Source: an uncultured bacterium | GTDB taxonomy: Bacteria; Armatimonadota; Hebobacteria; CAIYQO01 | DNA: 64,000 bases | Reading direction: 5' to 3' | NCBI GenBank assembly: GCA_964638715.1 | Contig: CAZWZF010000005.1 | Location: 37,824-101,823, forward strand | Shown here: positions 1-64,000 of the stretch, in pieces | Numbering within the stretch: the stretch's first letter is position 1 | Layout: every line of letters starts with the position of its first letter | The notes under the pieces: model-generated | Told to the model about the DNA's origin: nothing | Databases searched by the model: none | The model's input: the letters and a program-made list of their open reading frames with translations, nothing else | Position numbers and translations under genes: made by a program

Positions 1-1
1 G

Positions 2-1195
2 GCAGCAGGTACTTTGCGAAGTCTGCGTTACCGGGATTATGACGTGAATAAGCAAAGTTGCATGACAATTCATGCCGGAAAAACAGGATGCGCCGCCACC
101 TGGTTTTGGGATACCGGTACTACATTACCAGCGCTGGGATTAATGCGTGAAAATGAAACCGCTGCCGGGGTATTAAGAATATTAACTGCAGGGATAAAAG
201 ATGACGGTACACCACCGGTGACATATGAACATCAGCAATATTTATACAGTTATCAGATACCGTTGTTAGCATGGGGAACCGGGCATTATTTTTCTGAATG
301 CAGAGATATTAATTTAATGGCAAAATTTTATGGACCGCTATCGCGTTATGTGCAACATTGGTTGGATAAATATATTGTGGACCAATATGGACTGGTAGCA
401 TATCCAACCGGTAATACCAGCCTGGACGATGCTTTACGTTGGCATATTGGGTCACCGCTTATTCCGCAACCGGGTGAACAATGGTATAGAAAACAATGGG
501 GACAAATGCAACAGGATTTATTCGTAAGTCCTGACATAAACGCATTTCTGGTGCTGGAATTACGTACCCTGGCGGGTATGGCAAAGGCGCTGGGAATGCC
601 GGATAATGATGTGTTGCGTTGGCAACAACAGGCCGATAATCTGGCCGTTGCTATTAATAAATGGTTAATAGAACCGGAGACGAAAAGTTATCAGGATAGG
701 AATATTCAAACCGGAAAGTTTAATGGTATGGTACAATTAGGGTCGTTTATACCTGTATACGCGGGTATTGCCCCGCCGGAAATTGCGGAATATCTTTGTC
801 GTGAATATCTGTTGTCGCCAAAACATTTTCTTACTCCTTTTCCATTTCCTGTAGTGGACCGGGCACACCCAACTTACCGATCCGGTGGTTTTCTATATAG
901 TCCGGAAGCGTTCCCCGGTTCTCTGGTACAACAGTCATATTGGCGGGGCCGTACCTGGATTCATGGCAACAACTGGTATCTTGGTGCTTTATGGCAAAGT
1001 GGATTTAAGTATGAGGCAGATGAATTAGCTAATGTAATACTTACTGCAATTAGCCGTGGTGATGGTATAAACGAGTGTTACGATAGTCTTACTGGTTTCG
1101 GTAATGGCCATCCGGAATTTATGTGGTCGTCTGCTGCGGTATTAATGATGGCACATCATTTTTATCGAAAAAATCCTGTGGCTGAATTGTTGTAA
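2..1195 (+). CDS. (alpha/alpha)6-barrel glycoside hydrolase, GH63/GH37 (trehalase/MGH1-like); 5' end lies outside the window
   Basis: The reading frame is open to the window edge. C-terminal motifs YWRGRTWIHGNNW, INECYDSLTG and FMWSSAAV resemble trehalase/GH63-type barrels. Confidence 0.55.
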   Translation, partial: AAGTLRSLRYRDYDVNKQSCMTIHAGKTGCAATWFWDTGTTLPALGLMRENETAAGVLRILTAGIKDDGTPPVTYEHQQYLYSYQIPLLAWGTGHYFSECRDINLMAKFYGPLSRYVQHWLDKYIVDQYGLVAYPTGNTSLDDALRWHIGSPLIPQPGEQWYRKQWGQMQQDLFVSPDINAFLVLELRTLAGMAKALGMPDNDVLRWQQQADNLAVAINKWLIEPETKSYQDRNIQTGKFNGMVQLGSFIPVYAGIAPPEIAEYLCREYLLSPKHFLTPFPFPVVDRAHPTYRSGGFLYSPEAFPGSLVQQSYWRGRTWIHGNNWYLGALWQSGFKYEADELANVILTAISRGDGINECYDSLTGFGNGHPEFMWSSAAVLMMAHHFYRKNPVAELL

Positions 1196-1335
1196 AATAT
1201 AATCTTTAATAAATTATAAAGTTTATAAACGGGCTTGGATTGAATTGATTCAATAGTTCATGCTTTTGCAATCGCCGGTATGGATGTTTTATTTGATTCG
1301 GCCATTTCTGTATATTATTATGCGCAGTTTTGTTA

Positions 1336-1364
1336 ATGACAGGATAAGGTATGGGTGTTATATT
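1336..1364 (+). promoter_or_regulatory. candidate sigma70-type promoter ATGACA-N17-TATATT upstream of the first H-X9-DG gene
   Basis: Hexamers and 17-nt spacing were read directly. The site lies in a block conserved with 14442-14505. Confidence 0.35.
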
Positions 1365-1411
1365 AATACAGTAGGTTTGGAAAATAAATAACAAAAGGGG
1401 GTATTTTTCTT

Positions 1412-2542
1412 ATGTTACAACGTCAAAAGGGTTTCACTCTTATTGAACTACTGGTAGTGATAGCTATAATTGCTATCTTAGCCGCCATACTTTTTCCGGT
1501 ATTTGCCCGGGCGCGTGAGAAGGCGCGACAAACAACCTGCACAAATAATCAGCGTCAGATAGCGACAACCTTGTTGATGTATGCCCAGGACCATGAAGAA
1601 ATGTTGCCGGAAGAAACAACTGTATGGTCAAGCAGCAATTTAGATCCTGGAGTGCTGGTTTGCCCGACAAAAGGAAAAAACACTCCAAATGGTTATGTTT
1701 ATTCCATGATGATTGCCGGTCGGTCGTTGGGCGATATTGGCGACCCAACTAAAAGCGCGATGATTGCCGATGGCGCGCATACTGTAACCGCCACTGAGGC
1801 CGCTACGAATGTTGCTTATGCCGCACAGGATTTTGATTTAACACGCCATAGTGGCAAAATGATAAGTGCGTTTGTAGATGGTCATTGCGAATCTATCTCT
1901 ACTTCACCTATTATTTTATCATATGATGGAAAATTAGGAATGTTATCTTCACAAGTAAAAGCGACAATTGAGGCGTCATTAAAAACAAATTTAAACGCGA
2001 AAAATATCACTCAGATATTATCCAGCAACGGTAGTTCTGTTGTAACCTGCTCCGGTTCCGCGCCGGCTTGGCTTGGTACCGTTGCCGGAACTCCATCAAA
2101 TATCGCGTTGAAATCTGGTATGGACTGGGGTGGTACAACTTATATGCCATTGTTATCCAACACAGCTTACCCTATCAATACATCTTTGGATTTCACAATT
2201 ACGCCCAACTCATCTGCCGGCAACAAAAAGATTGCGGTTGTAATATATTGTCCGGTGCGTACATCAAATGTACCGGCGCGATATATGAATTCTGCAACCG
2301 CCTCAGGATGGCCACCAAGTTCATCAATTGGCGGTGGTGTGTATATAAGTAAAGGCAGTGATAAAGCCACTACACCATATATTGATATGGCTTCTGATGG
2401 TGGCAACACCGGTCCTGCCGCGGACGCGATGCTTTTTACTGTTCCAATATTGAAAAATATTCCTGTTACAATTCATCTGACATTTGCGTCAGATTCCTGC
2501 AATGTTAATCAGTCAGGATTGTATTTAGCTATTGAACCATAA
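1412..2542 (+). CDS. prepilin-type N-terminal cleavage/methylation protein with H-X9-DG motif (DUF1559-like) and a C-terminal module shared with 8946 and 10202
   Basis: Leader [45 protein letters not shown] with G|F site and Glu+5. H-X9-DG motif [23 protein letters not shown] lies upstream. Confidence 0.85.
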
Positions 2543-2598
2543 TCTGCTTGCATAATTTTAGTAGTCCGGAGTATCATATCATTATTATCGCTTGCATT

Positions 2599-2640
2599 TA
2601 TATAGTACAGGTAACTACAAGGGATTGCCCGTACTATATA
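2599..2640 (+). terminator. hairpin after the H-X9-DG gene (10-bp perfect stem TATATAGTAC/GTACTATATA, then TTT)
   Basis: Inverted repeat read directly. It is nested inside a second inverted repeat AGTCCGGA/TCCGGACT. Confidence 0.4.
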
Positions 2641-2701
2641 TTTAAAGCGAAATTATATTAATGTATAATCCGGACTATTATTTTGACAAAGGACTATTTT
2701 A

Positions 2702-4687
2702 ATGAATCCTGGTTATCGAAAAATTCATCTTGATTTTCATACACATCCATCACTAACTAATATTTGTGGTAAATTTGATGCTGAAGAGTTTGCTGACACA
2801 CTGGCAAATGCTGAAGTCGATTGTGTGGTGCTGTTTGCAAAAGGGCATTACGGATACGCGTTTTATAACTCATCCGTTAATCCGGTGCATCCCAATTTAA
2901 CAAAAGATTTCCTGCCATTAGCGGCAGAAGCCTGCAAAAAACGCGGGATTCGCACTGAGGCATATATTAGCGTTTGTTGTGATTATCAGAATTTCCTGAA
3001 GCATCCGGAATGGTCATGCCGCAATTCCGATGGCAGTATAGCCCGATGGAGCGAAGTTAGCGTTCTGCTTGATCTGGCGTCACCACTACTTGATGAAGTG
3101 GTTTTGCCAGTTACAGCAGAAGTAGTTCGCACTATGCCGGTGGATGGTATATGGTTTGATATTGTCATGTATCCTACAGATGGCATATATAGCAATTTTG
3201 TAACCGAACATCTACGGGAATCCGGATTGACTGATACGCTGGAAAATCGTGGGCAGTTAGCACATGAAATAACAATAAATGCCCAGAATCGTTTGTATTC
3301 TATGGTGAAATCTATAAAGCCGGATATGGAAGTATTATTTAATAACCAGGCTAACCTCGGTACCACCGAAGCTTTTCAATTTAATGACGTTATTGAGGTA
3401 GAATCTGACCCGGCTTATTGGCCGCAATACGACCTGGCATTGCGTTGCCGTTATCTGCGGTGTATCGGTAAACCGCACCATGGTCTGACCACCAGATTCC
3501 ATCGCTGTTGGGGAGATTTTGGCGGTTTGCGATCACCGGCACAATTACAGGGTGAAATGGGCATGATATATGCCGCGGGTACCCCATGGGTATCGCTGGG
3601 TGACCATCTTCACCCGGCAGGTGTGCTTGATTCATCTGTATATAAACTTATTGGTGGTGCATATACATATAGTATACCTATAGCGAAAATAGTCGAAAAT
3701 TCCTCTCCGCTAAGTGAAATTTCTTTACTGGTTTCACCAAATAATTCGCATTTCACCTCATTACGAAAAACAGATCAGACGGCGCAACTTGGTGCGACGC
3801 GTTTGATGGTGGAAGAACATCTGCAATTCAGTGTTAATGATATTTTGAGCGATTTCCCGAAAGATAATGTGATGCTGTTGCCAGGCGGAATGCCATTAAC
3901 ACCGGATGTAATAGCTGCCATACGACGGCGGGTTGAAAATGGTCAGCCATTGCTGGCATTAGGCAATCATGTCTGTGGATTTGAAGATTTAGTTGGCGCA
4001 GAACCGGTAGTAGAAACCGCAATGGATGGCCAACACCTTTGTTTTGATGGCATATTAGCAGATGAACTAATCGGTAAAATGCCGGTATCTGTATACAGCA
4101 AAGTTTGGACATTCACCCAAACAACCGGGACAAAAATTATCGCTGATGTTATTGATCCACTGTTTGATAATACACTGCCAGAGAATTATCATCCGCATGG
4201 TCCGGTAAATAATGACGGTATTCGCAGACCGGCTATTATAACCCGCGGTAATGTTATACTTTGCGGTGTATCACTGGCAGAGTTAATTCATACTGAAGGC
4301 GCGTGGACGCATATGCTGGCACTGTCACGATTGTTGCGCTACTTATCCGGCAACACAATGATAACAACCGATGTTGGACCATCCACAGAAATCGCGGTTC
4401 ATCGTCATGGTGATGATGCCGTAATACACCTGGTAACAGCACAATTTTCCCGCGGTGGTATGCCACCACAGCGAACACATACCTTTACCCCGGTTAAGGG
4501 TGCGAATATTTGCTTAAATGCCATATTAAAACCAGTGACAATGGAAGTTATAACAGGTGGGGAAATAACAGATTGGCAAAATGATGATAATGGTTTAAAG
4601 ATGGTAATTAACCTGTTGAATCCGCATGTGGTGATACGATGCCGCGGAGTATTCGCGGGAACGAATGAAAAATATGCGCAGGTATAA
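2702..4687 (+). CDS. putative glycoside hydrolase (GHL6/GH42-like TIM barrel)
   Basis: The N-terminus RKIHLDFHTHP...FDAEEFADTL...VLFAKGHYGYAFY resembles the hypothetical glycosyl hydrolase 6 family. The ORF encodes 661 aa. Confidence 0.45.
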   Translation: MNPGYRKIHLDFHTHPSLTNICGKFDAEEFADTLANAEVDCVVLFAKGHYGYAFYNSSVNPVHPNLTKDFLPLAAEACKKRGIRTEAYISVCCDYQNFLKHPEWSCRNSDGSIARWSEVSVLLDLASPLLDEVVLPVTAEVVRTMPVDGIWFDIVMYPTDGIYSNFVTEHLRESGLTDTLENRGQLAHEITINAQNRLYSMVKSIKPDMEVLFNNQANLGTTEAFQFNDVIEVESDPAYWPQYDLALRCRYLRCIGKPHHGLTTRFHRCWGDFGGLRSPAQLQGEMGMIYAAGTPWVSLGDHLHPAGVLDSSVYKLIGGAYTYSIPIAKIVENSSPLSEISLLVSPNNSHFTSLRKTDQTAQLGATRLMVEEHLQFSVNDILSDFPKDNVMLLPGGMPLTPDVIAAIRRRVENGQPLLALGNHVCGFEDLVGAEPVVETAMDGQHLCFDGILADELIGKMPVSVYSKVWTFTQTTGTKIIADVIDPLFDNTLPENYHPHGPVNNDGIRRPAIITRGNVILCGVSLAELIHTEGAWTHMLALSRLLRYLSGNTMITTDVGPSTEIAVHRHGDDAVIHLVTAQFSRGGMPPQRTHTFTPVKGANICLNAILKPVTMEVITGGEITDWQNDDNGLKMVINLLNPHVVIRCRGVFAGTNEKYAQV

Positions 4688-4716
4688 ACTGCATTATTAA
4701 GATAAAGGGAGAACCA

Positions 4717-6591
4717 ATGTATAATTTTAGAAATAAATTAACTTATTTATTAATTTGTGCGCTACTCATGGGAGGACTAACTATGAATGGCTTAACCGCG
4801 GATGTACAAATCACCCAGGCGGATGACCGGTCGGTAAATGTAAAAACGCCGGTATATACCGCGCAGATTGATGCCAAAGGCAATCTGACTGAAGTGAATG
4901 TTAAAGGAGCAAAAGCTTTTTCGCACCAGTTTGGTAATCCGGGAATATCACCAAAAGAATCCCCGACTATAAATATAACGGCAAATTTGGTGGCTGTCCG
5001 GTCGGAAGCGATGCGAGTGGAATGGACTTTTGGTGAAGATACTATAAAATTTCTCACAGAGGGATATAACTTTGAGGGAACTATTGATTCGTCGGTGAAA
5101 GCTATTGTTGCTCCGGGAGGCGGTGGCGGCGCAGTGGGTAAATATAATGGCGGTAGCACAGCGATAATATTGGCGAATGACCTTACAGTCGCGTCAAAAA
5201 CTTCAATGCATATTCACGAAAGGCGATACATACCGGCAGCATATACCAGTGGCGGTGTAAAACCCGGCATGCTAATCGAAAACACTCTGACTCTTGGCGC
5301 GCCTGCGGATGCCGCGCAAACCATCAGCAGTATCACAATTAAATCAATCGGTACTGATATTAAACCTTTGCTTGCAGATGGCAATCAGAGTGGTTACGGG
5401 TATATTCACTTTTCTGATGCTAAAAAGATATCTTTCGCATATTCTCAACAGAACATAGGTAAAACACCTGCAGATATTGAATATCGCGCGGTAGTGTTGG
5501 ACCATTATAGCCTTGGTAAAAAGGTTGCTGAGTTTAAAAAGAATATTAAATTAGAAGGTGAATCTACTTACAACGAAACAATTACAATGCCGGAACTACC
5601 TGCCGGATTTTATTATTTATCAATATTAGCATGGCGCGGCGACACAAAACTGGTTGAGGCTAAACAGAGTTTTGCAGTCAATATTACAGAATATCATCAT
5701 GAACTTACCCGTCCGATAGATTTTAAAGATTTCTGGAAACGACAAAATGATAAATTGGCAGCAACACCTTTAAATTCGAAAGTAACTTTAATTTCAGTGC
5801 CGGAAAATATGAATAAAGCATATGAAGTATTTATTGATATGCCGGATGGAAATAAAGTCCATGGCTGTCTGGTGATACCAGAAAAAATCGGCAAGGCGCC
5901 GACACAATTCGGTTCATTAACCACAGGTCCCCTTAATGACTTAATCAATAACGCTAAGAAGTCAGATTTTAAACCTGCTGACAGCGTTTCATTTACCATT
6001 ACATTACCAGAGGAAGGAACATATACAAGCTGGAAAGACGCGGAGAACAATAATTTGCTTAATTGTATTCTGACTTATTTACGGGGGATAGATTTTCTCG
6101 TCAGTCGTCCCGAGGTTGATAAACAGCGAATAATGGTATCCGGAGCAAGCCGTTCCGGTGGACTGACTTTGATTACCGCCGCGCTTCGGCCACAGAATAT
6201 CTGCGCGGCTAACGGTTTTGTCCATACATCCTGTGGATTAAGCTGGGAAGACAAACCGTATCTTGGCTGGGGAAAATGCCCTGATATTAAAAATCCGGAA
6301 GCACTGAAGATTTTCTGCAGCCAGGCTGCCTATGTTGACCCGGTAAATTTCGCGCCGGATGTTAAATGTCCGGCAATTTTAGCTTATGGGATTGACGATG
6401 TCTTTTCACCCCCGCAAGGTATTGAAACGGCTTATCATCTACTCGGTTCCAAGTGGAAACGTATCAGCCGTGATGAAGGCGGACATCAATACAGCAAGGG
6501 ATGCCAGCAAATACAAAAAGATATGAACGCATATCTGGATGCCGGCAGTGCGGCAGGTCCGGACCAAAGCAAAACTATGACAGACCATTGA
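4717..6591 (+). CDS. secreted protein with C-terminal acetyl xylan esterase (CE7/AXE1-like) alpha/beta-hydrolase domain
   Basis: Signal-like N-terminus. GASRSGG nucleophile-elbow-like motif, GIDDVFSP and GGHQ in the C-terminal half. Confidence 0.55.
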   Translation: MYNFRNKLTYLLICALLMGGLTMNGLTADVQITQADDRSVNVKTPVYTAQIDAKGNLTEVNVKGAKAFSHQFGNPGISPKESPTINITANLVAVRSEAMRVEWTFGEDTIKFLTEGYNFEGTIDSSVKAIVAPGGGGGAVGKYNGGSTAIILANDLTVASKTSMHIHERRYIPAAYTSGGVKPGMLIENTLTLGAPADAAQTISSITIKSIGTDIKPLLADGNQSGYGYIHFSDAKKISFAYSQQNIGKTPADIEYRAVVLDHYSLGKKVAEFKKNIKLEGESTYNETITMPELPAGFYYLSILAWRGDTKLVEAKQSFAVNITEYHHELTRPIDFKDFWKRQNDKLAATPLNSKVTLISVPENMNKAYEVFIDMPDGNKVHGCLVIPEKIGKAPTQFGSLTTGPLNDLINNAKKSDFKPADSVSFTITLPEEGTYTSWKDAENNNLLNCILTYLRGIDFLVSRPEVDKQRIMVSGASRSGGLTLITAALRPQNICAANGFVHTSCGLSWEDKPYLGWGKCPDIKNPEALKIFCSQAAYVDPVNFAPDVKCPAILAYGIDDVFSPPQGIETAYHLLGSKWKRISRDEGGHQYSKGCQQIQKDMNAYLDAGSAAGPDQSKTMTDH

Positions 6592-6602
6592 GGAGAATTT
6601 TT

Positions 6603-7928
6603 ATGCGACTTATCACATTGAGTTTATTACTTTTAGTTTTCATGTCATTCGCTTTCGCGCAGAATGATCTTCCTGCCAGCATTGGTCAGGCATGGAAAGA
6701 CCGGCGTCCCATAGCACAATATTTTATTTCCCAGGGACAATTTGTAACTAAAGATAATCCAAGCGGTTATTTGAATAAAGAAGTGAATGTCTCTACCCTG
6801 GAAGGAAAAGAAGCATTTCGCAAATTACTGATGGAAAGTGCTGACCGTTGGGTAGGCATACTTAAAGAAAACAATGCCCAAGGGATGATTGTGTGGGATT
6901 TAGAAGGCTATAGCCAGGCAGGGATGGTTTATGTTGGCGACCCGCGTGTATTGCCGGAATATGCACCTGAAATGGATGTAGTGGCGGAAGAGTTCTTTAA
7001 GAAGTTTGTCGATGCCGGCATCCGCACCGGGGTGACAATTCGTCCCAACCGTATTTTTCGCATTGAAGGAGAAGCCGCCATAGCAAAATGGGGAAAGTGG
7101 GGGTATAATTATCAACGGCAAAGTAAAGTTGTATCTGAATTATCATCAATGATTACATACGCAAAACGCCGATTTGGCTGCACAATTTTCTACATGGACA
7201 GCAACTCTTACACTACTGATGACAGCAAAGACGGTTTCACTCCAAGTGCGATAATCACTGCTGCCATGCTGAAGGAACTGCGAATACTGCATCCGGATGT
7301 GCTGATTATACCGGAACACCCGATAGCCGGCGGACATGAATGGACCGCGCAATATCGTGAATTACGTGGTGGCTGGAAAGGTACGCCGGATGCAGAACGA
7401 CAGAAATATCCGGGAGCATTTTCTGTACTGTCATTTGGCGGCGGCAAAGAGTTTCAGATAGAACAAAACTGGGAAACTTTGGTAAATAGCATTGCGCAGG
7501 GAGATGTCGCATTCATATCCGGATGGTATCCTGCCGGTGAAAATCAATTGGTAAAATATATCTGGAGACAGGCTGAATACCAGAAATCGAAACTTCCCAC
7601 AGGAACAGATGAAAAGTCAGTACCGGAACTGTTGAAATTATTGGAGTGGAATTATCAGCCTGTTCGTTTTCTGGCTGTCAGGGCATTAGCGAATATTGAA
7701 AATACGACGCAGATAGAGGAGTTAATTAAAATAGCGAGGAAAGATAATGACTGGGTGATTCAGAAAGAAGCCATCATTGCACTTGGCAAACTTAAAACTG
7801 TTGACGCTATACCAGTGTTAAAAAATATTGATACAAATAATATAAAAGGTCTTCGGTATTTTGCTAAAACAGCATTAACACAAATACGTGCTGATGAATC
7901 ACCATTTAAAGAAGAATTAAAACCGTAA
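6603..7928 (+). CDS. secreted hypothetical protein with C-terminal HEAT-like repeats
   Basis: The ATG at 6603 follows GAGGAG and gives the signal peptide MRLITLSLLLLVFMSFAFAQ. The C-terminus VRALANIEN...IIALGKLKTVDAIPVL is HEAT/PBS-lyase-like. Confidence 0.6.
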   Translation: MRLITLSLLLLVFMSFAFAQNDLPASIGQAWKDRRPIAQYFISQGQFVTKDNPSGYLNKEVNVSTLEGKEAFRKLLMESADRWVGILKENNAQGMIVWDLEGYSQAGMVYVGDPRVLPEYAPEMDVVAEEFFKKFVDAGIRTGVTIRPNRIFRIEGEAAIAKWGKWGYNYQRQSKVVSELSSMITYAKRRFGCTIFYMDSNSYTTDDSKDGFTPSAIITAAMLKELRILHPDVLIIPEHPIAGGHEWTAQYRELRGGWKGTPDAERQKYPGAFSVLSFGGGKEFQIEQNWETLVNSIAQGDVAFISGWYPAGENQLVKYIWRQAEYQKSKLPTGTDEKSVPELLKLLEWNYQPVRFLAVRALANIENTTQIEELIKIARKDNDWVIQKEAIIALGKLKTVDAIPVLKNIDTNNIKGLRYFAKTALTQIRADESPFKEELKP

Positions 7929-7938
7929 AGGTTGCAAT

Positions 7939-8805
7939 ATGCCGGATATCGCTAATGAATTATATCAACATAAATCGCATTTCTGGAATCAGGCAACAGA
8001 TAATCTTTTATTTGATACCTGTGGGATTAATGTTGCATTTGTAGGCATAAGTTATAATATCACACCGTATGAATCATTATATGGCGATGCTAATAATTAC
8101 GGCTTATCTTATGTAAGCAGTGGTTCGGCAAGGATAATTATAGATAATGAAACCTTTGTTGTCAGTCGTGGCGATATAGTTTTATTCCCAAAAAACAAAA
8201 TGAATGCTATTTACCCGGATACTGATTGTAATTGGGAATGGTGCTGGATAGTGATGGGTGGTGCGCCAATAGACCGTATAGTAGAAGAATCAGGATGGTT
8301 AAATCATCCATGTCCTGTAATTACCAATACATCATTACCGTTTCTAACTATCACAAAATCAATGATGCAATCATTCCATCTTAAACCTAATGGCAGTTTA
8401 TTAGTAGGTGGTTTGTTGTTGCAACTGCTTGGGCATATCGCGCAGTCGAATGTTAACAGCGAAATAATAATTCCACAATCAGACCGTGACCAGCAAGTAA
8501 CAGATATCATAAGTTACATGGGACGGCATTTAACAGCACCATTAACGCTGGAGGAACTTGCTGAAAATTTTTACCTGTCACCGTCTCAATTAAGCAAATT
8601 ATTCCGCCGTATTACCGGGGTATCCCCAATACAATATTTCAAATATTTACGTATAGAAACCGCGAAAGGATTGTTGCGGTCATCCATGAGCATTAGCAGC
8701 ATTGCAGTACAGGTAGGTTTTGACGAAATTGTAACTTTCGACCGCGCCTTCAAACGTATTACCGGCATGACACCACGCCAATATCGGCTGGAAATTTGCA
8801 GATAG
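7939..8805 (+). CDS. AraC family transcriptional regulator (cupin-like sensor plus HTH)
   Basis: The C-terminal LSPSQLSKLFRRITGVSPIQYFKYLRIETAKGLL...FKRITGMTPRQYR is typical of an AraC double HTH. Confidence 0.85.
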   Translation: MPDIANELYQHKSHFWNQATDNLLFDTCGINVAFVGISYNITPYESLYGDANNYGLSYVSSGSARIIIDNETFVVSRGDIVLFPKNKMNAIYPDTDCNWEWCWIVMGGAPIDRIVEESGWLNHPCPVITNTSLPFLTITKSMMQSFHLKPNGSLLVGGLLLQLLGHIAQSNVNSEIIIPQSDRDQQVTDIISYMGRHLTAPLTLEELAENFYLSPSQLSKLFRRITGVSPIQYFKYLRIETAKGLLRSSMSISSIAVQVGFDEIVTFDRAFKRITGMTPRQYRLEICR

Positions 8806-8853
8806 ATTTAACTAATTCTTAATGATATTTTTGAAATTGGCATTAATTGTCTA

Positions 8854-8882
8854 TTGACATGCTGAGTTTATTATTGTATAAT
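8854..8882 (+). promoter_or_regulatory. consensus sigma70 promoter TTGACA-N17-TATAAT
   Basis: TTGACA at 8854-8859 and TATAAT at 8877-8882 with a 17-nt spacer. It lies about 65 nt upstream of the 8946 start. Confidence 0.65.
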
Positions 8883-8945
8883 TTCTTATATATTATAGTT
8901 AGCGCTAACTATAATATTTATATAAGCGCGAAAAGGAGAAAATGT

Positions 8946-10172
8946 ATGAATATTCTTAATTCGAGGAAGGGGTTTACACTCATTGAATTACTGGTTGTAA
9001 TTGCCATTATTGCCATCCTCGCCGCTATTCTATTCCCTGTATTTGCTCGAGCCCGCGAGAAAGCGCGACAGACTACCTGCACAAACAATCAACGGCAAAT
9101 AGCAACATCTGTAATGATGTATGCGCAGGATCATGAAGAGACATTGCCAGCAGCATCAGACTGGACAAACTCCATTAATATGGGGGATGGTAAAATATTC
9201 GACTGTCCATCTACCAGTGGTTCTACCACCGGTGGTCTTCCTGATTATATTTATTTTGCCGGAAAAAATAGTGTCACTTATAAAGAGGGTTTATTATCAT
9301 CACGAACTTTGGGTGATGTTACCGACCCATCAGCAACCCCGCTTATTTGTGACCGTGCTATCAGTTATCCGTCACCATATGTTGCTACCTCTGACGCCAA
9401 CGATTATATTTACGTAGATACTGATATTATTCCGGCTATAGATTTTCGTCATAACAGCAATGTAATAGTTGTATTCATGGATGGCCATGTTGAGGCAAAA
9501 CCTAAATCATCAACAGATATTTATTTCTTTCTTCGCGTGATATCTGATAAAGATTATGTAATAGCTAATCCGAGTATCGCATTTACAGATAAAGCAGGAA
9601 CAGACAGCACGTATACTCAAAAAAATCTGGACAGATTATGGCAAAGCCAGAATATCAAATATCTGTATTATGGTGCCCGTACCGGCAATTCACCTGGATG
9701 GTATAATAATAAAGGCGGCACAACCGCTCCTAAATGGGTTGGCAGCATTGCTTTAACTGACCCGGGAGCAACCGGATGTACTGTAATTCCATCAGGATTT
9801 GGTGAATTATCAATATGGTGGGGTGTAACATCAAAATTTACTACTATGTATGCCCGCTCCGGCGGTGGCGGTTCAGTGCAACATAACGCGCGTCTGACCA
9901 TTACACCTGCTGCCGGTTTAGCCACGATGAAACGTGTTGCCGTTACTTTATCACGAGACCCTGAAGGTTGGGCCTCAGTAAAAGACGGAGGATCGCAGGT
10001 GACAGTAACCGGGTATGGCGCACTAAACCTGGCATTGCCGACAACAACAATTTCCGCCAGCACGACATACTACTCTGTAGCATTAATACCGGTTGTAACC
10101 GGAAAAGCTATAACAATAGACCTGAAACCTAATTGTTATGGTGGTGGTATGTCTGTAATTTTTGAAGAATAG
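8946..10172 (+). CDS. prepilin-type H-X9-DG protein, first of a tandem paralogue pair
   Basis: The ATG at 8946 follows AAAAGGAGAA and gives [20 protein letters not shown]9-DG motif [12 protein letters not shown]. The C-terminal module aligns with 10202-11446. Confidence 0.85.
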
Positions 10173-10201
10173 AACTATTTCGCAATAAAAAGGAGAAGAT
10201 T

Positions 10202-11446
10202 ATGCAAAATATTAAAAAAAATGGGTTCACTCTGATAGAACTTCTCGTCGTGATAGCCATTATTGCCATCCTCGCCGCTATACTTTTTCCGGTATTTGCC
10301 CGTGCGCGCGAAAAAGCCCGTCAGACTACATGTACATCAAACCAACGGCAGATAGCAGCATCTTTGCAGATGTATGCACAGGACCATGAGGAAGTTATGC
10401 CGGATGCCGCTTCATGGGCTCAGGCTGCGAAAGCTGGAGAGGACAAGATTTATGACTGTCCGGCATCTGGCCGTAAAGGCAGTGGCGGCGACCCGGATTA
10501 TATCTATATCGGTGCCAAATATACCGGGGCAGGCACAGGCAGCGATACACTGCTTTCCACTGGTTCTATGGGTGAATTTCCTGACCCGGCAGTAACTCCT
10601 ATGATAGGGGATCGTATAACAACCTCACTGATACCCTACATTACCTATAATGATGCTGGACCACCAGCAGTGTTGATTACTGATCAGGATATTGTTCCAT
10701 ATATAGGTTTTCCACATAATGGCAGCGCTATATTCGCGTTTTTGGATGGTCATGTGGCATCAGTAGCGCAGGCAAGTGTAAATGGGCCATTTTTTGTTTA
10801 TGGCAAAGGTAAATCTGACCCGGTAATTTGTAACCCGGTAGTTATTTATAAAAGTCAGGGTGGAACAGGTTCACCGGATGTATGGACCCAAAGCAGTCTT
10901 GACCAATTATGGAACAATAAAAGCGTAAACTACCTTTATTACGGAACCGCGGCAGGATCAAGTGTAAAGGCATGGATTACTAACACCGGTGTCGCCAGTG
11001 CGCCTTCGTGGATTAATACCATCACCCCGTCAGACCCGGGTGGCACAAATTGTATTACCATCGCCAGCAGTTTTGGCGAAATGAAGATAAATTGGAACGG
11101 AAACAATAAATATACAACTGTTTATTGCCGTTCCGGTGGTGGTGGTCAGGTACAGCATAACGGACGCCTTTCCATTGTACCGGCAAGTGGTGTCTTAGCA
11201 ATGAAGAAAATAGCGGTCACCATGGCGATAGATCCGGAAGGTTGGGCATCCGCGAAAGACAATGGTACATCTTTGGCGGTAAATACCTTAAGCGCGGCCA
11301 ATTTTGGTTTGCCGATGACAAATATCGTTCATGGGGTTACTTATTATTCTATCATGTGGGTACCGGTAATATCCGGAAGAAATATCACATTGGATTTAAT
11401 GCCGTATTGTTATGGATGTTGTATGGCAGTCGCTTTTGAGGGATAA
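10202..11446 (+). CDS. prepilin-type H-X9-DG protein, second of the tandem paralogue pair
   Basis: Leader [47 protein letters not shown]9-DG motif [12 protein letters not shown]. The C-terminal block [16 protein letters not shown]...[10 protein letters not shown] is shared with 8946. Confidence 0.85.
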
Positions 11447-11467
11447 ATAAAGAAAATTTTCGTTTTA

Positions 11468-11520
11468 GGTCACTTTAACAAGCACAGTAACCGGTCGCTG
11501 AGCCTGTTGAAGTGACCTTT
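11468..11520 (+). terminator. long imperfect hairpin followed by TTTT
   Basis: AGGTCACTT...AAGTGACCT arms followed by a T-run, starting about 20 nt after the stop codon. Confidence 0.5.
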
Positions 11521-11777
11521 TAAGCCATTAGCAACCAAATAATATTAATTCCATAGCCCATGACAACACCACCGGGTAAGTTTATAAATAAAATCAAACG
11601 CACTGTAACAGCATAATTTCTTCGTTGTTAGGAATCCGGACAAGTATATTAATTATGTTGAATAAATATCCATATTTTTGAATAAAATGCTATTTATTTT
11701 TTACATATTTAAGATTAGAATGTTAAAAAAGTATGTGAATAACCAGCGGTCTGGTATTTTATTTAATTGGAGAAGAT

Positions 11778-12797
11778 ATGAAAGCAGCAGTTGTGGAAAG
11801 CGCGGGAAAATTAATTGTCCGCGAATTGTCTGTACCTGAAATGGGTGAGTATGAAGCAATGTGCGAGTTGTTATTTGGCGCGGTTTGCACCGGCACTGAT
11901 ACTCATTTAATTAACTTTCACGCGCCATTTTGTTATTGGATGACAATGCCATATATATTGGGACATGAAAGCATTGGCCGCGTAGTAAAAGTCGGCGCGA
12001 AAGTCCGTAATTATAAAGCAGGTGACATCATTACACGTGTCGGGTCCCCGGCGGTGGATGGCATTTCATCTGGTTGGGGTGGTTTTGCTGAAATTGGTAT
12101 TGCCTCTGATTGGCGCGCTATGCAGGAAGACGGCATTGCCGGTTGGCAGGATAAAACTGTTCAGCAAATTTTGCCGGCAGATATTGATCCGGCAGTAGGT
12201 ACAATGTTCATAACCTGGCGCGAAACCCTGAGTTATATTACTCGTATGGGAGTAAAACCGGGAGTATCAGTACTGATTACCGGTTCTGGCAGCAACGGTT
12301 TGGCTTTTGCTGCCCACGCAAGAAATCTGGGGGCGGCAAAGGTAGTGATGGTCGGTTCCGGAAATCGTAAAAGCAATGCCGAATTGGCGGGTGTAACCGA
12401 CTTTGCGGATTATAAATCTGCTGATTGCTGGGAAAAAGCACGGGAATTTGCCCCGGAAGGTTATGATTTTGTTATTGATGCTGTCGGCAAAGCATCAATG
12501 GTTGCTGCCGGACAAAAAGTTCTGAAATCTGGCGGCACAATAGGTATTTATGGTCTTGATGAAGCCGGCAGTATAACATTGTCACCCGGCAATACATTTA
12601 CGTTTTATAACGGCGGATATGATGAGGCGGAAACCCACGACGCGGTATTGAAATTTTATCGTGCCGGTAAATTAAATCCTACAGTATGGATAGATCGAGA
12701 ACAGATATTTGAACTTGATGATATAGCCAGTGCCTTTGAGGCTGTACGAAAACGGGAAATAGTAAAGCCATTAATACGGCTTTATTGGGTGAAATAA
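11778..12797 (+). CDS. zinc-type medium-chain alcohol/polyol dehydrogenase
   Basis: GHESIGRVVKVG zinc-ADH signature and ITGSGSNGLA Rossmann motif. RBS GGAGAAG upstream. Confidence 0.75.
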   Translation: MKAAVVESAGKLIVRELSVPEMGEYEAMCELLFGAVCTGTDTHLINFHAPFCYWMTMPYILGHESIGRVVKVGAKVRNYKAGDIITRVGSPAVDGISSGWGGFAEIGIASDWRAMQEDGIAGWQDKTVQQILPADIDPAVGTMFITWRETLSYITRMGVKPGVSVLITGSGSNGLAFAAHARNLGAAKVVMVGSGNRKSNAELAGVTDFADYKSADCWEKAREFAPEGYDFVIDAVGKASMVAAGQKVLKSGGTIGIYGLDEAGSITLSPGNTFTFYNGGYDEAETHDAVLKFYRAGKLNPTVWIDREQIFELDDIASAFEAVRKREIVKPLIRLYWVK

Positions 12798-12844
12798 AAA
12801 GGCGTTGATGCGAAAAATCCACCTTTATTCGGGAGAATGGTATC

Positions 12845-14377
12845 ATGTATAGTTTGATTCAGGTGATAAAATTTAGCAGTTTAATCTTTATCCTGGCGAT
12901 GGTTATCCCGGCGTATGCGGTGATTTCCGTTCCATCGTTCTTCTCAGAGAATATGATTCTGCAACGTGATGTGCCGGTTCCTCTGTGGGGTTGGGCCGAT
13001 GAAGGCGAGGCTATTTCAATTATCTATGGAAATCATCAGCTTAAAACGGTAACAAAAGATGGACGCTGGCGGGTAGAACTCCCCGCTATGCCGGCCGGTG
13101 GTCCGTATACACTGGCGATCAGCGGCAAAGACCCAAACCAGACATTGTTATTCAGTCAGGTATTGGTCGGTGAGGTGTGGATTGTCTGTGGTCAGTCAAA
13201 TGCCGGACTACCGTTACACGCATGCGATAATTACGATGATGCTATTGCCCACAGAAATGATTACCCGAATATCCGTGAGGTAGAACTTGGCCGGCGTAAT
13301 TGTCATACGGTGACCACTCCGCAGGATAACGCATATTCCTATTGGGGTGCATGTAAGTGGCAGGATGCGTCGTATCTCGTTACGCGTTGGAGCACTGGCG
13401 ACAAACCATTATCACAAACTGTCCCGGGTTGTATGAGCGGGCTGTCATACTTTTTTGCCCGCGAATTGTATAAGCATTTTGACAGTAAAGTACCGGTAGG
13501 TATTGTTCAGCTTGGGGCGATTTTGCCGGTGCAGACTTGGGTAAGCGACGCTACTGTGGCGGCAACACCGTTGCTTGCACCGGTGCGCGGTAAAGGTTAC
13601 CCTAATGCGACTTCGGCAGGATACAATGACCAGGTATCTCCACTGGCGCCATTCCCAGTGCGCGGGGTGGTATATTACCAGGGAGAGATGAACGCCGGAA
13701 AAGGGAACGGACCTTTTTACCAGGCAGGACTGACGGCTATGATTCAGGATTGGCGCAAAGTGTGGAATAATCCGGATTTGCCTTTCCTGATTGTACAATT
13801 AGCTGGTTTTATCAAACATCTGGGACCGGAAGATAAGCGACTTGATATGGACGCTGCCACCCTGGCGAAGTTCACTGGTGAAAATGTAGATCACGGATTC
13901 TGCCACATCCGGCAGGCACAATTAGATGTCTCACGCGCTGTGCCGCATGTTGGTTTAGCCGTTACAACTGATATTGGCGACCCTTATGACATACATCCAC
14001 GCAAGAAATTACCGGTTGCACAGCGGTTGATGCTGCAGGCACGCAAACTGGCATATGGTGAGAAGGTAGTAGCTGATAGTCCATATCCGGAACAGGTAGA
14101 TTTTAAAGATAATGAATGTCAAATTCGTTATGGTGGAATTGGTGGTGGCCTGGTGATAAAAGATGGCGCGTTAAAAGGATTTGAATTAAGCGCAGACGGA
14201 AATACTTTCATAAATGCAAAAGCTGTAATCCGGGGTGACACCGTGATAGTGACTGCCACCGATATTAAATCACCAGTTGCGGTGCGTTATGCCTGGGCCG
14301 GTTGGCCGGTAGCGACATTATACAACATGGAAGGACTACCCGCGACACCATTCCGTTGGGCACAACATAAGGAATGA
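12845..14377 (+). CDS. sialate O-acetylesterase-like carbohydrate esterase (SASA/DUF303)
   Basis: Signal/anchor N-terminus. CGQSNA and GVVYYQGEMN motifs are typical of the SASA family. Confidence 0.7.
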   Translation: MYSLIQVIKFSSLIFILAMVIPAYAVISVPSFFSENMILQRDVPVPLWGWADEGEAISIIYGNHQLKTVTKDGRWRVELPAMPAGGPYTLAISGKDPNQTLLFSQVLVGEVWIVCGQSNAGLPLHACDNYDDAIAHRNDYPNIREVELGRRNCHTVTTPQDNAYSYWGACKWQDASYLVTRWSTGDKPLSQTVPGCMSGLSYFFARELYKHFDSKVPVGIVQLGAILPVQTWVSDATVAATPLLAPVRGKGYPNATSAGYNDQVSPLAPFPVRGVVYYQGEMNAGKGNGPFYQAGLTAMIQDWRKVWNNPDLPFLIVQLAGFIKHLGPEDKRLDMDAATLAKFTGENVDHGFCHIRQAQLDVSRAVPHVGLAVTTDIGDPYDIHPRKKLPVAQRLMLQARKLAYGEKVVADSPYPEQVDFKDNECQIRYGGIGGGLVIKDGALKGFELSADGNTFINAKAVIRGDTVIVTATDIKSPVAVRYAWAGWPVATLYNMEGLPATPFRWAQHKE

Positions 14378-14476
14378 GGTAGTTATAACCGGTTGCTGAT
14401 ACTGCTGAAGTGACCACATCTGAAAAGCGGAATCTTTTTGCGCCATTTCTGTATATAAAAAAGCGCATTTTTGATA

Positions 14477-14505
14477 ATGACAAATGGTGGTGTGCGGTAT
14501 AGTAT
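14477..14505 (+). promoter_or_regulatory. candidate promoter ATGACA-N17-TAGTAT in a block conserved with 1301-1364
   Basis: Same -35 hexamer and spacing as the 1336-1364 candidate. The -10 is weaker. Confidence 0.3.
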
Positions 14506-14561
14506 TTTGAAATAATAGAATCGACTTCCGCTGTTGTCGCGGTTAAAAAGGAGAATATTAA

Positions 14562-17500
14562 ATGTTTATCAGTTTAATCCAGAGAGTTTTGCTTATTGCG
14601 ATGGTTGTCTGCGTTATGGTATCTGTGAATGCCCAGTCGTTACCGGCGGGTAAGTTGGGTGCCTTTGCGGTGCCAAAAATCCGTAAGGCGCCGGTGATTG
14701 ACGGGAATATTGATGCTGTTGAATGGCGCGAGGCGTTGGCAATCGGCGGGCTTGCGTCGCAAAACCCCGGCGGAAATTTGCTGATTATGCGTCCGACGAC
14801 ATATTATCTGGCATGGGATGCAGACAATATTTACGTTGCCTGCCGCACATGGATAATGCCGGGGTATATTCCACGGGTAAGCGGACGCGCACCGGGTACG
14901 GTAAGCGCGTTTGATGACGGCATGGAGTTTAACCTGAAACCGATGGGCAAAAATGTGGTTGATGGCAGAACTGATAGTTGTTATAAATTTTTCATCAGTT
15001 GTTTTGGGTCGGATGGCGATTTGGCACGGGTATCAGTTGGCCAGATGTTCCGCAATTGGCGTCCATATTTTAAAACGGCTACCCGCCTGACTGATGTCGG
15101 CAGTGCACCCATGGGAGGACGATGGTGGGAAGGCGAAGTTGTATTGCCGGCAAAAGATTTTGAGTTAAATGGTCCAAATCGCGTGGGTGATACATGGAAA
15201 ATGCTGTTGGCATTTAACCATATCCCCGGATTTTTTCAGGCGGCAATTCCATTAAACTCCGGTTATTTTGATCCGGGTGGATGGCCGTTGATGACACTGG
15301 TAGAAAATACCCCCGGAGTAAAAGTAACTATGGATGATTTGCCCGGTATAAAAGATGGTACCGCGGCTGTGAAAATAAACGCTTTTAACCCGACGAATCA
15401 AACAGTTACGCTAAATGTATTGGCACAACTGGAAGAATGGAAAGGCAAGAATGCTGAAGATATATTAAAGAAAGAACAAATAGTTACCATTGAACCTGGG
15501 AAATCCGCGGAGTTCGCGATAAATGAAAAGTTACCCCGTGAAATTGGTAAAAATAAAGGTGGTTTATATTTCCGTATAACCCAGGGTGATAAAGAATTAT
15601 ATCGTTATTACACTTATTTTGAGTTGGGATATCCGGAAAATTGGGTGAAATATAGCCCTTCAAAAGAAGCATTCCCATTAAGCGGGACATTTAACCCGGT
15701 GCGTAATAATTTTTTAATCACTGCTGATGCCTATTATCTTGATAAGCCGGAAATGGTGAAACAGGTACGTTATACCGTCACCCGCGAAGGCGAAAACAAA
15801 GCCGTTATCAGTGGTACCATCACAAAAGCCAGTTATAAATCGTATACCAGTTTACTGCAGATGCCAACATTATCAGAAGGCACTTACAATGTTGAAGCTT
15901 ATATGGATTTAAATGACGGTAAAACATTGGGACCGGTAAAAACAGAGTTTAAAAAACTTGATGAACCGAAAGAGTTCGCGGCCTGGTGGAATAATAAAAT
16001 AGGCAATATTGAACGGGTAATTCCTCCTTTCACCGCGATAAAGCGGAAAGGTCAACAGATTAATTTATGGGGTCGTCAATATACCCTTGACGCATTAGGG
16101 ATGCCGAAAGAAATTTTATCGAATGGAAAGGCTGTTACAGCGTCACCAGCCAGAATAGTTGCAGTAATCGGCGGTAAAGAGAAGATTATATCATTAAGCG
16201 GAAAATTGATATTTACAGAAGAAACCGCCTGGCGTCTGGGATTTAAGGGGAAAGCAACCAGCGCGGGATTGCAATTCACAGCGACTGGAAGCATAGAACA
16301 GGACGGCCTGGTTCAGGTTAATCTCACCTATGCTCCCGCTGGCAAGACTGCTGTTAAGGTAGATGCGTTGCGGCTTGAGTTCCCGGTTTCCAACAAAGAT
16401 GCAGAAACAATGAACTGCATGGGGCCGGGTGGCAACTTTGCTTCGTTAGCCGCCAATATATTGCCTGCGGATAAGAAAGGAATGTTATGGAACACGTTGG
16501 AACTTGGCCGCGGCGGCACCGGTATGACAGTCGGTTCGTTTTACCCGGATGTATGGATAGGTAATGAACAGCGTGGTTTGTTATGGTGGGGTGACAGCGA
16601 CAAAGGTTGGATACCGGATGATGATGTGCCGGCACATGAAATATGGCGTATCGGCAACGAAGTGGTACTGCGGAATAATATCATTGGTAAACCGTACCAA
16701 CTGGCAGAACCGCGAACATTGACATTCACTTACAACGCCACCCCATTTAAACCATTCCCCAAAGGTTGGCGCGCTACTATTAACGCGGAAGATGGCACCT
16801 TCAGTGGACCGCATAAGCAATATACCGACACCAAAACCGGACAGAAATTTGATGGCACCCAGTGGTTGTCCGCGCCGGCATTGCCCAAAGATTGGGAACG
16901 GGTATGGGGAGAATTTAAAATACAGGCAGATGCCAAGGTGAAAGCAACGCAACCATTTGACCCGCTTAAAGCACGGCGAACCGCCTGGGTACATAATTCA
17001 CTGGCACTTATGGGTTATGGCGACCGGTCCAGCGACTGGAATCTTGAACGTTATTTTTATCCGGAATGGGATGAGCATACATTGGGTGAAACCGAACGAA
17101 ATTATATGTTATGGCTGGCAGACCGGGCATTTACTGAGGGTGGTTTGCGGTCAATATATTGGGATATTTTCTTTATTAAGGCATGGGATGGCGTACAAAA
17201 TGGCATGGCATACACTTTGCCGGATAGCCGGTTGCAGCCAACATATAACGGCTTGAATATGAGAAAACTGATGATGCGGCTAAACTCGCTACAGGAAGAA
17301 AAAGGCTTATCACCCGGTGGTCTGTCCGCGCATTCATCCAACTGTTTCCCGTTGGTGGCATACCCATGGGTAGGCGCCGGGCTTGATGGCGAATGGGCAT
17401 TTATGACAGACGCATCACCGCGCGACTGGGTAGATAACTATTCAGCAGAACGTATGCGCGCCTTAAATACCCCGCAGAATTATGGTTTGCCAATGACATG

Positions 17501-18401
17501 GATGAGCATAAACTGGATTACCGAACCAGTGAAACGCGGTCGTGTCTGGCGTGGTTTTTATGACTGGGCACGTTTTCACGACTGCAACTGGTATGGTTGG
17601 GATGGTTACGGACCCGGACAGAAACTGTTGGACTGGGGTCTTAATGATGAGCGACTGCAGTATGTGCCGCATTGGCGCAACACCGCTATCACCTGTGATG
17701 ATAAGGATGTATTGGTAGCATATTGGCAATTGCCGGGACGTGTAATGGTGATGGCATTTAATTATGATGGAAAGGCAGTTAAAGACCCTGTTTTAAAAAT
17801 AGATTATGCCAAATTAGGTCTTTCAACTAAAATGACTATATCATCCCTGTCTGAATTACGTGGAATAGATACCCAGAACGGACAAGCAGCAGGCGCAGAT
17901 CCGGTTCCGGTACTTGATGCTGCAAACGGTAAAATTTCTATTACATTACTGCAACCCCATACCGCGCGGTATTTTGGCATACGTGTTGATGAATCCGCAC
18001 TGATATCAACAATTCAGAAAGATTTTGAAACTATTGGGAATGGCGCCAAACTGACAGACGCGATGGGTGACTGGGGATTAATCAGCAAAGATACAAAGTT
18101 CTTGCAGAATGATAAGGTTGTCGATGTTAAATGCGCGACAACCAGCATAAAGATTGCGATGTGGCAATTACCTGACCGCGTGCTGTTGGCGATTACGAAT
18201 ACTGATAAAAAAGATACAACCGCTACACTTGATATCGACCTTGATAAACTGGGGTTAACGCCAAAACAGCCATGGCAGGAGTTCCTGCGGGTGCGCGATT
18301 TTACCGGTGGAAACTCTAACCTTGATTTTTATAACAAAAAATTGACTGTTGGCAGCATTAAACCCGGCACAGTTAAAATAGTCGGCATTCGGAGATATTA
18401 A
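14562..18401 (+). CDS. very large secreted protein with N-terminal CBM9/DOMON-like module; possible glycoside hydrolase of unknown family
   Basis: Signal peptide. APVIDGNIDAVEWREA...YYLAWDADNIYVACR resembles CBM9-type modules. The ORF encodes 1279 aa. RBS AAAAGGAGAA upstream. Confidence 0.6.
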   Translation: MFISLIQRVLLIAMVVCVMVSVNAQSLPAGKLGAFAVPKIRKAPVIDGNIDAVEWREALAIGGLASQNPGGNLLIMRPTTYYLAWDADNIYVACRTWIMPGYIPRVSGRAPGTVSAFDDGMEFNLKPMGKNVVDGRTDSCYKFFISCFGSDGDLARVSVGQMFRNWRPYFKTATRLTDVGSAPMGGRWWEGEVVLPAKDFELNGPNRVGDTWKMLLAFNHIPGFFQAAIPLNSGYFDPGGWPLMTLVENTPGVKVTMDDLPGIKDGTAAVKINAFNPTNQTVTLNVLAQLEEWKGKNAEDILKKEQIVTIEPGKSAEFAINEKLPREIGKNKGGLYFRITQGDKELYRYYTYFELGYPENWVKYSPSKEAFPLSGTFNPVRNNFLITADAYYLDKPEMVKQVRYTVTREGENKAVISGTITKASYKSYTSLLQMPTLSEGTYNVEAYMDLNDGKTLGPVKTEFKKLDEPKEFAAWWNNKIGNIERVIPPFTAIKRKGQQINLWGRQYTLDALGMPKEILSNGKAVTASPARIVAVIGGKEKIISLSGKLIFTEETAWRLGFKGKATSAGLQFTATGSIEQDGLVQVNLTYAPAGKTAVKVDALRLEFPVSNKDAETMNCMGPGGNFASLAANILPADKKGMLWNTLELGRGGTGMTVGSFYPDVWIGNEQRGLLWWGDSDKGWIPDDDVPAHEIWRIGNEVVLRNNIIGKPYQLAEPRTLTFTYNATPFKPFPKGWRATINAEDGTFSGPHKQYTDTKTGQKFDGTQWLSAPALPKDWERVWGEFKIQADAKVKATQPFDPLKARRTAWVHNSLALMGYGDRSSDWNLERYFYPEWDEHTLGETERNYMLWLADRAFTEGGLRSIYWDIFFIKAWDGVQNGMAYTLPDSRLQPTYNGLNMRKLMMRLNSLQEEKGLSPGGLSAHSSNCFPLVAYPWVGAGLDGEWAFMTDASPRDWVDNYSAERMRALNTPQNYGLPMTWMSINWITEPVKRGRVWRGFYDWARFHDCNWYGWDGYGPGQKLLDWGLNDERLQYVPHWRNTAITCDDKDVLVAYWQLPGRVMVMAFNYDGKAVKDPVLKIDYAKLGLSTKMTISSLSELRGIDTQNGQAAGADPVPVLDAANGKISITLLQPHTARYFGIRVDESALISTIQKDFETIGNGAKLTDAMGDWGLISKDTKFLQNDKVVDVKCATTSIKIAMWQLPDRVLLAITNTDKKDTTATLDIDLDKLGLTPKQPWQEFLRVRDFTGGNSNLDFYNKKLTVGSIKPGTVKIVGIRRY

Positions 18402-18413
18402 TTTACCCCAAAA

Positions 18414-18454
18414 ATTACAATCCTTCTTGTTAAGTTTGCAGGAAGGATTGTAAT
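18414..18454 (+). terminator. 13-bp perfect hairpin after the 1279-aa gene
   Basis: ATTACAATCCTTC / GAAGGATTGTAAT arms with a 15-nt loop. The T-tract is weak. Confidence 0.45.
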
Positions 18455-18507
18455 TGTGGTTAATAAGTTTATTGTAGGGAATCGTTTCCCTGATGCGAGG
18501 AGTTATT

Positions 18508-19488
18508 ATGAGTCAATACATTATCAATAATGAATCCGGCGCTAAATTGCAGGTGAGAAGTGCCGGTATGGAAGAATTTAAAAATCCAGGTTTTGGATTA
18601 TCTATGCATTGGGGGTTATATTCGTTAATTGGGCGAAGTGAATGGGCACTGCATACGGAATCTATCCCCCATGATAAATATTTTGATATGATGAATAAAT
18701 TCAATCCCTTCCGTTTCAATGCGGATGAATGGGCTGATTTAATGTTGGAGTCTGGACAGAAATTTTTGTTGATAACCAGCAAACACCATGATGGATTTTG
18801 CATGTGGGACACAGCGTTAACCGATAAAAAGATTACCAATACCCCATTTAGCCGTGACGTTATAGCTGAATTATCAAAAGCGTTAAATCATCGCGGATTG
18901 AAATTACATTTTTATTACTCGCTGATGGATTGGACACATCCTGCATATCGTACAGATTGGCCGGCATATCTTGAATATTTAAATGGACAGCTCACGGAAT
19001 TGCTGACAAATTATGGCAAAATAAATGGCGTATTGTTTGATGGATATTGGCCGCGTTTTGAAACAGGACCTAACGATGCCCATTTTAAGGAAGGTGATTC
19101 ATATAACTTAGCCGGCATATATGATTTAATCCATACTTTGCAGCCAGACGCTGTGGTAACTAATAACCATCACATGCTGCCAATTGATGGTGAGGATTAT
19201 CAGGTGTGGGAATTGGATATGCCGGGAGAGAATACCATAGGTTTTAATTGTCCGGAGATTGGCGATATCACCAAAGCTGTCTGGTGGAATTTAAATGCCG
19301 GATGGAGTTACCAACCCGGCAGTCATAACCTGAAATCCGCTGACACAATATTAACAGCTAAAGAAAATGCTGAAAAAAGAGAATCGGTATTCATACTTAA
19401 TATTGGACCGCGTCCATTTGGTGATATTCATCCTGACGAAGCCGCTGTTTTACGGCAGATAGGCCAAAAAACGCGGGAGAAGGGATAA
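18508..19488 (+). CDS. alpha-L-fucosidase (GH29)
   Basis: FGLSMHWGLYS...ITSKHHDGFCMWDT is the classic GH29 N-terminal signature. The ATG at 18508 follows GAGGAG. Confidence 0.85.
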   Translation: MSQYIINNESGAKLQVRSAGMEEFKNPGFGLSMHWGLYSLIGRSEWALHTESIPHDKYFDMMNKFNPFRFNADEWADLMLESGQKFLLITSKHHDGFCMWDTALTDKKITNTPFSRDVIAELSKALNHRGLKLHFYYSLMDWTHPAYRTDWPAYLEYLNGQLTELLTNYGKINGVLFDGYWPRFETGPNDAHFKEGDSYNLAGIYDLIHTLQPDAVVTNNHHMLPIDGEDYQVWELDMPGENTIGFNCPEIGDITKAVWWNLNAGWSYQPGSHNLKSADTILTAKENAEKRESVFILNIGPRPFGDIHPDEAAVLRQIGQKTREKG

Positions 19489-19492
19489 TATT

Positions 19493-20551
19493 ATGACGAC
19501 ATCATTTCAACTGCACCGTCGGGAAAAACCGGATTCCAGCAAGTTTATAGCAGTGCTGGAACGACGCGGCGACAGAAATTATGTTCCTTTTTTTGAAATG
19601 ATACCGAATTATTTTGCGGAGTTAAGTGGAATTGAACCACCAAAAGAAATAAATTTCGGCAATAATTCGCCGTATTACCTGCCGACTTTCGCATATTATT
19701 TTCAGGCGATGGCGCAAATGGGTTTTGATATCGGCATTATCAACCTGTACGGATTTTGCGGTTTCCCCGGTTATCATCACGGTAGAAAAGTTCAGGGTGA
19801 TGATGGCGCTATTACTGACTGGGAATCATTTGAGAAGTATAAGTGGCCGTCTGCAAATGATATTAATGTTGATATGATGGCGGATACAGCGGCACTGGCG
19901 CCGGAAGGGATGGGAGTATGGACTGGCGGTCCCGCGCCTTTTCAGGTATCCATGGATGAACTGCTGGGATTTAATCGTTTAGCGATGTTAACCTATGACG
20001 ACCCGGATCTGGTAAAAGCGGTGGCAGATAAAGTAGGATCAATTATGGTAGAAATAATCGATATTTGCTGTTCGCTGCCATTTATACAGGGATTTGAGTT
20101 TTGTGGCGATATGGGGCATAAAACCGCGACCATGCTGTCGCCGGATGTTATGCGGCAATATTATCTGCCATGGCACAAAAAAGCCTGCGATTCGGCACAT
20201 AATCATGGTAAAAAAATAATATTACATTCATGCGGCAACCTTGCCGCCATAATGTCGGATATTGTCGCCTGCGGATATGACGGAAAACATTCGTATGAAG
20301 ATAATATTATCCCCGGTATCATTGATTTGCATAAAGAATATGGCAAGAAAATAGCCTTACTGGGTGGAGTTGATGTTGATTTTTTATGCCGCGCGTCTGA
20401 AGAACAGATTCGACAACGGGTGCGTGATTATATTGACGCCATGGCACCTGATGGTGGTTACTGCCTTGGTAGTGGAAACAGCATACCTGATTATGTACCG
20501 ATTGAAAGTTATTGGGCAATGTTGGATGAAGGGTTAAAATATGGAAGATAA
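19493..20551 (+). CDS. uroporphyrinogen decarboxylase (URO-D)/MtaA-like family protein
   Basis: Size and C-terminal pattern (ILHSCGNLAAIMSDIVACGYDGKHSYED) fit the URO-D/methyltransferase fold. It starts 5 nt after the fucosidase stop. Confidence 0.6.
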   Translation: MTTSFQLHRREKPDSSKFIAVLERRGDRNYVPFFEMIPNYFAELSGIEPPKEINFGNNSPYYLPTFAYYFQAMAQMGFDIGIINLYGFCGFPGYHHGRKVQGDDGAITDWESFEKYKWPSANDINVDMMADTAALAPEGMGVWTGGPAPFQVSMDELLGFNRLAMLTYDDPDLVKAVADKVGSIMVEIIDICCSLPFIQGFEFCGDMGHKTATMLSPDVMRQYYLPWHKKACDSAHNHGKKIILHSCGNLAAIMSDIVACGYDGKHSYEDNIIPGIIDLHKEYGKKIALLGGVDVDFLCRASEEQIRQRVRDYIDAMAPDGGYCLGSGNSIPDYVPIESYWAMLDEGLKYGR

Positions 20552-20852
20552 AGTTAATGTAATCACCAATCATTTGGGTTACCGTAATGGCCATGGTAAA
20601 AAACATGTTTTAGTCACAGATGTACCTGATGCGCGGAGTATATTTGGTGATTCTATATTCACTGTTTTTGAACAGAACAATTTTTCAAAATATGGACTAA
20701 ATGACCCTCGGCAGATTCCGCATATCCATCGCGCATCACTGAATCGCATTCACACTGATTTCCAGACAAGTCTAATTTTCATTATTAAAGTTTTTTGCGT
20801 ATTCTTGTCCTCAAATTATAGAGGTGAACAATCTTATGACACAGCTCTATGA
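20541..20852 (+). pseudogene. 5' stub of an operon gene (Ig-like N-terminus of a glycoside hydrolase?) cut off at the GC-rich block
   Basis: The start overlaps the upstream stop (ATGGAAGATAA). VITNHLGYRNGHGKKHVLV resembles the N-terminal Ig-like domain of GH9-type enzymes. Only about 60 plausible codons precede degeneration. Confidence 0.4.
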
Positions 20853-22380
20853 CGGTTGCGTCCCCATCATGACCCCTCCGCCGTTGAAGACGCCGCGCCT
20901 CAACGGAGCGCGTGTCGTCGGCGTTCGCTCCGGCAGCCCGTTCCTGCATGCACTTGCCGCCACGGGTGACCGTCCCATGACCTTCTCGGCGATTGGCTTG
21001 CCGACAGGCCTGCGTCTTGATTCCGTGACCGGGATTATCACCGGAACTGTGTCCACCCGCGGCGCCTGCGACGTGACTGTCGGTGCCGCCAACAGCCATG
21101 GAAAAACCGAGCGCACACTACGCATCATGGTCGGTGACGCAATATCGCTCACTCCGCCGATGGGTTTTAATACCTATGGCGGCTGGGGTCCCTTCGTCAC
21201 TGAGACCGATATCCGCGCTGGTGCACAAGCTCTGGTGAAGTCTGGCTTGAGCCAGCATGGTTACTGCTATGTGAATATTGACGATGGTTGGCAGGGCAGG
21301 CGCGGCGGTAAGGAGAATGCCATTCAGCCCAATGATAAGTTTGGCGATATGCGAAGTCTATGCGATGACCTGCACGCGCTCGGTTTCAAGGCTGGTATCT
21401 ATTCGACACCCTGGGCGAGTACCTATGAAGGATTCATCGGCGGCTCCAGCGACGCCGTTGATGGCGCGTGGATATCTCCTGATCCACCGCGTAGCGGCAT
21501 AGGTAAGTTTGGCAGTCACTGCTTCGCGATTGAGGATGCCAGGCAATGGGCGGCGTGGGGTTTTGACTACTGCAAGTATGACTGGGGTATCGACAGCTTA
21601 GCGCGTGCGCAATATATGCGCGATGCCCTTGACGCGACCGGGCGTGATTTTGTGTTGGAACTTTCCAATGCGGCACCGTTTGCGCAGGCCGCGGATTATA
21701 CTGCCATCGGCAACATGTGCCGTACCACGACTGATATCACCGATGTCTGGGACCGTAAACAGTTGCCGGCCAGTCAGCGCGATTTTGGGGCTATGGGAAT
21801 TTACGATATTTGGATGCGGCACCGCGATTGGGCTCCGTTTAATCGTCCCGGCCACTGGAACATGCCTTGCCCGCTGCGCGTCGGGTTACTCGGCGGTTGG
21901 GATCTCAAACCGCTGACTCCAACGCGTCTCACGCCGGCTGAGCAATACAGTCACATCAGCCTCTGGTGCTTGTGGTCGGCACCGCTCATCATCGGCTGTC
22001 CAGTCGAACGACTGGATTCCTTTACGCTTAGCCTGTTGAATAACGACGAGGTGCTGGACCTTGACCAGGATTCGCTGGGACAACAGGCACGCCAACTTGC
22101 CCCGGACTCGCCGGATATACTGGTGAAAGAGCTGTGGGACGGCAGCAAGGCAGTCGGACTGTTTAACACCAGCGACACGGAGGACGAGTTAACTGTTAGT
22201 TGGAGCGATTTGGGTATCACCGGACCGCACACTATACGAGATCTCTGGCGCCAAACCGATATTGGTGTCTCGGATACCCGCTTCTCTGCCCGTATCATGG
22301 CTCATGGAGTGGTGCTCATCCGGCTGAGCGACATTGACACAACGTCGGCAAAGCACGCCAACCCGGGGAGTTTCGCATGA
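20836..22380 (+). CDS. alpha-galactosidase (GH27) with N-terminal Ig-like domain; GC-rich
   Basis: PPMGFNTYGGWG...YVNIDDGWQ...GFKAGIYSTPW are GH27 motifs. GAGGTG lies 9 nt before the ATG at 20836. Confidence 0.8.
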   Translation: MTQLYDGCVPIMTPPPLKTPRLNGARVVGVRSGSPFLHALAATGDRPMTFSAIGLPTGLRLDSVTGIITGTVSTRGACDVTVGAANSHGKTERTLRIMVGDAISLTPPMGFNTYGGWGPFVTETDIRAGAQALVKSGLSQHGYCYVNIDDGWQGRRGGKENAIQPNDKFGDMRSLCDDLHALGFKAGIYSTPWASTYEGFIGGSSDAVDGAWISPDPPRSGIGKFGSHCFAIEDARQWAAWGFDYCKYDWGIDSLARAQYMRDALDATGRDFVLELSNAAPFAQAADYTAIGNMCRTTTDITDVWDRKQLPASQRDFGAMGIYDIWMRHRDWAPFNRPGHWNMPCPLRVGLLGGWDLKPLTPTRLTPAEQYSHISLWCLWSAPLIIGCPVERLDSFTLSLLNNDEVLDLDQDSLGQQARQLAPDSPDILVKELWDGSKAVGLFNTSDTEDELTVSWSDLGITGPHTIRDLWRQTDIGVSDTRFSARIMAHGVVLIRLSDIDTTSAKHANPGSFA

Positions 22381-23954
22381 AAAACGTCCTCGGCGTTTAT
22401 ACAGGGACAAGAACAAGGAAGTGTAGGATGTGCACAATTAGCAAGACAATGTCCGAAACTGTCTCCCTCGCTGCGGCGGCCGTGCGCGCCACCGAGCCGG
22501 TAGCGGCCACAGATCCGCTCCGGCCGCTGTTCCATTTCCGGCCGCCAGCGCAGTGGATGAACGACATCTGCGGCGCGCTCTGGCACGAGGGTTGGTATCA
22601 CATCTTCTACCAGTTCAACCCGTTCGCCGACCGTTGCGACTGGAGCTGTGTCAACGCCTGCTGGGGCCATGCCCGCAGCCGCGATCTCGTCCACTGGGAG
22701 CACCTGCCGATCGCCGTGGCGCCGTCGGTGGAGGAGGGCAACTACCAGTGCGCCAGCGGTTGCGCCACCCACCGGGATGACGGCACGCCGATGCTGTTCT
22801 ACGGCCACACGCCGCTGCCGCGCCCGGACGGGACGCGGCAGCCGCGCCAGCAGTGGGCGGCTCTGCCGCTTGACCCAGAGTTGCGCGCCTGGCGCACGCT
22901 CGACGTCGGTTTGGCACCGGGCCAAAGCGGCGTGCCCGCCGACATCGCCGGCTGCTGGACCGATATGTTCGTGTTCCGCGAAGCCGGCCGCACCTTTGCG
23001 ATTTTCAAGGAGGCCGGCGGTCTGGTGGTCGAGGCGCAGAACCCGGAGTTGACCCGTTGGCAGGCGGTCGGCCGCATCGATGGCGTCTTTGGCGAGTGCC
23101 CGAACTTTATCAAACTTCAGGATCGCTGGCTGCTGCTGCGTTCGACCTATCCGATGACGTACCAGGTCGGCCGGTTCGATCCTGAGCGCATCGCCTTCGA
23201 GATGGACGGCCCCGCCGGGATCGTGGACTACAGTTACGACCTGAACCCGCCGCCGGATCCGGGCGACCCCAATTACTACCTGGACGCCTCTGGCGTGCCG
23301 GTCTGCCGCTACGGCGCACCCTATCCGGCGCATGCGGACAGTCGCGGCTTCTACGCCACCAGCGTGTTTGCGGACTCCGCAGGCCGCACGCTCCTGCTCG
23401 CCTGGGTCGGTGCTTGGCCGGCGTCCCGCGGCTGGAACTGCTGCATGTCACTGCCGCGCGTGCTTTCCCTCGACGCGGTGGGGCGACTGGTGCAGCAGCC
23501 GATCCCGGAACTGGCCCGGTTGCGGGGCTTACCCGTCTTGGTCGGACCGCTCAATCTGAACGGCGAAGCCCGCCGCATCGAGGGGTTTTCGGGCGACACA
23601 CTGGAGGCCATGGCTGAGTTCGAACTGGGTGCCGCCGAAGCCGTCGAGTTGGCCCTGCGCGACGACACAGGTGCCGCTGCCGTGCGCATCCGCTACGATG
23701 GCCGGACGCTGGATGCCAACGGCACCGTGCTGCCGCGCGTGCTGGGCGACGACCCGCGCCGCCTCAAGCTGCACCTTTTCTACGACAAATCGGTGATGGA
23801 ACTGTTCGTCAACGACGGTATGCAGACTGTCACCCGCGTGGCCCTCCCGCCATCGCCCGCCCTGCATCTCGAAGCGGCGGCAACCGGCGGCGCGGCGACG
23901 CTGCGGGCACTGACGGTATGGCCGATCAAACCCTCCACGGAGATATGTCCATGA
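22377..23954 (+). CDS. GH32 beta-fructofuranosidase/levanase-like hydrolase; GC-rich
   Basis: WMNDICG (WMNDPNG-type), SRDLVHW (RDP-type) and FGECPNF (EC motif). ATGA overlap with the GH27 stop. The exact start is uncertain (22377, 22428 or 22449). Confidence 0.8.
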   Translation: MKNVLGVYTGTRTRKCRMCTISKTMSETVSLAAAAVRATEPVAATDPLRPLFHFRPPAQWMNDICGALWHEGWYHIFYQFNPFADRCDWSCVNACWGHARSRDLVHWEHLPIAVAPSVEEGNYQCASGCATHRDDGTPMLFYGHTPLPRPDGTRQPRQQWAALPLDPELRAWRTLDVGLAPGQSGVPADIAGCWTDMFVFREAGRTFAIFKEAGGLVVEAQNPELTRWQAVGRIDGVFGECPNFIKLQDRWLLLRSTYPMTYQVGRFDPERIAFEMDGPAGIVDYSYDLNPPPDPGDPNYYLDASGVPVCRYGAPYPAHADSRGFYATSVFADSAGRTLLLAWVGAWPASRGWNCCMSLPRVLSLDAVGRLVQQPIPELARLRGLPVLVGPLNLNGEARRIEGFSGDTLEAMAEFELGAAEAVELALRDDTGAAAVRIRYDGRTLDANGTVLPRVLGDDPRRLKLHLFYDKSVMELFVNDGMQTVTRVALPPSPALHLEAAATGGAATLRALTVWPIKPSTEICP

Positions 23955-24285
23955 CAACTTCCAACGCCTACGATGTGATTGTGCTTGGCGGCGGCACGGC
24001 CGGGGTGGTGGCCGCCATCCAGGCCGGGCGGGCCGGCGCGAAGTCACTGCTCGTCGAGAAGACCGGCATGCTCGGTGGCACCATGACCGTCGGCAGGGTC
24101 AACAACCCCGGCTTGTTCTTTGCCAGCACACGTCAGGTGATCGCCGGCATCGGCTGGGAAATGGTGATGCGCTGTCTCGCCGAGGCCGGGCAAGAACTGC
24201 CGGACGCGGCCAGAGACCCAGGCAAGCCCTTCTGGCAGCGCCACGTGCCGGTGGATCGTTTTCTTCTGCCGATGCTGCTTGTCGA
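23951..24285 (+). pseudogene. 5' fragment of a GC-rich FAD-dependent oxidoreductase, truncated at the composition break
   Basis: MTTSNAYDVIVLGGGTAGVVAAIQAGRAG dinucleotide-binding motif. ATGA overlap with the GH32 stop. Similarity and GC-richness end near 24285, and the ORF then runs into AT-rich DNA. Confidence 0.65.
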
Positions 24286-24373
24286 AGTGACTTTAAGCAA
24301 AAGTCCTGTATTAATTAATTTCTTTGATTTTCTTCCTGCTGGCTGGCGGGTTAAGCATCGTCCGATTTGTTGT

Positions 24374-24607
24374 TTAAGGGTTGTAACAATATCTGGTGTA
24401 CCAGTGGTAATCCCAAACTGAAACTGTTATACCAGTGCGCACCGGATTTCGTTCAATGTCTTTCAGCGCAATCCATGCGTGCTCTTCATCCATTGGCATC
24501 GAATAATACCGATTTTCCCACAAATGCCCCTACTATTTCTGACGGCGATTAGCATGGCGCGAATATTTCATGTGTGCATGACTTATAGCCTGTATTTTGT
24601 CCCTGTA
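24374..24607 (-). mobile_element. decayed remnant of an IS200/RAYT-type (Y1/HUH) transposase: C-terminal half only, with two in-frame stops
   Basis: The minus-strand frame reads IQAISHAHMKYSRHANRRQK**GHLWENRYYSMPMDEEHAWIALKDIERNPVRTGITVSVWDYHWYT. This matches the GxLWxxRfxS...YIexNPVRaGl...dYxWss pattern. TAG TAG sits at 24530-24535. Confidence 0.65.
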
Positions 24608-24629
24608 TTAGGAATCCGGTAATTTATGA

Positions 24630-24658
24630 TTGAATGATGAAGGTATGATTTGTATAAT
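24630..24658 (+). promoter_or_regulatory. sigma70 promoter TTGAAT-N17-TATAAT
   Basis: Hexamers at 24630-24635 and 24653-24658 with a 17-nt spacer. It lies about 75 nt upstream of the ATG at 24735. Confidence 0.55.
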
Positions 24659-24734
24659 AGGCTCATAAGATTTATCCAGAAATCGATGATTTATTAATGG
24701 CGGTTTCCGGCAGTAATAAAAAAAAGGAAGTGAT

Positions 24735-27146
24735 ATGAAACAGCGGAAAATCGATTCAATGATAGTTACCCGTGTGGAACAGACCGATAAATATTATGAT
24801 CTGGTGGTTTGTGGTGGCGGTATAGGCGGCGTTGTGACAGCGGTTATGGCTGCCCGTAAAGGATTGTCTGTCGCATTGGTTGATAATAAGGCGGGTTTGG
24901 GCGGCAACGCGTGCGCGGAGATAGGCGTCAATATAGATGGCGCCCATTGTTTTGGTTTTTTTGTTAACAAACGTGAGGGCGGACCGGTAGAGGAATTAAA
25001 GGAAAGGCTTGCTGCCATGGATCCCTATGGCGATCAGGGGATGAACAGTACAGTTATGCTTTTCTGGTGTATGGAATCAGGGGTGCATGTGTTCAGCGAA
25101 TTGCTGATAGATGAGGTTGCCGCCGAATCAAACCGTGTGATAATGGTAGCCGGTTCACAGGGGGGCACTGAAAGACGACTGGCATTCCATGCGGGGCAGT
25201 TTGTAGACGCCACCGGAGATGGTACTATTGCTGCTATGGCGAATGCGGAATATATGACAGGCCGTGAAAGCCGCGGAACGTTTGATGAAATACTTGCCCC
25301 GGAAAATGCTGATACCGGCATTATGGGGGCATCGTTATTGTACCGTGCCAGTGAAAAAAAGGAAGCCATTCCATTTGTCCGTCCGGAATGGGCATATGAA
25401 TATCGTACAGAAGATGATTTACCTTATCGTTTATCCATGCAGAAAGGTCCTGCTATATGTGGTTTCTGGTGGATAGAATACGCCGGCGACCATGATGACC
25501 CTATCGGTGAATATGAGCAGGTGCGGGTAGAATTATCGAAATGTTTATATGGTGCCTGGGCTTTTTTGAAAAATGACCCTTCAAGAGGAATGGAAAATTG
25601 GTCTCTTGACCGTGTTTCAATATCGCCTGCTAAAAGAGAAAGCCGTCGTGTTATTGGCGATATAGTGGTAAACGAGAAAGATATTGTGGGACGAACTGAG
25701 TTTAATGATGCTGTCGCTTATGTCGGATGGAATATTGATATTCATGTCCCCGGCGGTTTTAAATCGCGGTATAAGCCAAATATCCATGCCTTATTTCCAT
25801 GGGTTTCACCGTTGCCATTACGGGCATTGTATAGCCGTGATATTGAAAACCTGTGGCTTGTCGGTCGTGATATCAGTGTGTCGCATGTCGCGTTGGGTGC
25901 CACGCGTTTGCAGGCTACCATTGGCACCATGGGCCACGCCGTTGCCTGTGCGGCGGCAATCGCCCATCGCGGCGGTTTGACAAACCGTGAAACCGCGCGG
26001 CAGCAGATAAAGGCTATTCAGCAGGATATCCTGCGTGATGGTTCGCATATACCGGGAATCAGTAACCAGGATGACCGGGATTACGCGCGTCTGGCACAGT
26101 GTGTCGCTACCAGCGACCAGCCTTTACGTGTTACCGCTGGTGATTTCTTTATTCCGGTTGGCAATGGGCGGGCAGTATCATTCCCGGTGACGGGCGGAAC
26201 TGTTGATTCGATAACTATTAATCTCCGAAATCCCGGTACTATTCCAGTAGACGCGCGGTTATTCTTTTCCCCATGTATGCACCCCAACCACGCGTCTGAC
26301 CGGAACGTTCTGGCGGAAATGTCTTTACGTATAGAACCGGGGGAGCATAATATAAACTGGAAATTGAATCTGAATGATGTCGCCGTTGGGCTTTACGCGG
26401 TGGGAATCACCACTGATACATCGGTAAAGGTAAACTGGCAATGGCCGGGGCGTTCAGTTGTTCACGCCGATGATAATGGTTTCGCGGGTTTGGAATGGCG
26501 GGCCTGCAGTGATGTTCCGTATGGCTGCCATACCCTTGTTTTTGACCCGGATTATTATTATTTGCCAAAGGCGGATGTCAATGATAATCTGTATTTGGTG
26601 ACAAAACCAATTATGCTGGCGCCAATGGGGGAGGATACCAGTTGGATACGCGAGAAAAATCATCGTATGTGGCGTCCGCGTCAAATGAACAGGACAAAGA
26701 TTCCTGTCCCGGCTATTACCATAATTCCTGAACAACACCCATATACCGCGTCACAGGTAATAAGCGGTGTGTCGCATACTGATAATTTGCCGGGGTTATG
26801 GATTTCTGACCCGGATCAACCATTGCCGCAGAAAATAGAGTTAAATTGGGAACATGTGCATACTATTTCGGAAATCCGCATAGTGTTTGATACCGACACG
26901 GACATGTCGCACCCGGCGTACGAACCAATTGACACACTGGTGAAATCATACAGGGTGGATGCAAGTGTTGACGGCCGTTGGGTTGAGATTGTCCGTGAAG
27001 ATGATAATCGCGGACGCTTCCGGATTCATAAGTTTAATGCGGTTCAGGCCGACGCGTTGCGCCTGACAATCGAGAAAGTGCATGCCGGCGGCAAAAGCGC
27101 GCGGATTTTTGAGATTCGCGCGTATGGCATTGAAAATGCTGAATAA
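24735..27146 (+). CDS. FAD-dependent oxidoreductase (PF12831-like) with C-terminal discoidin (F5/8 type C) domain
   Basis: DLVVCGGGIGGVVTAVMAARKG motif. The C-terminal YRVDASVDGRWVEIV...ALRLTIEKVH...IFEIRAYG is discoidin-like. Confidence 0.7.
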   Translation: MKQRKIDSMIVTRVEQTDKYYDLVVCGGGIGGVVTAVMAARKGLSVALVDNKAGLGGNACAEIGVNIDGAHCFGFFVNKREGGPVEELKERLAAMDPYGDQGMNSTVMLFWCMESGVHVFSELLIDEVAAESNRVIMVAGSQGGTERRLAFHAGQFVDATGDGTIAAMANAEYMTGRESRGTFDEILAPENADTGIMGASLLYRASEKKEAIPFVRPEWAYEYRTEDDLPYRLSMQKGPAICGFWWIEYAGDHDDPIGEYEQVRVELSKCLYGAWAFLKNDPSRGMENWSLDRVSISPAKRESRRVIGDIVVNEKDIVGRTEFNDAVAYVGWNIDIHVPGGFKSRYKPNIHALFPWVSPLPLRALYSRDIENLWLVGRDISVSHVALGATRLQATIGTMGHAVACAAAIAHRGGLTNRETARQQIKAIQQDILRDGSHIPGISNQDDRDYARLAQCVATSDQPLRVTAGDFFIPVGNGRAVSFPVTGGTVDSITINLRNPGTIPVDARLFFSPCMHPNHASDRNVLAEMSLRIEPGEHNINWKLNLNDVAVGLYAVGITTDTSVKVNWQWPGRSVVHADDNGFAGLEWRACSDVPYGCHTLVFDPDYYYLPKADVNDNLYLVTKPIMLAPMGEDTSWIREKNHRMWRPRQMNRTKIPVPAITIIPEQHPYTASQVISGVSHTDNLPGLWISDPDQPLPQKIELNWEHVHTISEIRIVFDTDTDMSHPAYEPIDTLVKSYRVDASVDGRWVEIVREDDNRGRFRIHKFNAVQADALRLTIEKVHAGGKSARIFEIRAYGIENAE

Positions 27147-27182
27147 ACTAAATTAATACAACCTGTCCCTGTAATTCTAATT
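26968..27182 (+). repeat. copy 1 (in situ) of the oxidoreductase 3'-end repeat
   Basis: It covers the last ~180 nt of the CDS plus ~35 nt downstream, and recurs at 36170-36408 and 39455-39552. Confidence 0.9.
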
Positions 27183-27311
27183 TCTCAATCAAATTAGGCT
27201 GTTTTGAACATTTTCAATGGAGAAACAAATATGCGGCAGGGGAGACACAAAACGGTTGACACGCGGGTCAGGAGGAGTCTATTCTTATTGTTGTAATTTT
27301 ATGGTAAATAT

Positions 27312-27494
27312 ATGGGGTTTACCGAATACTTACCATTTTTAAAGGAGGTGTATCATCCAATCCGTCGTTCCGGTTTTACTCTCATCGAGTTGTTGGTCGT
27401 CATAGCTATGTTAGTTCTCTATCTTTCCTGTCAACAACGGCGGTGCCATAACCTTGAACGCGGCGGGTGTATATACCAGCAATTTCCGGGGTGA
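27312..27494 (+). pseudogene. leader-only stub of a prepilin-type gene
   Basis: [16 protein letters not shown] (about 27363-27410) after AAAGGAGG, then unrelated sequence and a stop. There is no H-X9-DG part. Confidence 0.55.
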
Positions 27495-27552
27495 TATCTC
27501 CTAATTGACAGTTTTGAATGTCACACCGCAGCAAAGAAAGGACCATCAAACT

Positions 27553-28449
27553 ATGAATATTTTAAACCATGCCCAATGGCTCCCGTTTTCACCCGGTAAT
27601 GATGATCACTTTTTCGTTGACACCTTCCCCAGTAACTACCCGTCACTGCCAGAATCTCTCTGTGCCGGGTGGGAAATTCGGACATCACCCAACTATCGTT
27701 ACTCAGGCCAAACCCGGGTGGGGCCAGTGGGAACAATCCAGTATACAGTGCGCGGAGAAGGTTGCCTCAGGTACAATAACAGAACTTATAAAGTATTGCC
27801 CGGACAGGCGTTTCTACTGGAATCCCCCGGTGATTATTTATACAACTTGCCGGATGAAGCACCTCTTTGGGAATTTATATTCCTGACATTTAATGGGGAG
27901 GACCTGCTCCAGCATTTTCGTCAGTTCATAACGACTCACGGACCAGTCATAACTCTTGACCCGGAGCATCCAATAGTTACACTGCTGCTGCAAATCGGTC
28001 AACGCATCGCAACCAAACAATTCAAAACAGCTGAAGACAGTGCGATATGGCTTTACCAAATGATGATGGAGTTACTGAAAGTAGCAAGTGCAGAAGCGTC
28101 ATATCCAACCTTAATACAATGCGTATTGCAACATCTGGCGCAACACTTCACCCGGGATATCAACGGCGAGGAACTCGCGGATATCGCCGGCATATCTTTG
28201 GCGCAGTTCTACCGTGTCTTCAAAACACATACCGGATATACACCCGGGCAGTATATCACTATGCAGCGTATGCGCCAGGCTTTGTATTATTTGCGCTATA
28301 CTCACCTGTCAATAGAGGAGATCGGCCGCCGGTGCGGTTTCAGCAGCGGGTGGCATCTGGGGAAAATCTGTCGAAAAGTGCTGGGACATTCCCCCAGTCA
28401 TTTTCGCCAAGCAGCAACTCTCCCCCCTGAATCCTGCTGGCGCATTTGA
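27553..28449 (+). CDS. AraC family transcriptional regulator
   Basis: C-terminal LAQFYRVFKTHTGYTPGQYITMQRMRQALYYL...IGRRCGFSSGWHLGKICRKVLGHSPSHFR double HTH. Start chosen at MNILNHAQ. Confidence 0.8.
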   Translation: MNILNHAQWLPFSPGNDDHFFVDTFPSNYPSLPESLCAGWEIRTSPNYRYSGQTRVGPVGTIQYTVRGEGCLRYNNRTYKVLPGQAFLLESPGDYLYNLPDEAPLWEFIFLTFNGEDLLQHFRQFITTHGPVITLDPEHPIVTLLLQIGQRIATKQFKTAEDSAIWLYQMMMELLKVASAEASYPTLIQCVLQHLAQHFTRDINGEELADIAGISLAQFYRVFKTHTGYTPGQYITMQRMRQALYYLRYTHLSIEEIGRRCGFSSGWHLGKICRKVLGHSPSHFRQAATLPPESCWRI

Positions 28450-28625
28450 AAAACTGACAATCTATAAAAAATGATACTGGCAGCAATGTGATTCCCATGA
28501 GAAAATTAGACCAGTAAAAAGCTATTATTAGCACTGTTAAAATCATCACAGTGGTGATATTATAATTTAACGGTGTCAACCATATCACAATATGACACCG
28601 TCAATACACCTTGAAGGAGGTTTTT

Positions 28626-29768
28626 ATGTGTAAACTTAAACGAGGGTTCACCCTCATCGAATTACTGGTCGTGATAGCCATAATTGCTATCCTCGCCGCG
28701 ATTCTGTTCCCCGTCTTCGCCCGTGCTCGAGAAAAGGCGCGGCAAACTACCTGCACGAACAACCAGCGACAATTAGCTGCATCTATGCAAATGTATGCTC
28801 AGGATCATGAAGAATTACTTCCATCATCCGCAACAATATGGCAGGATCTAAAAATAGAACCTCAGGTATTACAATGTCCTACAGCTGGAAAAAACTTAAC
28901 GGTGGCTTATGCTTATAACAACATCCTTTCCGGGATGTCACTCGGTAATGCGACTGATCCTACCTCGGTATGGCTTACTGTAGATGCTGATGACAGCAAA
29001 GCACCATCGTACCGCCATTCAGCAAAAACTTTATTAAGTTATCTTGACGGACATGTCGGGCAAAGAGATCCCGGGATAGTGGCGAAATACGTCGGCGCTG
29101 AACTTAACATGGTTGCATTCCGATCTACGGACATCGGGACGAAGTCATATACACTCCCGAATCATCCCAATGCATATGGGAGGGAAGGCTATATCATGTT
29201 CGGCACTGCCGGTGCGTCGGTGACACAGGAAGCCAGCGGCGATTTTACCGGAACAATCTATACCGGCACCCGGTCGGGCACAAATTTCAACAATCCAGCC
29301 ATCGGCATCGCTTCTATCGCTATCCTCGGGACCGGGCAAGGAGGCAGTGGAGGACCCAGCGTCAATGGCCGTTGGCGCAGTGATAACGGAAGCGCCGGCG
29401 GGAATCTGGACGATGCGTCGCGGGGTATCGGCCCATCGGTCCCTGACGTCGTGAACGGCACTTTCTGGTACCGATGGAATGGCGAAACTTCCCTTGATTT
29501 GCTGAAAATCACGCTTTCCGCCGATATGGTGCCCACCACACTTCGTATCGGTATCATCACCGACCGCGGAGACAGCCAGAAACCGGGAGCGATCGGTGTG
29601 GGCAATAACAGGAAGAATAGGTTAGGCGCGAACAGCTACGGCTCCCCGGATCTGTACTTCTTCGATTTGACAGGGTTGCCGGGAGACACAGCCCCGATTT
29701 CGATGACACCCTATGCTGCCGGGCAGTGGGGCACGGCTATTCGCGGGCTGGTCTTTGATACCCAATAG
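28626..29768 (+). CDS. prepilin-type H-X9-DG protein with a distinct, GC-richer C-terminal module
   Basis: AAGGAGG then the ATG at 28626. [47 protein letters not shown]9-DG motif [12 protein letters not shown]. Confidence 0.85.
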
Positions 29769-29800
29769 CCCGTGTCCTTCGTGAAGCAAATAAAGTTGTG

Positions 29801-29844
29801 GCTATCTCTCATAATTCATGTTTTCATGAATTATGAGAGATAGC
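29801..29844 (+). terminator. 20-bp perfect hairpin (GCTATCTCTCATAATTCATG/CATGAATTATGAGAGATAGC, loop TTTT)
   Basis: Read directly, 33 nt after the stop. No T-tract follows, so it may be a terminator or a palindromic element. Confidence 0.45.
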
Positions 29845-30026
29845 TGTTGCTCAAAGCTCGTTCTGGTTCCGATAAATCAGCCGAGAATACCTTGCCATTA
29901 TTGCCTTGTGGAAACTTTTCTATAAAGTAGTTATCTGACACAACTGTGCTATAGCATCATCGCTCTGCCGAGGATGTCAACTGCAGATTAACCAGGTGGC
30001 CAATCTTAAAATAACAGGAGAAAATT

Positions 30027-33000
30027 ATGCGTAATTTCATTGTGGTGCTGCTATCGCTGGTCTTCACAGTGGCAATGGCGACGGAGACCGAAAATCTTGG
30101 TATCCGCATCCTGCCAGTTCCGGGTAAGGTCGCCATCGACGGCAAGGTCGACGACTGGGACCTCTCCGGCGGAGTCCTTGTCTGCGGCGATGTCGAAAAC
30201 ATGCGCGACAAGATGGCGGTGTGGATCCACACCATGTACGACGCCGACAATCTCTACGTGCTGGCGCGCTTCCTCGACGAGACGCCGATGAGCCACCCCG
30301 GCTCGATCGCCGGTGACTACGGCTTCATGGGCGACAGCCTGCAGTTGCGCCTCATCGCCAAGCCCGAAGAAAATGATCCGCGCAGCAGCATGGGCGGCAA
30401 GGAGGTTTGCTGGGTGACCGCCTGGCGCGACCGCGACGCCAAGGACGTGGTCAACCTGCATTTCCCGCGCAAGCAGGAGGCCGGCGGCGACAAGCAGATC
30501 GCCGACGCGAAGAAGGTCGGGGCGCAGCAGGCGTTTCTGGCAACCGCTGATGGAAAGGGCTATGTGCAGGAGATGGCCATCCCCTGGAAGCTGCTGGCCG
30601 ACGGCGGCCTCACGCCCAAGCCCGGCGAGCGCATCGTCTTCAGTGTCGAGCCGAACTTCAACACCAGCGCCAAGTTCCGCATCACGCTCAAGGACCTCTT
30701 CCGCCCGGGCATCTTGCCCGACCGCATGTTCACCTTCAGTGCCTGGAACTGCTGGGGCTACGGCGTCTTCGCGCCGGCCGGCAAGGTCGAGCCGCAAATG
30801 GTGCGGCTGGCCGACAACCGCGAGTTGAAAGTCAGCATGCAGAAGGGCGTGCCGGTGGTGGACTGGACCGAGCTATTCGAAGTGAAGAAGACTGAAGGTT
30901 TCGCCAAAATAAACCTTGACCTGCCGGAAGACGGCTATGTATCCTTAAACATCAAGAACGCCGATGGACAGGTTGTGCGGCATTTGCTCACTGCTAATTT
31001 CTTATCCAAGGGCAAGCACGAACTGCTCTGGGACGGCTTGACCACCATGAGCCACATGAAGCCGGGCGAAGTGGTGCCGGCGGGTGACTACTCCTGGGAG
31101 GCGATCTACCACACCGGCATCGGCCTGCGCCTGGTCGGATGGGCGCACAACGCCGGCCGGGCGCCCTTCGACTCACCCGGCGGCAACTGGGGCGGCGACA
31201 TGGCCCCCCCGATCTCGGTGGCGGCCGACAACACGAGCATGTACTTGGGTTGGGCGTTTGCCGAGGCGGGCCAGGCCGTGGTCTGCACTGATTTCGACGG
31301 CAACGTCAAATGGCGCCACAAACGCGGCGGCTTCGGCGGCGCCTCGCTTCTGGCGGTCAGCGACGGCATCGTATACGTCTACGACCTGGGCCAAGGGAAC
31401 GCGATCTATCGCCTCGACGCCACCAAGGGCGACTACTCGAACTGGCAGGGCAGCGAGGACGCGGCGCTGGCGCTGACCCCCATTCTCGGCGAGGCGAAGA
31501 AAGCCGAGAGCACCCTCCAACCAACCGCCACCGGCATGGTCGCTACCGGCGGTAAACTGTTCATCAGTTTTGGCAGCAAACCGAAGGACTGGGAGAACAA
31601 ATTCCAACTATCCGGCGATGCACTGTTCGTACTCGACGCCAAGACTGGCAAACTCCTCCAGCGCATCAATACCGCGGATCCTCAGGACCTTAAACTCGGT
31701 GCCGACGGCAAGCTCTACCTGCTATCCGGCAATGGCAACGTGAGCACGGTCGATCCCGTGAACGTGGCGCTGACCGAGGTGGTGAAGGGCGTGCCGAACG
31801 CTCGCAGCGTCACTGCCGACAAAGAGGGCAACATCTATATCGGCGTCGGCGACCCGGACAACCAGGTCAAGGTTTTTGACAAGATCGGCAAGCCCCTTCG
31901 CGCCATCGGCAAGGCCGGCGGCCGCCCGCTCCTCGGGTTGTGGGATGCCGCAGGCATGCGCTTCATCGCCGGCATTCAAGTTGATGCCAAAGGCCAGCTA
32001 TGGGTCATGGAATACGACGGGATGCCACGCAGGATTTCCCGTTGGGACGCCACTACCGGCGCGTTCACCAGGGAGTTCTTCGGCCCTACCACCTACGGCG
32101 CCAGTGGCGGTGCCATCTCCCCGGACGATCCACTGGTCATGGTTGGTGCCGGCTGCGAATGGCGGTTGGATGAGAAGACCGGCAAGGCCGCCTGCGTCGG
32201 CGTGTTCGACCGCGGCGAGACGCATGGTGCTCGCTTCGGCAAGGGTCCCAACGGCCGCCTCTACGTGGCGGTCGGCGGCGCCTGGCACGCAGCCACTCCT
32301 GTGTCCATCTACGAGCGCCTGGGCGCGGGCCAGTACAAACTACGCGCCAAACTCAGCGCGCTCGTCGAGAAGATGGACAACGGCCGCGGTGGGACAAGCG
32401 AAGTGCGGACCGGGTATGTCGTCTGGTCCGACGCCAACGACGACCAGCAGGAGCAGCCCGACGAAGTGCGCCCCTACAAGGCCGATCTCGGCGGCTGGGT
32501 CAACGGCTGGTACCTGCCGATGGCGCCCAGCATGATCTTCTATGGCACCAATTACCGCCTCGCCCCTACAAGCTGGACCGCCTGCGGCGCGCCGCTCTAC
32601 GACTTCGCCCAGGCTAAGCGCATGCCGACCCCAGACGACAGCAAGGGTATGCACGGCATCGGCATGGGCGCAACCCGCGGGCTTGGTTCCACCGACGGCC
32701 GCCTCATGGTCTATAACGGCCTCTACGGCGAATCGCACTCAGAGTTCCCCTGTTATGACATCGAAACCGGCAAGCTCCGGTGGAGCTACCCGAACAACTA
32801 CGTCGGTGTCCACGGCGGACACAATGCGCCACCGCCGCAAGTCGGCATGATCCGCGGCGCCTACGACATCCTCGGCACCGGCCGCCTGCCCGACCCGATC
32901 GGCGACATCTTCGTCATCGCCACCGACAAGGGCGAGTGGCATATCCTCACTGGCGAGGGCTACTACCTGACCCGGCTCTTCGAGGCGGATGTGCTTAAGA

Positions 33001-33959
33001 TCCGCTGGCCCGACCCGGCCGTGCCCGGTGCGATCATGGACACCGTGCCGCCCGGCATGGGCGCCGAAGATTTCGGCGGCTCGATGACGGTCACTAAGGA
33101 CGGTCAACTCTATATCCAACACGGCAAGACCGCCTTCATCAACTCCCGCGTCGTCGGACTCGACAGCGTCCGCAAACTGCCGGGCGGCAAATTGACGGTG
33201 GCCCCGGACGATCTGGCCAAGGCCAATGCGATCCGCGACAAGCTCTTACAGGCCAGCGTCGGCGCGAAGATGACCACGGCGAAGAAGAGCACAGTGGCCT
33301 TCACGGGCGACCTGCGCAAGGACTTCAACACCAAGGAACCGCTGACGTTTCAGAAGACCAACGCGGACCGCGTTGAAGCGGGGATTGCCTGGGACGATAC
33401 GAACCTCTACCTCGGCTGGCAGCTGAACGACGCCACGCCGTGGGTCAACGGCGCCGGCGACGCCGCCCAGATGTACGCCATGGGCGACACGGTGGACTTC
33501 CAACTCGGTACCGACCCGAAGGCCAACGCCAAGCGCGACAAGCCCGCACTCGGCGACCTGCGCCTGTCCATCGGGAACCTCAACGGCAAACCGACCGCTG
33601 TGATATTCCGCCCGGTGGCGAAGGAAAAGGCGCCGAAGAAGTTCTTCTCCGGTGTCTGGCGCGACGGCGTCGAGTACGACAGCGTCCTGACGCTGACCGA
33701 CGCGAAGATCGAGGTCAAGGTGGACGCGGCAGGGAAACGCTACGTCGTTGAAGCCGCCATCCCGTTGGCGACGCTCGGGCTGAAACCCGCGGCCGGCCTG
33801 ACCCTGAGCGGCGACTTCGGCGCCACCTTCGGCGACGCCGCCGGCAAGGACACGGTGCTGCGGAGTTACTGGAACAACCAGGCTACCGGCATCGTGGCCG
33901 ACGAGGTGGCGGAGTTGCAGCTCGAGCCCAAGAACTGGGGCCGCCTGATCTTCGAGTAA
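30027..33959 (+). CDS. giant secreted protein: CBM9/DOMON-like ends, FlgD-Ig-like domain, NHL-type beta-propeller repeats; GC-rich
   Basis: Signal peptide. VAIDGKVDDWDL...YDADNLYVLARF. KGKHELLWDGLT...VPAGDYSW. NHL-like GNIYIGVGDPDNQVKVFDKIGKPLRAIG. The ORF encodes 1310 aa. Confidence 0.7.
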   Translation: MRNFIVVLLSLVFTVAMATETENLGIRILPVPGKVAIDGKVDDWDLSGGVLVCGDVENMRDKMAVWIHTMYDADNLYVLARFLDETPMSHPGSIAGDYGFMGDSLQLRLIAKPEENDPRSSMGGKEVCWVTAWRDRDAKDVVNLHFPRKQEAGGDKQIADAKKVGAQQAFLATADGKGYVQEMAIPWKLLADGGLTPKPGERIVFSVEPNFNTSAKFRITLKDLFRPGILPDRMFTFSAWNCWGYGVFAPAGKVEPQMVRLADNRELKVSMQKGVPVVDWTELFEVKKTEGFAKINLDLPEDGYVSLNIKNADGQVVRHLLTANFLSKGKHELLWDGLTTMSHMKPGEVVPAGDYSWEAIYHTGIGLRLVGWAHNAGRAPFDSPGGNWGGDMAPPISVAADNTSMYLGWAFAEAGQAVVCTDFDGNVKWRHKRGGFGGASLLAVSDGIVYVYDLGQGNAIYRLDATKGDYSNWQGSEDAALALTPILGEAKKAESTLQPTATGMVATGGKLFISFGSKPKDWENKFQLSGDALFVLDAKTGKLLQRINTADPQDLKLGADGKLYLLSGNGNVSTVDPVNVALTEVVKGVPNARSVTADKEGNIYIGVGDPDNQVKVFDKIGKPLRAIGKAGGRPLLGLWDAAGMRFIAGIQVDAKGQLWVMEYDGMPRRISRWDATTGAFTREFFGPTTYGASGGAISPDDPLVMVGAGCEWRLDEKTGKAACVGVFDRGETHGARFGKGPNGRLYVAVGGAWHAATPVSIYERLGAGQYKLRAKLSALVEKMDNGRGGTSEVRTGYVVWSDANDDQQEQPDEVRPYKADLGGWVNGWYLPMAPSMIFYGTNYRLAPTSWTACGAPLYDFAQAKRMPTPDDSKGMHGIGMGATRGLGSTDGRLMVYNGLYGESHSEFPCYDIETGKLRWSYPNNYVGVHGGHNAPPPQVGMIRGAYDILGTGRLPDPIGDIFVIATDKGEWHILTGEGYYLTRLFEADVLKIRWPDPAVPGAIMDTVPPGMGAEDFGGSMTVTKDGQLYIQHGKTAFINSRVVGLDSVRKLPGGKLTVAPDDLAKANAIRDKLLQASVGAKMTTAKKSTVAFTGDLRKDFNTKEPLTFQKTNADRVEAGIAWDDTNLYLGWQLNDATPWVNGAGDAAQMYAMGDTVDFQLGTDPKANAKRDKPALGDLRLSIGNLNGKPTAVIFRPVAKEKAPKKFFSGVWRDGVEYDSVLTLTDAKIEVKVDAAGKRYVVEAAIPLATLGLKPAAGLTLSGDFGATFGDAAGKDTVLRSYWNNQATGIVADEVAELQLEPKNWGRLIFE

Positions 33960-34099
33960 GCCAACAGGAACTCCACGATGCAGCGACTGGCCTGTCGCTC
34001 GGGTAGTTGCCCGAGTGACAGGTCTGAACGGCACAAGGAAGACCTGCTCCTTCGCCAGAAAAACGAACGCTGATGCGTATACCACACTGGAGCAAACCG

Positions 34100-36151
34100 A
34101 TGATGAACAAACTGATTCGCGCCGGCCTCGCCGCCGGTATCGTGGCACTGACTGCCGGTAGCGCCGTGCTCGCCGCTGAGCCGCCGGCCGGCCCCGCGCA
34201 GGCGCGGCCGCCGGCCTGGGCGGCAAAGGGCGCGTATGTCTTCCGCGTCTCGACGCCCGACGAAGCCGATGTGTTGCCGCAGCTCGAAGAAGGGCACGCG
34301 ATCGTCGCCAACCTGCTCGACGGAACCGTCCCGCAGATCACGATCGTGAACGGGTTGATCGGCCACGATCATCCCGGGCCGTGGAACTGGGACGGGCTCT
34401 GGCCGTACTGGAACCGGGCGACGTTCCGCGCGGGCAACTTCGAGAAGCTCGCTGCCTTCATGGCCCGGGCGAAGAAGAACTCGAACGTCTACACCGGATT
34501 CCACCTCAACCTGACCGATGTGAACATCGGCCTGCGCGATTACCCCGAGTCGCGGGCGTTCTTCCAGAAACTCGTCGAAACCAAATCGATCTACCGCCGG
34601 GATTGGAGCAAGGAGACGAACAAACGCGATGGCGAACCGTTCGTCCCGCTCGAGATCGACCAATACTCGGGCGCCAAGCCTGGCCAGCCGCATAATCCCG
34701 TGGGGATCTTCGCGCTCGTGAACTACAAGAACTTATGGGACAGCGGGCTGGCGAAGGAGATGATCGACGGCTTCTATGCGAAACTGCCGTTTGCGCCGCC
34801 CATGCTGTATCTCGACGTGCTCAACGCCGGCGGGGGCAATTTTTCTACCGGGTTTCCCGACGGACCGCTGGGTGGCAGTGAGAAGACGCAGATCGAAGGC
34901 ATGCGGGCCATCGCCGATTATCTGCACAGCAAAGGCACCGATCTGGGCACCGAGGGTAATCGCCGCTTTCTCGGCACCAACGCGCAAGGTTTGCCGCGTG
35001 CCGGTTACGTCTGGCTGCACGGCAGCGGCATCTCCGCCGACGACTACAGCGTGATCTCCGGCGGCTCTGGCTCGCCTCTGGTCGAGCAGATCCTTGGCTC
35101 GGCCGGCGCCTTCAACGTCTCGCCGATCGCCAGTACGACGAGCCACCTGGCGCGCGTGCGCGAGCACTACGCCGCCTTGCTGGCGGGCAAGACGAGCAGC
35201 AAGAAGATGCCGGGCCTCGAAACGGCGCACGTCTGCATCCGGACCGGCAAGGACGAGTTCGACATCCCAGGCACGGGCGACCCGTTTCGGGGAGACTGGG
35301 CCGACCTCGTCAACAACTTCTACCTGATGAGCATCCAGGAACTCTACCACGTGGGCAAACGCAATGTGCGCCTCAGTCGATCGCCAGACCTCAGCTGGCA
35401 CTTCGACAAAGCCATCCTCACCAGTCCCGAGGGCAAGGAGTCCATCCTCGAAGCCGAGAACTTCGTCATCATCGATTGGGCACGGGATGCGGCGATCAAA
35501 TCGGGCTCGGTGTGCATGCAGGATGCGTCGACCCTGAACCTCACCGTCGAGATCACCGAGCCGGGGGATTACGCCCTGAAACTGCGCCTGCTCACGCAGG
35601 ACCACGATGGCGAACTGAACGTGTGCTTGAACGGGGAGTTCCACCGCAACACCTACATCAAACGCGTGGGGTGGCGTCCGATCACCGGCGACTGGCCGAT
35701 CGTGGATTTCGGCACGGTCAAGCTCCGCGCGGGCACCAACACCATCACCGTCGATACCGGCCAGGTCCGGGCCGCGTGGAGCGACGGCACAAAGGCAGAG
35801 TGGAGTACACCGGCATTGTGCAAAGGCTTCAAAGTCTGGCGTGACGACGTGGTCTTCGCCGTGGACTACGACCGGATGTGGCCCGACACGTGGAGCGGCC
35901 AGCAGAAGATCTACTTCTTCAGTTGGGACGGCACGCACCGCGCCTGGAAGCTGCCGGCCGACTGGGGCGCTGTGTCGCGCGCGACATTGTACCCGTTGAC
36001 GCCGGATGGCCGCGGCAAAGGCGTGCCGCTCGCCATCCAGGATCGCACCATCATCCCCGCGCTCCTGCCCCAGGTGCCCTATATCCTCGTACCCGAAAAC
36101 GCCGACAAAGAGAAACACACTATGATGAACACAACACAAAGAGACCAATAA
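34100..36151 (+). CDS. secreted hypothetical protein, possible glycoside hydrolase barrel plus C-terminal CBM-like beta-sandwich; GC-rich
   Basis: Signal peptide MMNKLIRAGLAAGIVALTAGSAVLAAEP. No family recognised with confidence. The last ~15 codons fall in lower-GC DNA. Confidence 0.55.
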   Translation: MMNKLIRAGLAAGIVALTAGSAVLAAEPPAGPAQARPPAWAAKGAYVFRVSTPDEADVLPQLEEGHAIVANLLDGTVPQITIVNGLIGHDHPGPWNWDGLWPYWNRATFRAGNFEKLAAFMARAKKNSNVYTGFHLNLTDVNIGLRDYPESRAFFQKLVETKSIYRRDWSKETNKRDGEPFVPLEIDQYSGAKPGQPHNPVGIFALVNYKNLWDSGLAKEMIDGFYAKLPFAPPMLYLDVLNAGGGNFSTGFPDGPLGGSEKTQIEGMRAIADYLHSKGTDLGTEGNRRFLGTNAQGLPRAGYVWLHGSGISADDYSVISGGSGSPLVEQILGSAGAFNVSPIASTTSHLARVREHYAALLAGKTSSKKMPGLETAHVCIRTGKDEFDIPGTGDPFRGDWADLVNNFYLMSIQELYHVGKRNVRLSRSPDLSWHFDKAILTSPEGKESILEAENFVIIDWARDAAIKSGSVCMQDASTLNLTVEITEPGDYALKLRLLTQDHDGELNVCLNGEFHRNTYIKRVGWRPITGDWPIVDFGTVKLRAGTNTITVDTGQVRAAWSDGTKAEWSTPALCKGFKVWRDDVVFAVDYDRMWPDTWSGQQKIYFFSWDGTHRAWKLPADWGAVSRATLYPLTPDGRGKGVPLAIQDRTIIPALLPQVPYILVPENADKEKHTMMNTTQRDQ

Positions 36152-36169
36152 CTGTGAAAGCAATACGGG

Positions 36170-36408
36170 GATAGGTTATGCATTAACCAGCGTTGACGGC
36201 CGTTGGGTTGAGATTGTCCGTGCAGATGATAATCGCGGACGGTTTCGTATTCATAAGTTTAATGTGGTTCATGCCGACGCGTTGCGCCTGACAGTCGACA
36301 AAGTGCATGCCGGCGGCAAAAGCGCGCGGATTTTTGAGATTCGCGCGTATGGCATTGAAAATGTTGAATAAAATAGATTAATACAGGACTATGCCAAGTA
36401 ATTCTAAT
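36170..36408 (+). repeat. copy 2 of the oxidoreductase 3'-end repeat (orphan fragment with stop codon and downstream spacer)
   Basis: Hand alignment to 26968-27182 gives about nine mismatches in ~180 coding nt. It encodes ...VDGRWVEIVRADDNRGRFRIHKFNVVHADALRLTVDKVHAGGKSARIFEIRAYGIENVE*. Confidence 0.9.
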
Positions 36409-36413
36409 GTTGA

Positions 36414-36442
36414 TTGATATCGCTGCAATATTTTTGTATAAT
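36414..36442 (+). promoter_or_regulatory. sigma70 promoter TTGATA-N17-TATAAT upstream of GH38
   Basis: Hexamers at 36414-36419 and 36437-36442 with a 17-nt spacer. Confidence 0.5.
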
Positions 36443-36570
36443 TATGATATTGAAAAGTTTTATAAGAAATACAGAATAAAATTATAGATAAAAATAGATA
36501 AATAGGTGACTGTCCCTATTTATTCGTACTAGTGCCTGTCTCTATTCAGTTTAGAAAGAAGGAACAACAA

Positions 36571-39435
36571 ATGGCTACTCTTGCACAAAAATACTCCGCG
36601 CTTAAAAAAGCCGTAGGTGGTAACCGTGAAATAATGGGTTACGAAGAAACCTTCGGTATGCCGCAGGAAGAACAGTCACACGTAACGATGCCGAATAAGT
36701 ATATACGCCGTATACTGGCTGAAATCGAGTTTGCGATCAGGCTTTCCGGTGTAAATGACGGCACATTCGACACCGATATCGGAACTGCTCTCGATTATCT
36801 CGAACAGGCGATGGTCGAAGAAGGTGTCTTAACAAAGACCGCATGCATCGAAGCGGAAAAAATGATTCTCAGCCTCGCGGACGCCGCAAAAGAATACAAG
36901 CTGATTCTGGCCGGCCACGCGCATATCGACATGAACTGGATGTGGAGCTGGCACGAAACCGTTGCCGCGACGCTTGCCACCTTCCGAACCATGCTCGATA
37001 TCATGGACGAATACCCCGACTTCTGCTTTTCACAGTCTCAGGCTTCGGTCTACAAGATTGTCGAGGACTTCGAACCCGAGATGATGCAGCGCATAAAGGC
37101 GCGCATAAATGAGGGACGCTGGGAAATAACCGCTTCCGCATGGGTTGAAACCGATAAGAATATGCCCAACACCGAGTCCATGATCCGGCATATCCAATAC
37201 ACTAAGAATTATCTTCGCGACAGTTGGGATATCAATCCCGATTCGCTTGAAGTAGACTTTTCACCCGATACATTCGGCCACAGCGCAAATCTGCCGGAAA
37301 TCAACAATTTCGGCGGCGTGAAATATTACTATCACTGCCGCGCTCTGGACGGCAATCAGGCGCTCTACCGCTGGAAGGGCCAGTCCGGTAAAGAAGTGCT
37401 CGTTTACCGTGAGCAGTATTGGTACAACAGCGCGATAACTCCCAAAATCGGAGCGGGTATTATCGATATCTCAAAACGCTGCGCGGGTTTCAAAACGGGA
37501 CTTGTCGTCTACGGAGTCGGCGACCATGGCGGTGGACCGACAAGGAGAGACGTTGAACGCGCGCTCGAGATGATGCAGTGGCCCATCTATCCGAGAATCA
37601 AGTTCGGCACTTTCCACGAATTTTTCCGTGAAGCTGAGTCAGTCCGCGATAAGCTGCCGCTTGTCGAAAAAGAGCTGAACTTTTCCTTCAGCGGCTGCTA
37701 TACAACGCAGAGCCGTTTAAAAATGGGCAATCGCGCCTGCGAACGCGCGCTTGTCAATGCCGAAGCGATGGGCGCTTTCGCCGCGATGAAGGCGAATGCA
37801 AGCAATAGCAATTACCCGCTTGAAAAAGCCTGGCGCGACGTGCTGTTTACGCATTTCCACGACATACTGACCGGCTCGTGCGTACAGGACAGCCGCGAGC
37901 ACGCGATGGGCCTGTTCTCAAATTCACTCGCTGTGGCACAGTCAAGGTATGCGTCGTCTATACTGAAACTTTCAGAGCAGATTAATACTTCTTCAATTGC
38001 TGCCGATCCCGATATTGCCTCTTCGCAGTCGGAAGGCGCGGGAGCGGGTTACGGCGTGGAGAATTTCGGAGGAATGCCCCGTTCCGAGAGAGGCCGCGGC
38101 AGGACACGCATATTCAATGTATTCAATCCGACAGGAGCAGAGAAGGGCGAGCCGGTTGAAATTACCGTCTGGGATTGGACGGGAGACATGCGCTTTGTCG
38201 ATGTCACCGATGTCTCCGGCGATGCGGTCGAATTCCAGATACTCGACGGCGGGCTGCAGCAGTACTGGGATCATAAATACTTCCGCATCCTGGCGTATGT
38301 GCAGGTGCCGGCATTCGGATACACAACGGTTGTTCTCTCCGAAAAACCGATGCAGGGCGACTATCCGATTTATTATCAGGCCGAAGTCCGCACGCACCAT
38401 CCGAATCAAAACTATGTGCTCGAAAACGAACACATACGCGCCGAATTCGATTACAGAACAGGTGAGATGATAGCACTGCGCGACGTTAAAACAGGTACCG
38501 AGTATCTGAAAGCCGGCGAAAGAGCCGGACTGCGACTTGTTGAAACCGAAGCGGCATCATCCAACGCCTGGAATATCGGCAATTATCTGCGCGTAAACAA
38601 TATAGATCACGCGGTACGCCTACACAGCGAATCGAACGGCGGACTGCGCTGCGGTTTTGTTGCCGAATACAAGGTACTCGGCTCAACGGTCAAACTGCAC
38701 TGCTCCCTCGAAAAAAACGCCCGCGCCATTACCTTTCTTGCCGATGTTGATTGGAATGAAGTCGGCGGAACTGTCATTCCTGTGCTGACCTATGAAGTTC
38801 CTCTTGCCGTCCCACCCGAGTATTATATGTACGACATACCGGCCGGCGTCATCGAGAGAAAACCCCTGGAACTCGATGTTCCCGCGCTGCAGTACGCGAT
38901 GGCGGTCCACCCAAACGAAACCACTTCGGTGGCCATCGTCACCGAAAGCAAGTACGGTTATCGCGGCACGGGCGATGGCAGACTGATTGCAACCTTTATC
39001 AACACGGCCACCAGCCCCGATCCGTATCCGGAACGCGGCATTCATAAAATCAACTTTGCCGTCGGCCTTTTCCCGCACTGCGCCTGGCTCATGGAACAGG
39101 CCGCGACTTCGATTAACAACCGGCTCACCTACCAGCCGACAAACTCCCATCAGGGAACGCTGCCGCCGTCAGGCGCCTTCTTTGGGTTCGAGAGCGAGGG
39201 TGTGGTGATTTCCGCCGTATCAGGCGAAGGCCGCAATGTAACGGTCCGCCTATATAACGTCACAAAGCGGGAAAGCAAATGTACCCTGACCTTTGCCGAA
39301 ACGATCGCATCCGCGTGTTTCACCGATGTCATGGGGTGCAATATCGGTGGCGAGATAATAATCAGTGACGGCAAAGCCGTGTTCGCTGCGGCTCCGTGCG
39401 CCGTAATGAATATTACACTGAGCTTCTGCTCATAA
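36571..39435 (+). CDS. alpha-mannosidase (GH38); intermediate GC
   Basis: AGHAHIDMNWMW, FSPDTFGHS and GVGDHGGGPTRRD are GH38 signatures. Start chosen at MATLAQKY. Confidence 0.85.
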   Translation: MATLAQKYSALKKAVGGNREIMGYEETFGMPQEEQSHVTMPNKYIRRILAEIEFAIRLSGVNDGTFDTDIGTALDYLEQAMVEEGVLTKTACIEAEKMILSLADAAKEYKLILAGHAHIDMNWMWSWHETVAATLATFRTMLDIMDEYPDFCFSQSQASVYKIVEDFEPEMMQRIKARINEGRWEITASAWVETDKNMPNTESMIRHIQYTKNYLRDSWDINPDSLEVDFSPDTFGHSANLPEINNFGGVKYYYHCRALDGNQALYRWKGQSGKEVLVYREQYWYNSAITPKIGAGIIDISKRCAGFKTGLVVYGVGDHGGGPTRRDVERALEMMQWPIYPRIKFGTFHEFFREAESVRDKLPLVEKELNFSFSGCYTTQSRLKMGNRACERALVNAEAMGAFAAMKANASNSNYPLEKAWRDVLFTHFHDILTGSCVQDSREHAMGLFSNSLAVAQSRYASSILKLSEQINTSSIAADPDIASSQSEGAGAGYGVENFGGMPRSERGRGRTRIFNVFNPTGAEKGEPVEITVWDWTGDMRFVDVTDVSGDAVEFQILDGGLQQYWDHKYFRILAYVQVPAFGYTTVVLSEKPMQGDYPIYYQAEVRTHHPNQNYVLENEHIRAEFDYRTGEMIALRDVKTGTEYLKAGERAGLRLVETEAASSNAWNIGNYLRVNNIDHAVRLHSESNGGLRCGFVAEYKVLGSTVKLHCSLEKNARAITFLADVDWNEVGGTVIPVLTYEVPLAVPPEYYMYDIPAGVIERKPLELDVPALQYAMAVHPNETTSVAIVTESKYGYRGTGDGRLIATFINTATSPDPYPERGIHKINFAVGLFPHCAWLMEQAATSINNRLTYQPTNSHQGTLPPSGAFFGFESEGVVISAVSGEGRNVTVRLYNVTKRESKCTLTFAETIASACFTDVMGCNIGGEIIISDGKAVFAAAPCAVMNITLSFCS

Positions 39436-39454
39436 AACGCAGTGACAATACAGA

Positions 39455-39552
39455 GACAGGTCATACATTAACCATCGTTGACGGCCATTGGATTGAGATT
39501 GTCAGTGAAGATGATAATCGCAGACGGTCTCGGATTCATAGGTTTAATGCGG
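39455..39552 (+). repeat. copy 3 (truncated, more diverged) of the oxidoreductase 3'-end repeat
   Basis: It shares the 5' boundary AGGTNATNCATTAACCANCGTTGACGGCC with copy 2. About 14 mismatches in ~98 nt. Homology ends at 39552. Confidence 0.8.
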
Positions 39553-40480
39553 GCCAATTTGCCACCGTCTCATGCCAAGCCGCAATGTTTTCTGGCGGAA
39601 TCCCGGCCGGCCAGTGACTGTAGTCGTCGGCGATCATGCCGCCGAGTCCGGCTCCGGTCGCCTCCAGCAGGTGCGCCGACTCGCAGCGAACCTTTTCAGT
39701 CGTGGCATATGGCAGGCAGGTCTGGATGTCGGGCATGATGGACAACGTCAACCGGCCGCGGCAGGCGGCCATGATCTTCTCCAGCCCCATGCAGTCGGAC
39801 TGCTGAATCTGAAGGATGTCCAGGCCTATGTCGTATAGGTCAGGCATAATCTCCAGAATGTGGCCACAGGAATGCAGGAAGGTGGCGATCCCCAGTTCGC
39901 GGCACAGCTCGAACAGGCGCGCATAGCGCGGCCGGAAGAACTCACGCCAGAGCGCGGGGGAGATCATCAAGCCGTTCTGCAACCCCCAGTCATCCTGGAA
40001 GTAAACACAGTCGACGCCGCTGCCCGCCAGCCGCCCCAGCTCCGCCAAGTGGAACTCGATGATGCGGTCGGCCACCGCCCCCATCTCGTCCGGATATTCG
40101 TAGAGCCAGACCATGGCGTCTTCCATGGGGCAGAGGAAATGGATCTGCTCCCAGATAATCGAGCCAAGGACGACCATCGTCCAGGAGTCACGCGCGGCGG
40201 CGATCCGCTCCAGCACGCCGTCCCAGCGCTCCGACCGAAGCGGATCAGGGAAGAGATGGGCGGCCAGTTCGGCGATCGTCGTCACCGGATAGGTCCGGTC
40301 GCCATGCACCATGCCGTCGCGCGGGATATTGACCACGCCCCACTCGTCGAGAAACCCACCCTTCGGGCGGTTCGTCCGCGTGTTCGGCAGACTGATCCAA
40401 CTCACGTCACCGTAGAGGGTTGGCACCCGGTCGGAGGGCTGATGTCGGACGGCGTTGCGTATACGTTCTTTTGAGTTCAT
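39536..40480 (-). CDS. URO-D/MtaA-like family protein; GC-rich; the last codons and stop lie inside repeat copy 3
   Basis: Family-typical pattern (FLHSCGHILEIMPDLYDIGLDILQ). The terminal ...ALNL* codons (39536-39550) are encoded by the antisense of the repeat fragment. Confidence 0.6.
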   Translation of the reverse strand: MNSKERIRNAVRHQPSDRVPTLYGDVSWISLPNTRTNRPKGGFLDEWGVVNIPRDGMVHGDRTYPVTTIAELAAHLFPDPLRSERWDGVLERIAAARDSWTMVVLGSIIWEQIHFLCPMEDAMVWLYEYPDEMGAVADRIIEFHLAELGRLAGSGVDCVYFQDDWGLQNGLMISPALWREFFRPRYARLFELCRELGIATFLHSCGHILEIMPDLYDIGLDILQIQQSDCMGLEKIMAACRGRLTLSIMPDIQTCLPYATTEKVRCESAHLLEATGAGLGGMIADDYSHWPAGIPPENIAAWHETVANWPALNL

Positions 40481-40580
40481 GCGGCATTGCTCCCTTTTAT
40501 GAGCGGTATAGATTTCTCGCTTAGCAATTCGCTGCCGCCGTGCCCGAGTCCCGTTTCACCAGGACCCGGGCGGGGTTGCG

Positions 40581-43500
40581 TCAGGGCGCCATGGTGGCCA
40601 TTCCCCACAGTTTGGGCTCCGGCATGATTTCGCCGGGGACGTCGTTGACCAGGCCGGTGGCCTTGTTGGCCCAATACATGCGCAGCGCCCGGTTCGTGCC
40701 GGTGGCGTCGGAGAAGATCACGCCGAGATCGAGCTTGTAGCTCTTGCCCGGCTGCGGGTCGAAGCCCAGGGTCTTCAGCGGCATGGCGGCCTCAACGGTG
40801 TAGCCGTTGCCGCGGCGGTTGATGGTCACTGTGGCATCGGTGAGCACCTGCACATCCTCCACCGTGTAATTACGCCAGGGGCAGGTGAAGGTCTGCGGGT
40901 GTTTCACGCCGGCCGTCTTCCAGCGGTAGAGCACCACCGCCGGCTTGCCGTCCAGCACCGAGATAAGCAGACGCAGATCGCCCGGCACGGCCTCCCCGCG
41001 CTTGGCGGCGCCGTCGGGATTCGTCCCAAGCTGCAGGTCCACCGAGTCGCCGGTGACGAAGAGCTGGGTGACATCCTTGCCGCCGTTGACCATCGGGTTG
41101 GCGTCGCCATTCACGTCGTAGGCCAGGTAGAGACTGGTGCCATCAGTAGCCACGGCGCCGCGGGCGCTGGAGTTGCCGGCGCTCCAGGACACAATTGATT
41201 CTTTAGCGTATTTATCCAGCTTACCGTCGAGTTTTGCCGGCGTCGCGATGCGGGAGATGGTCAGCACATTTGCCACTGCCTTCGCCGCCGCCCGTTCCTT
41301 TTGCAGCTTCTCCGCGGCAACCAGATCCTTGCCTGTAATTTTAACAGTTGCGGTCGGGATAGTCTGTAACTTGTCAAAGCCGTTAAGCTTAATCAGGTTG
41401 TAATTGCCACCGCCGGCAATGAGGTAATATTCATTCGTAGCCTTAGCCTTAAAGAAGTAACCACCAAACCATTCACCACCCATTGTTACGCCACCGAGTG
41501 GGGAGCCGGCCCTTGGGTCGTTGGGCCAGGCGTCAGGGCCAATGCGGCAATCCTGAAAGACATTCCCCAGTAGTAACCCGTCAGTAGTCATGATGTAAAG
41601 CCGGCCCATGTTGGATCCCATGGCGAATGCTTTGCCCACTGGCGTCTCCGCCGTGCCGATGCAACTAAGAGTGCCGTAGAGGCGGTCGTCACGGTCAGGG
41701 ATAGGCGCGAGGTGCGAGCCGTGCACGTCATTGAACATGTCCGGCCCGTAACTCCAGAGCGTGGTGCCGTCGTCAGCCAGGCAGGTGATTGGCGTGCCGA
41801 CGATTACCTTGCCGCCGCCGGCACAGTAGATCTTGACCGGGTGTTCGCCGGCCTTGCCAACCGTGCGAAGTTGCGCCAAGTCCCAAGTAGGCACACCGGC
41901 AGTGGTCCAACCCTTGAGCGGCACAGTATTCACCTCCGGGGCGGCGGTGTAGATGTTAAACTTATCGTCCAGCCAATAGCCGCCCCAGTAGCCGAGTCCC
42001 AGGGTCGCGGTGGTGGTCTGGCACTCCTCGGCCTGCATCTGGCCGTCGTCATTGAGATCGCTCCAGACAAAACTAAAACTGATATTCTTGTTGGCGTCTT
42101 TTGGCGGGGTCAGCGGCAGTTTGCGCTTCTCACCCCAATGATCCTGGACAGCGCCTTCAGCGGTCAGCCGAACTCCTGATCCCATTTCCGCGACCTTAAC
42201 CAGGGCGTCACCACGGCGCTGATAGAGCTCACCGCGCTTGCTCATGATATACTCACGGCCGTTGATCTTCAGCAGTTCACCGTTAATGTTGTCATCGATG
42301 AGGTTCGCGATTACCGTGGCCTTGTTCGTTGCATAGTCGAGTTTGAACTCGCAGCCGTTGCCGAAAACCCGCGTCTTGTCGTCCGGATCAACACAGGCGC
42401 CCATACCACCATAGGTGGTGGGACCGATGAAGTCGGTCACTAAATTACCATCGGCACCCCATACGCTGAAGCGCTTGGGGTACATCGTCTCTTCAGCCAC
42501 CCAGAGTCGGCCTTTCGGATCGATGGCGATACCATTAGGGTTGCGCATGCCCCCGGCTACCCATTTTCCTGGCAACGGCCGGCCACCGGCCACGCCGACG
42601 ACATGGTCGAAGACGCCAACAGCGGTGAAGACCTTCACCTGTTGCGGACCGCGGTCGGCAACATAGATTCTACCCTGGGCGTCCAGCGCCAGCCCCATTG
42701 GCTTTTCAAGGTTGGAAGTAATCAACGGCGTCACCTTGCCGTCCGCAATCTTTACCACGCTTTGCCCGGAGACGGCGAAGAGCGTACCGGCTTTGTCGTA
42801 GGCCAGGCCACCCGGCGCCGCCAGTTTCACTTCGCCCTGCGGCTGCATCGTCTCTTTATTGAAGAAACGCACCACATCCGGACCGACCAACGTCACCGCC
42901 AGCCGATCAGCAGAGACCGCCAGACCGCCTATCGTCGCCTTCTCCTCCGCAATGGTCACCTTCACCATCAACTGCGGCTCCGGCTGGGTGGCGAACGGCG
43001 CGTATTTCCCGTCGGTCAGCAGCAGGCGGCCAACGCTCGTATCATTGACACCCCATCCATGACCGCCGTTCATGCCGGCGTAGGCGTAGCGGTCATCAAC
43101 AGCGACGGCGGCGATTCCCTGGAACTTGGACTCGCCCCATTTGCGCCGGCCGTTAAGGTCGGCGCCGACCAGCGCCCGGCCGCTTTCGCACCCGATTGCA
43201 GCAAGAAGCATCATATCTTTGCCCGCGGCCACGGCCACGTTGGGGTTGTGATCGCTCATCCAGCCGCCGGTCCCGTCGCCGGTCTCCCATGGCGGCACAC
43301 CCGGCGAACCATATCCAACCTCATAGACAGGATCGATACCTGCGTGCAGCAGGCCGCGCATTGTGTATTTACCAGGCGGCATCAGTTTACCCTGGTCATC
43401 GGTACCGTCCCACAAATCGGTTTGCTTGCCCTTAGCGCGCGGAGCCATGCCGATAACGTTCTTCACGCGGTGTCCCTGAGCGTCGTCAACTACCAGTGTG

Positions 43501-44423
43501 GCAAACCCGTCGAAGGGCATGGTGTATTTCAGCTTCACCGGCCCCTGCGTCTTCTGCAAGTACTCGGTCGAGGCGGCGTATTGCACGACCGGCAGTTTCA
43601 GATTCCCCTTCGGCTCCAGCGTCACCGGCCCCCAGTCATTTATCGCCGTCCAGAAGAATTCTCGGCTGCTTTTGCCCGGCATCAGCAGGTCGGCGTAGCG
43701 GTGAATGGGGAAGGTACGGCCATCGGGTGGTCCCCATAGAAATTCCATACCCATGTTAAATGTATCGCCGGGGCCGTAACTCTTCGGGGCCTTGTATGGC
43801 TTGCCAGTGGCTTTGACAATGGCGCTCTGACCGGTGATGAGCTTCCACGGCAGCGCAATCTCCTGAGTATAACCCTTGCCGTCTTCGCCCATCATGAAGG
43901 CTTCCTGCGCCCCCACCTTGACCGCATCGCTGATGTATTGGAAGGCGTTGACGTCATTCTCCTTGTCGCGTCCGCCGGAGAAAACTCCGTATGAGATGTT
44001 CACCACCGAATGCTTGGCGGCGGTGGAGTACCAGCAGGTGACATCGCTGATCGCCATGTCGGTTTTCAGCCGCAACTGCAGGCAGTCGCTCTTCCAGCCG
44101 CTGCCAATGTCGAAATTGGAGTCGACCATATTATACATCGGCGTCGGGTCGCGCCAGATGATGGACAGGTAGAAATTCTCCTTGTCGTACATGGCGGCGA
44201 CCTTGGTCGAGTAGTTGTTACGCGTCCTGAAGTTGGCGAAGACGTCGATCTGCCCGGACAGATCCCAGTCGTTCACCTTACCGTCAATGACGACTTTGCC
44301 AGGCGTCGGTACGGCGTGCAGCGCGTTGTTGTTCGTCTGCTGGGCTATTACCGGTATACATAGACCGGCGAAACAAAGCAGGACCAGAAAACCAATAATT
44401 TTTCTGTTAATGAATGATTTCAT
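40581..44423 (-). CDS. giant secreted protein homologous over its full length to 30027-33959; GC-rich
   Basis: Signal peptide. VVIDGKVNDWDLSG...YDKENFYLS. GKQTDLWDGTDDQGKLMPPGKYT. NHL-like GRIYVADRGPQQVKVF. C-terminal LQLGTNPDG...GDLRLLISVLDGKPAVV aligns with the other copy. RBS AAGGGAG. Confidence 0.7.
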   Translation of the reverse strand: MKSFINRKIIGFLVLLCFAGLCIPVIAQQTNNNALHAVPTPGKVVIDGKVNDWDLSGQIDVFANFRTRNNYSTKVAAMYDKENFYLSIIWRDPTPMYNMVDSNFDIGSGWKSDCLQLRLKTDMAISDVTCWYSTAAKHSVVNISYGVFSGGRDKENDVNAFQYISDAVKVGAQEAFMMGEDGKGYTQEIALPWKLITGQSAIVKATGKPYKAPKSYGPGDTFNMGMEFLWGPPDGRTFPIHRYADLLMPGKSSREFFWTAINDWGPVTLEPKGNLKLPVVQYAASTEYLQKTQGPVKLKYTMPFDGFATLVVDDAQGHRVKNVIGMAPRAKGKQTDLWDGTDDQGKLMPPGKYTMRGLLHAGIDPVYEVGYGSPGVPPWETGDGTGGWMSDHNPNVAVAAGKDMMLLAAIGCESGRALVGADLNGRRKWGESKFQGIAAVAVDDRYAYAGMNGGHGWGVNDTSVGRLLLTDGKYAPFATQPEPQLMVKVTIAEEKATIGGLAVSADRLAVTLVGPDVVRFFNKETMQPQGEVKLAAPGGLAYDKAGTLFAVSGQSVVKIADGKVTPLITSNLEKPMGLALDAQGRIYVADRGPQQVKVFTAVGVFDHVVGVAGGRPLPGKWVAGGMRNPNGIAIDPKGRLWVAEETMYPKRFSVWGADGNLVTDFIGPTTYGGMGACVDPDDKTRVFGNGCEFKLDYATNKATVIANLIDDNINGELLKINGREYIMSKRGELYQRRGDALVKVAEMGSGVRLTAEGAVQDHWGEKRKLPLTPPKDANKNISFSFVWSDLNDDGQMQAEECQTTTATLGLGYWGGYWLDDKFNIYTAAPEVNTVPLKGWTTAGVPTWDLAQLRTVGKAGEHPVKIYCAGGGKVIVGTPITCLADDGTTLWSYGPDMFNDVHGSHLAPIPDRDDRLYGTLSCIGTAETPVGKAFAMGSNMGRLYIMTTDGLLLGNVFQDCRIGPDAWPNDPRAGSPLGGVTMGGEWFGGYFFKAKATNEYYLIAGGGNYNLIKLNGFDKLQTIPTATVKITGKDLVAAEKLQKERAAAKAVANVLTISRIATPAKLDGKLDKYAKESIVSWSAGNSSARGAVATDGTSLYLAYDVNGDANPMVNGGKDVTQLFVTGDSVDLQLGTNPDGAAKRGEAVPGDLRLLISVLDGKPAVVLYRWKTAGVKHPQTFTCPWRNYTVEDVQVLTDATVTINRRGNGYTVEAAMPLKTLGFDPQPGKSYKLDLGVIFSDATGTNRALRMYWANKATGLVNDVPGEIMPEPKLWGMATMAP

Positions 44424-44490
44424 TAAAGTTTCTCCCTTTATTAACTATATTTTTAACACTACAATGTAGTGCCAATTACCAGTTATTGGA

Positions 44491-44511
44491 TAACAAACAG
44501 GATGTTTGTTA
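44491..44511. promoter_or_regulatory. candidate operator palindrome TAACAAAC-aggat-GTTTGTTA upstream of the giant minus-strand gene
   Basis: 8-bp perfect arms, about 70-90 nt upstream of the start at 44423. Confidence 0.3.
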
Positions 44512-44783
44512 ATACTTTTACATCAATGCTGTTTCAATTATAAAACAATTCTGTTGTATCAGACAACTATATTATTACAAAGTTATTCTAATTTTGTAAA
44601 AAAATTGCATTAAATAATATTTTCTCTTATTTTTTTAATGCTGTAAATATATTTGTACTGAATAAAACTATATAATTGATCGCCACATTATCTTTATCAA
44701 TACTTTTTTGTGTAATTATTCAGACTCGTCAGTTATAAGAAATTAAACTTAATTTGTTTAGCCGCAGCGCGGCGATATATTAA

Positions 44784-44950
44784 CGACCCCAGCGTTCACA
44801 TATTTGTAGAAAACAATTCATCATGAGATTTTCGACCCCAGAGTGGGTCGTATATAATTACCGACAATCTGCTATGTTATATGCGACCCACTCTGTGGTC
44901 GAATAACTTTTAAAGACTTTTTCTACAAATATTTGACCCCTGGGGTCACG
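44784..44950. repeat. composite nested palindrome built from REP-like hairpin units
   Basis: Inner 27-nt inverted pair at 44831-44857 / 44877-44903 (2 mismatches). Outer 14-bp perfect pair ATATTTGTAGAAAA / TTTTCTACAAATAT at 44800-44813 / 44919-44932. Flanking GACCCC...GGGGTC units. Confidence 0.8.
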
Positions 44951-44980
44951 AGGAAAATAAAAGATATATTTTAACAGCCT

Positions 44981-45100
44981 CTTGCAAAACCTTGCGACAC
45001 CCGATGGGACAGACACTCTCATGGCTTCGCCACTCGGTGTCAGTCCCTGATTTATACTCAAAACTTCAATTTGAAACAATAAAAAATCAGGTTTTGCAAG
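44981..45100. other. unclassified structured element: 12-bp perfect terminal inverted repeat enclosing a long hairpin
   Basis: CTTGCAAAACCT (44981-44992) pairs with AGGTTTTGCAAG (45089-45100). Internal hairpin GGGACAGACAC...GTGTCAGTCCC at 45006-45047. Confidence 0.4.
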
Positions 45101-45159
45101 AACCTATTAAATAAGTCTGACGAAACTGAGTAGTTATTTTTTATTTTTTTGCAATTATA

Positions 45160-45188
45160 TTGACAACTATCCGTGATACAACTATAAT
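45160..45188 (+). promoter_or_regulatory. perfect consensus sigma70 promoter TTGACA-N17-TATAAT
   Basis: Hexamers at 45160-45165 and 45183-45188. It lies about 58 nt upstream of the regulator ATG. Confidence 0.65.
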
Positions 45189-45246
45189 AAGTCAGTTGCA
45201 TCATTAATTTATAACATCGCCTGTCAAAGGTTAATATAAAATTGTA

Positions 45247-46425
45247 ATGAAAAATTCAAAACAACATCATTATATAAGAATCTCCAACATTATGCGTGAT
45301 TATATTGAACGCGGTGATTGGTATCCTCACATGATGCTTCCGGGTCGTCGCGCCCTGGCACAAACGTTTAAGGTGGCCATAAATACCATTGAGCGTGCAG
45401 TGACCTTATTAGTGACAGAAGGTCTGTTGCAGACAGATGACCGGCGTGGAACATTTGTCGCCGATCGAACTACCCCTGGTGACCTGCCGTCCTCACTCCA
45501 GCCTTCCCCGGTGCGGGATCATACACGGCCTGCCACTGTCGGAATTCTGTCTACGCTGTGGTCAGTTGCCGATGCAACAACTTTCGAAACACAATGGGTG
45601 TATCATCTGCTGCGCGGTTGTGAACAAACCCTGGCCGAGTATTCCGAGGTGACGCATCGCTTTGTCAATCGTGTGCCGGACGGAAGTCGGCAAATGTTGA
45701 CTATGGAGCAAGCGGTAGAGTTGCTGTTATCAGAACCTGTTGATGGCATAATTCTGCTGAATGAAACAGAAATTACCCCGCTGCTTGCCCGCGTTGACCC
45801 CACCCGTGTCCCGATTATTGTCGTCAACATGACACCGCTGGGTCTTACGATGCATGAAGTGACCGCTGACGATGTAGCCGCCGGTTATCTGGCGGTACAG
45901 CATCTACTTTTACGCGGCTATCGTCGCATCACGACATTTTTCCCGTTTTCCGGCGATTGGGTACGTGCGCGCCTGGCGGGCATTACCGAGGCGATGCGCC
46001 GGACCCAGGTGACGGATTGTTCGATGACAGAATTTATACCAGCTACAAATGTAGAACCGACACATATAAACCAGGCCGCCGTCGGCTATGCGCATGGACA
46101 TGCGTTGCTGGCCACGGTGGCACCCGGAGAGGCCATCATCGCTGCCAATGATTGGATTTCTGATGGTATCCTGTGCGCCGCAAATGAACTGGGTCGCGTT
46201 CCCGGGCAAGATTTCGGCCTGATTAGCTTTGACGACTATCCAATTTCGCGATTAAAGGGATTAACCAGCCTGCATCCTCCGTTGGAAGCGATGGGCCGCG
46301 AAGCGGCACGGATGATGGCACGGGCGCTGCAGGGTGACGCGATTCCACTGCATGTATCTCTGGCTGCGTATGTCATGGCAAGATCCTCGACTTTGCGTGC
46401 AAGCGCAAGGGAGGATGCCACATAA
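45247..46425 (+). CDS. GntR-type wHTH fused to a LacI/PBP1-type sugar-binding domain (transcriptional regulator)
   Basis: LPGRRALAQTFKVAINTIERAVTLLVTEGLLQTDDRRGTFV (GntR HTH), then a periplasmic-binding-protein-like body (VGILS..., IISFDDYPIS-like LISFDDYPIS). Confidence 0.75.
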   Translation: MKNSKQHHYIRISNIMRDYIERGDWYPHMMLPGRRALAQTFKVAINTIERAVTLLVTEGLLQTDDRRGTFVADRTTPGDLPSSLQPSPVRDHTRPATVGILSTLWSVADATTFETQWVYHLLRGCEQTLAEYSEVTHRFVNRVPDGSRQMLTMEQAVELLLSEPVDGIILLNETEITPLLARVDPTRVPIIVVNMTPLGLTMHEVTADDVAAGYLAVQHLLLRGYRRITTFFPFSGDWVRARLAGITEAMRRTQVTDCSMTEFIPATNVEPTHINQAAVGYAHGHALLATVAPGEAIIAANDWISDGILCAANELGRVPGQDFGLISFDDYPISRLKGLTSLHPPLEAMGREAARMMARALQGDAIPLHVSLAAYVMARSSTLRASAREDAT

Positions 46426-46429
46426 CCTA

Positions 46430-46459
46430 TTGACAACCGGTTAAATTTGGGTGTAATAA
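46430..46459 (+). promoter_or_regulatory. candidate promoter TTGACA-N18-TAATAA
   Basis: The -35 is perfect, but the -10 matches only 3 of 6 positions. Confidence 0.3.
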
Positions 46460-46513
46460 GCGTTAAGATACACATATATATATGTATCGAAATAATCTTT
46501 AAAGGAGGACTAT

Positions 46514-47545
<1,032 letters not shown>

Positions 47546-47591
47546 ATAGGAATACCTGCAAAATTCAGTTTTTTATTTACTTTTAATTAAT

Positions 47592-47631
47592 AAGAGCATG
47601 ATTCCTCAAAACAGAAAGGAAACATGCTCTT
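47592..47631 (+). terminator. 14-bp hairpin (one mismatch) after the discoidin pseudopilin gene
   Basis: AAGAGCATGATTCC / GGAAACATGCTCTT arms. No clear T-tract. Confidence 0.35.
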
Positions 47632-47760
47632 ATCGAAAAAATTAACCTTACAGGAGAAATGACCATGAACCAAAATCCCACCACACCTTCACAAACCATC
47701 ACTCTCGACGGCTTGGTTGGATGGCACCGTGGACTGCTCAGGAGACACGTATCGACAGTC

Positions 47761-48609
47761 ATGGGTAGATGGCTTGGAATCCTCGGCTTGGCAATGGTTT
47801 TCGCCGCACCACTCACGGGGGCGGCCGGTGAGATCAGCATCCGGAGCGGCGACAGTATCGCCTTCCTCGGCGACTCTATCACAGCGGGCGGCTGGGAGCA
47901 TCCCTATGGCTATGTGCGCCTCGTCTTGCTGGCGCTGGAGCAAGAGGGGGTGAAAGCCACCCCGATTCCGGCCGGAGTGTCCGGTGACACCTCGGAACGC
48001 ATGCTCAAACGCCTCGACGGCGTCCTGGCCACGAAGCCCACCTGGCTGACCTTGAGTTGCGGCTTCAATGACGTCTCTCCATACTGCGCCTGGAATGTAG
48101 GGTTCGAAGACTTTACGAAGAATGTGACCGCCATTCTCGACAAGTCGCAGGCCGCCGGCGTCAAGGTGATCATCCTCACGCCAACGCTGTACAGGGATAC
48201 CGATCCGGACAACGAGACCAACCAGAAGGCTGCCCCCTACGTGGAGTTCCTCCGGCAAACAGCCAGAGAACGCAAGCTGCCTCTCGCCGACATCAACACC
48301 GCGCACCGCGCGGAAATCGCGCGGCTCAAGAGCGAAAACTCCCCTTGGAAATCCTTGTTGTACGACGGCATCCACATGGGTCCGCAAGGCGACCAGATGA
48401 TGGCCGCCTGCGTTCTGAAAACCCTGGGGCTCACCGACGAGCAGATCGCCAAGGCCAAGGAGACATGGCGGAACAATGTGCCGATTGCGGCGATAAATGC
48501 ATCACTGCTTGCCCGTCATCCGCCATTAAAAAAGATATCATTAGTCTATATCTTGAAGGCTGCAAATACAGTTTCAACAAAATTGACAGAAAAGCATGCG
48601 ATTGGGTGA
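47761..48609 (+). CDS. SGNH/GDSL hydrolase, GC-rich, with a non-native AT-rich 3' tail
   Basis: Signal-like MGRWLGILGLAMVFAAPLTG. Block I FLGDSITAG and block V DGIHMGPQG. After ...KETWR (about 48470) the frame continues into unrelated low-GC sequence. Confidence 0.65.
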   Translation: MGRWLGILGLAMVFAAPLTGAAGEISIRSGDSIAFLGDSITAGGWEHPYGYVRLVLLALEQEGVKATPIPAGVSGDTSERMLKRLDGVLATKPTWLTLSCGFNDVSPYCAWNVGFEDFTKNVTAILDKSQAAGVKVIILTPTLYRDTDPDNETNQKAAPYVEFLRQTARERKLPLADINTAHRAEIARLKSENSPWKSLLYDGIHMGPQGDQMMAACVLKTLGLTDEQIAKAKETWRNNVPIAAINASLLARHPPLKKISLVYILKAANTVSTKLTEKHAIG

Positions 48610-48794
48610 AGAAGTTCGCCATCATGGGTGACAGCGGATTCAAATATCTGGGTTCCACATTAGATATTCTGGCACCGGCAGAAATAACCCCGGAAAACCT
48701 GCAGAACGCCATGCGGCAGCACGACCCGATAAAACGATATCGGCCGGTGGTGGCAGAACCATGTGTAATAGAATGCCCAATAGCGAGAATGTGA
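48465..48794 (+). pseudogene. 3' fragment of a Cys-rich Fe-S (ferredoxin-type motif) protein gene
   Basis: CADCGDKCITACP and PCVIECP motifs. Its frame differs from the SGNH gene and it begins exactly at the composition break. Confidence 0.4.
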
Positions 48795-49341
48795 TGGGTA
48801 GGTGATTAGGGATGATGAGATGAGGTGATAATTGGCAGGGGAGCTTAAAATACAAGTTCCCCGCACCTGCTTTAACTGGTGCAAGGAACAAAGTTCTTAC
48901 TTTTGTAAAGTGTGGTAGGGCGTATATTACGGAATCCAGAACTTTGAGTGGTGTTTTTTGATTAAGGATGGCAGAAGGAAAAGTGGTTGATTGATTGTGA
49001 TGTTATTTGATTCCTGTAGGCTACCTTATTATCGACATATTTGATTTTCATTTGATAAACTACACGTGGATTGGTAAATCACTCATAAATTTGAGTATTC
49101 GTAATACCAAGGAGACATATGCAGTATTTTTGTGTAAATTGCGGTTCAAATCCAGGATTTTTGCCATGTTATGGTGAGCTGGTATGAAAACCAACAAGAA
49201 GAAACTATTATTGCACTTCGGCAAACAATCGGTAATATTATTTGTAAGAATAATAATAAAATTATTATTGATATAGAAAAAGACACTCAGAAGATTTTTT
49301 ACAAGTTATGAAAAGATGATATTGTAACCAGATATGTAATT

Positions 49342-49379
49342 AGCGTATGTTGTATGATATATAGCATACGCTTTTTTTT
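49342..49379 (+). terminator. orphan rho-independent terminator (AGCGTATG/CATACGCT stem plus T8)
   Basis: Read directly. No annotated gene lies upstream; two RBS-led small ORFs are at 49119-49276. Confidence 0.55.
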
Positions 49380-49585
49380 GCGATATTTATCATGGTTATT
49401 AGTAATAAATTTAAACAACATGTTTTCACAAACAAAGCCAAAATTTGTACAAAATTCTGCAATTTTGCGGTTTTGGGGACAGCGCTTGGGGACATTTTTG
49501 GGGACGTTAACTGTTTTAGCAGGCAATAAATTGCATAATTAAGCATCGTTAAACGTGGTAATGTGAGAAGAAAACAACAAAAAAA

Positions 49586-49662
49586 TGGAGCCTCCTATCA
49601 GATTCGAACTGATGACCTGCTGATTACAAGTCAGCTGCTCTGGCCAACTGAGCTAAGGAGGC
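49586..49662 (-). tRNA. tRNA-Thr (anticodon UGU), CCA encoded
   Basis: Hand-folded cloverleaf. Acceptor GCCTCCT/AGGAGGC, D stem GCTC/GAGC, anticodon stem GCTGA/TCAGC with loop CTTGTAA, T stem ATCAG/CTGAT with loop TTCGAAT. Length 77 nt. Confidence 0.9.
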
Positions 49663-49671
49663 ACCGGCGTT

Positions 49672-49701
49672 ATATTAGCATTTGTGCATTTAGCTGGTCA
49701 A
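49672..49701 (-). promoter_or_regulatory. tRNA promoter TTGACC-N18-TAATAT (minus strand)
   Basis: The -10 ends 9 nt upstream of the mature tRNA 5' end. Confidence 0.5.
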
Positions 49702-49785
49702 GAGGGATAGGGGAGAATATTGATTTTTTAGGTATTTATTATTGAATTCTGGTTCTTTTATTCATATTTTGGATTCTGTTTTATA

Positions 49786-49814
49786 TTGACTTGAAATCCT
49801 ATATCTGGTTAAAT
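49786..49814 (+). promoter_or_regulatory. candidate promoter TTGACT-N17-TTAAAT
   Basis: Hexamers read directly, upstream of the GH57 gene. Confidence 0.35.
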
Positions 49815-49845
49815 ATATAAAAATTAAACGTTTAAGGGGCAGCTT

Positions 49846-51363
49846 ATGAAACCTAAGTATGTGGCTATTTTTCATGCTAATTTAAATTATGCATTTTTAA
49901 CGCCGGATAAATATGAACGCACTATTCGCGCTTCTTATGAAGTTATTTTTGATTCTTTTGCCAAGTATCCTGACCAGCGATACGTTTTTGAGGCGTCTGG
50001 ATATACAATTGATAAGATGGCGGAGTTAACGCCGGATGTGCTGACAAAACTGAATAAGGCTATTAAGGCCGGACAATGCGAATTTATGGGTGCTCCGTAT
50101 TCTCACCCGATTATGGCTAATATTCCTGAAGAAGATGGCTACTGGTCATGCGAATTTGCTATGCGTACCTATGAGAAGCATTTGGGGTTTCGTCCGGTTA
50201 GTTTCTGGAACCCGGAATGCACTTGGACCCAGCATGTTCCACGGGCATTCGCGAAGGCTGGCGTGAAATATCTGACGCTGGATTTTGAATCATACATGAA
50301 CTCTACAGATAAAGATTACGCATGGGTGGAGCATAACCGCACTCGCGATATTTATTGGGGCGGGCATCTGCCGTGGTATCCGCTGGACCCGAATTGCAAG
50401 GCACTGCATCACCCGTTCCGCAATGTGGTGCCCGGTATGGATGGCATGTGCCGCAGTGACAGGCTGGTAGGCAAGTATATAGGCTATTTCCTCGGTAAGA
50501 CTTCTTTGGATGATTATTTGGATAACGTTAAAAAGTGGACTGGTCATGGCAAGAAGGGCGCGACGATTATTATCGCTGATGATGCCGAATATTGCGGTAC
50601 CACCGGTTATTATTATGTGAAATATTATCGCGATTACGAGAAATGTTTCCTGGTTGACCCGGATGCCGGTAATAAATTGGATAAGCTGATTGAAGGAATT
50701 AAGAAGTTTGGGCAATTGGTAACTTTTGAAGAGGCTTGCAAGGAAGAAGCCGTGGAAGAACCGTTCTTTGTTGAGGACGGTTACGCCTGGCACCGCACTT
50801 ATGCGGAAGTATGGGGCGGTACACCGGAAGCGCAGGCTTGGGAACCAATTCTGGCTGGCCTTCGCAAAGAATACAAGGCTAAAGTGCAGCCATTCGCAGA
50901 AAGCAACAAATACCCTGAATTGAAAAAACTGGCGGAAAGATTCTGGTACCATCTTACAAACAGCGCGAACAGCGATGGCAGATGGCCGGCACCACCGGCA
51001 AAAACTTGTCCGTTTAACCGGAATTGGGTTCTTGATGAAATAAAGGCCACCAAGACGATTCTGGCTGAAATGAAGAAGATTGTGAAAGGCTTGCCGAAAA
51101 TAAAGACACCGAAATATAAAGAAGACCCCAATGCGGAATCAAGCTACAACCTGCATTTTACCGATAAGCAAATGCAGACTCCAACAGATATTAAAAACCT
51201 GAATAATTATGAAATTACCCATGCGATTTATTACTATAACGCCATGGTTGATAGCGGAGTGGAAGAAAAGATCGCCAAGGGTAAAATCATGCTCACTGAA
51301 ATATTTGATGAACTTGACCGTCGCGGCATGAAGGGAATTCGACACTGGGCGGCGGTTAAGTGA
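49846..51363 (+). CDS. glycoside hydrolase family 57-like enzyme
   Basis: The N-terminal FHANLNYA, GQCEFMGAPYSHPIMANI, WNPECTW and IADDAEYCG resemble GH57 conserved regions. Confidence 0.6.
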   Translation: MKPKYVAIFHANLNYAFLTPDKYERTIRASYEVIFDSFAKYPDQRYVFEASGYTIDKMAELTPDVLTKLNKAIKAGQCEFMGAPYSHPIMANIPEEDGYWSCEFAMRTYEKHLGFRPVSFWNPECTWTQHVPRAFAKAGVKYLTLDFESYMNSTDKDYAWVEHNRTRDIYWGGHLPWYPLDPNCKALHHPFRNVVPGMDGMCRSDRLVGKYIGYFLGKTSLDDYLDNVKKWTGHGKKGATIIIADDAEYCGTTGYYYVKYYRDYEKCFLVDPDAGNKLDKLIEGIKKFGQLVTFEEACKEEAVEEPFFVEDGYAWHRTYAEVWGGTPEAQAWEPILAGLRKEYKAKVQPFAESNKYPELKKLAERFWYHLTNSANSDGRWPAPPAKTCPFNRNWVLDEIKATKTILAEMKKIVKGLPKIKTPKYKEDPNAESSYNLHFTDKQMQTPTDIKNLNNYEITHAIYYYNAMVDSGVEEKIAKGKIMLTEIFDELDRRGMKGIRHWAAVK

Positions 51364-51406
51364 ATTGAGAATTGAGAATTTTCGCAAATGGCAAATGGCA
51401 AATTAT
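51363..51406. repeat. heptanucleotide tandem array (AATTGAG x2, AATTTTC, AAATGGC x2, AAATTAT) starting at the stop codon
   Basis: The 7-nt periodicity was read directly. The TGA stop at 51361-51363 runs into the array. Confidence 0.8.
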
Positions 51407-51408
51407 TG

Positions 51409-51444
51409 AAAAGCCGTGAATATCTTGCGATATTCACGGCTTTT
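51409..51444. terminator. bidirectional rho-independent terminator between convergent genes
   Basis: AAAAGCCGTGAATATC-ttgc-GATATTCACGGCTTTT. The A-tract and T-tract flank a 12-bp GC-containing stem. Confidence 0.8.
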
Positions 51445-51466
51445 ATGTATAAACTATATTGAAATA

Positions 51467-52246
51467 TTACTTAGTTCCAAATCCCAGGTTGTCTATCCAG
51501 ATATCTTTGCTGTGATTGCTCTGGCATATAAGGCGTAATGTTTTAGGCATAGCCCAGTTGCCTGTAAGAGTGTTTACGGTATAAGTTTTATCGCCATACT
51601 TCAGGTTAGCCTTGCCGCTAGCGATAGTGAGTTTAACTGGTTTCCAGAAGTTTGCATAAGCGGCACAGTCGGCTGCTGCAACTGGATCTACAGATGTTGC
51701 GGCACCCAGCCATGGTCCATTGAAATCCAGCCATTCGCCACCTCCACTATTATAACTATAGCGATTAAATTTTATAATATCTGCATTGTTTGTATCAACC
51801 ACGGTAATAATAGCATTGCCGATACCACCGGTTGGTATGCGCAAGTCGCATGATAGAGTCCATGAGTTTACCGGTACCAAACGAGCACCAAGGTCGCGGT
51901 AAGCCCAACCATTGATGCTATCACCGCTGAATGCCAGGTGCAAACAAGGTGGTGGCTGACCGCCGGAGATGTCCATACTTATGCGAAATGTATCAGCGGC
52001 AGGGGTAATTGACTTTGTCCAACCATTTGGAAATGGAAGAAGATCTTTGTCGACATCAGGGTCCAATAAAATAGTATCTGATCTGATTTCTGAATGTCCA
52101 TCAATAAACCCAATGATTGCAGATGCATTAGAGTGTCGCAAATCAACATCGTTGTATGTGCTTAAGATACCATTCACCCCTTTACTATCTGCTGTCGCAA
52201 GGCATTTTGATGGATTCGCTAAATCTCCGAGTGAACGTTCGCTCAT
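51467..52246 (-). CDS. leaderless, N-terminally truncated paralogue of the adjacent H-X9-DG protein (possible pseudogene)
   Basis: It aligns with 52393-53601 from about residue 100 onward (SLGDLANP..., RHSNASAIIGFIDGHSE). There is no prepilin leader in frame upstream. Confidence 0.6.
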   Translation of the reverse strand: MSERSLGDLANPSKCLATADSKGVNGILSTYNDVDLRHSNASAIIGFIDGHSEIRSDTILLDPDVDKDLLPFPNGWTKSITPAADTFRISMDISGGQPPPCLHLAFSGDSINGWAYRDLGARLVPVNSWTLSCDLRIPTGGIGNAIITVVDTNNADIIKFNRYSYNSGGGEWLDFNGPWLGAATSVDPVAAADCAAYANFWKPVKLTIASGKANLKYGDKTYTVNTLTGNWAMPKTLRLICQSNHSKDIWIDNLGFGTK

Positions 52247-52324
52247 GAATATAATGAGATATGAGTAATTTAATAAAACCTTAATGAAGGAATATAAAAT
52301 AATATATGACTCTCATATAAGGAA

Positions 52325-52371
52325 CTTCGACAGTTTCAATAACTGTATGCTGCTTAATGAAACTGTCGAAG
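52325..52371 (-). terminator. 14-bp perfect hairpin after the 52393-53601 gene
   Basis: CTTCGACAGTTTCA / TGAAACTGTCGAAG arms with a 19-nt loop. Confidence 0.45.
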
Positions 52372-52392
52372 AGATTTTAAATTATACGAAGT

Positions 52393-53601
52393 TTATGGCA
52401 GTGTATGGCCGCAATAGGCGCAGAATGCCCATCCGCGGGAGATAGTCTTGCCGCAATATGCGCATTTAGGATTTTGTATAACAGTGTCCATGCCAAATTT
52501 AAGGTTGTCCATGTAGATATGCTGGGTACCATAGGCGCGCATATAAATATGAAGTCGTTTTGGTGAAGCCCATGAACAGGTGGTATCCGCTAATGGCAGC
52601 ACCATTACCCTACCGGCATATTCACAGAGAACTTTTCCTGCATAAACAGTAAATTTGAATGGCTGCCAACTATTGGCGGTGGTATACATTGATACGACAT
52701 CGGTACCGTCGATGGTAAACCATGGCGGGGTGGGATTAGTATAGCCTGCACCGCGATTGAAGCTGATGATATTTTTTGTACCATCATCGACATAAAATGC
52801 GAAGTTGGCCTCGCTGCCGACACCTTGCGCTAAAGCCGGCTGGACGAATTTAATTGAACCGGATAATTGCCATTGGCGTACGCCGGTGTTGTTGCTCAGG
52901 TCCCGATAGGTATCTCCCTGACCATAGGTGGCTGAATAAAAGTCCAGGCTTGGCGATGGCTGTCCTTCGGCACCGGACATGGAAATTTTATAATCGGTAG
53001 CATCAACTGCTGCCGGTGTGCGGTTGCAGGTTCGTGTCCAGCCATTCAATCCATCCAGCAAGGTTTGACCGCTTACCAGTCCAGTCATTAAATCTGTTGT
53101 AGGCGTGGCAAATGCGCCGCAATTATCGGATTTTACAGTGTTGACGTGGCCATCCAGATAGGCGGCAACCATTGAACCGCTATGGCGAAAATCGACGTCA
53201 GACTGTATAGTCAGCAAGTTATTGTCGCCAACGCCGTCGGCAATGGCCAAGGTATCTGCAGGGGATGCGAAATCACCCAGCGATTGACCGGCTATATAAC
53301 TATTGTAACCATAACCATTGGGGGTTGATTTCCCTTTTGTCGGGCAAACCAACACACCGGAATCAAGGCTGGTTCCGGTCCATACTGATGTAGTGGAAGG
53401 CAAGGTTTCATCGTGATCCTGCACATACATCTGCATCGTTGCCGCAATCTGTCGTTGATTGCTGGTACAGGTAGTCTGTCGTGCTTTTTCTCTCGCGCGG
53501 GCAAATACAGGGAACAAAATGGCGGCGAGGATTGCTATAATGGCAATTACTACCAACAGTTCGATAAGGGTAAACCCTTTACGTGATTTATTGGTTTGCA
53601 T
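52393..53601 (-). CDS. prepilin-type H-X9-DG protein with beta-sandwich (ConA-like?) module and a C-terminal CxxC...CxxC zinc-ribbon tail
   Basis: [48 protein letters not shown]9-DG motif [12 protein letters not shown]. Terminal [35 protein letters not shown]. Confidence 0.85.
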
Positions 53602-53654
53602 ATTAACCTCCTTTAATTTTTCGAGATGCTAAATGCTATATCGATTTAACTAAA

Positions 53655-53683
53655 ATTATATTTTTTTAAGGAGAATTTGTCAA
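53655..53683 (-). promoter_or_regulatory. perfect consensus sigma70 promoter TTGACA-N17-TATAAT (minus strand)
   Basis: The reverse complement of 53678-53683 is TTGACA and of 53655-53660 is TATAAT, with a 17-nt spacer. Confidence 0.6.
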
Positions 53684-53709
53684 TGAGATAATTGGGAAAT
53701 TTATGAAAT

Positions 53710-53751
53710 AATTGACAATTGTCAATTGACAATTGTCAATTGTCCATTGCC
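53710..53751. repeat. heptanucleotide array alternating AATTGAC/AATTGTC (palindromic TTGACAATTGTCAA units)
   Basis: Six 7-nt units read directly. TTGACA occurs twice on each strand. Confidence 0.8.
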
Positions 53752-54101
53752 AGCGGCAAGTTCATCGGCGAAGGCTTGCAGCGCAAACTTCATGTGCCTT
53801 TATTGCATCGTTGCAATTAGCACTGCTAACAATAGCAAATACTGGCAAAGTGGAACTATTGTACTAAAAAAAAGTAGATTTCCCTAATCATAGCTGCCTC
53901 TTTTTATTTCAAAAGTAAATAAAAAACTTCGAAACTTCTACAACTTTTCTCAAAATCCATTGTCATAATATCCATTGGGTACGTACCCTAAAATAGTCAA
54001 TCTGTTGATTAACTGCGCCTACAGTCCTTAATCTGTCGATGTCGCGTTCCCGAAAAGCTGAAACAAGGCACATGAATCATATATTCTAAGGAGACACCTC
54101 G

Positions 54102-56945
54102 ATGATCATACGACCACGTAATATTTATACGCTTTTCACACTAACAACCATGTTTATGGTGATATTAATACTGTGTATACCGGCTCATGCCAACTTTTTT
54201 GACCGCCCACAGCACTTTGAAGTGCTTAAATTAGACAAAGACGGAACGAAGGGTTGGAATACGACGCTGACGAAAACTGCGCAGACCGGTGCCATATTTT
54301 ATCAAGGTCAGCCGATGGATGTAGAGATTACCTTCGCTAATACCGGCAAAGCAGACCTGACAGGTGCCTTCGCGCTGGAAGTTCAGCAGATCGGTCTGGA
54401 CGTAATACCCGGCGGCACCGGACAAGCGTCGTTGACTGCCTATATTCGCCTGCTGGGCGCACCCGAGAAGGTAACGTTGCCAATAGCCGCGCTGAAACCT
54501 GGCGCTACTACATTACCGCTCACGCTGACGGCGTCACGCAACGGCGTCTACGCTCTGATAGTGGACAGCGGACCATTGGGACGGCAGATTGCCGGCACCG
54601 TCATGCGCAGCTTCGCCCACCCCGACACACCCGTGAGAAACTCTCCGGTGCTGATGTGCGTGCAGGATTGGCGGGCTATCCCGGCGTTTTCCCGCATGGG
54701 TATTCGTTGGCTGCGCACTGACTCGAACCCGAACTGGTACCAGGCACAGGACAAACTGAATAAGCCTTTTGATTGGAGCCGGTGCGATGCTGACATGAAA
54801 ATCGCCGAAGACTACCACATGGCAATCGTTTCTAATTTCTACGGGTCTCCGTTGGAAACCATCCCGCCGGAATGCGAAAAAGCCTATAACCGCATTCACG
54901 CTCCACAATATGACGAACAATTCGGCAAGTGGGTATATGAGTGCATCAAACGCTATAACCGCAACGGTGAAGGCCCATTGCAGATTATCGACTGGCAAAA
55001 TGAACCTTGGGAAGGCGGCGGCATCAGCGGATGGAAATCCGACGCCAAACGCTATCAAGATACCTATAAGATCATCTACGAGCAGGCAAAGAAAGCGTCG
55101 CCCAACGACCCGGTCACTGGAAAGCCGCACATCATGATTGGCGGCGCGTCGAGCATTATGAACACTATGGACAAATTCTTCGGCAACGGTACCGACCCAT
55201 GGCTGCAATACTTCGACATCCTGACCGACCATTATGTCCTGCCCTCCTGCTGTTTCGGTCCGCAATGGGGCAAGTCGCACGGCAATCTGCCCAGCATCGA
55301 ATCCGAGACCTGGCTGGGTCACTCGGAGAACGCCGAAGCCACCGTCATCGCCCAGTTCATGGCGGCCGGGCAGTGGAAGGTGACACCAAACCACAACGAA
55401 TATATGACATGGAATCATGGCATGCCCTGGCAACCGACCCCTGTAGCCAGCGGACTTTCTGCCGCACTTCATTTCATCGGTGAAAGATCATTCGAGCGTG
55501 TAGTCTTCACTGATAGATTACCGTGGGTCTTTCAATTCGGTAAAGGCAAGGACGCTACCTTCATGCTCACCGGCAACGGAAAGGGTACGGAAACGGATTT
55601 TGATCCGATGTATAAGCAGATTACCGTCGACGGTTTCTTTGTCATCCCGAATAAGGACAAGAAGCTGCTGGCATTCGATGTCTTTGGCAACCCTATTGCC
55701 ACGGTAAAAGGTAAACTGACGCTGCCGTTAAACAAAGAAGTGGTCTGGCTGCAAATTCCCGGCAAGGATGCTGCTGAAGTCGAGAAGCGTCTGGCCAAAG
55801 GCATTATGACCGGTGTAACACCTGTGGAACTGTTGCTCAATGACTTCATCGCACCGTTGCAGGCAGGTATGCCCTTGCCAATAACCATTCATAACGTATT
55901 AACCATGCCGGTGAAAGGCGTTGTAACGATTAAGACAGCAGATGGTCTGACGCTTGCCAAGGATAGTTATCCGGTGTCGCTTAAGCCGGGCGAACGAATC
56001 ATTATCCCCGCGCTCCTTGGAAGCTGTACCCCTAATGAAGGCAACGGCTACCGTGTCGCGGTAAGTTTTGATAGTCTGCAGGGCAAGGCGGCATGCAACG
56101 AAGTCGTGCATGTGGCATACGCTACTCGCGGCACGCCGACTATCGACGGCAAGTTGGACGATTGGCAAGACACTCTGCCCATCATCGTGGCTGGCGCGGC
56201 GCAAAAGCTGGATACTACTTTTGCCACCTGGTATATCCATAAACTTGATGAGCTGAAAACGGTAGATGGTGCCGGCGCGGTAGCTGAAGTCCGTACCAAA
56301 TGGGACGACCAGAATTTCTACATCGCCGCCCGTGTGCGCACCCCAAAGTTTGAACCAATTATGCGACAATCCACGCGTAAGGATGATGATTTCTTCGGCA
56401 CCGGAGTGCTGTCATATACATGGATTGGAAATCCATGGGATGGTAAGGTGATGCCTGCACTTGGCGACAGCCTGCAACTCGGTTTCGGCTTTGGTGTTGG
56501 CGACCCAACACTGACGCCGGTCCACCCGGTGCCGGCCGGCTTTGTCGCTACACCTGATACAGATTATGAGTATGCACTTTACGCCACAACGGACGGCGGC
56601 GCGGAATGTTGGCGGCAATATGTGCCTGGTATGCCGCGCATCCATGACCTGCCGCGATGCACAAAACCTATCGACCCGGCAATAGCCCCATTGGAACCCA
56701 AAGGCAGCAAAACAGTGGTGAAACGCGATGGCGACTTCACTATCTACGAATCAGCGATCCCTTGGTCAGAGTTAGCTAAGTTCACCCCAAAACCAGGTGC
56801 GCAATTCAACCTTGCCTTCCAATTCTATGCCCAGGGCATAAAACGGGGCGTCGGACGCAGTGCTACTAAAGACAACGGCCTTACCTTCCATCCATATTTT
56901 ATGAAAGTACCCTCCAATACATTGCGATGGGGGTTGGGAGAATAA
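54102..56945 (+). CDS. secreted clan GH-A-like glycoside hydrolase with C-terminal CBM9-like module
   Basis: Signal/anchor N-terminus. IIDWQNEPWEGGG (NEP acid/base-type motif). C-terminal TIDGKLDDWQD...WDDQNFYIAARV. RBS AAGGAG. Confidence 0.6.
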   Translation: MIIRPRNIYTLFTLTTMFMVILILCIPAHANFFDRPQHFEVLKLDKDGTKGWNTTLTKTAQTGAIFYQGQPMDVEITFANTGKADLTGAFALEVQQIGLDVIPGGTGQASLTAYIRLLGAPEKVTLPIAALKPGATTLPLTLTASRNGVYALIVDSGPLGRQIAGTVMRSFAHPDTPVRNSPVLMCVQDWRAIPAFSRMGIRWLRTDSNPNWYQAQDKLNKPFDWSRCDADMKIAEDYHMAIVSNFYGSPLETIPPECEKAYNRIHAPQYDEQFGKWVYECIKRYNRNGEGPLQIIDWQNEPWEGGGISGWKSDAKRYQDTYKIIYEQAKKASPNDPVTGKPHIMIGGASSIMNTMDKFFGNGTDPWLQYFDILTDHYVLPSCCFGPQWGKSHGNLPSIESETWLGHSENAEATVIAQFMAAGQWKVTPNHNEYMTWNHGMPWQPTPVASGLSAALHFIGERSFERVVFTDRLPWVFQFGKGKDATFMLTGNGKGTETDFDPMYKQITVDGFFVIPNKDKKLLAFDVFGNPIATVKGKLTLPLNKEVVWLQIPGKDAAEVEKRLAKGIMTGVTPVELLLNDFIAPLQAGMPLPITIHNVLTMPVKGVVTIKTADGLTLAKDSYPVSLKPGERIIIPALLGSCTPNEGNGYRVAVSFDSLQGKAACNEVVHVAYATRGTPTIDGKLDDWQDTLPIIVAGAAQKLDTTFATWYIHKLDELKTVDGAGAVAEVRTKWDDQNFYIAARVRTPKFEPIMRQSTRKDDDFFGTGVLSYTWIGNPWDGKVMPALGDSLQLGFGFGVGDPTLTPVHPVPAGFVATPDTDYEYALYATTDGGAECWRQYVPGMPRIHDLPRCTKPIDPAIAPLEPKGSKTVVKRDGDFTIYESAIPWSELAKFTPKPGAQFNLAFQFYAQGIKRGVGRSATKDNGLTFHPYFMKVPSNTLRWGLGE

Positions 56946-57020
56946 AATGTTTAGAAAAAGAAAGGTGACGATGCGCTACCTCTTCTTGATGGTATTTTTG
57001 ACGTTGACAGTACTGCCGCT

Positions 57021-57119
57021 ATGGGAACACACCCTGCGGTCGTCATCGTAAAGGGTACTGATGTCGATGCTATGGTGGCAGAAGCTCTTCAGCAAGTCGA
57101 TGGATGGAAAAAACGGTAA
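57021..57119 (+). pseudogene. possible 32-codon stub resembling the N-terminus of a DUF362-type protein
   Basis: MGTHPAVVIVKGTDVDAMVAEALQQVDGWKKR* matches the V-I-V-K...al..lgG pattern. This is weak evidence. Confidence 0.25.
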
Positions 57120-57166
57120 TTCGGGGATAGACTCAATACCGTTCAAAAGTCATTAAAATGGTATAA

Positions 57167-57193
57167 TTATATCCGACCCCATCCGAGGTCGAA
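57167..57193 (-). repeat. REP-like hairpin unit, solo copy
   Basis: The reverse complement TTCGACCTCGGATGGGGTCGGATATAATT matches 44831-44859 at 24 of 29 positions by hand alignment. Confidence 0.65.
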
Positions 57194-57354
57194 GCTGCAT
57201 TGCTAATATGTGTATGAGGGTGAGAGCGTTGCTGGCTGGTAATGGAAATGTTTTTGTTATTTAAAATGTAATATTGTTTCATCAAGCTGCTATAGGTTTA
57301 CATCCCACCAAATAATGGAATAACTCATACAGTTTATTAATAGGGAGAGTTGAT

Positions 57355-58728
57355 ATGTTTATTCGTCCTGTTGGCGCTACCGGCGAGGTTACCGGTTCTT
57401 CGTTTTTGATGGAGACTGGTCATCGCAGGTATTTGATTGACTGCGGTTTGTTCCAGGGCCATCATGATGATGATGGCAGGAATTTAAAGTTTGACTTTGA
57501 ACCTGGCGATATTGACGCTGTTTTTCTTACCCATGCCCATCTTGACCATTGCGGTCGCTTGCCTTACCTTCACGTACAGGGATTTCGCGGCCCGGTTTAT
57601 TCGACTTCATCGACTTGCGATCTTGCCAATTTTATATTGCTGGACAGTGCCAAGGTACAAGGCGAAGATTTTCGGCGTCGTCATCGGCGCGGCCAGCGCA
57701 GTGGGCAATTTGTAGAACAGCCATTGTATGATGAGCAGGATGTTTTGCATTTGATGCGATATTTTCAGTTGCAGCCTTATAATAAGGTTCTCGACCTTGG
57801 TTATGGCCTGGAAGCGGTATATCACCAGTCCGGGCATATATTGGGTTCCGCCAGCATCGAGTTTCGGCGCGGCGGGAAATCGGTGTTGTTCAGTGGCGAC
57901 GTTGGCACCCCGGGCAGGAATGTAGTGCCCGACCCGACCCCGCCGCCGCCGGTAGACCTGGTATTTTGCGAATCAACCTATGGCGACAGAACCCACCGCA
58001 GCGAGGCAGAATCAGTTGCAGAACTGAAAGAATCGATAAACTGGGCGATTGGGAAGGGGGGTAACGTGATTATCCCGGCCTTTGCCATGGAACGCACCCA
58101 GGACATTTTGTTTCACCTGCGGACACTGCGCAAAAATGGCGAAATACCTTTGACCCCGGTATATTTGGATAGTCCGCTGGCCATCAATATAACCAAAGTT
58201 TATCAGCATCATTCGCAGGACCTTGACGATGCCACCCGGGCAGTTTTTGCACAGCATAAAGACCCGTTTAAATTTGATGGGTTGATCACCACCCAATCCA
58301 CCGAGGAATCAAGGTCGATTAACGGAGTAAATGGCGCGATAATTATCGCCGGCGCCGGTATGTGCCAGGCCGGTCGGGTAGTTCATCACCTTAAATATAA
58401 TTTATGGCGCGATAACTGTGCTGTAATATTCATCGGGTTCCAGGCACAGGGAACTCTGGGACGCAAGATAGTAGACGGCGCAACAACTGTTAATATTGAC
58501 CATGAACCGATAATGGTAAAGGCGCGGATAAATACCATCAACGGATTCAGCGCCCACGCCGACCAGCCAGCACTGATGAATTGGCTGGCAACGACAAATC
58601 CCGGCAGAATAGTGCTGAACCACGGTGAACCCGCCGCCTCGCAAGTGCTGGCAGATAAACTGGCAGAATTAAAACGAACGGTAGAAGTAGCAAAACCCGG
58701 AAAAACATACCTGGTGGGCGATGAGTGA
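57355..58728 (+). CDS. MBL-fold beta-CASP ribonuclease (CPSF73/RNase J-like family)
   Basis: LTHAHLDHCGRLPYL metallo-beta-lactamase motif. Size and C-terminal pattern fit beta-CASP RNA-metabolising enzymes. Confidence 0.75.
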   Translation: MFIRPVGATGEVTGSSFLMETGHRRYLIDCGLFQGHHDDDGRNLKFDFEPGDIDAVFLTHAHLDHCGRLPYLHVQGFRGPVYSTSSTCDLANFILLDSAKVQGEDFRRRHRRGQRSGQFVEQPLYDEQDVLHLMRYFQLQPYNKVLDLGYGLEAVYHQSGHILGSASIEFRRGGKSVLFSGDVGTPGRNVVPDPTPPPPVDLVFCESTYGDRTHRSEAESVAELKESINWAIGKGGNVIIPAFAMERTQDILFHLRTLRKNGEIPLTPVYLDSPLAINITKVYQHHSQDLDDATRAVFAQHKDPFKFDGLITTQSTEESRSINGVNGAIIIAGAGMCQAGRVVHHLKYNLWRDNCAVIFIGFQAQGTLGRKIVDGATTVNIDHEPIMVKARINTINGFSAHADQPALMNWLATTNPGRIVLNHGEPAASQVLADKLAELKRTVEVAKPGKTYLVGDE

Positions 58729-58729
58729 G

Positions 58730-58785
58730 AATTGACAATTGACAATTGACAATGGACAATGGACAATGGACAATGGACAATTAAT
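58730..58785. repeat. heptanucleotide array: AATTGAC x3, AATGGAC x4, AATTAAT, beginning 2 nt after the stop codon
   Basis: Read directly. Three plus-strand TTGACA hexamers at 58732, 58739 and 58746, then four AUGGA motifs. Confidence 0.85.
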
Positions 58786-58863
58786 GATTATGAGGATTGT
58801 CTCATTGGTGTCAATAGGCTTTTTATATTATCCACCCGTTTATTGATATAAAATAGAGTAAAT

Positions 58864-58898
58864 AATTGTCAATTGTCAATCGTCAATTGTCAATTTCT
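58864..58898. repeat. heptanucleotide array AATTGTC x2, AATCGTC, AATTGTC, AATTTCT (reverse complement of the 58730 array unit)
   Basis: Read directly. It abuts the candidate -35 at 58899. Confidence 0.85.
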
Positions 58899-58928
58899 TT
58901 GACGATATAACCCTGAATTCGGTATTAT
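58899..58928 (+). promoter_or_regulatory. candidate promoter TTGACG-N18-TATTAT
   Basis: Hexamers read directly, about 45 nt upstream of the 58974 start. Confidence 0.45.
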
Positions 58929-58973
58929 TTACTTGCCCGTGTAAAATAACTCTGCGGGCGGGAGAAATATATT

Positions 58974-60284
58974 ATGGGTATGAATATAACTGAGAAGATT
59001 CTGGCTTCGCATGCCGGTTTAGATGAAGTACAACCCGGGCAGTTTGTCCGCTGCAAATTAGACTTTGTACTGGGCAATGACATTACTGCTCCAATTGCTA
59101 TAAATGAATTTGAAAAGATGGGTGCTTGCTGCGTTTATGACAAAGCGCGCGTTGGCTTGATCCCCGATCATTCTGCGCCTAACAAAGATATTAAATCAGC
59201 GCAATTAACCCGCCAGATGCGCAACTTCGCAAAGACCCACGATATCGAAAACCATTTTGAAGTTGGCCGCATGGGTGTTGAACACGCGTTATTGCCCGAG
59301 CAGGGACTGGTAGTGCCCGGTGATTGTATCATCGGCGCAGACAGCCACACCTGTACTTATGGCGCGTTAGGCGCATTCTCTACCGGTGTTGGTTCAACCG
59401 ACCTGGCAGCCGCGATGGCATTGGGCGAGACATGGTTTAGAGTGCCGGAAACAATGCGTTTTATCTTTAACGGCAAACGCCAGAGTTGGGTAGCCGGCAA
59501 AGACCTGATTTTATATACTATCGGCAAAATCGGTGTAGACGGCGCACGTTACCGCGCTATGGAGTTCTGCGGCGATACCATTAAATCATTGCCAATTGAT
59601 GACCGTTTCTCAATGTGTAATATGGCTATCGAAGCCGGCGGCAAGAACGGCATTATCGCACCTGACGAAATCACCCGTGCGTATGTAGAAGGCAGGGCAA
59701 AACGTCCGTATAAATTCTATGCCAGCGACGCGGATGCGAAATATGTTGAAACATTTGAATGGGATTGCGCCAACATTGAACCGCAAATCGCCTTCCCGTT
59801 CCTGCCCAGCAATACCAAGACTATCAGCGAAGCTATCGCATTGAATGTTACCATTGACCAGTCTATCATCGGTTCCTGCACTAATGGTCATATCGATGAC
59901 TTGCGCATTGCTGCCGCGATTTTGAAAGGCAGAAAGGTTCATCCTGATGTGCGCCTTATTGTACTGCCCACCACTCAGATTATCTGGAAGCAGGCAATGG
60001 ACGAAGGTTTGTTCGAGATATTTATCGACTGTAACGCTGCTGTCAGCACACCGACCTGCGGGCCATGCCTTGGCGGTCACATGGGCGTACTGGCAGATGG
60101 CGAACGCGCGGTAGCTACTACCAACCGCAACTTCGTCGGCCGCATGGGTCATTCGAAGAGTGAAGTCTATCTGAGCAACCCGGCAATCGCCGCCGCATCC
60201 GCTGTATTGGGAAGATTAGCAAGTCCAGAAGAATTAGGCATGAAACCGTCAGACATCGACGAGTTTGTTGCGAAGATAAAATAA
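58974..60284 (+). CDS. leuC: aconitase-family dehydratase large subunit (3-isopropylmalate/homoaconitate dehydratase type)
   Basis: [36 protein letters not shown] and NRNFVGRMG motifs. About 436 aa, the short LeuC/HacA type. Confidence 0.75.
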
Positions 60285-60323
60285 TAATTAACATGGATGG
60301 GCAGGATAGGCAGGATGAATATA

Positions 60324-60352
60324 AAACGCCGCACTAATAATGTGCGGCGTTT
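60324..60352. terminator. bidirectional terminator between convergent genes
   Basis: AAACGCCGCAC-taataat-GTGCGGCGTTT with flanking A/T runs. Confidence 0.7.
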
Positions 60353-60363
60353 CTTGTATAACA

Positions 60364-61332
60364 TTAACTCTTCATTTCAAAATTCGCAATACCCTTCAAC
60401 GATTTTTCCAGGCTGCCATTTTTCAGTTTCTTCATCGCGTCTGCGTTTCCCATTAAATACGCGTCCCAATACAGATCGCTGGCTGATTTGATGTATTGCT
60501 GATATTTTGCGTCTTCGCGGGTGGGGTCGCCAGCTTTGCGGCCGCTGAATATCATGTGATCGCCGCCGATGAAGGTTATCAGGTATTGGTCCACACCTTT
60601 TATATGGTCATAAGGAATACGGCGGTCTTCCGCTTTTGTACCTTTTCCAATATTGCTGGAATCTTTCGTTCCGGTCATGTGCATTACCGGTATTTTTACA
60701 TTACCATAAACGTCATCCCACTGATCCTTGGTTCCTGTTACCGGTGAAGACATGGCAATGACTGCTTTAACGCGGTCATCTCCGAAGGATTTTCTGCCGG
60801 CAAGTTTTATTCCTGCCGCAGCAAGTGCGGTAAATGACCCGAAAGAATGCCCGGCAACTCCGATTTTTGATTCATCGATTCTTCCCCGTAATATTCCCTT
60901 AATTTCTCCACGATTTATTTTAAATAAAGTATCAATGGCGAATGTAATATCAAGCGGGCGATTAATGGCGTTTGTCGGGTTTACTGCGGCCTTATCCATT
61001 GCAGGTTTGATTTCCAGCAGCTTTTTTCCTTTCCAGACAGAAGTATCGCTGCCAATGTGGGTGAGATGAACAGATATGTAACCGCGTGATGCCCATTCTT
61101 TGCCCAGGTATTCGTAGCCATCTCTGGAACCGCCTAATCCATGAGAAAATATAATCACAGCACAAGTCGCATTCTTGTCAGTCGGATAATATATCTTCAC
61201 CGGTACATCACGGTCGCGTTTCGCGTCATGCCAGGTGTCCAAGTAAGAATCAACCTGAAAACCGGCGACAGGTGCAGCCGCGAATGAAGTTATTACTAAT
61301 AGTAAAGAAAACAATATCAACAGATATCTCAT
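60364..61332 (-). CDS. secreted alpha/beta hydrolase (PAF-acetylhydrolase/dienelactone hydrolase-like)
   Basis: Signal peptide. VIIFSHGLGGSRDGYEYLG and GVAGHSFGSFTA (GxSxG) motifs. Confidence 0.65.
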   Translation of the reverse strand: MRYLLILFSLLLVITSFAAAPVAGFQVDSYLDTWHDAKRDRDVPVKIYYPTDKNATCAVIIFSHGLGGSRDGYEYLGKEWASRGYISVHLTHIGSDTSVWKGKKLLEIKPAMDKAAVNPTNAINRPLDITFAIDTLFKINRGEIKGILRGRIDESKIGVAGHSFGSFTALAAAGIKLAGRKSFGDDRVKAVIAMSSPVTGTKDQWDDVYGNVKIPVMHMTGTKDSSNIGKGTKAEDRRIPYDHIKGVDQYLITFIGGDHMIFSGRKAGDPTREDAKYQQYIKSASDLYWDAYLMGNADAMKKLKNGSLEKSLKGIANFEMKS

Positions 61333-61448
61333 CGTTTTACCTCGTAACTATTATACAGAAATGCTTGAAAAGTAGTTGCAGAAATATAAAATCTTATTGC
61401 TTAAAGGTTTACACCTTACTCTTATACTCATCTTCAAATTTATTACGA

Positions 61449-61477
61449 TTTTGACCCCTAACGAGGTCAACATTAAA
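61449..61477 (+). repeat. diverged REP-like hairpin unit (TTGACCCC-taac-GAGGTCAA)
   Basis: The same GATTTT lead-in and hairpin geometry as 44827-44858, but a weaker match. Confidence 0.4.
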
Positions 61478-61501
61478 AGTAAACATTTATCAGAAATATA
61501 A

Positions 61502-61526
61502 AAGGACAGGCGTAAAACCTGTCCTT
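61502..61526 (-). terminator. rho-independent terminator of the yhbY-like gene
   Basis: AAGGACAGG-cgtaaaa-CCTGTCCTT, followed on the minus strand by TTATATTT. Confidence 0.65.
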
Positions 61527-61551
61527 AAATTTTAAACTATGTTAGACCACT

Positions 61552-61848
61552 TTACGGCAATTTTATCTGTTCTTTCAAAGTAACATTTGGTTTATACAAC
61601 AGAAATGTGAATCCTACTTTGCTTATCATATTACTATTGGTTGCTTCTGCCAGTTCGGCGGCGATATCCGCGGTATCATCCGGGGAGTTTTTCAATACCC
61701 GCACTTTGATGAGTTCGCGGCGGTTAAATGTTTCTTCGGTTGCGGCGATACATTCTTCGCTGACGCCATCTTTGCCGATGTGCATTATCGGTTCCAGGGT
61801 TTGTCCCAGGCTGCGCAGGTGCTTTTTTTGTTTGCTTGTCAGTTCCAT
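61552..61848 (-). CDS. yhbY: CRM-domain RNA-binding protein YhbY
   Basis: LTSKQKKHLRSLGQTLEPIMHIGKDGVSE...RELIKVRVL matches the YhbY/CRS1 pattern. GGAGG RBS. The start lies 2 nt after the upstream stop. Confidence 0.75.
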   Translation of the reverse strand: MELTSKQKKHLRSLGQTLEPIMHIGKDGVSEECIAATEETFNRRELIKVRVLKNSPDDTADIAAELAEATNSNMISKVGFTFLLYKPNVTLKEQIKLP

Positions 61849-61849
61849 A

Positions 61850-63238
61850 TTATTTGCCTCCATTAATTAAATTTTCGCCGGCGTGAAGCAATATTTCTAC
61901 CGCTTCATCAGATTCTGCTTCGGCATAAACCCTTACTACCGGTTCGGTACCACTTGGCCGCAACAGCAGCCAGGCACCGTCGGCAAAGTAGAATTTTGTT
62001 CCGTCTTTCTTGTCGATGCTCTCTATTTTTCTGCCTGCCAGTTCGCTATTATTCGCATTTGTTATGCGATCGCGAATTGTCGGCATATCGGCAACATTCG
62101 GGTGCATATCAATGCGGTTGTATGCGTGGAAACCACATCGCGTGTAAACGTCATTAACCAATTCACCCAGTTTTTTGCCGCTTTGCGCCATGGCTTCCAT
62201 TAACAGCAGGCCCATCAGCACACCGTCGCGTTCGGGCAGGTGTCCGCGAATTCCGATACCGCCGCTTTCCTCACCGCCGATTAATACATCTTCTTGCAGC
62301 ATTTTCTCGCAGATATATTTGAAACCGATTGGTGTTACAGAATATGGCAAATCAAGCTGTTTGCACAGAATATCTATCATGCTGGTGGTGCTGACGGTTT
62401 TTACAACCGGACCGCGCCAACCGCGTTTTTCAACCAAATGCAGCAATGCCACGGCAAATATGCGATGACTGTCCACCATATTGCCATTTTCGTCTGCGGC
62501 ACCGATTCTATCCGCGTCGCCATCAAGTGCGATACCTGCAAATGCGCCATTGACTTTTACTGCGTCAAATAGCGCCTGCAGGTTTTTTGCGATTGGTTCT
62601 GGATTGATGCCGCCAAAATTAAGATCGCGAGTACTTCTGATAGAAATAACTTCTGTTTTCCCACCCGCCAATAATTTCTCTAAATAACCGATACCGCTGC
62701 CATGCATGCAATCGACAACCACGCGCCAACCGGCGGATTTTATCAGATTGATATCTACAAGGGTCGCTAAATGATTTAAATAATCAGAAGTTATATCCGC
62801 AGTAACAATTGATCCGTTGCCCGGTACAGGATTTTCACCGAGGTAGGACTCGATTTTCGACATTATTTCCGGCATACCGCTGCCGCCATAATTAGCTTTA
62901 AACTTGAAACCATTAAAAGTCGGCGGGTTGTGGCTGGCGGTAATCATTATTCCGCCCATTCTGCCGTTATGCTTCACGGCAAATGCCAATGCCGGAGATG
63001 AAATCGCGACATCAGACAATGTTACAGCAAAGCCGGCTTTTGAAAGTTCTTCGGCAGAAATACGGGCAAAATCTTCCGCTTTACGGCGGTTATCATACCC
63101 TACCATTACACCGCTGCCCGCAGGTTTGTCTTTTTGCAGATAAACTGCCAGTGCCCGCGCTACTATTCGCACATTATCATCAGTAAAGTCATCATCAATT
63201 ATTCCGCGCCAACCGTCGGTGCCGAATTTAATAGTCAT
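61850..63238 (-). CDS. alpha-D-phosphohexomutase (phosphomannomutase/phosphoglucomutase family)
   Basis: TASHNPPTFNGFKF active-site loop, ALDGDADRIGA metal loop and GGEESGG sugar loop. Confidence 0.8.
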   Translation of the reverse strand: MTIKFGTDGWRGIIDDDFTDDNVRIVARALAVYLQKDKPAGSGVMVGYDNRRKAEDFARISAEELSKAGFAVTLSDVAISSPALAFAVKHNGRMGGIMITASHNPPTFNGFKFKANYGGSGMPEIMSKIESYLGENPVPGNGSIVTADITSDYLNHLATLVDINLIKSAGWRVVVDCMHGSGIGYLEKLLAGGKTEVISIRSTRDLNFGGINPEPIAKNLQALFDAVKVNGAFAGIALDGDADRIGAADENGNMVDSHRIFAVALLHLVEKRGWRGPVVKTVSTTSMIDILCKQLDLPYSVTPIGFKYICEKMLQEDVLIGGEESGGIGIRGHLPERDGVLMGLLLMEAMAQSGKKLGELVNDVYTRCGFHAYNRIDMHPNVADMPTIRDRITNANNSELAGRKIESIDKKDGTKFYFADGAWLLLRPSGTEPVVRVYAEAESDEAVEILLHAGENLINGGK

Positions 63239-63360
63239 TTGTGTGAAACCTCGTTAATTGGGAATTGTTGCCGATATATTATAACAAATTGCGGCTTTTC
63301 CTGCTGTATATTTTAATATGCTGAAGTTCTGTTATTGATATGGCATCAAAAAAAGAAAAA

Positions 63361-63417
63361 CTGAACACTGAAAACTAAAAACTGAACACTGAAAACTGAA
63401 CACTGAACACTGAACAC
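63361..63417. repeat. heptanucleotide array CTGAACA/CTGAAAA/CTAAAAA x8, abutting the histidine kinase stop codon
   Basis: Eight 7-nt units read directly. The stop complement TTA sits at 63418-63420. Confidence 0.85.
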
Positions 63418-64000
63418 TTAAATCTCTGAAACCCCAATAGTGTTATATTTATCATTCAGAGTAAACCAGAAGTTGCTTCCTTCGTCCGGCACACTGTATA
63501 CGCCAATTTCGCCTTGATGGCTTTGGATAACTAATTTGCAGAATGCAAGTCCTAATCCGGTGGAATATTTGCGATTATTCGTACGCGAATTAACCTGACC
63601 AAATTTCTCAAATATTTTCGTATGATATTCTGCCGGTATTCCTGGTCCGTTGTCTATTATTGAAACACGAATATAATCATCCGGCCGTTCTACTCTAACG
63701 ATTATCTTACCGCCCATCTGGCTGAATTTGACAGCATTACTCAGTAGATTTTGCAGCACCCGGCGAATCAGCCCGCTATCGCAATGAATTTCTGGCTTGT
63801 CTGTCATCATTTCAATCTTTAAGTCAATATCTGTATGTTCAATGCTTAGCAGTTTTGTCGCTTGCTGGATTAAATATTCAATATTGCACTGGCTGACATT
63901 TATGGGCATTTTTCCTTCTTCCAGCCTGCTGATATCCAGCAATGAGTTTACCATTTCTGTCAGTTCATGGGTTGTTGCCAGTGTCGATTCTAAATAACCC
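63418..64000 (-). CDS. sensor histidine kinase, C-terminal part (5' end outside the window)
   Basis: HATPase_c boxes: N box RRVLQNLLSNAVKF, G1 IIDNGPGIP, G2 GLGLAFCK. The frame is open to the window edge. Confidence 0.8.
   Translation of the reverse strand, partial: GYLESTLATTHELTEMVNSLLDISRLEEGKMPINVSQCNIEYLIQQATKLLSIEHTDIDLKIEMMTDKPEIHCDSGLIRRVLQNLLSNAVKFSQMGGKIIVRVERPDDYIRVSIIDNGPGIPAEYHTKIFEKFGQVNSRTNNRKYSTGLGLAFCKLVIQSHQGEIGVYSVPDEGSNFWFTLNDKYNTIGVSEI

Follow-up and report, generated by a model that had tools for sequence, protein, structure and literature searches.

Pilin-like genes with one conserved head and varied, often lectin-like tails beside glycan genes in Armatimonadota suggest a pilus-type display for catching polysaccharides

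Dozens of genes that join one almost invariant head, of the export and assembly type, to varied, often lectin-like tails, and that lie beside genes for sugar regulators and glycan-degrading enzymes, suggest a pilus-type display for catching polysaccharides in an uncultured freshwater member of the Armatimonadota. The family is best read as a described concept, that of modular type IV pilins, in an undescribed form, namely massively expanded and placed inside CAZyme loci.

Family members in the window and in related genomes

The window (the whole 64 kb stretch of DNA analysed here) contains a single family of six intact genes, one 5'-truncated copy and one leader stub:

1412 to 2542, plus strand: intact modular pilin-like gene, 376 aa; leader MLQRQKG|FTLIE, H-X9-DG at aa 146, distant type-A C-terminal module
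8946 to 10172, plus strand: intact modular pilin-like gene, 408 aa; type-A module, first gene 3' of an AraC regulator
10202 to 11446, plus strand: intact modular pilin-like gene, 414 aa; type-A module
27312 to 27494, plus strand: leader-only stub; [16 protein letters not shown], followed by unrelated sequence
28626 to 29768, plus strand: intact modular pilin-like gene, 380 aa; type-D module, compositional chimera
46514 to 47545, plus strand: intact modular pilin-like gene, 343 aa; F5/8 type C (discoidin) module, aa 221-330
51467 to 52246, minus strand: 5'-truncated type-B copy, 259 aa; without leader, H-X10-DG
52393 to 53601, minus strand: intact modular pilin-like gene, 402 aa; type-B ConA-like jelly roll (predicted), CxxC..CxxC C-terminal tail

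A search with a head-domain HMM through the ORFs of all six frames returned these eight pieces from the window and nothing further, and together with a coordinate check it showed the list given in an earlier note to be correct throughout. The stub at 27312 (TIGR02532, 25.4 bits against a cut-off of 16.3; head HMM covering positions 5-23 only) is the remnant of another family member. For 51467, the earlier note was right that the leader is absent, but comparison with a related MAG corrects its reading as a leaderless copy to that of a deletion remnant: positions 1690-3280 of the related locus (L024) are missing from the window, which removes one entire paralog and the first ~100 codons of 51467. 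The intact ortholog in L024 has 360 aa and a leader, and the identical truncation occurs in two independent assemblies.

The earlier note had framed the family through Lentisphaerae, Planctomycetes and Verrucomicrobia, which proved wrong, as the host belongs to the Armatimonadota and an ortholog with 88% identity is found in MAG JBIJDE01. Each of two related MAGs carries at least 47-50 paralogs, and the 98 full-length members from the window and these two MAGs fall into ~46 module clusters behind one head, which bears out the proposal that the C-terminal modules are interchangeable.

The conserved carrier

The common part of the proteins consists of a class III (prepilin) signal peptide, a near-invariant α1 helix of ~50 residues and a small head of beta-sheet structure, in which a Cys pair is invariant and H-X9-DG forms an internal hairpin. 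G-1, F+1 and E+5 are invariant in the 98 paralogs, and Q-D-H and H...DG-H are further invariant residues of the carrier. As previously claimed, H-X9-DG is shared by all six intact genes (at aa 131-172), while the truncated copy has H-X10-DG. All six also match TIGR02532 (35-37 bits, cut-off 16.3) and PF07963 (36-40 bits, cut-off 21.2), in agreement with the proposed membership of the prepilin-type family. Assignment to PF07596/DUF1559 holds in part, since the cut-off is passed but only positions 2-43 of 268 are matched, and assignment to TIGR04294 fails (15-16 bits against a cut-off of 19, in three of seven segments). TIGR04294 models a C-terminal motif, and H-X9-DG is internal here.

Within the 52-codon core from GFTLIELL to MYA, gene pairs differ by 18-30 synonymous and 3-7 non-synonymous codon changes, with 30 and 3, respectively, for 1412 and 8946. 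Because synonymous changes far outnumber non-synonymous ones between paralogs, the conservation reflects purifying selection rather than recent duplication, as had been argued for the leader. Between orthologs, dN/dS was 0.06-0.10 in the head and 0.10-0.15 in the module (0.10 and 0.15 for 8946 and its ortholog); purifying selection thus acts on carrier and module alike. Sequence matches in the PDB are limited to the α1 helix of type IV pilins and GspG, and AF2 models of 10202 and 52393 show a long helix, a head of four to five strands and a separate all-beta module.

The C-terminal modules

The modules follow H-X9-DG, are 190-250 aa long and form four types in the window: A (1412, 8946 and 10202), B (52393 and 51467), C (46514) and D (28626). 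This is the grouping first proposed, and it is supported by identity, hhalign, PF00754 and GC3. Within type A, 8946 and 10202 share 50% identity from end to end, and 1412 joins them at profile level only (hhalign probability 96.7%, E 3.5e-10). In the AF2 model of 10202 (pLDDT 83, pTM 0.78), the helix spans residues 11-61, the beta head 100-189 and the all-beta module 213-412; a search with this model gave no significant fold match or family assignment for type A, which accounts for three of the six intact window genes.

For type B, in which 52393 and 51467 share 31% identity, the AF2 model of 52393 (pLDDT 79, pTM 0.70) gave 448 Foldseek matches in the PDB at E<=1e-3, with L-type lectins first, and Emp46/47, ERGIC-53, VIP36, the SasG lectin and PL7 lyases matched at probability 1.00. 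By this predicted structure module B is a ConA-like jelly roll, as the earlier note had suspected. The PL7 lyases among the matches are a reminder that enzymes use the fold too; ConA-like and beta-sandwich folds also serve protein-protein contacts. The discoidin-like module of 46514 was likewise confirmed (PF00754, 31.1 bits against a cut-off of 28.2; hhalign 92.5% with paralogs bearing F5/8C), as was the GC-richer module of 28626 (GC3 0.63, against 0.40 in its own head). Module D occurs in addition on proteins with a Sec signal and PEP-CTERM, on PKD-repeat surface proteins, on a Pel9A-like beta-helix enzyme and on a LamG giant protein, a distribution that fits a head acting as carrier and a tail acting as working part.

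Among the 98 paralogs, Pfam recognises F5/8C (11), Laminin_G_3 (8), PA14 (2), a sialidase N-terminal domain (1) and GLEYA (1), as well as the non-lectin FGE-sulfatase-like (3), Gly_rich_2 and DUF4457 modules; most of the ~46 module types received no assignment. The earlier proposal of carbohydrate-binding modules therefore stands for a share of them, with lectin- or CBM-type folds (F5/8C, ConA-like), but not for all, as module A has no recognisable relative and some modules are non-lectin. Glycan capture would be a plausible role for the modules.

Regulators, promoters and assembly genes

A regulator gene followed by a pilin-like gene and then by CAZyme genes, all on the same strand, occurs three times in the window, which also contains three perfect matches to the sigma-70 consensus, two of them before family genes:

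7939 to 8805, plus strand: AraC-family regulator (Pfam HTH_18, HTH_AraC, AraC_binding), directly 5' of 8946/10202
8854 to 8882, plus strand: consensus sigma-70-type promoter, 12/12 match (TTGACA-17-TATAAT), before 8946
27505 to 28449, plus strand: AraC-family regulator (Pfam HTH_18, HTH_AraC, AraC_binding), directly 5' of 28626
45160 to 45188, plus strand: perfect promoter match, before the GntR regulator at 45247
45247 to 46425, plus strand: sugar regulator with GntR-HTH and periplasmic-binding-protein fold (Pfam GntR, Peripla_BP_3), directly 5' of 46514
46430 to 46457, plus strand: promoter match, 11/12, before 46514
53655 to 53683, minus strand: consensus sigma-70-type promoter, 12/12 match, before 52393

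All six intact genes have strong Shine-Dalgarno sequences. Because of its promoter and strong Shine-Dalgarno sequence, we place the start of 8946 at the ATG at 8946 and not at the TTG at 8847; 10202 starts 29 nt past the stop of 8946, and this short gap indicates that the two genes are probably co-transcribed. On the source contig, a LacI gene and an MGH1-like GH gene lie upstream of 1412. LacI/GntR/AraC/HTH_3-type genes make up about a third of the upstream neighbours (15-17 of 50, a raw count that is without genome-wide background and includes orthologous loci of the two related MAGs), which upholds the description of the neighbours as CAZymes and sugar regulators; downstream neighbours include GDSL, SASA, GH130 and CBM9 giant proteins. 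No transporter genes were found in the window.

Pilus or T2SS machinery genes were also not found within the window, as reported before; to this can be added a gene for a PilF/PilB/GspE-type ATPase ~5.3 kb past its right end (PF00437, 1.4e-91; Thermus PilF, 5e-83; GspE, 1e-77; extension-type T4F). It is an orphan ATPase whose N-terminus, HTH_17, is unusual. Genes for a prepilin peptidase, a platform protein or a secretin were not seen in the window or, by a crude motif scan, in 0.79 Mb of related loci. Reports of T2SS-type systems exist for Armatimonadetes (PMC6668835).

Comparison with known systems

Lectin modules grafted on pilins have already been published as modular pilins; those of Streptococcus sanguinis include PilB, with a vWA module, and the lectin PilC, which binds glycans (survey by Raynaud et al. 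2021, PMC8179133; Shahin et al. 2023, PMC9934059). The proteins described here follow the same carrier-plus-effector logic, with an N-terminal pilin part and a C-terminal functional module that is not pilus-specific, and their modules likewise include ConA-like/LamG_3 and PA14 carbohydrate-binding domains. However, known modular pilins are one or two minor pilins within a pilus operon, whereas here the numerous paralogs and module types are encoded by scattered genes with their own promoters beside sugar regulators and CAZymes, with a common head of the DUF1559/H-X9-DG type, in a diderm environmental phylum.

Features shared with the DUF1559/H-X9-DG families of Planctomycetes, Verrucomicrobia and Lentisphaerae (PF07596, TIGR04294) are a signal of class III, a match to the start of the DUF1559 model, the H-X9-DG hairpin and massive paralogy. 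In canonical members H-X9-DG closes a DUF1559 body of ~250 aa, whereas here the body has ~100 aa, the motif is internal, TIGR04294 stays below cut-off and a variable module follows. The relatives retrieved from these phyla matched at the N-terminus only (31-61% identity). Planctopirus has 68 such paralogs, two of them essential, with a function described as unknown in the literature (PMC10632474).

In the bindosome of Sulfolobus, sugar-binding proteins with class III signals are assembled by the Bas system (PMC3047682), so that signals of pilin type and an assembly system resembling that of type IV filaments bring them to the surface for sugar uptake. These archaeal proteins are the solute-binding parts of ABC transporters, and their genes lie with those of the transporters and of a dedicated Bas machine, whereas the present bacterial proteins have lectin- or CBM-like modules and neither an ABC transporter nor an SBP fold. 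With SusD-like and other surface glycan-binding proteins of Bacteroidota PULs they share a layout in which the gene of a substrate-specific binder lies next to those of a regulator and of enzymes that degrade glycans. SusD itself, an alpha-helical lipoprotein, works together with a TonB-dependent transporter; such a transporter is absent here, sequence and fold are unrelated, and the analogy is functional only. The likeness to the major pseudopilin GspG, after which some sources call relatives "GspG precursor", is confined to the N-terminal signal and α1 helix (TIGR01710, 34-39 bits against a cut-off of 88.85; positions 1-60 to 1-87 of 134). GspG is a product of the gsp operon and lacks a C-terminal module.

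Alternative explanations

That the family consists of modular pilins, each a carrier with an exchangeable extracytoplasmic module, is highly probable. The prepilin N-terminus might nevertheless be an export signal and inner-membrane anchor that never polymerises, with modules that bind or process oligosaccharides in the periplasm and pass them to transporters or periplasmic enzymes, as lipid-anchored solute-binding proteins do. Assembly genes are linked to none of the ~100 family genes, such strong promoters would be more usual for abundant proteins than for classical minor pilins, subunits that all bear a bulky module would not easily pass a secretin, and enzyme-like modules (FGE-sulfatase), which also count against the glycan-capture reading, could work in the periplasm. 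A simple anchor, however, would not need ~50 invariant α1 residues, polar half ([16 protein letters not shown]) included, across 98 paralogs at synonymous saturation; such whole-helix invariance agrees with helices that pack against one another in a filament or in a common machine. With the other carriers of module D (PEP-CTERM and PKD-repeat surface proteins) pointing outward and the window free of transporter genes, we consider a periplasmic role rather unlikely.

General adhesins or biofilm-matrix pilins would carry the modules as tips for particles, algae or other cells, with CAZyme proximity merely reflecting a CAZyme-rich genome. The modular pilins characterised so far are adhesins, the neighbour counts have no genome-wide background, and module D has PEP-CTERM partners; PEP-CTERM/exosortase is tied to exopolysaccharide and biofilm lifestyles. 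Such a non-nutritional role appears improbable given the recurrent one-strand gene order and the share of sugar regulators among upstream neighbours, far above the few percent of genes that such regulators usually represent. Least probable, and very unlikely in our judgement, are T2SS pseudopilus adaptors of which each recognises one secreted CAZyme and links the export of that enzyme to a common T2SS. Such adaptors would account for the layout of one adaptor per enzyme cluster; relatives are named "type II secretion system protein G" in sources, GspG is among the best NCBIfam matches, T2SS are reported from the phylum and the genes are co-located with secreted-type enzymes. Against it stand the weak, helix-restricted GspG match, the carbohydrate-binding nature of the recognisable modules (F5/8C, LamG_3, PA14, L-type-lectin-like fold) and the CBM-like behaviour of module D, which is fused to enzymes and occurs in tandem on surface proteins; in addition, no T2SS is known to use such an adaptor.

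Proposed role

The best overall explanation, held with roughly even confidence, is a modular type IV pilin-like carrier with a glycan-capture module that is regulated with the local CAZymes. A local LacI/GntR/AraC regulator would induce a given paralog along with its CAZyme cluster, and prepilin peptidase would cleave the product at G|F. The invariant helix would let all paralogs share one type IV filament (T4P-/T2SS-like) machine encoded elsewhere, in which they may serve as tip or minor subunits of a common filament or as short membrane-rooted stalks; display on a polymerised filament is a tentative part of this scheme. The effector module, grafted behind the last beta-hairpin with H-X9-DG, would then bind the matching glycan at the cell surface and, in some paralogs, act on it; that it captures the very glycans targeted by the neighbouring enzymes is slightly short of an even proposition. 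Glycan binding, pilus or pseudopilus assembly and the SusD-like role are what we infer from these sequences and models. If this is true, the family would play a role like that of the surface glycan-binding proteins of Bacteroidota.

The genes and their shared head

Open reading frames were found at each of the coordinates for which the earlier note had claimed six intact genes, one leaderless copy and one stub, and translation together with an HMM search bore this inventory out. The genes, named below by their start coordinates, are as follows:

1412-2542, intact gene, module A
8946-10172, intact gene, module A
10202-11446, intact gene, module A
28626-29768, intact gene, module D
46514-47545, intact gene, module C
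52393-53601, intact gene, module B
51467-52246, truncated (leaderless) copy, module B
27312-27494, stub, only 14 leader codons kept

A profile built from the head domains of 98 full-length paralogs (those of the window and of two related MAGs) was run against all six-frame ORFs of the window and recovered exactly the six intact genes, 51467-52246 and 27312-27494, and nothing else. The translated intact proteins, 343-414 aa in length, start with a basic leader of 6-8 residues followed by a common stretch ending in (N/S)NQRQ. Within a core of 52 codons, gene pairs show 18-30 synonymous and only 3-7 non-synonymous codon differences. Because synonymous divergence is large and non-synonymous divergence small, the identity of leader and helix has been kept by selection on the protein, as the earlier note had argued; recent duplication or gene conversion as its source is ruled out by the synonymous divergence.

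The H-x9-DG motif, which closes the head, lies at aa 131-172 in all six intact genes, and in the truncated copy ten residues lie between H and DG. Across the 98 paralogs, G(-1), F(+1) and E(+5) are invariant, as are head residues including C44, C86, Q60-D61, H172 and D182-G183 (numbering of the 10202 protein). In the 10202 head (window 10202-10770), two further histidines, H62 and H184, directly adjoin the invariant polar residues in Q60-D61-H62 and D182-G183-H184. A disulfide between C44 and C86 likely joins alpha-1 to the alpha-beta loop, and the invariant polar residues may bind a metal or ligand within the head; such a site, if present, would matter for the tail-less relatives in the PVC phyla. 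Between orthologs, dN/dS is 0.06-0.10 for the heads and 0.10-0.15 for the C-terminal modules, and the intact genes are therefore functional.

Turnover is also evident. Compared with a corresponding locus of a related MAG (L024), the window is without one whole paralog, and the one after it lacks its first ~100 codons, a loss that leaves the leaderless 51467-52246. Since the truncation is present in two independent assemblies, an assembly artefact is ruled out as its cause. Elsewhere, a 167-aa FAD_oxidored fragment (23918-24421) adjoins a full-length paralog of 803 aa with F5/8C as its last domain (24735-27146), a further sign of local gene decay or duplication.

Family assignment

All six intact genes score 35-37 bits against TIGR02532 (cut-off 16.3) and 36-40 bits against PF07963 (cut-off 21.2), and the stub is also far above the cut-offs of these prepilin N-terminal cleavage/methylation models. 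Judged from the sequence, the proteins carry the signal of the type IV pilin/pseudopilin superfamily, that is, a basic leader, G-1, F+1, E+5 and a hydrophobic stretch of ~20 residues. The AF2 models of 10202 (pLDDT 83, pTM 0.78) and 52393 (pLDDT 79, pTM 0.70) both contain a ~50-residue helix (11-61), a 4-5-stranded sheet reaching to the DG hairpin and a separate all-beta module, so that the predicted head has the long alpha-1 helix and antiparallel beta-sheet of pilins. Foldseek with the whole chain gave no significant pilin match, and in PDB sequence searches, whether made with a single protein or with the 98-member profile, the matches were confined to the pilin alpha-1 helix. Likewise, the models of GspG, PilA, ComGC and similar proteins matched the N-terminal helix alone, far under their cut-offs; the GspG equivalog TIGR01710, for instance, reached 33.8-38.8 bits on this helix against a cut-off of 88.85 over 134 positions.

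Prepilin-type DUF1559/H-X9-DG proteins are among the largest function-unknown paralog families in environmental bacteria. The earlier note had placed the genes here, under TIGR02532 plus TIGR04294/DUF1559, and this assignment stands in part. While TIGR02532 is secure, PF07596 (DUF1559, SBP_bac_10) exceeds its cut-off of 23.3 in all six genes (23.9-32.0 bits) only with the start of the model, positions 2-34 to 2-43 of 268, and the DUF1559 body is either absent or too diverged. TIGR04294 (H-X9-DG-CTERM) fails: three of the seven motif segments gave 15.2-16.2 bits and the other four none (cut-off 19), and the motif, defined by that model as C-terminal, ends at aa 141-183 with 189-251 residues still to follow.

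Host and size of the family

The window is metagenomic, and the closest genome matches were two MAGs, one from Lake Mendota labelled Armatimonadota (JBIJDE01), with an 88%-identical ortholog, and a second, CAZNLA01; the source names of the database relatives also read Armatimonadota. Matches in Verrucomicrobiota were restricted to the N-terminus, and framing the window genes in terms of the PVC phyla, as had been done earlier, is thus wrong. In the ~0.3 Mb fetched from each MAG, distinct family members number at least 47 in one and at least 50 in the other. The 98 full-length members from the window and both MAGs are 330-490 aa long, and H-X9-DG ends at aa ~141-183 in all of them. When clustered by BLAST, the C-terminal parts of these members form about 46 groups, 26 of which are singletons. 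Pfam identified F5/8 type C in 11 members, Laminin_G_3 in eight, FGE-sulfatase and a zinc-ribbon tail in three each and PA14 in two; a sialidase N-terminal domain, Toxin_R_bind_N, GLEYA, Gly_rich_2 and DUF4457 occurred once each, and the remainder matched no family.

Module types

Module A (8946, 10202 and distantly 1412) is all-beta and confidently modelled by AF2. The alignment of 1412 with the type-A profile (hhalign probability 96.7%, E 3.5e-10) identifies it as a distant member. Foldseek searches of the type-A model against the PDB and BFVD (viral structures) returned no significant or coherent match, and a permissive Pfam search on 27 type-A members gave just three weak BACON matches (E about 0.008).

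For module B (52393 and 51467), a Foldseek search with the predicted model gave 448 matches in the PDB (E<=1e-3). L-type lectins (Emp46/47, ERGIC-53, VIP36), the lectin domains of SasG and SraP, and PL7 lyases head the list, and the target TM-scores are near 0.5. The predicted structure is that of a ConA-like jelly roll, in agreement with an earlier guess for these two genes; this fold is used by lectins and by enzymes. Profile-profile comparison detected no relation between module B and the LamG_3-positive paralogs, and the ConA-like assignment is therefore a purely structural one, drawn from the predicted model. The same comparison related none of the window module types to the F5/8C, PA14, Gly_rich_2 or FGE sets, save 46514 to F5/8C. 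When the type-B module alone was used in a word-indexed homolog search, just one ortholog came up besides the module itself, and its relatives were recovered by local jackhmmer among proteins fetched in other searches. The 52393 protein further ends in a CxxC...CxxC zinc-ribbon-like tail (aa 377-401, window 52393-52470), also present in three of the 98 paralogs. Such a tail is odd in an extracytoplasmic location, and 52393 is predicted to be exported; the cysteines may form disulfides instead.

Module C (46514) is an F5/8 type C domain by Pfam, which confirms the discoidin-like module noted before. Module D (28626) is rare, a search of 1.84 billion representatives having yielded just 17 clusters, and occurs in five kinds of carrier: proteins with a Sec signal and a PEP-CTERM anchor, proteins with 2-4 copies alternating with PKD, a Pel9A-like beta-helix protein, a LamG_3/DUF2341 giant protein, and pilin heads. 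Four of the multi-copy module-D/PKD proteins (P0229, P0231, P0233 and P0234) have a short conserved end, (L/I)P(P/E)(A/P/H)GT(V/I)(I/L)L(I/L/M)R or similar, which is shorter than the canonical PEP-CTERM and may be a variant sorting signal. In 28626, GC3 is 0.40 in the head and 0.63 in the tail, the latter being the composition of the GC-rich genes 3' of it; the module is thus indeed GC-richer, as had been claimed. Because of this difference between head and tail, the tail and its neighbours look imported and joined to a resident head. The four module types in the window, the varied carriers of module D and the GC3 split within 28626 jointly make a good case for a head that serves as carrier and a tail that is the working part, exchangeable and extracytoplasmic.

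Genomic context and promoters

The order regulator, pilin-like gene(s), CAZymes occurs three times on one strand in the window:

AraC 7939; pilin-like 8946 and 10202; downstream ADH, SASA esterase, GH123-like, GH29 and others
AraC 27505; pilin-like 28626; downstream CBM9 giant protein, GH101-like, GH38
GntR/PBP 45247; pilin-like 46514; downstream GDSL esterase

On the source contig, 1412 lies downstream of a LacI gene and an MGH1-like GH. Across the family loci, with orthologous loci counted in, LacI/GntR-PBP, AraC or HTH_3 regulators make up 15-17 of 50 immediate upstream neighbours; one third is far above the usual share of LacI/GntR/AraC-type regulators, a comparison with a rule-of-thumb value and not with a genome-wide background. 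The downstream neighbours, counted likewise, are a mixed group with many carbohydrate esterases, GHs and giant proteins that bear CBMs. Neighbouring GH29, SASA, GH38 and GH32 genes hint at fucosylated, sialylated, mannan and fructan substrates.

A perfect TTGACA-17-TATAAT promoter occurs three times in the 64 kb, twice before family genes (8946 and 52393), and an 11/12 match precedes 46514; strong Shine-Dalgarno sequences are found in all six intact genes. At ~53,700-53,745 (-), immediately 5' of the perfect 52393 promoter, lies a repeated palindrome, CAATTGACAATTGTCAATTGACAATTGTCAATT. In 8946, 28626 and 46514, shorter palindromes follow the -10 element and precede the Shine-Dalgarno sequence. 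These palindromes are candidate operator sites.

Several other features of the region were observed. Three CAZyme-type blocks (20824-24421, 30027-36151 and 39536-44423) have a G + C content of 0.58-0.67 against a background of 0.40-0.46, share the composition of the 28626 tail and were probably acquired horizontally. Two ~1300-aa proteins with CBM9, FlgD_ig and a PQQ/NHL beta-propeller (30027-33959, +; 40581-44423, -) face each other across the GH101-like/GH38 cluster, and CBM9/PQQ/FlgD_ig giant proteins recur 3' of family genes in the related MAGs. Uroporphyrinogen decarboxylase-like (URO-D) genes lie inside CAZyme clusters (19493-20551 and 39536-40480), and the ~1.2 kb at 48610-49845 contain a tRNA-Thr(TGT) (49586-49662, -) and no convincing ORF.

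Assembly machinery

Annotation of the window genes revealed no pilus ATPase, platform protein, secretin or prepilin peptidase, in line with the earlier note. A crude regex scan of 0.79 Mb of related loci, which covers DNA around family genes only, found no GspE/PilB Walker A, peptidase A24 GxGDxK, PilC-like or secretin motifs. About 5.3 kb to the right of the window (~69,280-70,779 equivalent; L068:2460-3959), a gene encodes a 499-aa HTH_17 + T2SSE protein (E 1.4e-91), which among solved structures comes closest to the extension ATPases PilF, GspE and PilB and not to PilT. This gene is an orphan, flanked by PAS/histidine-kinase genes with no machinery neighbours, and a DNA-binding-type N-terminus such as HTH_17 is unusual in ATPases of this type. 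That G-1, F+1 and E+5 do not vary in about 100 paralogs indirectly suggests, at the sequence level, that a prepilin peptidase exists in this lineage. Armatimonadetes genomes are reported to contain T2SS-type systems (PMC6668835).

Comparison with known systems and biological meaning

The best reading of the window genes is that they are modular type IV pilins whose number has greatly expanded. Raynaud et al. 2021 (PMC8179133) define a modular pilin as a pilin module joined to a non-pilin domain and include examples that carry LamG_3 and PA14. This combination is found in 46514 (F5/8C), in 52393 (predicted ConA-like fold) and in 28626, whose module D occurs in non-pilin proteins. A lectin-module pilin of S. 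sanguinis has been characterised and binds glycans (PMC9934059). The archaeal bindosome (PMC3047682) and SusD/SGBP proteins, in contrast, are functional analogies and not relatives: the bindosome shares the class III signal, but the window has neither an SBP-fold module nor ABC transporter genes, and the window genes include no SusC/SusD or TonB-dependent receptor domains, the folds here being, as modelled, a pilin head and a beta-sandwich. In Planctopirus, DUF1559 prepilin-type proteins form the largest paralog group, with two essential members, and DUF1559 is still termed a family of unknown function (PMC10632474).

Regarding function, glycan capture co-regulated with the adjacent enzymes is, we infer, the most economical proposal. 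The alternatives are that the proteins serve as periplasmic tethered binders, as cargo adaptors of a T2SS or as general adhesins. Tethering would need the helix merely as an anchor, whereas conservation spans the entire alpha-1 helix, its polar half included, which argues that all paralogs would fit one machine or one filament core. As to capture, which the earlier note had already proposed for surface- or pseudopilus-anchored proteins, the exchangeable modules and the F5/8C and ConA-like folds speak in its favour, while for module A no fold relative was found in the PDB or BFVD. Extending glycan capture further, we consider it possible, if rather doubtful, that one type IV filament machine acts as a programmable glycan-capture device in Armatimonadota and, by extension, in the DUF1559/H-X9-DG-rich PVC phyla. 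Each of dozens of modular pilins would be switched on by its own sugar regulator along with a CAZyme cluster and loaded onto a common filament or stalk via the invariant helix, and the outcome would be a substrate-inducible repertoire of lectin tips.

Lectin-bearing pilins as a general concept are already known, and what is new here is the scale (at least ~50 per genome, with about 46 module types), the DUF1559/H-X9-DG-type head with an internal motif, the scattering of the genes beside sugar regulators and CAZymes instead of in a pilus operon, the exchange of modules with PEP-CTERM proteins, and the phylum. No account of this arrangement came up in literature searches on DUF1559, H-X9-DG, pilins, prepilins or pseudopilins of Armatimonadota/Armatimonadetes and the co-occurrence of prepilin-type proteins and CAZymes. 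Even if glycan capture fails as an explanation, the exchange of effector modules between pilin-type carriers and PEP-CTERM proteins is a clear case of domain shuffling between two surface-anchoring systems. The combination of exchangeable binding modules, sugar regulators and CAZymes turns a vague unknown family into a concretely testable one. If glycan capture holds, it would explain access to polysaccharides in a phylum without SusC/D systems and would widen the modular-pilin idea from a few adhesins to genome-scale repertoires. A programmable device on one filament machine, if true, would add to SusC/D and cellulosome/ABC systems a third way of catching glycans at the cell surface, and would for the first time give access to the function of the DUF1559 expansions.

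What the first reader, a model, noticed from the sequence alone, without database searches (positions are those of the whole stretch)
7939..11446. Regulator-then-pseudopilin cassette repeated three times
Each sugar-type regulator is followed on the same strand by one or two H-X9-DG genes that have their own strong promoter or RBS:
- AraC 7939-8805, then a consensus promoter at 8854-8882, then 8946 and 10202.
- AraC 27553-28449, then 28626.
- GntR/LacI hybrid 45247-46425 (itself behind a perfect TTGACA-N17-TATAAT at 45160), then 46514.

This fixed architecture suggests that each pseudopilin-like protein is a dedicated, substrate-specific output of its regulator. The 8946/10202 pair is a tandem duplication that shares the C-terminal block GGG(S/Q)VQHN...DPEGWAS.
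Basis: partly seen in the sequence, partly recalled or inferred. Interest (0 to 1): 0.65.

Follow-up and report, generated by a model that had tools for sequence, protein, structure and literature searches.

The report
Sugar-regulated modular pilin-like genes in glycan loci

Summary
Three sugar-type regulators (AraC 7939, AraC 27553, GntR-HTH/PBP hybrid 45247) are each followed on the same strand by a prepilin-type gene (permutation p=0.0015). 8946 and 10202 are a tandem duplicate (50% identity), and the cited consensus promoters exist.

None follows a regulator.

The window comes from an uncultured lake Armatimonadota bacterium with a very large paralogue family. In 80 related loci, regulators are about 8-fold enriched directly 5' of pseudopilin arrays (about 27% of arrays), but most are divergent, not same-strand.

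- Cassette 1: the pairing is absent in orthologous loci. The conserved partner of the 8946 subfamily is a downstream SASA esterase.
- Cassette 3: partly conserved, and transcribed in situ.
- Cassette 2: could not be tested.

Family-wide, these genes are self-contained units with a near-consensus promoter, a strong RBS and a 3' hairpin. The proteins have an invariant pilin head and variable C-terminal modules, one of them discoidin/CBM-like.

Best reading: these are locus-specific, glycan-binding modular pilins displayed on a shared type IV filament and regulated with the locus. Their function is inferred, not shown.

The parts
1412..2542 (+). Pseudopilin paralogue with no upstream regulator. 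It heads the conserved block pseudopilin-GHL6-AXE1-HEAT-AraC.
   Evidence: N_methyl + DUF1559 N-terminus. The orthologous gene and order are conserved in L001/L017 and L004.
2559..2680 (+). Nested stem-loop directly after pseudopilin 1412.
   Evidence: RNA fold z = -6.2, 0 of 200 shuffles as stable.
7939..8805 (+). AraC-family regulator (cupin-type sensor + HTH_18). It is the last gene of the conserved 1412-GHL6-AXE1-HEAT block.
   Evidence: Pfam. Orthologues P0001, P0004 and P0006 and their contexts.
8854..8882 (+). Perfect sigma-70-type promoter TTGACA-N17-TATAAT in front of 8946.
   Evidence: 3 in the window vs 0.00 expected.
8890..8917 (+). Perfect 28-bp palindrome between the -10 element and the RBS of 8946. 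Candidate operator or 5'-UTR hairpin.
   Evidence: As RNA it is only weakly stable (z -1.4).
8946..10172 (+). Pseudopilin, first of the tandem pair. Its C-terminal module is a near-orphan.
10202..11446 (+). Pseudopilin, second of the tandem pair, 29 nt after 8946 with its own RBS.
   Evidence: 50% identity to 8946. RNA contigs over its 5' part.
11462..11525 (+). Terminator-like stem-loop followed by a U-run after the tandem pair.
   Evidence: RNA fold z = -4.2.
12845..14377 (+). Secreted SASA-type carbohydrate esterase, the conserved downstream partner of the 8946/10202/P0048 subfamily.
   Evidence: Pfam. The P0048 context has Polysacc_deac_1 + SASA downstream.
27312..27494 (+). Mini prepilin-like ORF (60 aa, ...[16 protein letters not shown]...) just upstream of the second AraC. 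Either a remnant or a small pilin.
   Evidence: RNA contigs 27303-27761.
27553..28449 (+). AraC-family regulator of cassette 2.
   Evidence: Pfam. No relatives retrievable.
28570..28601 (+). Perfect 9-bp inverted repeat (N14 spacer) between a -10-like TATAAT and the RBS of 28626.
   Evidence: RNA fold z = -3.5.
28626..29768 (+). Pseudopilin of cassette 2, followed by a giant CBM9/FlgD_ig/beta-propeller protein, a protein with a GH101 C-terminal beta-sandwich match, and GH38.
   Evidence: Its C-terminal module has no relative in the loci or metagenome scan.
29801..29844 (+). Perfect 20-bp-arm stem-loop right after pseudopilin 28626.
   Evidence: z = -5.0.
40581..44423 (-). Giant secreted CBM9/FlgD_ig/NHL protein, divergent from the cassette 3 regulator and its most constant neighbour in orthologous loci.
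   Evidence: Pfam. Contexts of P0018, P0020, P0022 and P0023. Co-expressed in situ.
45160..45188 (+). Perfect sigma-70-type promoter in front of the GntR/PBP regulator.
45247..46425 (+). GntR-HTH + LacI-type periplasmic-binding-protein-fold regulator of cassette 3.
   Evidence: Pfam. Homologue series.
46430..46457 (+). 11/12 promoter match (TTGACA-N16-TGTAAT) in front of 46514.
46514..47545 (+). Modular pseudopilin: pilin head plus a C-terminal F5/8 type C (discoidin, CBM32-like) module.
   Evidence: Pfam 31.1 bits vs cutoff 28.2. The module recurs on pseudopilins L084_2, L083_6, L070_0 and L051_1/2. AF2 pilin half has pLDDT 70-91. Transcribed in situ.
47590..47633 (+). Stem-loop after 46514. 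RNA contigs break here in two of three metatranscriptomes, with about a 35-45% depth drop.
   Evidence: (z = -4.6).
51467..52246 (-). Headless pseudopilin paralogue. It keeps the H-X9-DGH strand and the C-terminal module of 52393 but lacks the prepilin helix.
   Evidence: (E 2e-17), alignment A7.
52325..52371 (-). Stem-loop (14-bp stem) after pseudopilin 52393.
   Evidence: z = -6.2.
52393..53601 (-). Pseudopilin with an unannotated C-terminal module and a terminal zinc ribbon. It has no adjacent regulator.
53655..53683 (-). Perfect sigma-70-type promoter in front of 52393.
53710..53742 (.). Array of overlapping TTGACAATTGTCAA palindromes just upstream of the -35 of the 52393 promoter. Operator-like.

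Best explanation
The window is a glycan-degradation island of an uncultured freshwater Armatimonadota bacterium. It carries six full-length members and one decapitated member of a very large paralogous family of modular type-IV-pilin-like proteins.

Shown:
- Each protein has a class III signal peptide (G|FTLIE) and a 38-residue N-terminal stretch that is invariant at the protein level while its wobble positions vary freely.
- Each has a roughly 150-aa pilin-type head that ends in the H-X9-DGH beta-hairpin.
- Each has a variable C-terminal module: discoidin/CBM32-like in 46514, and unannotated beta-rich modules elsewhere.
- Each gene or tandem pair is a self-contained expression unit with a near-consensus sigma-70 promoter, a strong Shine-Dalgarno sequence and a 3' stem-loop.
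- These units sit in front of secreted and cytoplasmic carbohydrate-active enzymes, and particular pseudopilin subfamilies keep particular enzyme partners across genomes.
- Sugar-type regulators are enriched next to them, but orientation and partner vary.

Inferred:
- A prepilin peptidase processes the proteins, and the invariant alpha-1 helix lets all paralogues enter one shared type IV filament or pseudopilus.
- There they present locus-specific glycan-binding modules at the cell surface, playing the substrate-capture role that SusD-like proteins play in Bacteroidota loci.
- The local AraC or GntR/LacI-PBP regulator senses a breakdown product and switches the whole locus, pseudopilin included.
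- Because the promoters are intrinsically strong, control is more likely by repression or de-repression than by classical AraC-type activation.
- The 3' hairpin lets the pilin transcript outnumber the downstream enzyme transcripts.
For: - Family and organism: at least 525 pattern matches that encode a relative of the query, in a handful of Armatimonadota MAGs. L001 and L017 are the same 24,958-bp contig of the Lake Mendota MAG bin191, syntenic with window 62-8805.
- Pilin nature: N_methyl and TIGR02532 pass their cutoffs. Partial alpha-1 matches to GspG, ComGC and PilA. AF2 pilin half at pLDDT 70-91, with a type IV pilin as the only Foldseek hit of meaningful probability.
- Shared-partner argument: residues 9-46 are invariant in all six paralogues while third codon positions vary.
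- Modularity: the discoidin module recurs on five other pseudopilins. The 52393 module recurs on other pseudopilins and on a 1471-aa non-pilin protein.
- Expression unit: three perfect promoters vs 0.00 expected. Family-wide >=11/12 promoter match in 36% vs 7% (OR 7.7, p 6e-7). 3' hairpins at 60% vs 17% (p 3e-14).
- Glycan context: more than 15 CAZyme-type genes in the window, and CAZyme or sugar-metabolism genes downstream in the survey.
- Conserved pseudopilin-enzyme pairs: 1412 with GHL6, the 8946 family with SASA, and pseudopilins with the giant CBM9/propeller proteins.
- Regulator association: OR 8, p 2e-6.
- Condition-dependent expression: in the same lake samples cassette 3 and its divergent giant gene are transcribed at about a third to half of housekeeping contig depth. 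8946 (perfect promoter), 28626 and 1412 are near zero.
- Precedents: lectin-bearing modular pilin PilC (PMC9934059). Xylan-induced, polysaccharide-binding CbPilA (bioRxiv 10.1101/614800).
Against: - No glycan binding, surface location, processing or filament assembly has been shown.
- No prepilin peptidase, assembly ATPase, platform protein or secretin was found in the window or in the fetched loci, and the whole genome could not be searched.
- Only one of the six C-terminal modules has a recognised carbohydrate-binding-type fold. The 8946/10202 module is a near-orphan, and both AF2 attempts failed for the C-terminal halves.
- Foldseek support for the pilin fold is weak (E 0.054).
- RNA evidence comes from unstranded assembled contigs, whose depth is a poor measure of expression.
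- In situ, pseudopilin 46514 is only about 1.3-1.7x above its neighbours. It is not the large excess a major structural subunit would show.
- Upstream palindromes are not enriched family-wide.
Confidence: 0.5

Rival explanations
1. Each pseudopilin is the dedicated, substrate-specific output of the regulator encoded immediately upstream, so regulator and pseudopilin form a fixed two-gene functional cassette.
For: - Three of three regulators in the window are followed by a pseudopilin (p 0.0015).
- Adjacency is enriched in relatives.
- Cassette 3 is kept in the 88% and 55% orthologous loci.
- L051 is a parallel case.
- RNA contigs bridge regulator 45247 and pseudopilin 46514.
Against: - Cassette 1 is not conserved. 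AraC orthologues at 91% and 63% identity lack a downstream pseudopilin, and the 38% homologue is divergent from two pseudopilins.
- P0048, the only outside homologue of 8946/10202, has no adjacent regulator.
- In the 77% orthologue of cassette 3 the pseudopilin is upstream of the regulator. In the 40% one a giant gene follows instead.
- Thirteen of 17 regulator-adjacent arrays are divergent, and about 73% of arrays have no adjacent regulator.
- Two window arrays (1412, 52393) have no adjacent regulator.
Confidence: 0.15
2. The pseudopilins are cargo-specific adaptor or minor pseudopilins of a type II secretion system. Each locus supplies its own pseudopilin, whose C-terminal module recognises the co-encoded secreted enzymes (for example the ~1300-aa CBM9/propeller giants) and loads them onto a shared secretion piston.
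For: - The best partial NCBIfam matches include GspG, GspH, GspI and GspJ.
- Pseudopilins recur next to giant secreted proteins (L034, L042, L044, L062, L079, window cassettes 2 and 3) and keep specific enzyme partners.
- The invariant alpha-1 helix fits a shared machine.
Against: - The one recognisable C-terminal module is a discoidin/CBM-type sugar-binding fold, not a protein-binding adaptor.
- The same modules also occur on enzymes, as carbohydrate-binding modules typically do.
- Several partner enzymes lack signal peptides by inspection of their N-termini.
- No T2SS genes were seen.
- I know of no precedent for cargo-specific pseudopilins.
Confidence: 0.15
3. A bindosome-like reading. The class III signal peptide is only an export and anchoring device, and the proteins are oligosaccharide-binding proteins that feed membrane transporters, as in the Sulfolobus bindosome, rather than filament subunits.
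For: - Class III signal peptides on sugar-binding proteins are established in Sulfolobus (PMC3047682).
- Pfam names DUF1559 'SBP_bac_10'.
- The genes lie in sugar-utilisation loci under LacI/AraC-type control.
Against: - No ABC, MFS or TonB-dependent transporter domain was detected among the window's called genes or among the families listed for survey neighbours.
- Conservation extends well beyond the signal peptide, to a ~150-aa pilin head with invariant residues.
- There is no similarity to known solute-binding folds.
Confidence: 0.1

Closest known systems
Modular type IV minor pilins with grafted lectin modules (Streptococcus sanguinis PilC; PMC9934059)
   Same: A pilin moiety (class III signal peptide, alpha-1 helix, small globular head) carries an extra C-terminal module. 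In 46514 the module is a discoidin-type sugar-binding fold.
   Different: - Here there is a very large paralogue family (at least 525 matches in a handful of genomes) rather than a handful of pilins in one pilus operon.
- The genes are scattered through glycan-degradation loci, each with its own strong promoter and 3' hairpin.
- No pilus machinery is nearby.
- Glycan binding is not shown.
DUF1559 / prepilin-type 'H-X9-DG' paralogue families of Planctomycetota and other PVC bacteria (function unknown; 68 paralogues in Planctopirus limnophila, PMC10632474)
   Same: Prepilin N-terminus, a massive paralogous expansion, and an H...DG motif near the end of the pilin head. The N-terminal ~40 positions match the PF07596 profile.
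   Different: - Only profile positions 2-42 of 268 of PF07596 match, and no NCBIfam H-X9-DG model is hit.
- The host phylum is Armatimonadota.
- The proteins carry additional ~200-aa C-terminal modules.
Caldicellulosiruptor bescii type IV pilin CbPilA (bioRxiv 10.1101/614800)
   Same: A pilin encoded near carbohydrate-degradation and adhesion loci, induced by a polysaccharide (xylan), that binds polysaccharides and mediates attachment.
   Different: It is one major pilin in a canonical T4P locus of a Gram-positive organism, not many locus-specific modular paralogues.
Sulfolobus bindosome: sugar-binding proteins with class III signal peptides (PMC3047682)
   Same: A prepilin-type signal on proteins devoted to sugar acquisition, with assembly by a type IV filament-like system.
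   Different: The system is archaeal. Its proteins are ABC-transporter solute-binding proteins, whereas no transporter genes accompany the pseudopilins here and the heads are pilin-like.
Bacteroidota polysaccharide utilisation loci (regulator + SusC/SusD + enzymes)
   Same: A local sugar-sensing regulator, a non-catalytic extracytoplasmic component at the head of the locus, then glycoside hydrolases and esterases.
   Different: No SusC/SusD or TonB-dependent transporter is present. The non-catalytic component is a pilin-like protein. Any analogy is functional only.

Membership tests
Type IV pilin / pseudopilin superfamily | Class III signal peptide: short basic leader ending in Gly, Phe at +1, Glu at +5, and a ~21-residue hydrophobic tract. 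| tested here: met
   All six have K/R-G|[26 protein letters not shown]07963 scores 36-40 bits (cutoff 21.2) and TIGR02532 scores 35-37 bits (cutoff 16.3).
Type IV pilin / pseudopilin superfamily | Lollipop fold: a ~50-residue alpha-1 helix packed on a small antiparallel beta-sheet. | tested here: inconclusive
   AF2 model of 46514 has helix 12-62 plus strands to residue 160 at pLDDT 70-91. The Foldseek top hit is D. nodosus FimA pilin at probability 0.85 but E 0.054 and TM 0.46.
Type IV pilin / pseudopilin superfamily | Processing by a prepilin peptidase and assembly by an ATPase/platform machinery. | not testable with these tools
   No such genes are in the window or, by motif, in the fetched loci.
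DUF1559 (PF07596, SBP_bac_10) | A match across the 268-position domain. | tested here: not met
   Scores of 24-32 bits just pass the 23.3 cutoff, but only profile positions 2 to about 42 align.
Prepilin-associated H-X9-DG domain family | A literal H-X9-DG motif at a conserved position after the pilin head. | tested here: met
   H169, D179 and G180 (then H181) are invariant in all six. The motif is also present in headless 51467. The bare regex also hits two unrelated window proteins, so position is what matters.
Prepilin-associated H-X9-DG domain family | A match to a curated H-X9-DG model in NCBIfam. | tested here: not met
   No such model appears among the hits at E<=0.01 for any of the six.
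AraC/XylS transcription regulators | A C-terminal double HTH (HTH_18/HTH_AraC) with an N-terminal cupin-type ligand domain. | tested here: met
   7939 has HTH_18 at 81.6 bits and AraC_binding at 47.6 bits. 27553 has 74.6 and 33.7 bits.
GntR-HTH / LacI-type sensor hybrid regulators | An N-terminal GntR winged HTH plus a periplasmic-binding-protein-fold sugar sensor. | tested here: met
   45247 has GntR at 45.4 bits and Peripla_BP_3 at 75.7 bits. The same architecture is seen in 30 homologues.
   Only candidate operators were found (28-bp palindrome at 8890, inverted repeat at 28570), and palindromes are not enriched family-wide.
   Cassette 1 is absent at 91% and 63% identity and divergent at 38%. 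Cassette 3 is kept at 88% and 55%, inverted at 77% and absent at 40%. Cassette 2 has no relatives.
Bacteroidota-type PUL | A SusC-like TonB-dependent transporter and a SusD-like lipoprotein pair. | tested here: not met
   No such Pfam families were found in any of the proteins called in the window.
Modular lectin pilins | A recognised carbohydrate-binding module grafted on the pilin. | tested here: met
   Met for 46514 only: F5_F8_type_C at 31.1 bits vs cutoff 28.2, residues 221-330. The other five modules are unannotated.

The most novel reading that the evidence does not exclude
Armatimonadota, and by extension the PVC phyla with DUF1559/H-X9-DG expansions, use one shared and possibly retractile type IV filament as a programmable glycan-capture device. 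Each glycan-utilisation locus contributes its own sugar-induced lectin pilin, which slots into the filament through the invariant alpha-1 helix. This would be a SusC/SusD-independent route for binding polysaccharides and perhaps reeling them in. It would explain both the very large paralogue families of unknown function and the dextran-binding pili-like fibres seen on planctomycetes (PMC5394234).
Probability: 0.2. Interest if true: 0.85.

Novelty: new variant of a known kind. Interest (0 to 1): 0.55.

Why it matters
Prepilin-type paralogue families number tens of copies or more per genome in Planctomycetota (68 in P. limnophila, PMC10632474) and, as shown here, Armatimonadota. In the literature I could search they have no assigned function.

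This window and its relatives tie them to three things that can be tested: sugar-sensing regulators, specific carbohydrate-active enzyme partners, and at least one recognisable sugar-binding module.

If they are the substrate-capture components of glycan loci in phyla that lack SusC/SusD, that would fill a gap in how abundant freshwater and soil polysaccharide degraders acquire their substrates. It would also give annotators a marker for PUL-like loci outside Bacteroidota.

Tried and rejected
- **Gene conversion as the cause of the invariant N-terminus.** Rejected: wobble positions vary freely.
- **Homologue search for the 8946/10202 C-terminal module.** No hits in the word-indexed search. The exhaustive profile search found only the module's own cluster plus P0048. 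The other three hits are unrelated repeat proteins.
- **AF2 of 10202 with a 2-sequence alignment.** pLDDT 37, not interpreted.
- **AF2 of 46514.** Only the pilin half is usable.
- **Synteny of cassette 2.** Two metagenome scans, with AraC 27553 and with the 28626 module, found no relatives.
- **Upstream palindromes as a family-wide operator signature.** Not enriched.
- **Rfam for the RNA-abundant intergenic element.** Only sub-threshold hairpin-like matches. The whole window yields only tRNA-Thr.
- **Type IV filament machinery by motif in the fetched loci.** None found.
- **Literature.** 'DUF1559', 'H-X9-DG', and Armatimonadota plus pilin gave no functional description. The Fervidibacter/Armatimonadota polysaccharide paper does not discuss pilins in its main text.
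- **Transcription start sites.** They could not be mapped, because all RNA runs are held only as assembled, unstranded contigs.

Full report
**What is in the sequence**

- 7939-8805 and 27553-28449 are AraC-family regulators, with a cupin-type AraC_binding domain plus HTH_18.
- 45247-46425 is a GntR-HTH fused to a LacI-type periplasmic-binding-protein sensor.
- 8946-10172, 10202-11446, 28626-29768 and 46514-47545 carry the prepilin N-terminal cleavage/methylation motif.

The perfect TTGACA-N17-TATAAT sites at 8854 and 45160 are real. The 64-kb window contains only three such sites against 0.00 expected in shuffles, and the third (53655-53683, minus strand) precedes a further pseudopilin. 8946 and 10202 are a tandem duplicate, 50% identical end to end, and share the quoted C-terminal block. 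Three of three regulators followed by a same-strand pseudopilin is unlikely by chance (permutation p = 0.0015).

A whole-window gene map shows six full-length family members. The extra ones are 1412-2542(+) and 52393-53601(-). There is also a headless paralogue, 51467-52246(-), which keeps the H-X9-DGH strand and the C-terminal module of 52393 but has no prepilin helix. None of these three follows a regulator.

The rest of the window is a carbohydrate-degradation island. It encodes GHL6, AXE1, SASA, GH123-like, GH29, GH27/36, GH32, GH38 and GH57 proteins, a GDSL esterase, and two ~1300-aa CBM9/FlgD_ig/beta-propeller giants. I saw no transporter domain of any kind.

**Family assignment**

The proteins pass the prepilin N-terminal models. 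DUF1559 (PF07596) aligns only over profile positions 2 to about 42 of 268, and no NCBIfam H-X9-DG model is hit at E<=0.01. The literal H-X9-DG(H) motif is nevertheless invariant by position in all six. They are best described as a distinct lineage of pilin-like proteins related to, but not full members of, the DUF1559 family.

**Organism and family size**

A scan of one genome per species, using the six-paralogue alignment, returned at least 525 confirmed matches. The best 80 come from about seven MAGs labelled Armatimonadota or unnamed, several of them from lakes. One of these contigs (L017, the same contig as L001) is syntenic with window 62-8805 at 91% regulator identity. The window itself is held at about 99% of words in several lake-water metagenomes.

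**Protein anatomy**

Residues 9-46 are identical in all six paralogues, yet the DNA alignment shows freely varying third codon positions. This is strong purifying selection on the protein rather than gene conversion. The simplest reason is a shared interaction surface, such as the core of a common filament or its assembly machine (inference).

AF2 with the six-paralogue alignment gives a confident pilin half for 46514: alpha-1 helix 12-62, then a small sheet. H143 and D153-G154 frame the last beta-hairpin. The only Foldseek hit with meaningful probability is a type IV pilin, but at E 0.054. PDB sequence searches match only the alpha-1 helix of type IV pilins and GspG.

The C-terminal halves are variable modules.
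- 46514 has a discoidin (F5/8 type C) module above Pfam's cutoff. The module recurs on five other pseudopilins, once in two copies.
- The 52393 module recurs on other pseudopilins and at the end of a 1471-aa non-pilin protein.
- The 8946/10202 module is a near-orphan. An exhaustive profile search of 1.84 billion representatives found only its own cluster and one 417-aa homologue, P0048.

**Is the regulator-pseudopilin pairing conserved?**

*Cassette 1: no.*
- AraC orthologues at 91% identity are followed by a cytoplasmic GH29-like protein, further enzymes and then GH123.
- At 63% identity GH123 follows directly.
- At 38% identity the AraC is divergent from two tandem pseudopilins.
- The conserved order is [pseudopilin 1412]-GHL6-AXE1-HEAT-AraC, so this AraC closes a block that is headed by a different pseudopilin.
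- The stretch pseudopilin-pseudopilin-ADH-SASA occupies a variable slot.
- P0048 has no adjacent regulator but is followed by a polysaccharide deacetylase and a SASA esterase. The stable partner of this subfamily is therefore the esterase.

*Cassette 3: partly.*
- Regulator then prepilin gene at 88% identity, where the prepilin gene is truncated and followed by an IS110 transposase gene, and again at 55%.
- Pseudopilin then regulator at 77%.
- Regulator then giant gene at 40%.
- The most constant neighbour is the giant CBM9/FlgD_ig/NHL protein.

*Cassette 2: untestable.* No relatives were found in two scans.

**General statistics from 80 independent loci**

- AraC- or PBP-type regulators make up 16 of 80 genes directly 5' of a pseudopilin array versus 9 of 296 elsewhere (OR 8, p 2e-6). 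Thirteen of the 17 regulator-adjacent array heads are divergent and four are same-strand.
- Pfam found five more LacI-type regulators among the remaining upstream neighbours, giving about 22 of 81 arrays.
- About a quarter of pseudopilins follow another pseudopilin.
- Downstream same-strand genes are a varied set of carbohydrate-active and sugar-metabolism enzymes, and many have no Pfam hit.
- The giant CBM9/propeller family recurs within one or two genes of pseudopilins in most survey loci where it occurs.

**Expression signals**

Pseudopilin genes are self-contained units.
- Near-consensus promoters (>=11/12) occur upstream of 36% of them versus 7% of other genes with a comparable intergenic region (OR 7.7, p 6e-7).
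- Five of six window genes are followed by a strong stem-loop (z -4.2 to -6.2). Family-wide, 60% versus 17% have z < -3 (p 3e-14).
- In the window, distinct perfect palindromes lie between the -10 and the RBS of 8946 and 28626, and just upstream of the -35 of 52393. Such palindromes are not enriched family-wide, so they remain local operator candidates only.

**In situ RNA**

Three lake metatranscriptomes, available as assembled unstranded contigs only, give the following.
- Cassette 3 and its divergent giant gene are transcribed at about a third to half the contig depth of nearby housekeeping genes.
- Contigs bridge regulator to pseudopilin (46173-46570 and 46115-46579), and one contig in X10 bridges pseudopilin to GDSL esterase (46570-47987).
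- In two runs contigs break around the 47590-47633 hairpin, with about a 35-45% drop in depth.
- In the same samples 8946 (perfect promoter), 28626 and 1412 are near zero.

This argues for locus-specific control on top of intrinsically strong promoters. That fits repression better than AraC-type activation (inference).

**Interpretation**

Shown:
- modular pilin-like architecture
- extreme conservation of the assembly helix
- strong self-contained expression units
- residence in glycan loci with subfamily-specific enzyme partners
- a statistical, non-fixed association with sugar regulators
- differential expression in situ

Inferred:
- the proteins are cleaved by a prepilin peptidase
- they enter a shared type IV filament
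- they display locus-specific glycan-binding modules
- the local regulators switch the locus as a whole

Precedents are the lectin-bearing modular pilin PilC of S. sanguinis (PMC9934059), xylan-induced polysaccharide-binding CbPilA (bioRxiv 10.1101/614800) and class III signal peptides on Sulfolobus sugar-binding proteins (PMC3047682). The related DUF1559 expansion in planctomycetes is still of unknown function (PMC10632474), and their pili-like fibres bind labelled dextran (PMC5394234).

None is excluded, but each fits the data less well.

**Verdict**

The underlying system is a new variant of known kinds (modular pilins, PUL-like loci). It is of moderate interest, because it makes the function of a very large orphan family testable.

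Noticed in passing
window 45000-45135 (core 45000-45063): A ~65-nt dispersed repeat sits in the intergenic region just upstream of the perfect promoter at 45160. DNA contig depth is about 2000 against a baseline of 18, and RNA depth is 58-183. Many different flanks join it. Copies at 85-94% identity occur in L030, L052, L053, L063 and L071. No Rfam family matches. The orthologous intergenic region in L086 is about 320 nt shorter, and no copy of the repeat was found in L086.
   Followed up: partly
window 27312-27494 (+): A mini prepilin-like ORF (60 aa, [16 protein letters not shown]...) with an AAAGGAGG RBS lies directly upstream of AraC 27553. It is covered by RNA contigs (27303-27761). It is either a remnant or a very short pilin.
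   Followed up: partly
window 51467-52246 (-): A headless pseudopilin paralogue. It retains the H-X9-DGH strand and the C-terminal module of its neighbour 52393, but has no signal peptide or alpha-1 helix. It could be decaying or repurposed.
   Followed up: partly
window 52393-53601 (-), last ~25 residues; also L048, L030, L035: A C-terminal zinc-ribbon (CxxC...CxxC) sits at the end of a presumably extracytoplasmic pilin-like protein, and is conserved in three relatives. It is unexplained.
   Followed up: no
L086 7240-8947 and L087 (same): In the 88% orthologue of cassette 3 the prepilin gene is only 175 aa long and is immediately followed by an IS110-family transposase gene. The truncation may be due to the insertion.
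   Followed up: no
whole window: No ABC, MFS, PTS or TonB-dependent transporter domain was detected among the 38 called genes, despite more than 15 carbohydrate-active enzymes, several of them apparently cytoplasmic.
   Followed up: partly
window 23918-24421 (+) next to 24735-27146 (+): A 167-aa N-terminal fragment of an FAD_oxidored protein lies directly upstream of a full-length 803-aa paralogue that also ends in a discoidin domain. It is possibly a pseudogene remnant.
   Followed up: no
window 19493-20551 (+) and 39536-40480 (-): Two URO-D-like genes are embedded in the glycan clusters. The same family appears twice among genes directly downstream of pseudopilins in the survey. Its role in sugar loci is unclear.
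   Followed up: no
window 51363 / 60307: RNA contigs in all three metatranscriptomes report a joint between 60307 and 51363 with the letters GGAGTAA in between. Both places lie at gene ends next to terminator hairpins. It is probably an assembly artefact of similar 3' ends.
   Followed up: no
window 49586-49662 (-): tRNA-Thr (TGT) lies in the gap between the GDSL esterase cluster and the GH57-like gene. It is the only Rfam or ARAGORN hit in the window.
   Followed up: yes
window 53710-53742: Overlapping TTGACAATTGTCAA palindromes sit immediately upstream of the perfect promoter of 52393. The half-site equals the -35 hexamer, so this could be an operator or a cluster of competing -35 elements.
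   Followed up: partly

Follow-up and report, generated by a model that had tools for sequence, protein, structure and literature searches.

Probable serial capture of GC-rich carbohydrate-active enzyme genes, spliced into host DNA often within genes, in a low-GC freshwater bacterium

The window (the whole stretch of DNA analysed, 64,000 nucleotides) holds a long glycan-degradation gene cluster in which GC-rich and AT-rich DNA alternate. The original prediction described four GC-rich blocks, several of them beginning or ending inside reading frames, and left two explanations: repeated recent insertion of foreign cassettes, or a chimeric assembly. The question is which of these, or what else, accounts for the mosaic.

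The mosaic itself is real in composition, and the spot counts with which it was proposed (29/60 G+C at position 1, 20/60 at 9421 and 46/60 at 33001) were reproduced exactly. The backbone has a G+C content of 0.40-0.46 and a GC3 of 0.33-0.45, versus 0.57-0.68 and 0.64-0.84 in the four blocks. Recursive likelihood-ratio segmentation places G+C change points at 20850, 22464, 24254, 30103, 36079, 39593, 44345 and 45309, with statistics of 41-547, whereas block-shuffled backbone, used as the null, gave at most 31 (95th percentile 20). The fourth block (47700-48469) has 0.61 G+C versus 0.40 in its flanks (chi-square p = 7e-24). The steps at 20850, 24254, 30103, 36079, 39593 and 44345 lie at most about 75 nt from the predicted coordinates, but the block limits had to be adjusted in two places: block 2 starts inside a reading frame at about 30095, and block 4 at about 47632. 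The GH38 gene (GC 0.53, GC3 0.61) and the genes at 27.5-29.8 kb (GC3 0.50-0.54) are intermediate, as had been noticed. The tetranucleotide z-score profiles of the backbone segments correlate with those of AT-rich relatives at 0.57-0.84; blocks 1-3 correlate at 0.51-0.64 mutually, at 0.36-0.62 with GC-rich contigs and at 0.22-0.42 with the backbone. The contrast is thus not limited to G+C. GC skew differs too, ranging from +0.1 to +0.2 in backbone DNA and lying near 0 in the blocks.

The best named hits of the LeuC protein of the backbone are from Armatimonadota (80% and 71%), with no Planctomycetota among the named hits, and a metagenome-assembled genome (MAG) related to the backbone carries an Armatimonadota title. 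Based on this one housekeeping gene and one MAG title, the host is most likely a low-GC (~43-46%) freshwater bacterium of the Armatimonadota. For the GC-rich genes, DNA matches at 84-92% identity come from contigs that are 60-65% GC throughout. One GC-rich contig, L025, has PSCyt1/PSCyt2/PSD1 and DUF1501 genes, which are hallmark genes of Planctomycetota. These genes, together with MAG labels, suggest that the donors were probably high-GC bacteria of that phylum. Identity to donor-type sequences did not exceed 92%, which indicates that the true donors are unsampled.

The left part of the mosaic contains block 1 and host-type genes:

20541..20852, plus strand: 103-aa stub of a GH9-family host gene; matched by the N-terminus of a 567-aa Glyco_hydro_9 protein of the relative L006
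20762..20835, plus strand: 74-nt leader (30% GC) with a ribosome binding site (RBS), 5' of the alpha-galactosidase gene
20836..24285, plus strand: GC-rich block 1 (Pfam; GC3 0.64-0.82)
20836-22380, plus strand: alpha-galactosidase (Melibiase_2, Pfam), in block 1
22428-23954, plus strand: GH32 beta-fructofuranosidase (Pfam), in block 1
23951 to ~24285, plus strand: 5' third of a FAD-dependent oxidoreductase gene (FAD_oxidored match)
24286..24734, no strand: AT-rich spacer, which gives the truncated oxidoreductase its out-of-frame tail and stop (24421)
24735..27146, plus strand: 803-aa FAD oxidoreductase with an F5/8 type C (F5/8C) domain, of host composition (Pfam)
27505-28449, plus strand: AraC regulator, host-type (Pfam)
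28611-29768, plus strand: DUF1559/prepilin-like protein, host-type (Pfam)

The gene at 20541 is indeed a stub: its homology to the intact GH9 gene is limited to the first ~74 codons and stops at 20761-20763. L006 (42% GC, ~88% nucleotide identity to the backbone) is collinear with the window until 20761 and has, in place of block 1, the intact GH9 gene, next after URO-D, and an SDR gene. The leader at 20762..20835 has no match among related loci. Within block 1, where gene ends overlap, the GH32 gene is 91.7% identical at the DNA level, ungapped, to a contig of 64% GC throughout (L005), over 22442-23931 only. The oxidoreductase is cut at ~24285, as predicted, leaving Pfam profile positions 1-77 of 416. 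The spacer that follows holds two short elements, both found in L006 too, but apart. The 3' end of the 803-aa oxidoreductase gene (26936-27181) is copy 1 of a repeated element, and the AraC and DUF1559/prepilin-like genes are 97-99% identical to those of a sister lineage (dS 0.025-0.075).

Block 2 lies between host-type sequences:

29769..30094, plus strand: AT-rich leader (GC 0.40) with an operator-like palindrome, an RBS and the first 22 codons (signal peptide) of a 1310-aa gene
30095..36141, plus strand: GC-rich block 2 (GC3 0.83-0.84; Pfam)
36142..36408, plus strand: remnant 2, the 3' end of an F5/8C-domain gene, 91-94% identical to 26964-27181

Block 2 encodes the body of the 1310-aa CBM9/FlgD-Ig/beta-propeller protein, then a 692-aa protein with a GH101-type beta-sandwich, and the spacer between them is donor-like (0.59 GC). 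There is no difference from the sister lineage (L023) over 29954-30094; divergence sets in at 30095, where dS jumps from the values of the AT-rich genes to 0.48-0.50 (84-86% identity, dN/dS 0.15-0.24). This position, inside the 1310-aa reading frame just 3' of the signal peptide, is the compositional junction (G+C change point at 30103), and the junction thus matches a recombination breakpoint between lineages. The 692-aa gene, for whose product a low-GC tail had been described, takes its final codons and its stop (36149-36151) from remnant 2, and homology to the sister lineage breaks off at 36141-36147. Both lineages have block 2 with its left junction, the AT-to-GC step falling at the same codon, which means that block 2 is older or is undergoing re-exchange. 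Its GC3 has not decayed (0.83-0.87), which sits uneasily with a long residence, barring recurrent replacement from a GC-rich pool.

To the right of block 2 are the GH38 gene and block 3:

36532..39435, plus strand: GH38 alpha-mannosidase, with remnants 2 and 3 on either side
39443..39552, plus strand: remnant 3, an F5/8C 3' end as in remnant 2 and with the same left breakpoint
39553..44345, minus strand: GC-rich block 3 (composition, segmentation, Pfam)
39536-40480, minus strand: URO-D-like gene, in block 3
40581-44423, minus strand: 1280-aa paralog of the 1310-aa protein (30% identity), its body in block 3
44346..44423, minus strand: first ~25 codons (signal peptide) of the 1280-aa gene, AT-rich (GC3 0.36)
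44424..45246, no strand: divergent regulatory gap of 823 nt, 31% GC

The right end of remnant 3 is cut at ~39552 by block 3. The URO-D-like gene does borrow its end from this repeat, as had been proposed: its final 5-6 codons and its stop are encoded by the reverse complement of remnant 3. The spacer between the two genes of block 3 is donor-like (0.61 GC). A 92% identical homolog, P0149, matches the 1280-aa protein over residues 24-1280 only, and the junction inside this gene resembles that of the 1310-aa gene. The regulatory gap contains an operator-like motif (44551-44583), shared with the 1310-aa gene, and a 167-nt hairpin (44785-44947). Both giant foreign genes are fused in frame to a host-type AT-rich leader that carries the shared palindromic motif and the first ~22-25 codons.

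Features at and beyond the right limit of the mosaic are:

47632..48468, plus strand: GC-rich block 4 (~0.84 kb), a short leader and a 3'-truncated SGNH/GDSL hydrolase gene, with matches in L028 and L025-L027
48464..48469, plus strand: crossover of junction 8 (three-way alignments)
48464..48827, plus strand: Fe-S gene remnant, the last ~110 codons plus 33 nt of a 655-aa host gene (reductive dehalogenase/QueG-like; L024)
49586..49662, minus strand: tRNA-Thr(TGT), ~0.8 kb past the right end of the mosaic

Block 4 is 89.7% identical to L028 (65% GC) over 47632-48473 and 83.9% identical to L025-L027 (60-63% GC) over 47739-48469. The closest homolog of the hydrolase has ~356 residues, and 268 of them are kept here. 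The remnant is 97% identical to positions 1673-2036 of L024 (44% GC), where the Fe-S gene is whole. The predicted fusion of these two sequences is confirmed, with the crossover now placed at a 5-nt microhomology, ATGGC (48465-48469), common to donor-type and recipient-type sequences; the recipient-type match extends to a C at 48464 (CATGGC). The remnant is out of frame with the hydrolase, which reads through to a stop at 48609.

These observations make it likely that the mosaic formed by serial capture and re-exchange of foreign carbohydrate-active enzyme genes, through illegitimate plus homologous recombination, in DNA that is truly contiguous in the chromosome. The cluster has received four or more pieces of 60-68% GC DNA, all encoding carbohydrate-active or accessory enzymes. 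Their joints with host DNA fall at arbitrary sites, frequently within genes, and homology breaks off abruptly at 20761, 36141 and 39552. Host genes (GH9, the QueG/RDH-like Fe-S gene, F5/8C-domain genes) and foreign genes (FAD oxidoreductase, SGNH hydrolase) are both truncated, and the new reading-frame ends come from the sequence adjoining each junction. AT-rich relatives keep the pre-insertion states, with whole versions of the GH9 and Fe-S genes. The predicted insertion of foreign cassettes is therefore supported by these intact genes, the homologs in GC-rich contigs, the microhomology and the lineage breakpoint. It is clearly horizontal gene transfer with splicing in mid-gene, a known and ordinary kind of event. 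The insertions were also called recent: this is true of junctions 1 and 8, because a relative retains an intact gene at each; block 2 with its left junction, common to both lineages, is older or subject to re-exchange.

An older, vertically inherited mosaic is unlikely. The GC-rich blocks would have entered long ago and diverged at the normal rate of the clade (dS ~0.5, as in cousin lineages), and the 97-99% identity of AT-rich DNA to the sister lineage would reflect recent host-type gene flow among AT-rich relatives. The dS of the GC-rich genes relative to L023 is indeed near that of the backbone relative to L006 (0.55-0.61), the position of the AT-to-GC junction is shared with the sister lineage, and L022 and the cousin MAG bin191 come from one sample. 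However, all three available AT-rich segments of the sister lineage, on two contigs, are 97-99% identical, versus 82-94% for all cousin MAG segments, which points to a sister lineage that is just closely related. Moreover, amelioration would be expected after a residence in a 43% GC host equivalent to dS ~0.25 per lineage, and neither block 2 nor the GH32 and SGNH comparisons show any: GC3 lies among the highest donor values, and S-to-W and W-to-S differences against GC-rich homologs are symmetric (53 vs 45; 43 vs 43). Junctions 1 and 8 are also demonstrably derived in the lineage of the window.

It is very improbable that the blocks were inserted by a dedicated mobile element, be it a transposon, a phage, an integron-like cassette system or an integrative island at tRNA-Thr. 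The nearby tRNA-Thr gene, the repeated ~110-270-nt element 3' of two cassettes with its one common left breakpoint, and the short repeated intergenic elements at 24.3-24.6 kb would fit such an element. But the repeat is the in-frame 3' end of a host gene and not an att site, no second copy of a tRNA end was found in the window, and the blocks do not form a single island but stand apart, each having its own junctions. No integrase, transposase, relaxase or IntI domain was found by Pfam in window ORFs of at least 100 aa, a transposase-like ORF of 49 aa is matched by neither Pfam nor NCBIfam, and a search for plasmid or phage similarity found none. Dedicated mobile-element machinery appears not to be involved.

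The chimeric assembly, in which contigs of AT-rich and GC-rich organisms would have been misjoined into a non-biological mosaic, is close to refuted. The source is evidently metagenome-assembled (k141-type contigs hold the same sequence), eight composition switches within 28 kb look suspicious at first sight, and contigs of one sample end inside GC-rich blocks, at 24126 and ~31250. Nevertheless, three other datasets (two other ENA sample assemblies and one JGI contig, L018, which covers 23778-25975) are 100% identical over all the junctions they cover; they hold the identical strain and may share one study or site, and count as replicate assemblies, not independent populations. ORFs spanning junctions are recorded on 4-5 contigs from NCBI, JGI, Logan and ENA (5 for the GH9 stub), the evidence here being assemblies and recorded ORFs. 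In the sister lineage, whose AT-rich DNA differs by 1-3%, the AT-to-GC step falls at the same codon, and AT-rich relatives hold whole copies of the GH9 and Fe-S genes that are cut in the window. The 5-nt overlap at junction 8 is far below any assembler k-mer, so that a k-mer graph could not join there without spanning reads, and assemblers do not make diverged gene remnants (86-94%) or in-frame fusions.

That the GC-rich genes are native and were shaped by codon-usage selection or biased gene conversion is effectively refuted: their ORFs are intact, under purifying selection and preceded by host-type leaders that have an operator-like motif in common, but the steps are abrupt (within tens of nucleotides) and cut through ORFs, intra-block spacers are GC-rich too, tetranucleotide signature and GC skew shift as well, 84-92% identical homologs lie in uniformly GC-rich genomes, and L006 has other genes in place of block 1.

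Serial capture with re-exchange could have proceeded as follows. Incoming linear DNA would be captured by illegitimate, microhomology-mediated recombination, microhomology being seen at one junction. A resident foreign gene body may then serve as a homologous landing pad for more imports or allele swaps, which would extend leftwards no further than the compositional junction. Putative anchors are paralogous host segments, namely the 3' ends of F5/8C genes and the conserved 5' ends of DUF1559 genes, as in homology-facilitated illegitimate recombination. Retention was presumably selected, since the genes come to sit behind host regulatory leaders.

The five junctions originally placed inside ORFs all hold, with refined coordinates. 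Two others had been overlooked, at codon 23 of the 1310-aa gene (30095) and at about codon 24-26 of the 1280-aa gene (~44345-44354).

The window, 49.1% G+C as a whole, is a sharp compositional mosaic. The AT-rich backbone, which comprises the left 20.8 kb, the 24.3–30.1 kb interval and most of the right third, has a G+C content of 40–47% and a GC3 of 0.33–0.47. The values are 57–68% and 0.64–0.84 in four blocks:

20836-24285, block 1, alpha-galactosidase, GH32 and truncated FAD oxidoreductase genes
30095-36141, block 2, genes of a 1310-aa and a 692-aa protein
39553-44345, block 3, URO-D-like gene and gene of a 1280-aa protein
47632-48468, block 4, a 0.84-kb fragment with an SGNH gene

By recursive likelihood-ratio segmentation, the composition changes at 20850, 22464, 24254, 30103, 36079, 39593, 44345 and 45309. 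The statistics of these change points are 41–547, whereas those of the null (block-shuffled backbone) reach 31 at most, with a 95th percentile of 20. Block 4 (47700-48469) has 0.61 G+C vs 0.40 in its flanks (chi-square p = 7e-24). The shift is not limited to GC3, as GC1 and GC2 change too. The backbone has a positive GC skew (+0.1 to +0.2), compared with about 0 for the blocks, and tetranucleotide z-score profiles, in which lower-order composition is corrected for, also set the blocks apart from the backbone. The original prediction had described such a mosaic from spot counts on 60-nt lines (29, 20 and 46 G+C), and a recount gives identical values. Segmentation, GC3 and tetranucleotides show that the mosaic is real, the predicted coordinates are right to about 75 nt, and the GH38 gene and the AraC/DUF1559 pair have the intermediate composition that had been attributed to them.

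Two finer steps were seen. In block 1, a step at 22464 separates the alpha-galactosidase gene (0.57 GC, GC3 0.64) from the GH32 and oxidoreductase genes (0.68 GC, GC3 0.82); block 1 may itself be composite, its homology to the GC-rich contig L005 being limited to the GH32 gene. In the DUF1559 gene at 28611-29768, which is a single ORF, GC3 rises from 0.24–0.5 in the first half to 0.6–0.76 in the second, and this gene may be an older intragenic mosaic.

The possibility that the contig is an assembly chimera, which had been proposed as an alternative to the insertion of foreign cassettes, is rejected. Exact-protein look-up found matching contigs in the assemblies of two other ENA samples and in a JGI metagenome, and together these contigs cover all the junctions:

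Contigs 100% identical to the window, ungapped
14735-46982, ERZ27300137 k141_959856
24126-31250, ERZ27299977 k141_395938
31244-54423, ERZ27299977 k141_267624
23778-25975, JGI Ga0194053_10037069

The two most diagnostic junction ORFs, a 103-aa stub and a 156-aa truncated oxidoreductase, are on record in 4–5 contigs (NCBI, JGI/IMG, Logan, ENA). Exact look-up of a 167-aa version of the latter returned nothing, the gene callers using the later start that gives 156 aa. A 314-aa SGNH variant was considered as strain variation at junction 8, and is the same protein with another start call. The matching contigs are from the same strain and are replicate assemblies, not independent populations. Two arguments are independent of the strain. 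A sister lineage has the AT-to-GC step at the same codon, and the donor and recipient types at junction 8 share only 5 nt, so that no k-mer graph would join them without spanning reads. Repeats longer than 5 nt were looked for at 20761, 24285 and 44345, and none was found.

Domain annotation of the ORFs shows that the window is a glycan-degradation region throughout. The enzymes are MGH1-like, GHL6, AXE1, SASA, GH123_N-like, fucosidase, URO-D-like, alpha-galactosidase, GH32, GH38, GH57 and SGNH proteins and FAD oxidoreductases; the regulators are of the AraC and GntR/LacI types; and the right end carries housekeeping genes (beta-CASP RNase, LeuC-like, phosphoglucosamine-mutase-like, tRNA-Thr). 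There are six DUF1559/prepilin-like proteins, whose genes are 72–85% identical to one another over the 5' ~200 nt; the 5' 178 nt of the gene at 28611-29768 have 84% identity to the paralog at 46532-46708. The relationship between the two URO-D-like genes is a distant one (29% identity over 97 aa). A 1279-aa backbone protein was considered as a paralog of the GC-rich giant proteins; BLASTP detects no similarity, and the protein is GH123_N-like.

A scan of GTDB genomes with the same 1279-aa protein returned relatives that are AT-rich throughout: L006 (42% GC, ~85–88% nucleotide identity to the window), and L007 and L015, from Lake Mendota and labelled Armatimonadota (44% GC, 82–94% identity). 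The best named matches of the LeuC-like backbone protein are Armatimonadota (80% and 71%), followed by Firmicutes at ~70%; no Planctomycetota is found among its named matches. An extra gene of a 437-aa FAD-dependent oxidoreductase occurs in L006 (4555-6166) and L007 (3110-4544) between the 1279-aa and fucosidase genes (the equivalents of window 18405 and 18465), and the window has no such gene. By eye, the truncated oxidoreductase of block 1 is nearer in type to this 437-aa gene than to the 803-aa host gene. A metagenome scan with the 803-aa host oxidoreductase gave one close contig and three distant homologs.

The blocks resemble other genomes. The GH32 gene of block 1 is 91.7% identical at the DNA level, ungapped, to L005, which is 64% GC across 12.4 kb, and the similarity ends at the gene borders. 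The SGNH gene is 89.7% identical to L028 (65% GC) and 83.9% identical to L025-L027 (60–63% GC). L025 also encodes PSCyt1/PSCyt2/PSD1 and DUF1501 proteins, which are known hallmarks of Planctomycetota. The homologs from GC-rich genomes concern the GH32 and SGNH genes, and not the alpha-galactosidase, 1310-aa, 692-aa, 1280-aa and URO-D-like genes. The tetranucleotide correlation of blocks 1-3 is 0.51–0.64 mutually, 0.48–0.62 with L005 and 0.36–0.59 with contigs of 64–67% GC labelled Planctomycetota/Pirellulales, while that of the backbone with L005 and the Planctomycetota/Pirellulales-labelled GC-rich contigs is only 0.06–0.37. The most economical reading is that Planctomycetota-like donors contributed DNA to an Armatimonadota-like host. 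Both phylum labels are provisional, as they are best-match labels based on limited evidence. The actual donors are outside the sampled sequences, none of which exceeds 92% identity.

The uninterrupted site is available in relatives for block 1 (L006, with intact GH9 and SDR genes) and for junction 8 (L024, a contig of the sister lineage, with an intact Fe-S gene). At junction 1, the collinearity of L006 and the window ends at 20761-20763, where L006 continues with the 567-aa Glyco_hydro_9 gene and the SDR gene. The window keeps the first ~74 GH9 codons, followed by a 74-nt leader of 30% GC and by block 1; ~3.7 kb thus stand in place of the ~2.3 kb of host DNA seen in L006. Of the two states, that of the window is derived, because a fragment cannot be the ancestor of an intact gene.

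At junction 2 (~24285), the GC-rich FAD oxidoreductase, which covers only positions 1-77 of the 416 of the Pfam profile, enters AT-rich DNA and gains a 45-codon tail. Two short AT-rich elements adjoin this junction (24303-24405 and 24511-24587), with 85% identity to L006 13284-13386 and 10808-10883; as they recur in L006 apart and in reversed order, they are dispersed repeats of the host clade. A minus-strand 49-aa ORF (24374-24523) resembles, by eye, the C-terminal end of a RAYT/IS200-type transposase, but neither Pfam nor NCBIfam gives a match to it, even at a relaxed E-value.

At junction 4, the homology to the sister lineage ends at 36141-36147. The TGA of the sister is absent from the window, and the 692-aa ORF is therefore nine codons longer and takes its stop from the next segment. 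This segment (36142-36408) and a second one (39443-39552) are remnants, 3'-end fragments of an F5/8C-domain gene like that at 24735-27146, and are translated in frame as ...SVDGRWVEIVR.DDNRGRFRIHKFN... Both begin at the same point, right after the stop of the preceding gene, which indicates that they are copies of one pre-truncated fragment. The second remnant is cut at ~39552 by block 3 (junction 5). It had been predicted that the URO-D-like gene borrows its end from this repeat, and indeed the reverse complement of the remnant encodes the last residues PALNL and the stop. A tandem duplication was considered for the 9225-nt spacing of the repeats 26964/36189, and it was discarded since only a ~220-nt repeat is shared and nothing beyond. 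A 71-aa ORF lies downstream of the 671-aa gene in the sister lineage (L022 8281-8525, L023 9219-9463). Its first codons and the region upstream of them duplicate the beginning of the 671/692-aa gene, with 81–83% identity to window 34071-34158. This ORF is another orphan fragment, of a GC-rich gene.

Junction 8 is the best resolved, and microhomology was scored at this junction only, as one parental sequence is at hand for each of the remaining ones. Homology to the GC-rich SGNH genes stops at 48469-48473, and from 48464 on the window is homologous to L024, with 97% identity to its intact 655-aa Fe-S gene. In the three-way alignment, the donor reads ...GAGAAATGGC/TGG... and the recipient ...CCGGCATGGC/GGAACAA..., and they overlap over ATGGC (48465-48469). 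The SGNH ORF keeps 268 of ~356 residues and continues for 46 codons, out of frame, through the Fe-S remnant. This remnant (48464-48827) loses the homology to L024 on its right side too, which means that the region was rearranged more than once. Relatives with intact genes, GC-rich homologs and a microhomology junction thus bear out the insertion of foreign cassettes, the other half of the original interpretation.

The sister lineage informs on the history of block 2. L022 and L023 were obtained from two samples of Lake Mendota, do not differ from one another, and carry the same AraC-DUF1559-giant protein-GH101C-like cassette, with the same compositional step. The divergence depends on the type of DNA:

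Nucleotide identity and dS between window and sister lineage
AraC gene, AT-rich: 98.9%, dS 0.025
DUF1559 gene, AT-rich: 97-99%, dS 0.075
Fe-S remnant (vs L024): 97%, dS 0.06
1310-aa gene, GC-rich: 86.3%, dS 0.48
692-aa gene, GC-rich: 83.6%, dS 0.50

The 1310-aa and 692-aa genes, with a dN/dS of 0.15–0.24, are functional and subject to purifying selection. There is no difference from the sister at 29954-30094, an interval made up of the proximal part of the leader, the RBS and codons 1-22, a signal peptide predicted by inspection; divergence is continuous from 30095 on. As this onset nearly coincides with the compositional change point (30103), the AT-to-GC step inside the ORF parts DNA of different histories. 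The 1280-aa gene is built alike, with ~25 AT-rich codons at its start (GC3 0.36) and a change point at 44345, and a 92%-identical homolog (P0149) aligns only from residue 24 on.

Block 2 is thus present in both the window and the sister lineage, as divergent alleles. The sister is taken as a close relative, because three of its three AT-rich segments are 97–99% identical to the window, and the favoured explanation is that one lineage swapped its GC-rich gene bodies by homologous recombination with a GC-rich pool. The left limit of the exchange would be pinned at the junction because homology with GC-rich DNA ends there. Alternatively, the blocks could be as old as the clade, the AT-rich flanks having been homogenised recently; the dS of ~0.5 in block 2, which equals the backbone divergence to L006, agrees with this. 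However, the GC3 of block 2 has not decayed, and the cousin MAGs are uniformly less identical (82–94%), which makes allele replacement preferable to an old mosaic. No overlap was found that links the sister contigs L022-L024 with the cousin MAG contigs L006, L007 and L015.

Junctions 1 and 8 are younger than the split from the lineages with the intact genes, which for junction 8 is a lineage 97% identical to the window. The GH32 and SGNH genes show no sign of amelioration relative to their GC-rich homologs: the G+C is equal (0.679 vs 0.684 for GH32, 0.610 vs 0.610 for SGNH), strong-to-weak and weak-to-strong differences are symmetric (53 vs 45 and 43 vs 43, respectively), and the GC3 of the blocks (0.71–0.84) is at the top of the range of genes in donor-like contigs (0.68–0.85).

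No integrase, transposase, relaxase or IntI domain is found in any ORF of at least 100 aa of the 64-kb window. Neither 30-nt end of the tRNA-Thr gene has a duplicate in the window with up to 5 mismatches, a search for plasmid or phage similarity was negative, and Rfam returns no feature besides the tRNA. The window has no SusC/SusD pair, TonB-dependent receptor or SusD domain. The element repeated after two cassettes is the in-frame 3' end of an F5/8C-domain gene, and the repeat search reported no attC-like inverted repeat in it. By these tests, the locus is neither a tRNA-linked integrative island, nor an integron, nor a Bacteroidota-type polysaccharide utilisation locus (PUL).

Genomic islands in the sense of Lawrence and Ochman are horizontally acquired regions with atypical composition. 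The blocks likewise deviate sharply in G+C, GC3, oligonucleotide signature and GC skew; they carry accessory glycan-degradation genes absent from a close relative, and a tRNA gene is close by. Unlike an island, the window has at least four small blocks (0.84–6 kb) dispersed among host genes, no integrase and no direct repeats of the tRNA end, and its junctions lie in both host and foreign ORFs. The likeness to integrons lies in largely promoterless coding units behind a resident leader, and in a repeated element with an identical breakpoint after two successive cassettes. In contrast to integrons, there is no IntI, and the repeat, present in three copies only, is a host gene 3' end and not attC. 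CAZyme genes have been transferred into the PULs of Bacteroidota, for example the porphyranase genes of gut Bacteroides. There, as in the window, horizontal transfer adds glycan-degradation genes to existing regulated glycan clusters. However, the cassettes of the window each come with an AraC- or GntR-type regulator and a DUF1559 prepilin-like protein instead of SusC/SusD, and no ICE or transposon vector is evident in the window.

The alignments show truncation on the host and foreign sides, replacement as opposed to pure insertion, duplicated remnants, one microhomology junction and one boundary of a homologous type. They suggest that illegitimate recombination captured linear foreign DNA. 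The capture was probably homology-facilitated in some cases, via resident foreign gene bodies or paralogous host segments. Candidate anchors are the F5/8C 3' ends (91–94% identical) and the DUF1559 5' ends (72–85%); no homologous anchor was found for the primary captures, including those of blocks 1 and 4. On its left side, block 2 is limited by what resembles a homologous crossover, with identity up to 30094 and graded divergence after. The prepilin-like DUF1559 proteins are no evidence of competence.

Homology-facilitated illegitimate recombination (HFIR) of linear foreign DNA is reported in PMC3240628, both from E. coli conjugation and from three species with natural competence. The window shares with HFIR a microhomology of a few nucleotides (ATGGC), genes truncated at junctions, the absence of a site-specific motif, a replacement of 2.3 by 3.7 kb, and in block 2 a smooth, indel-free side of the homologous type opposite an abrupt one. 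It differs in that the case is known from sequence only, no anchor is identified for the primary captures, and donor and recipient are apparently of different phyla. The testable features of an illegitimate-recombination product are present, and the anchor required by HFIR is only partly supported.

The term HFIR is also used for the T6SS clusters of V. cholerae, in which effector-immunity modules are reported to be displaced sequentially (PMC5361080). In those clusters the upstream segment is conserved, the modules behind it are exchanged for new ones, and orphan 3' remnants of earlier genes stay downstream; successive replacements would have left the 3' remnants of the window in the same way. 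With regard to that description, the window differs in that glycan enzymes are exchanged rather than toxins and immunity genes, across a 20-point G+C gap, and in that its remnants all come from one type of host F5/8C-domain gene.

The G+C of spacers is 0.59–0.61 in the blocks and 0.51–0.61 in donor intergenic DNA, and the DNA 5' of the first gene of each block has only 0.28–0.40 GC. In block 4, the first ~27 nt of the AT-rich leader arrived with the donor fragment. The blocks thus seem to be essentially promoterless, and if so their retention probably depended on a usable leader at the landing site. In the case of the two giant secreted proteins, retention would probably have come through in-frame fusion to a predicted host-type signal peptide. 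It is conceivable, though improbable, that the locus is a recombinase-free platform for cassette exchange, in which Planctomycetota mature-protein bodies are swapped repeatedly and in frame. The sockets would be the host leaders, each with a putative operator and signal peptide, and the anchors would be resident foreign gene bodies, F5/8C 3' ends and DUF1559 5' ends. Such a platform would be a systematic route for the inter-phylum renewal of secreted glycan-degrading enzymes, and would account for the persistent lack of amelioration in the blocks.

Horizontally acquired DNA in a glycan gene cluster is a known phenomenon, and nothing here contradicts current understanding. What is above routine is the density of unameliorated blocks, the apparent inter-phylum direction, the two parental states available for each of two junctions, one of them resolved to a 5-nt microhomology, and the coincidence of a compositional step, a signal-peptide/mature-protein boundary and a recombination breakpoint between close relatives. 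The case is only moderate, because the phenomenon is known, the sampled sequences include no donor above 92% identity, and both phylum labels are still provisional. The window is still an unusually clean natural record of the entry of foreign genes without mobile-element machinery, and suggests that compositionally alien genes become usable through being fused in frame to the leaders and signal peptides of the host. If the host and donor assignments hold, secreted CAZyme genes flow recurrently from Planctomycetota to Armatimonadota in freshwater lakes. Intra-contig GC mosaics in MAGs, however sharp, should not be discarded automatically as chimeras.

Several candidate regulatory elements were seen. 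A ~33-nt motif with the perfect palindrome GTTGTCTGATACAAC is present upstream of the 1310-aa gene, the 1280-aa gene and the 1318-aa gene of the sister, and looks like an operator:

Window ~29925-29960, plus strand, upstream of the 1310-aa gene, variant GTTATCTGACACAAC
Window 44551-44583, minus strand, upstream of the 1280-aa gene
L022 2058-2090, upstream of the sister's 1318-aa gene

In the leader of the 1310-aa gene, the motif lies inside a hypervariable patch of 100 nt (29854-29953) with 31 differences from the sister, the DNA around it being otherwise identical.

The 823-nt gap of 31% GC between the divergent 1280-aa and GntR-type regulator genes contains a near-perfect 167-nt hairpin (44785-44947), with an RNA folding energy of -79.7 kcal/mol (z = -13.9 vs shuffles). 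No copy of the hairpin was found in related loci; possible interpretations are a MITE, a regulatory structure and a terminator pair.

Heptamer arrays of the AATTGAC/AATTGTC type (53706-53780 and 58716-58912) form inverted repeats ~5 kb apart and flank the beta-CASP RNase gene and a gene of 947 aa (54102-56945, GC3 0.59, intermediate GC), which has no Pfam or NCBIfam match. A sister-lineage contig ends ~385 nt upstream of LeuC, near the second array, and this region may be another cassette boundary.

Finally, a 41-nt motif (1301-1341 and 14442-14482, 85% identical) occurs upstream of two backbone operons, where it precedes the DUF1559 gene at 1412 and the GH123_N-like gene at 14562, and is probably a shared promoter or operator.
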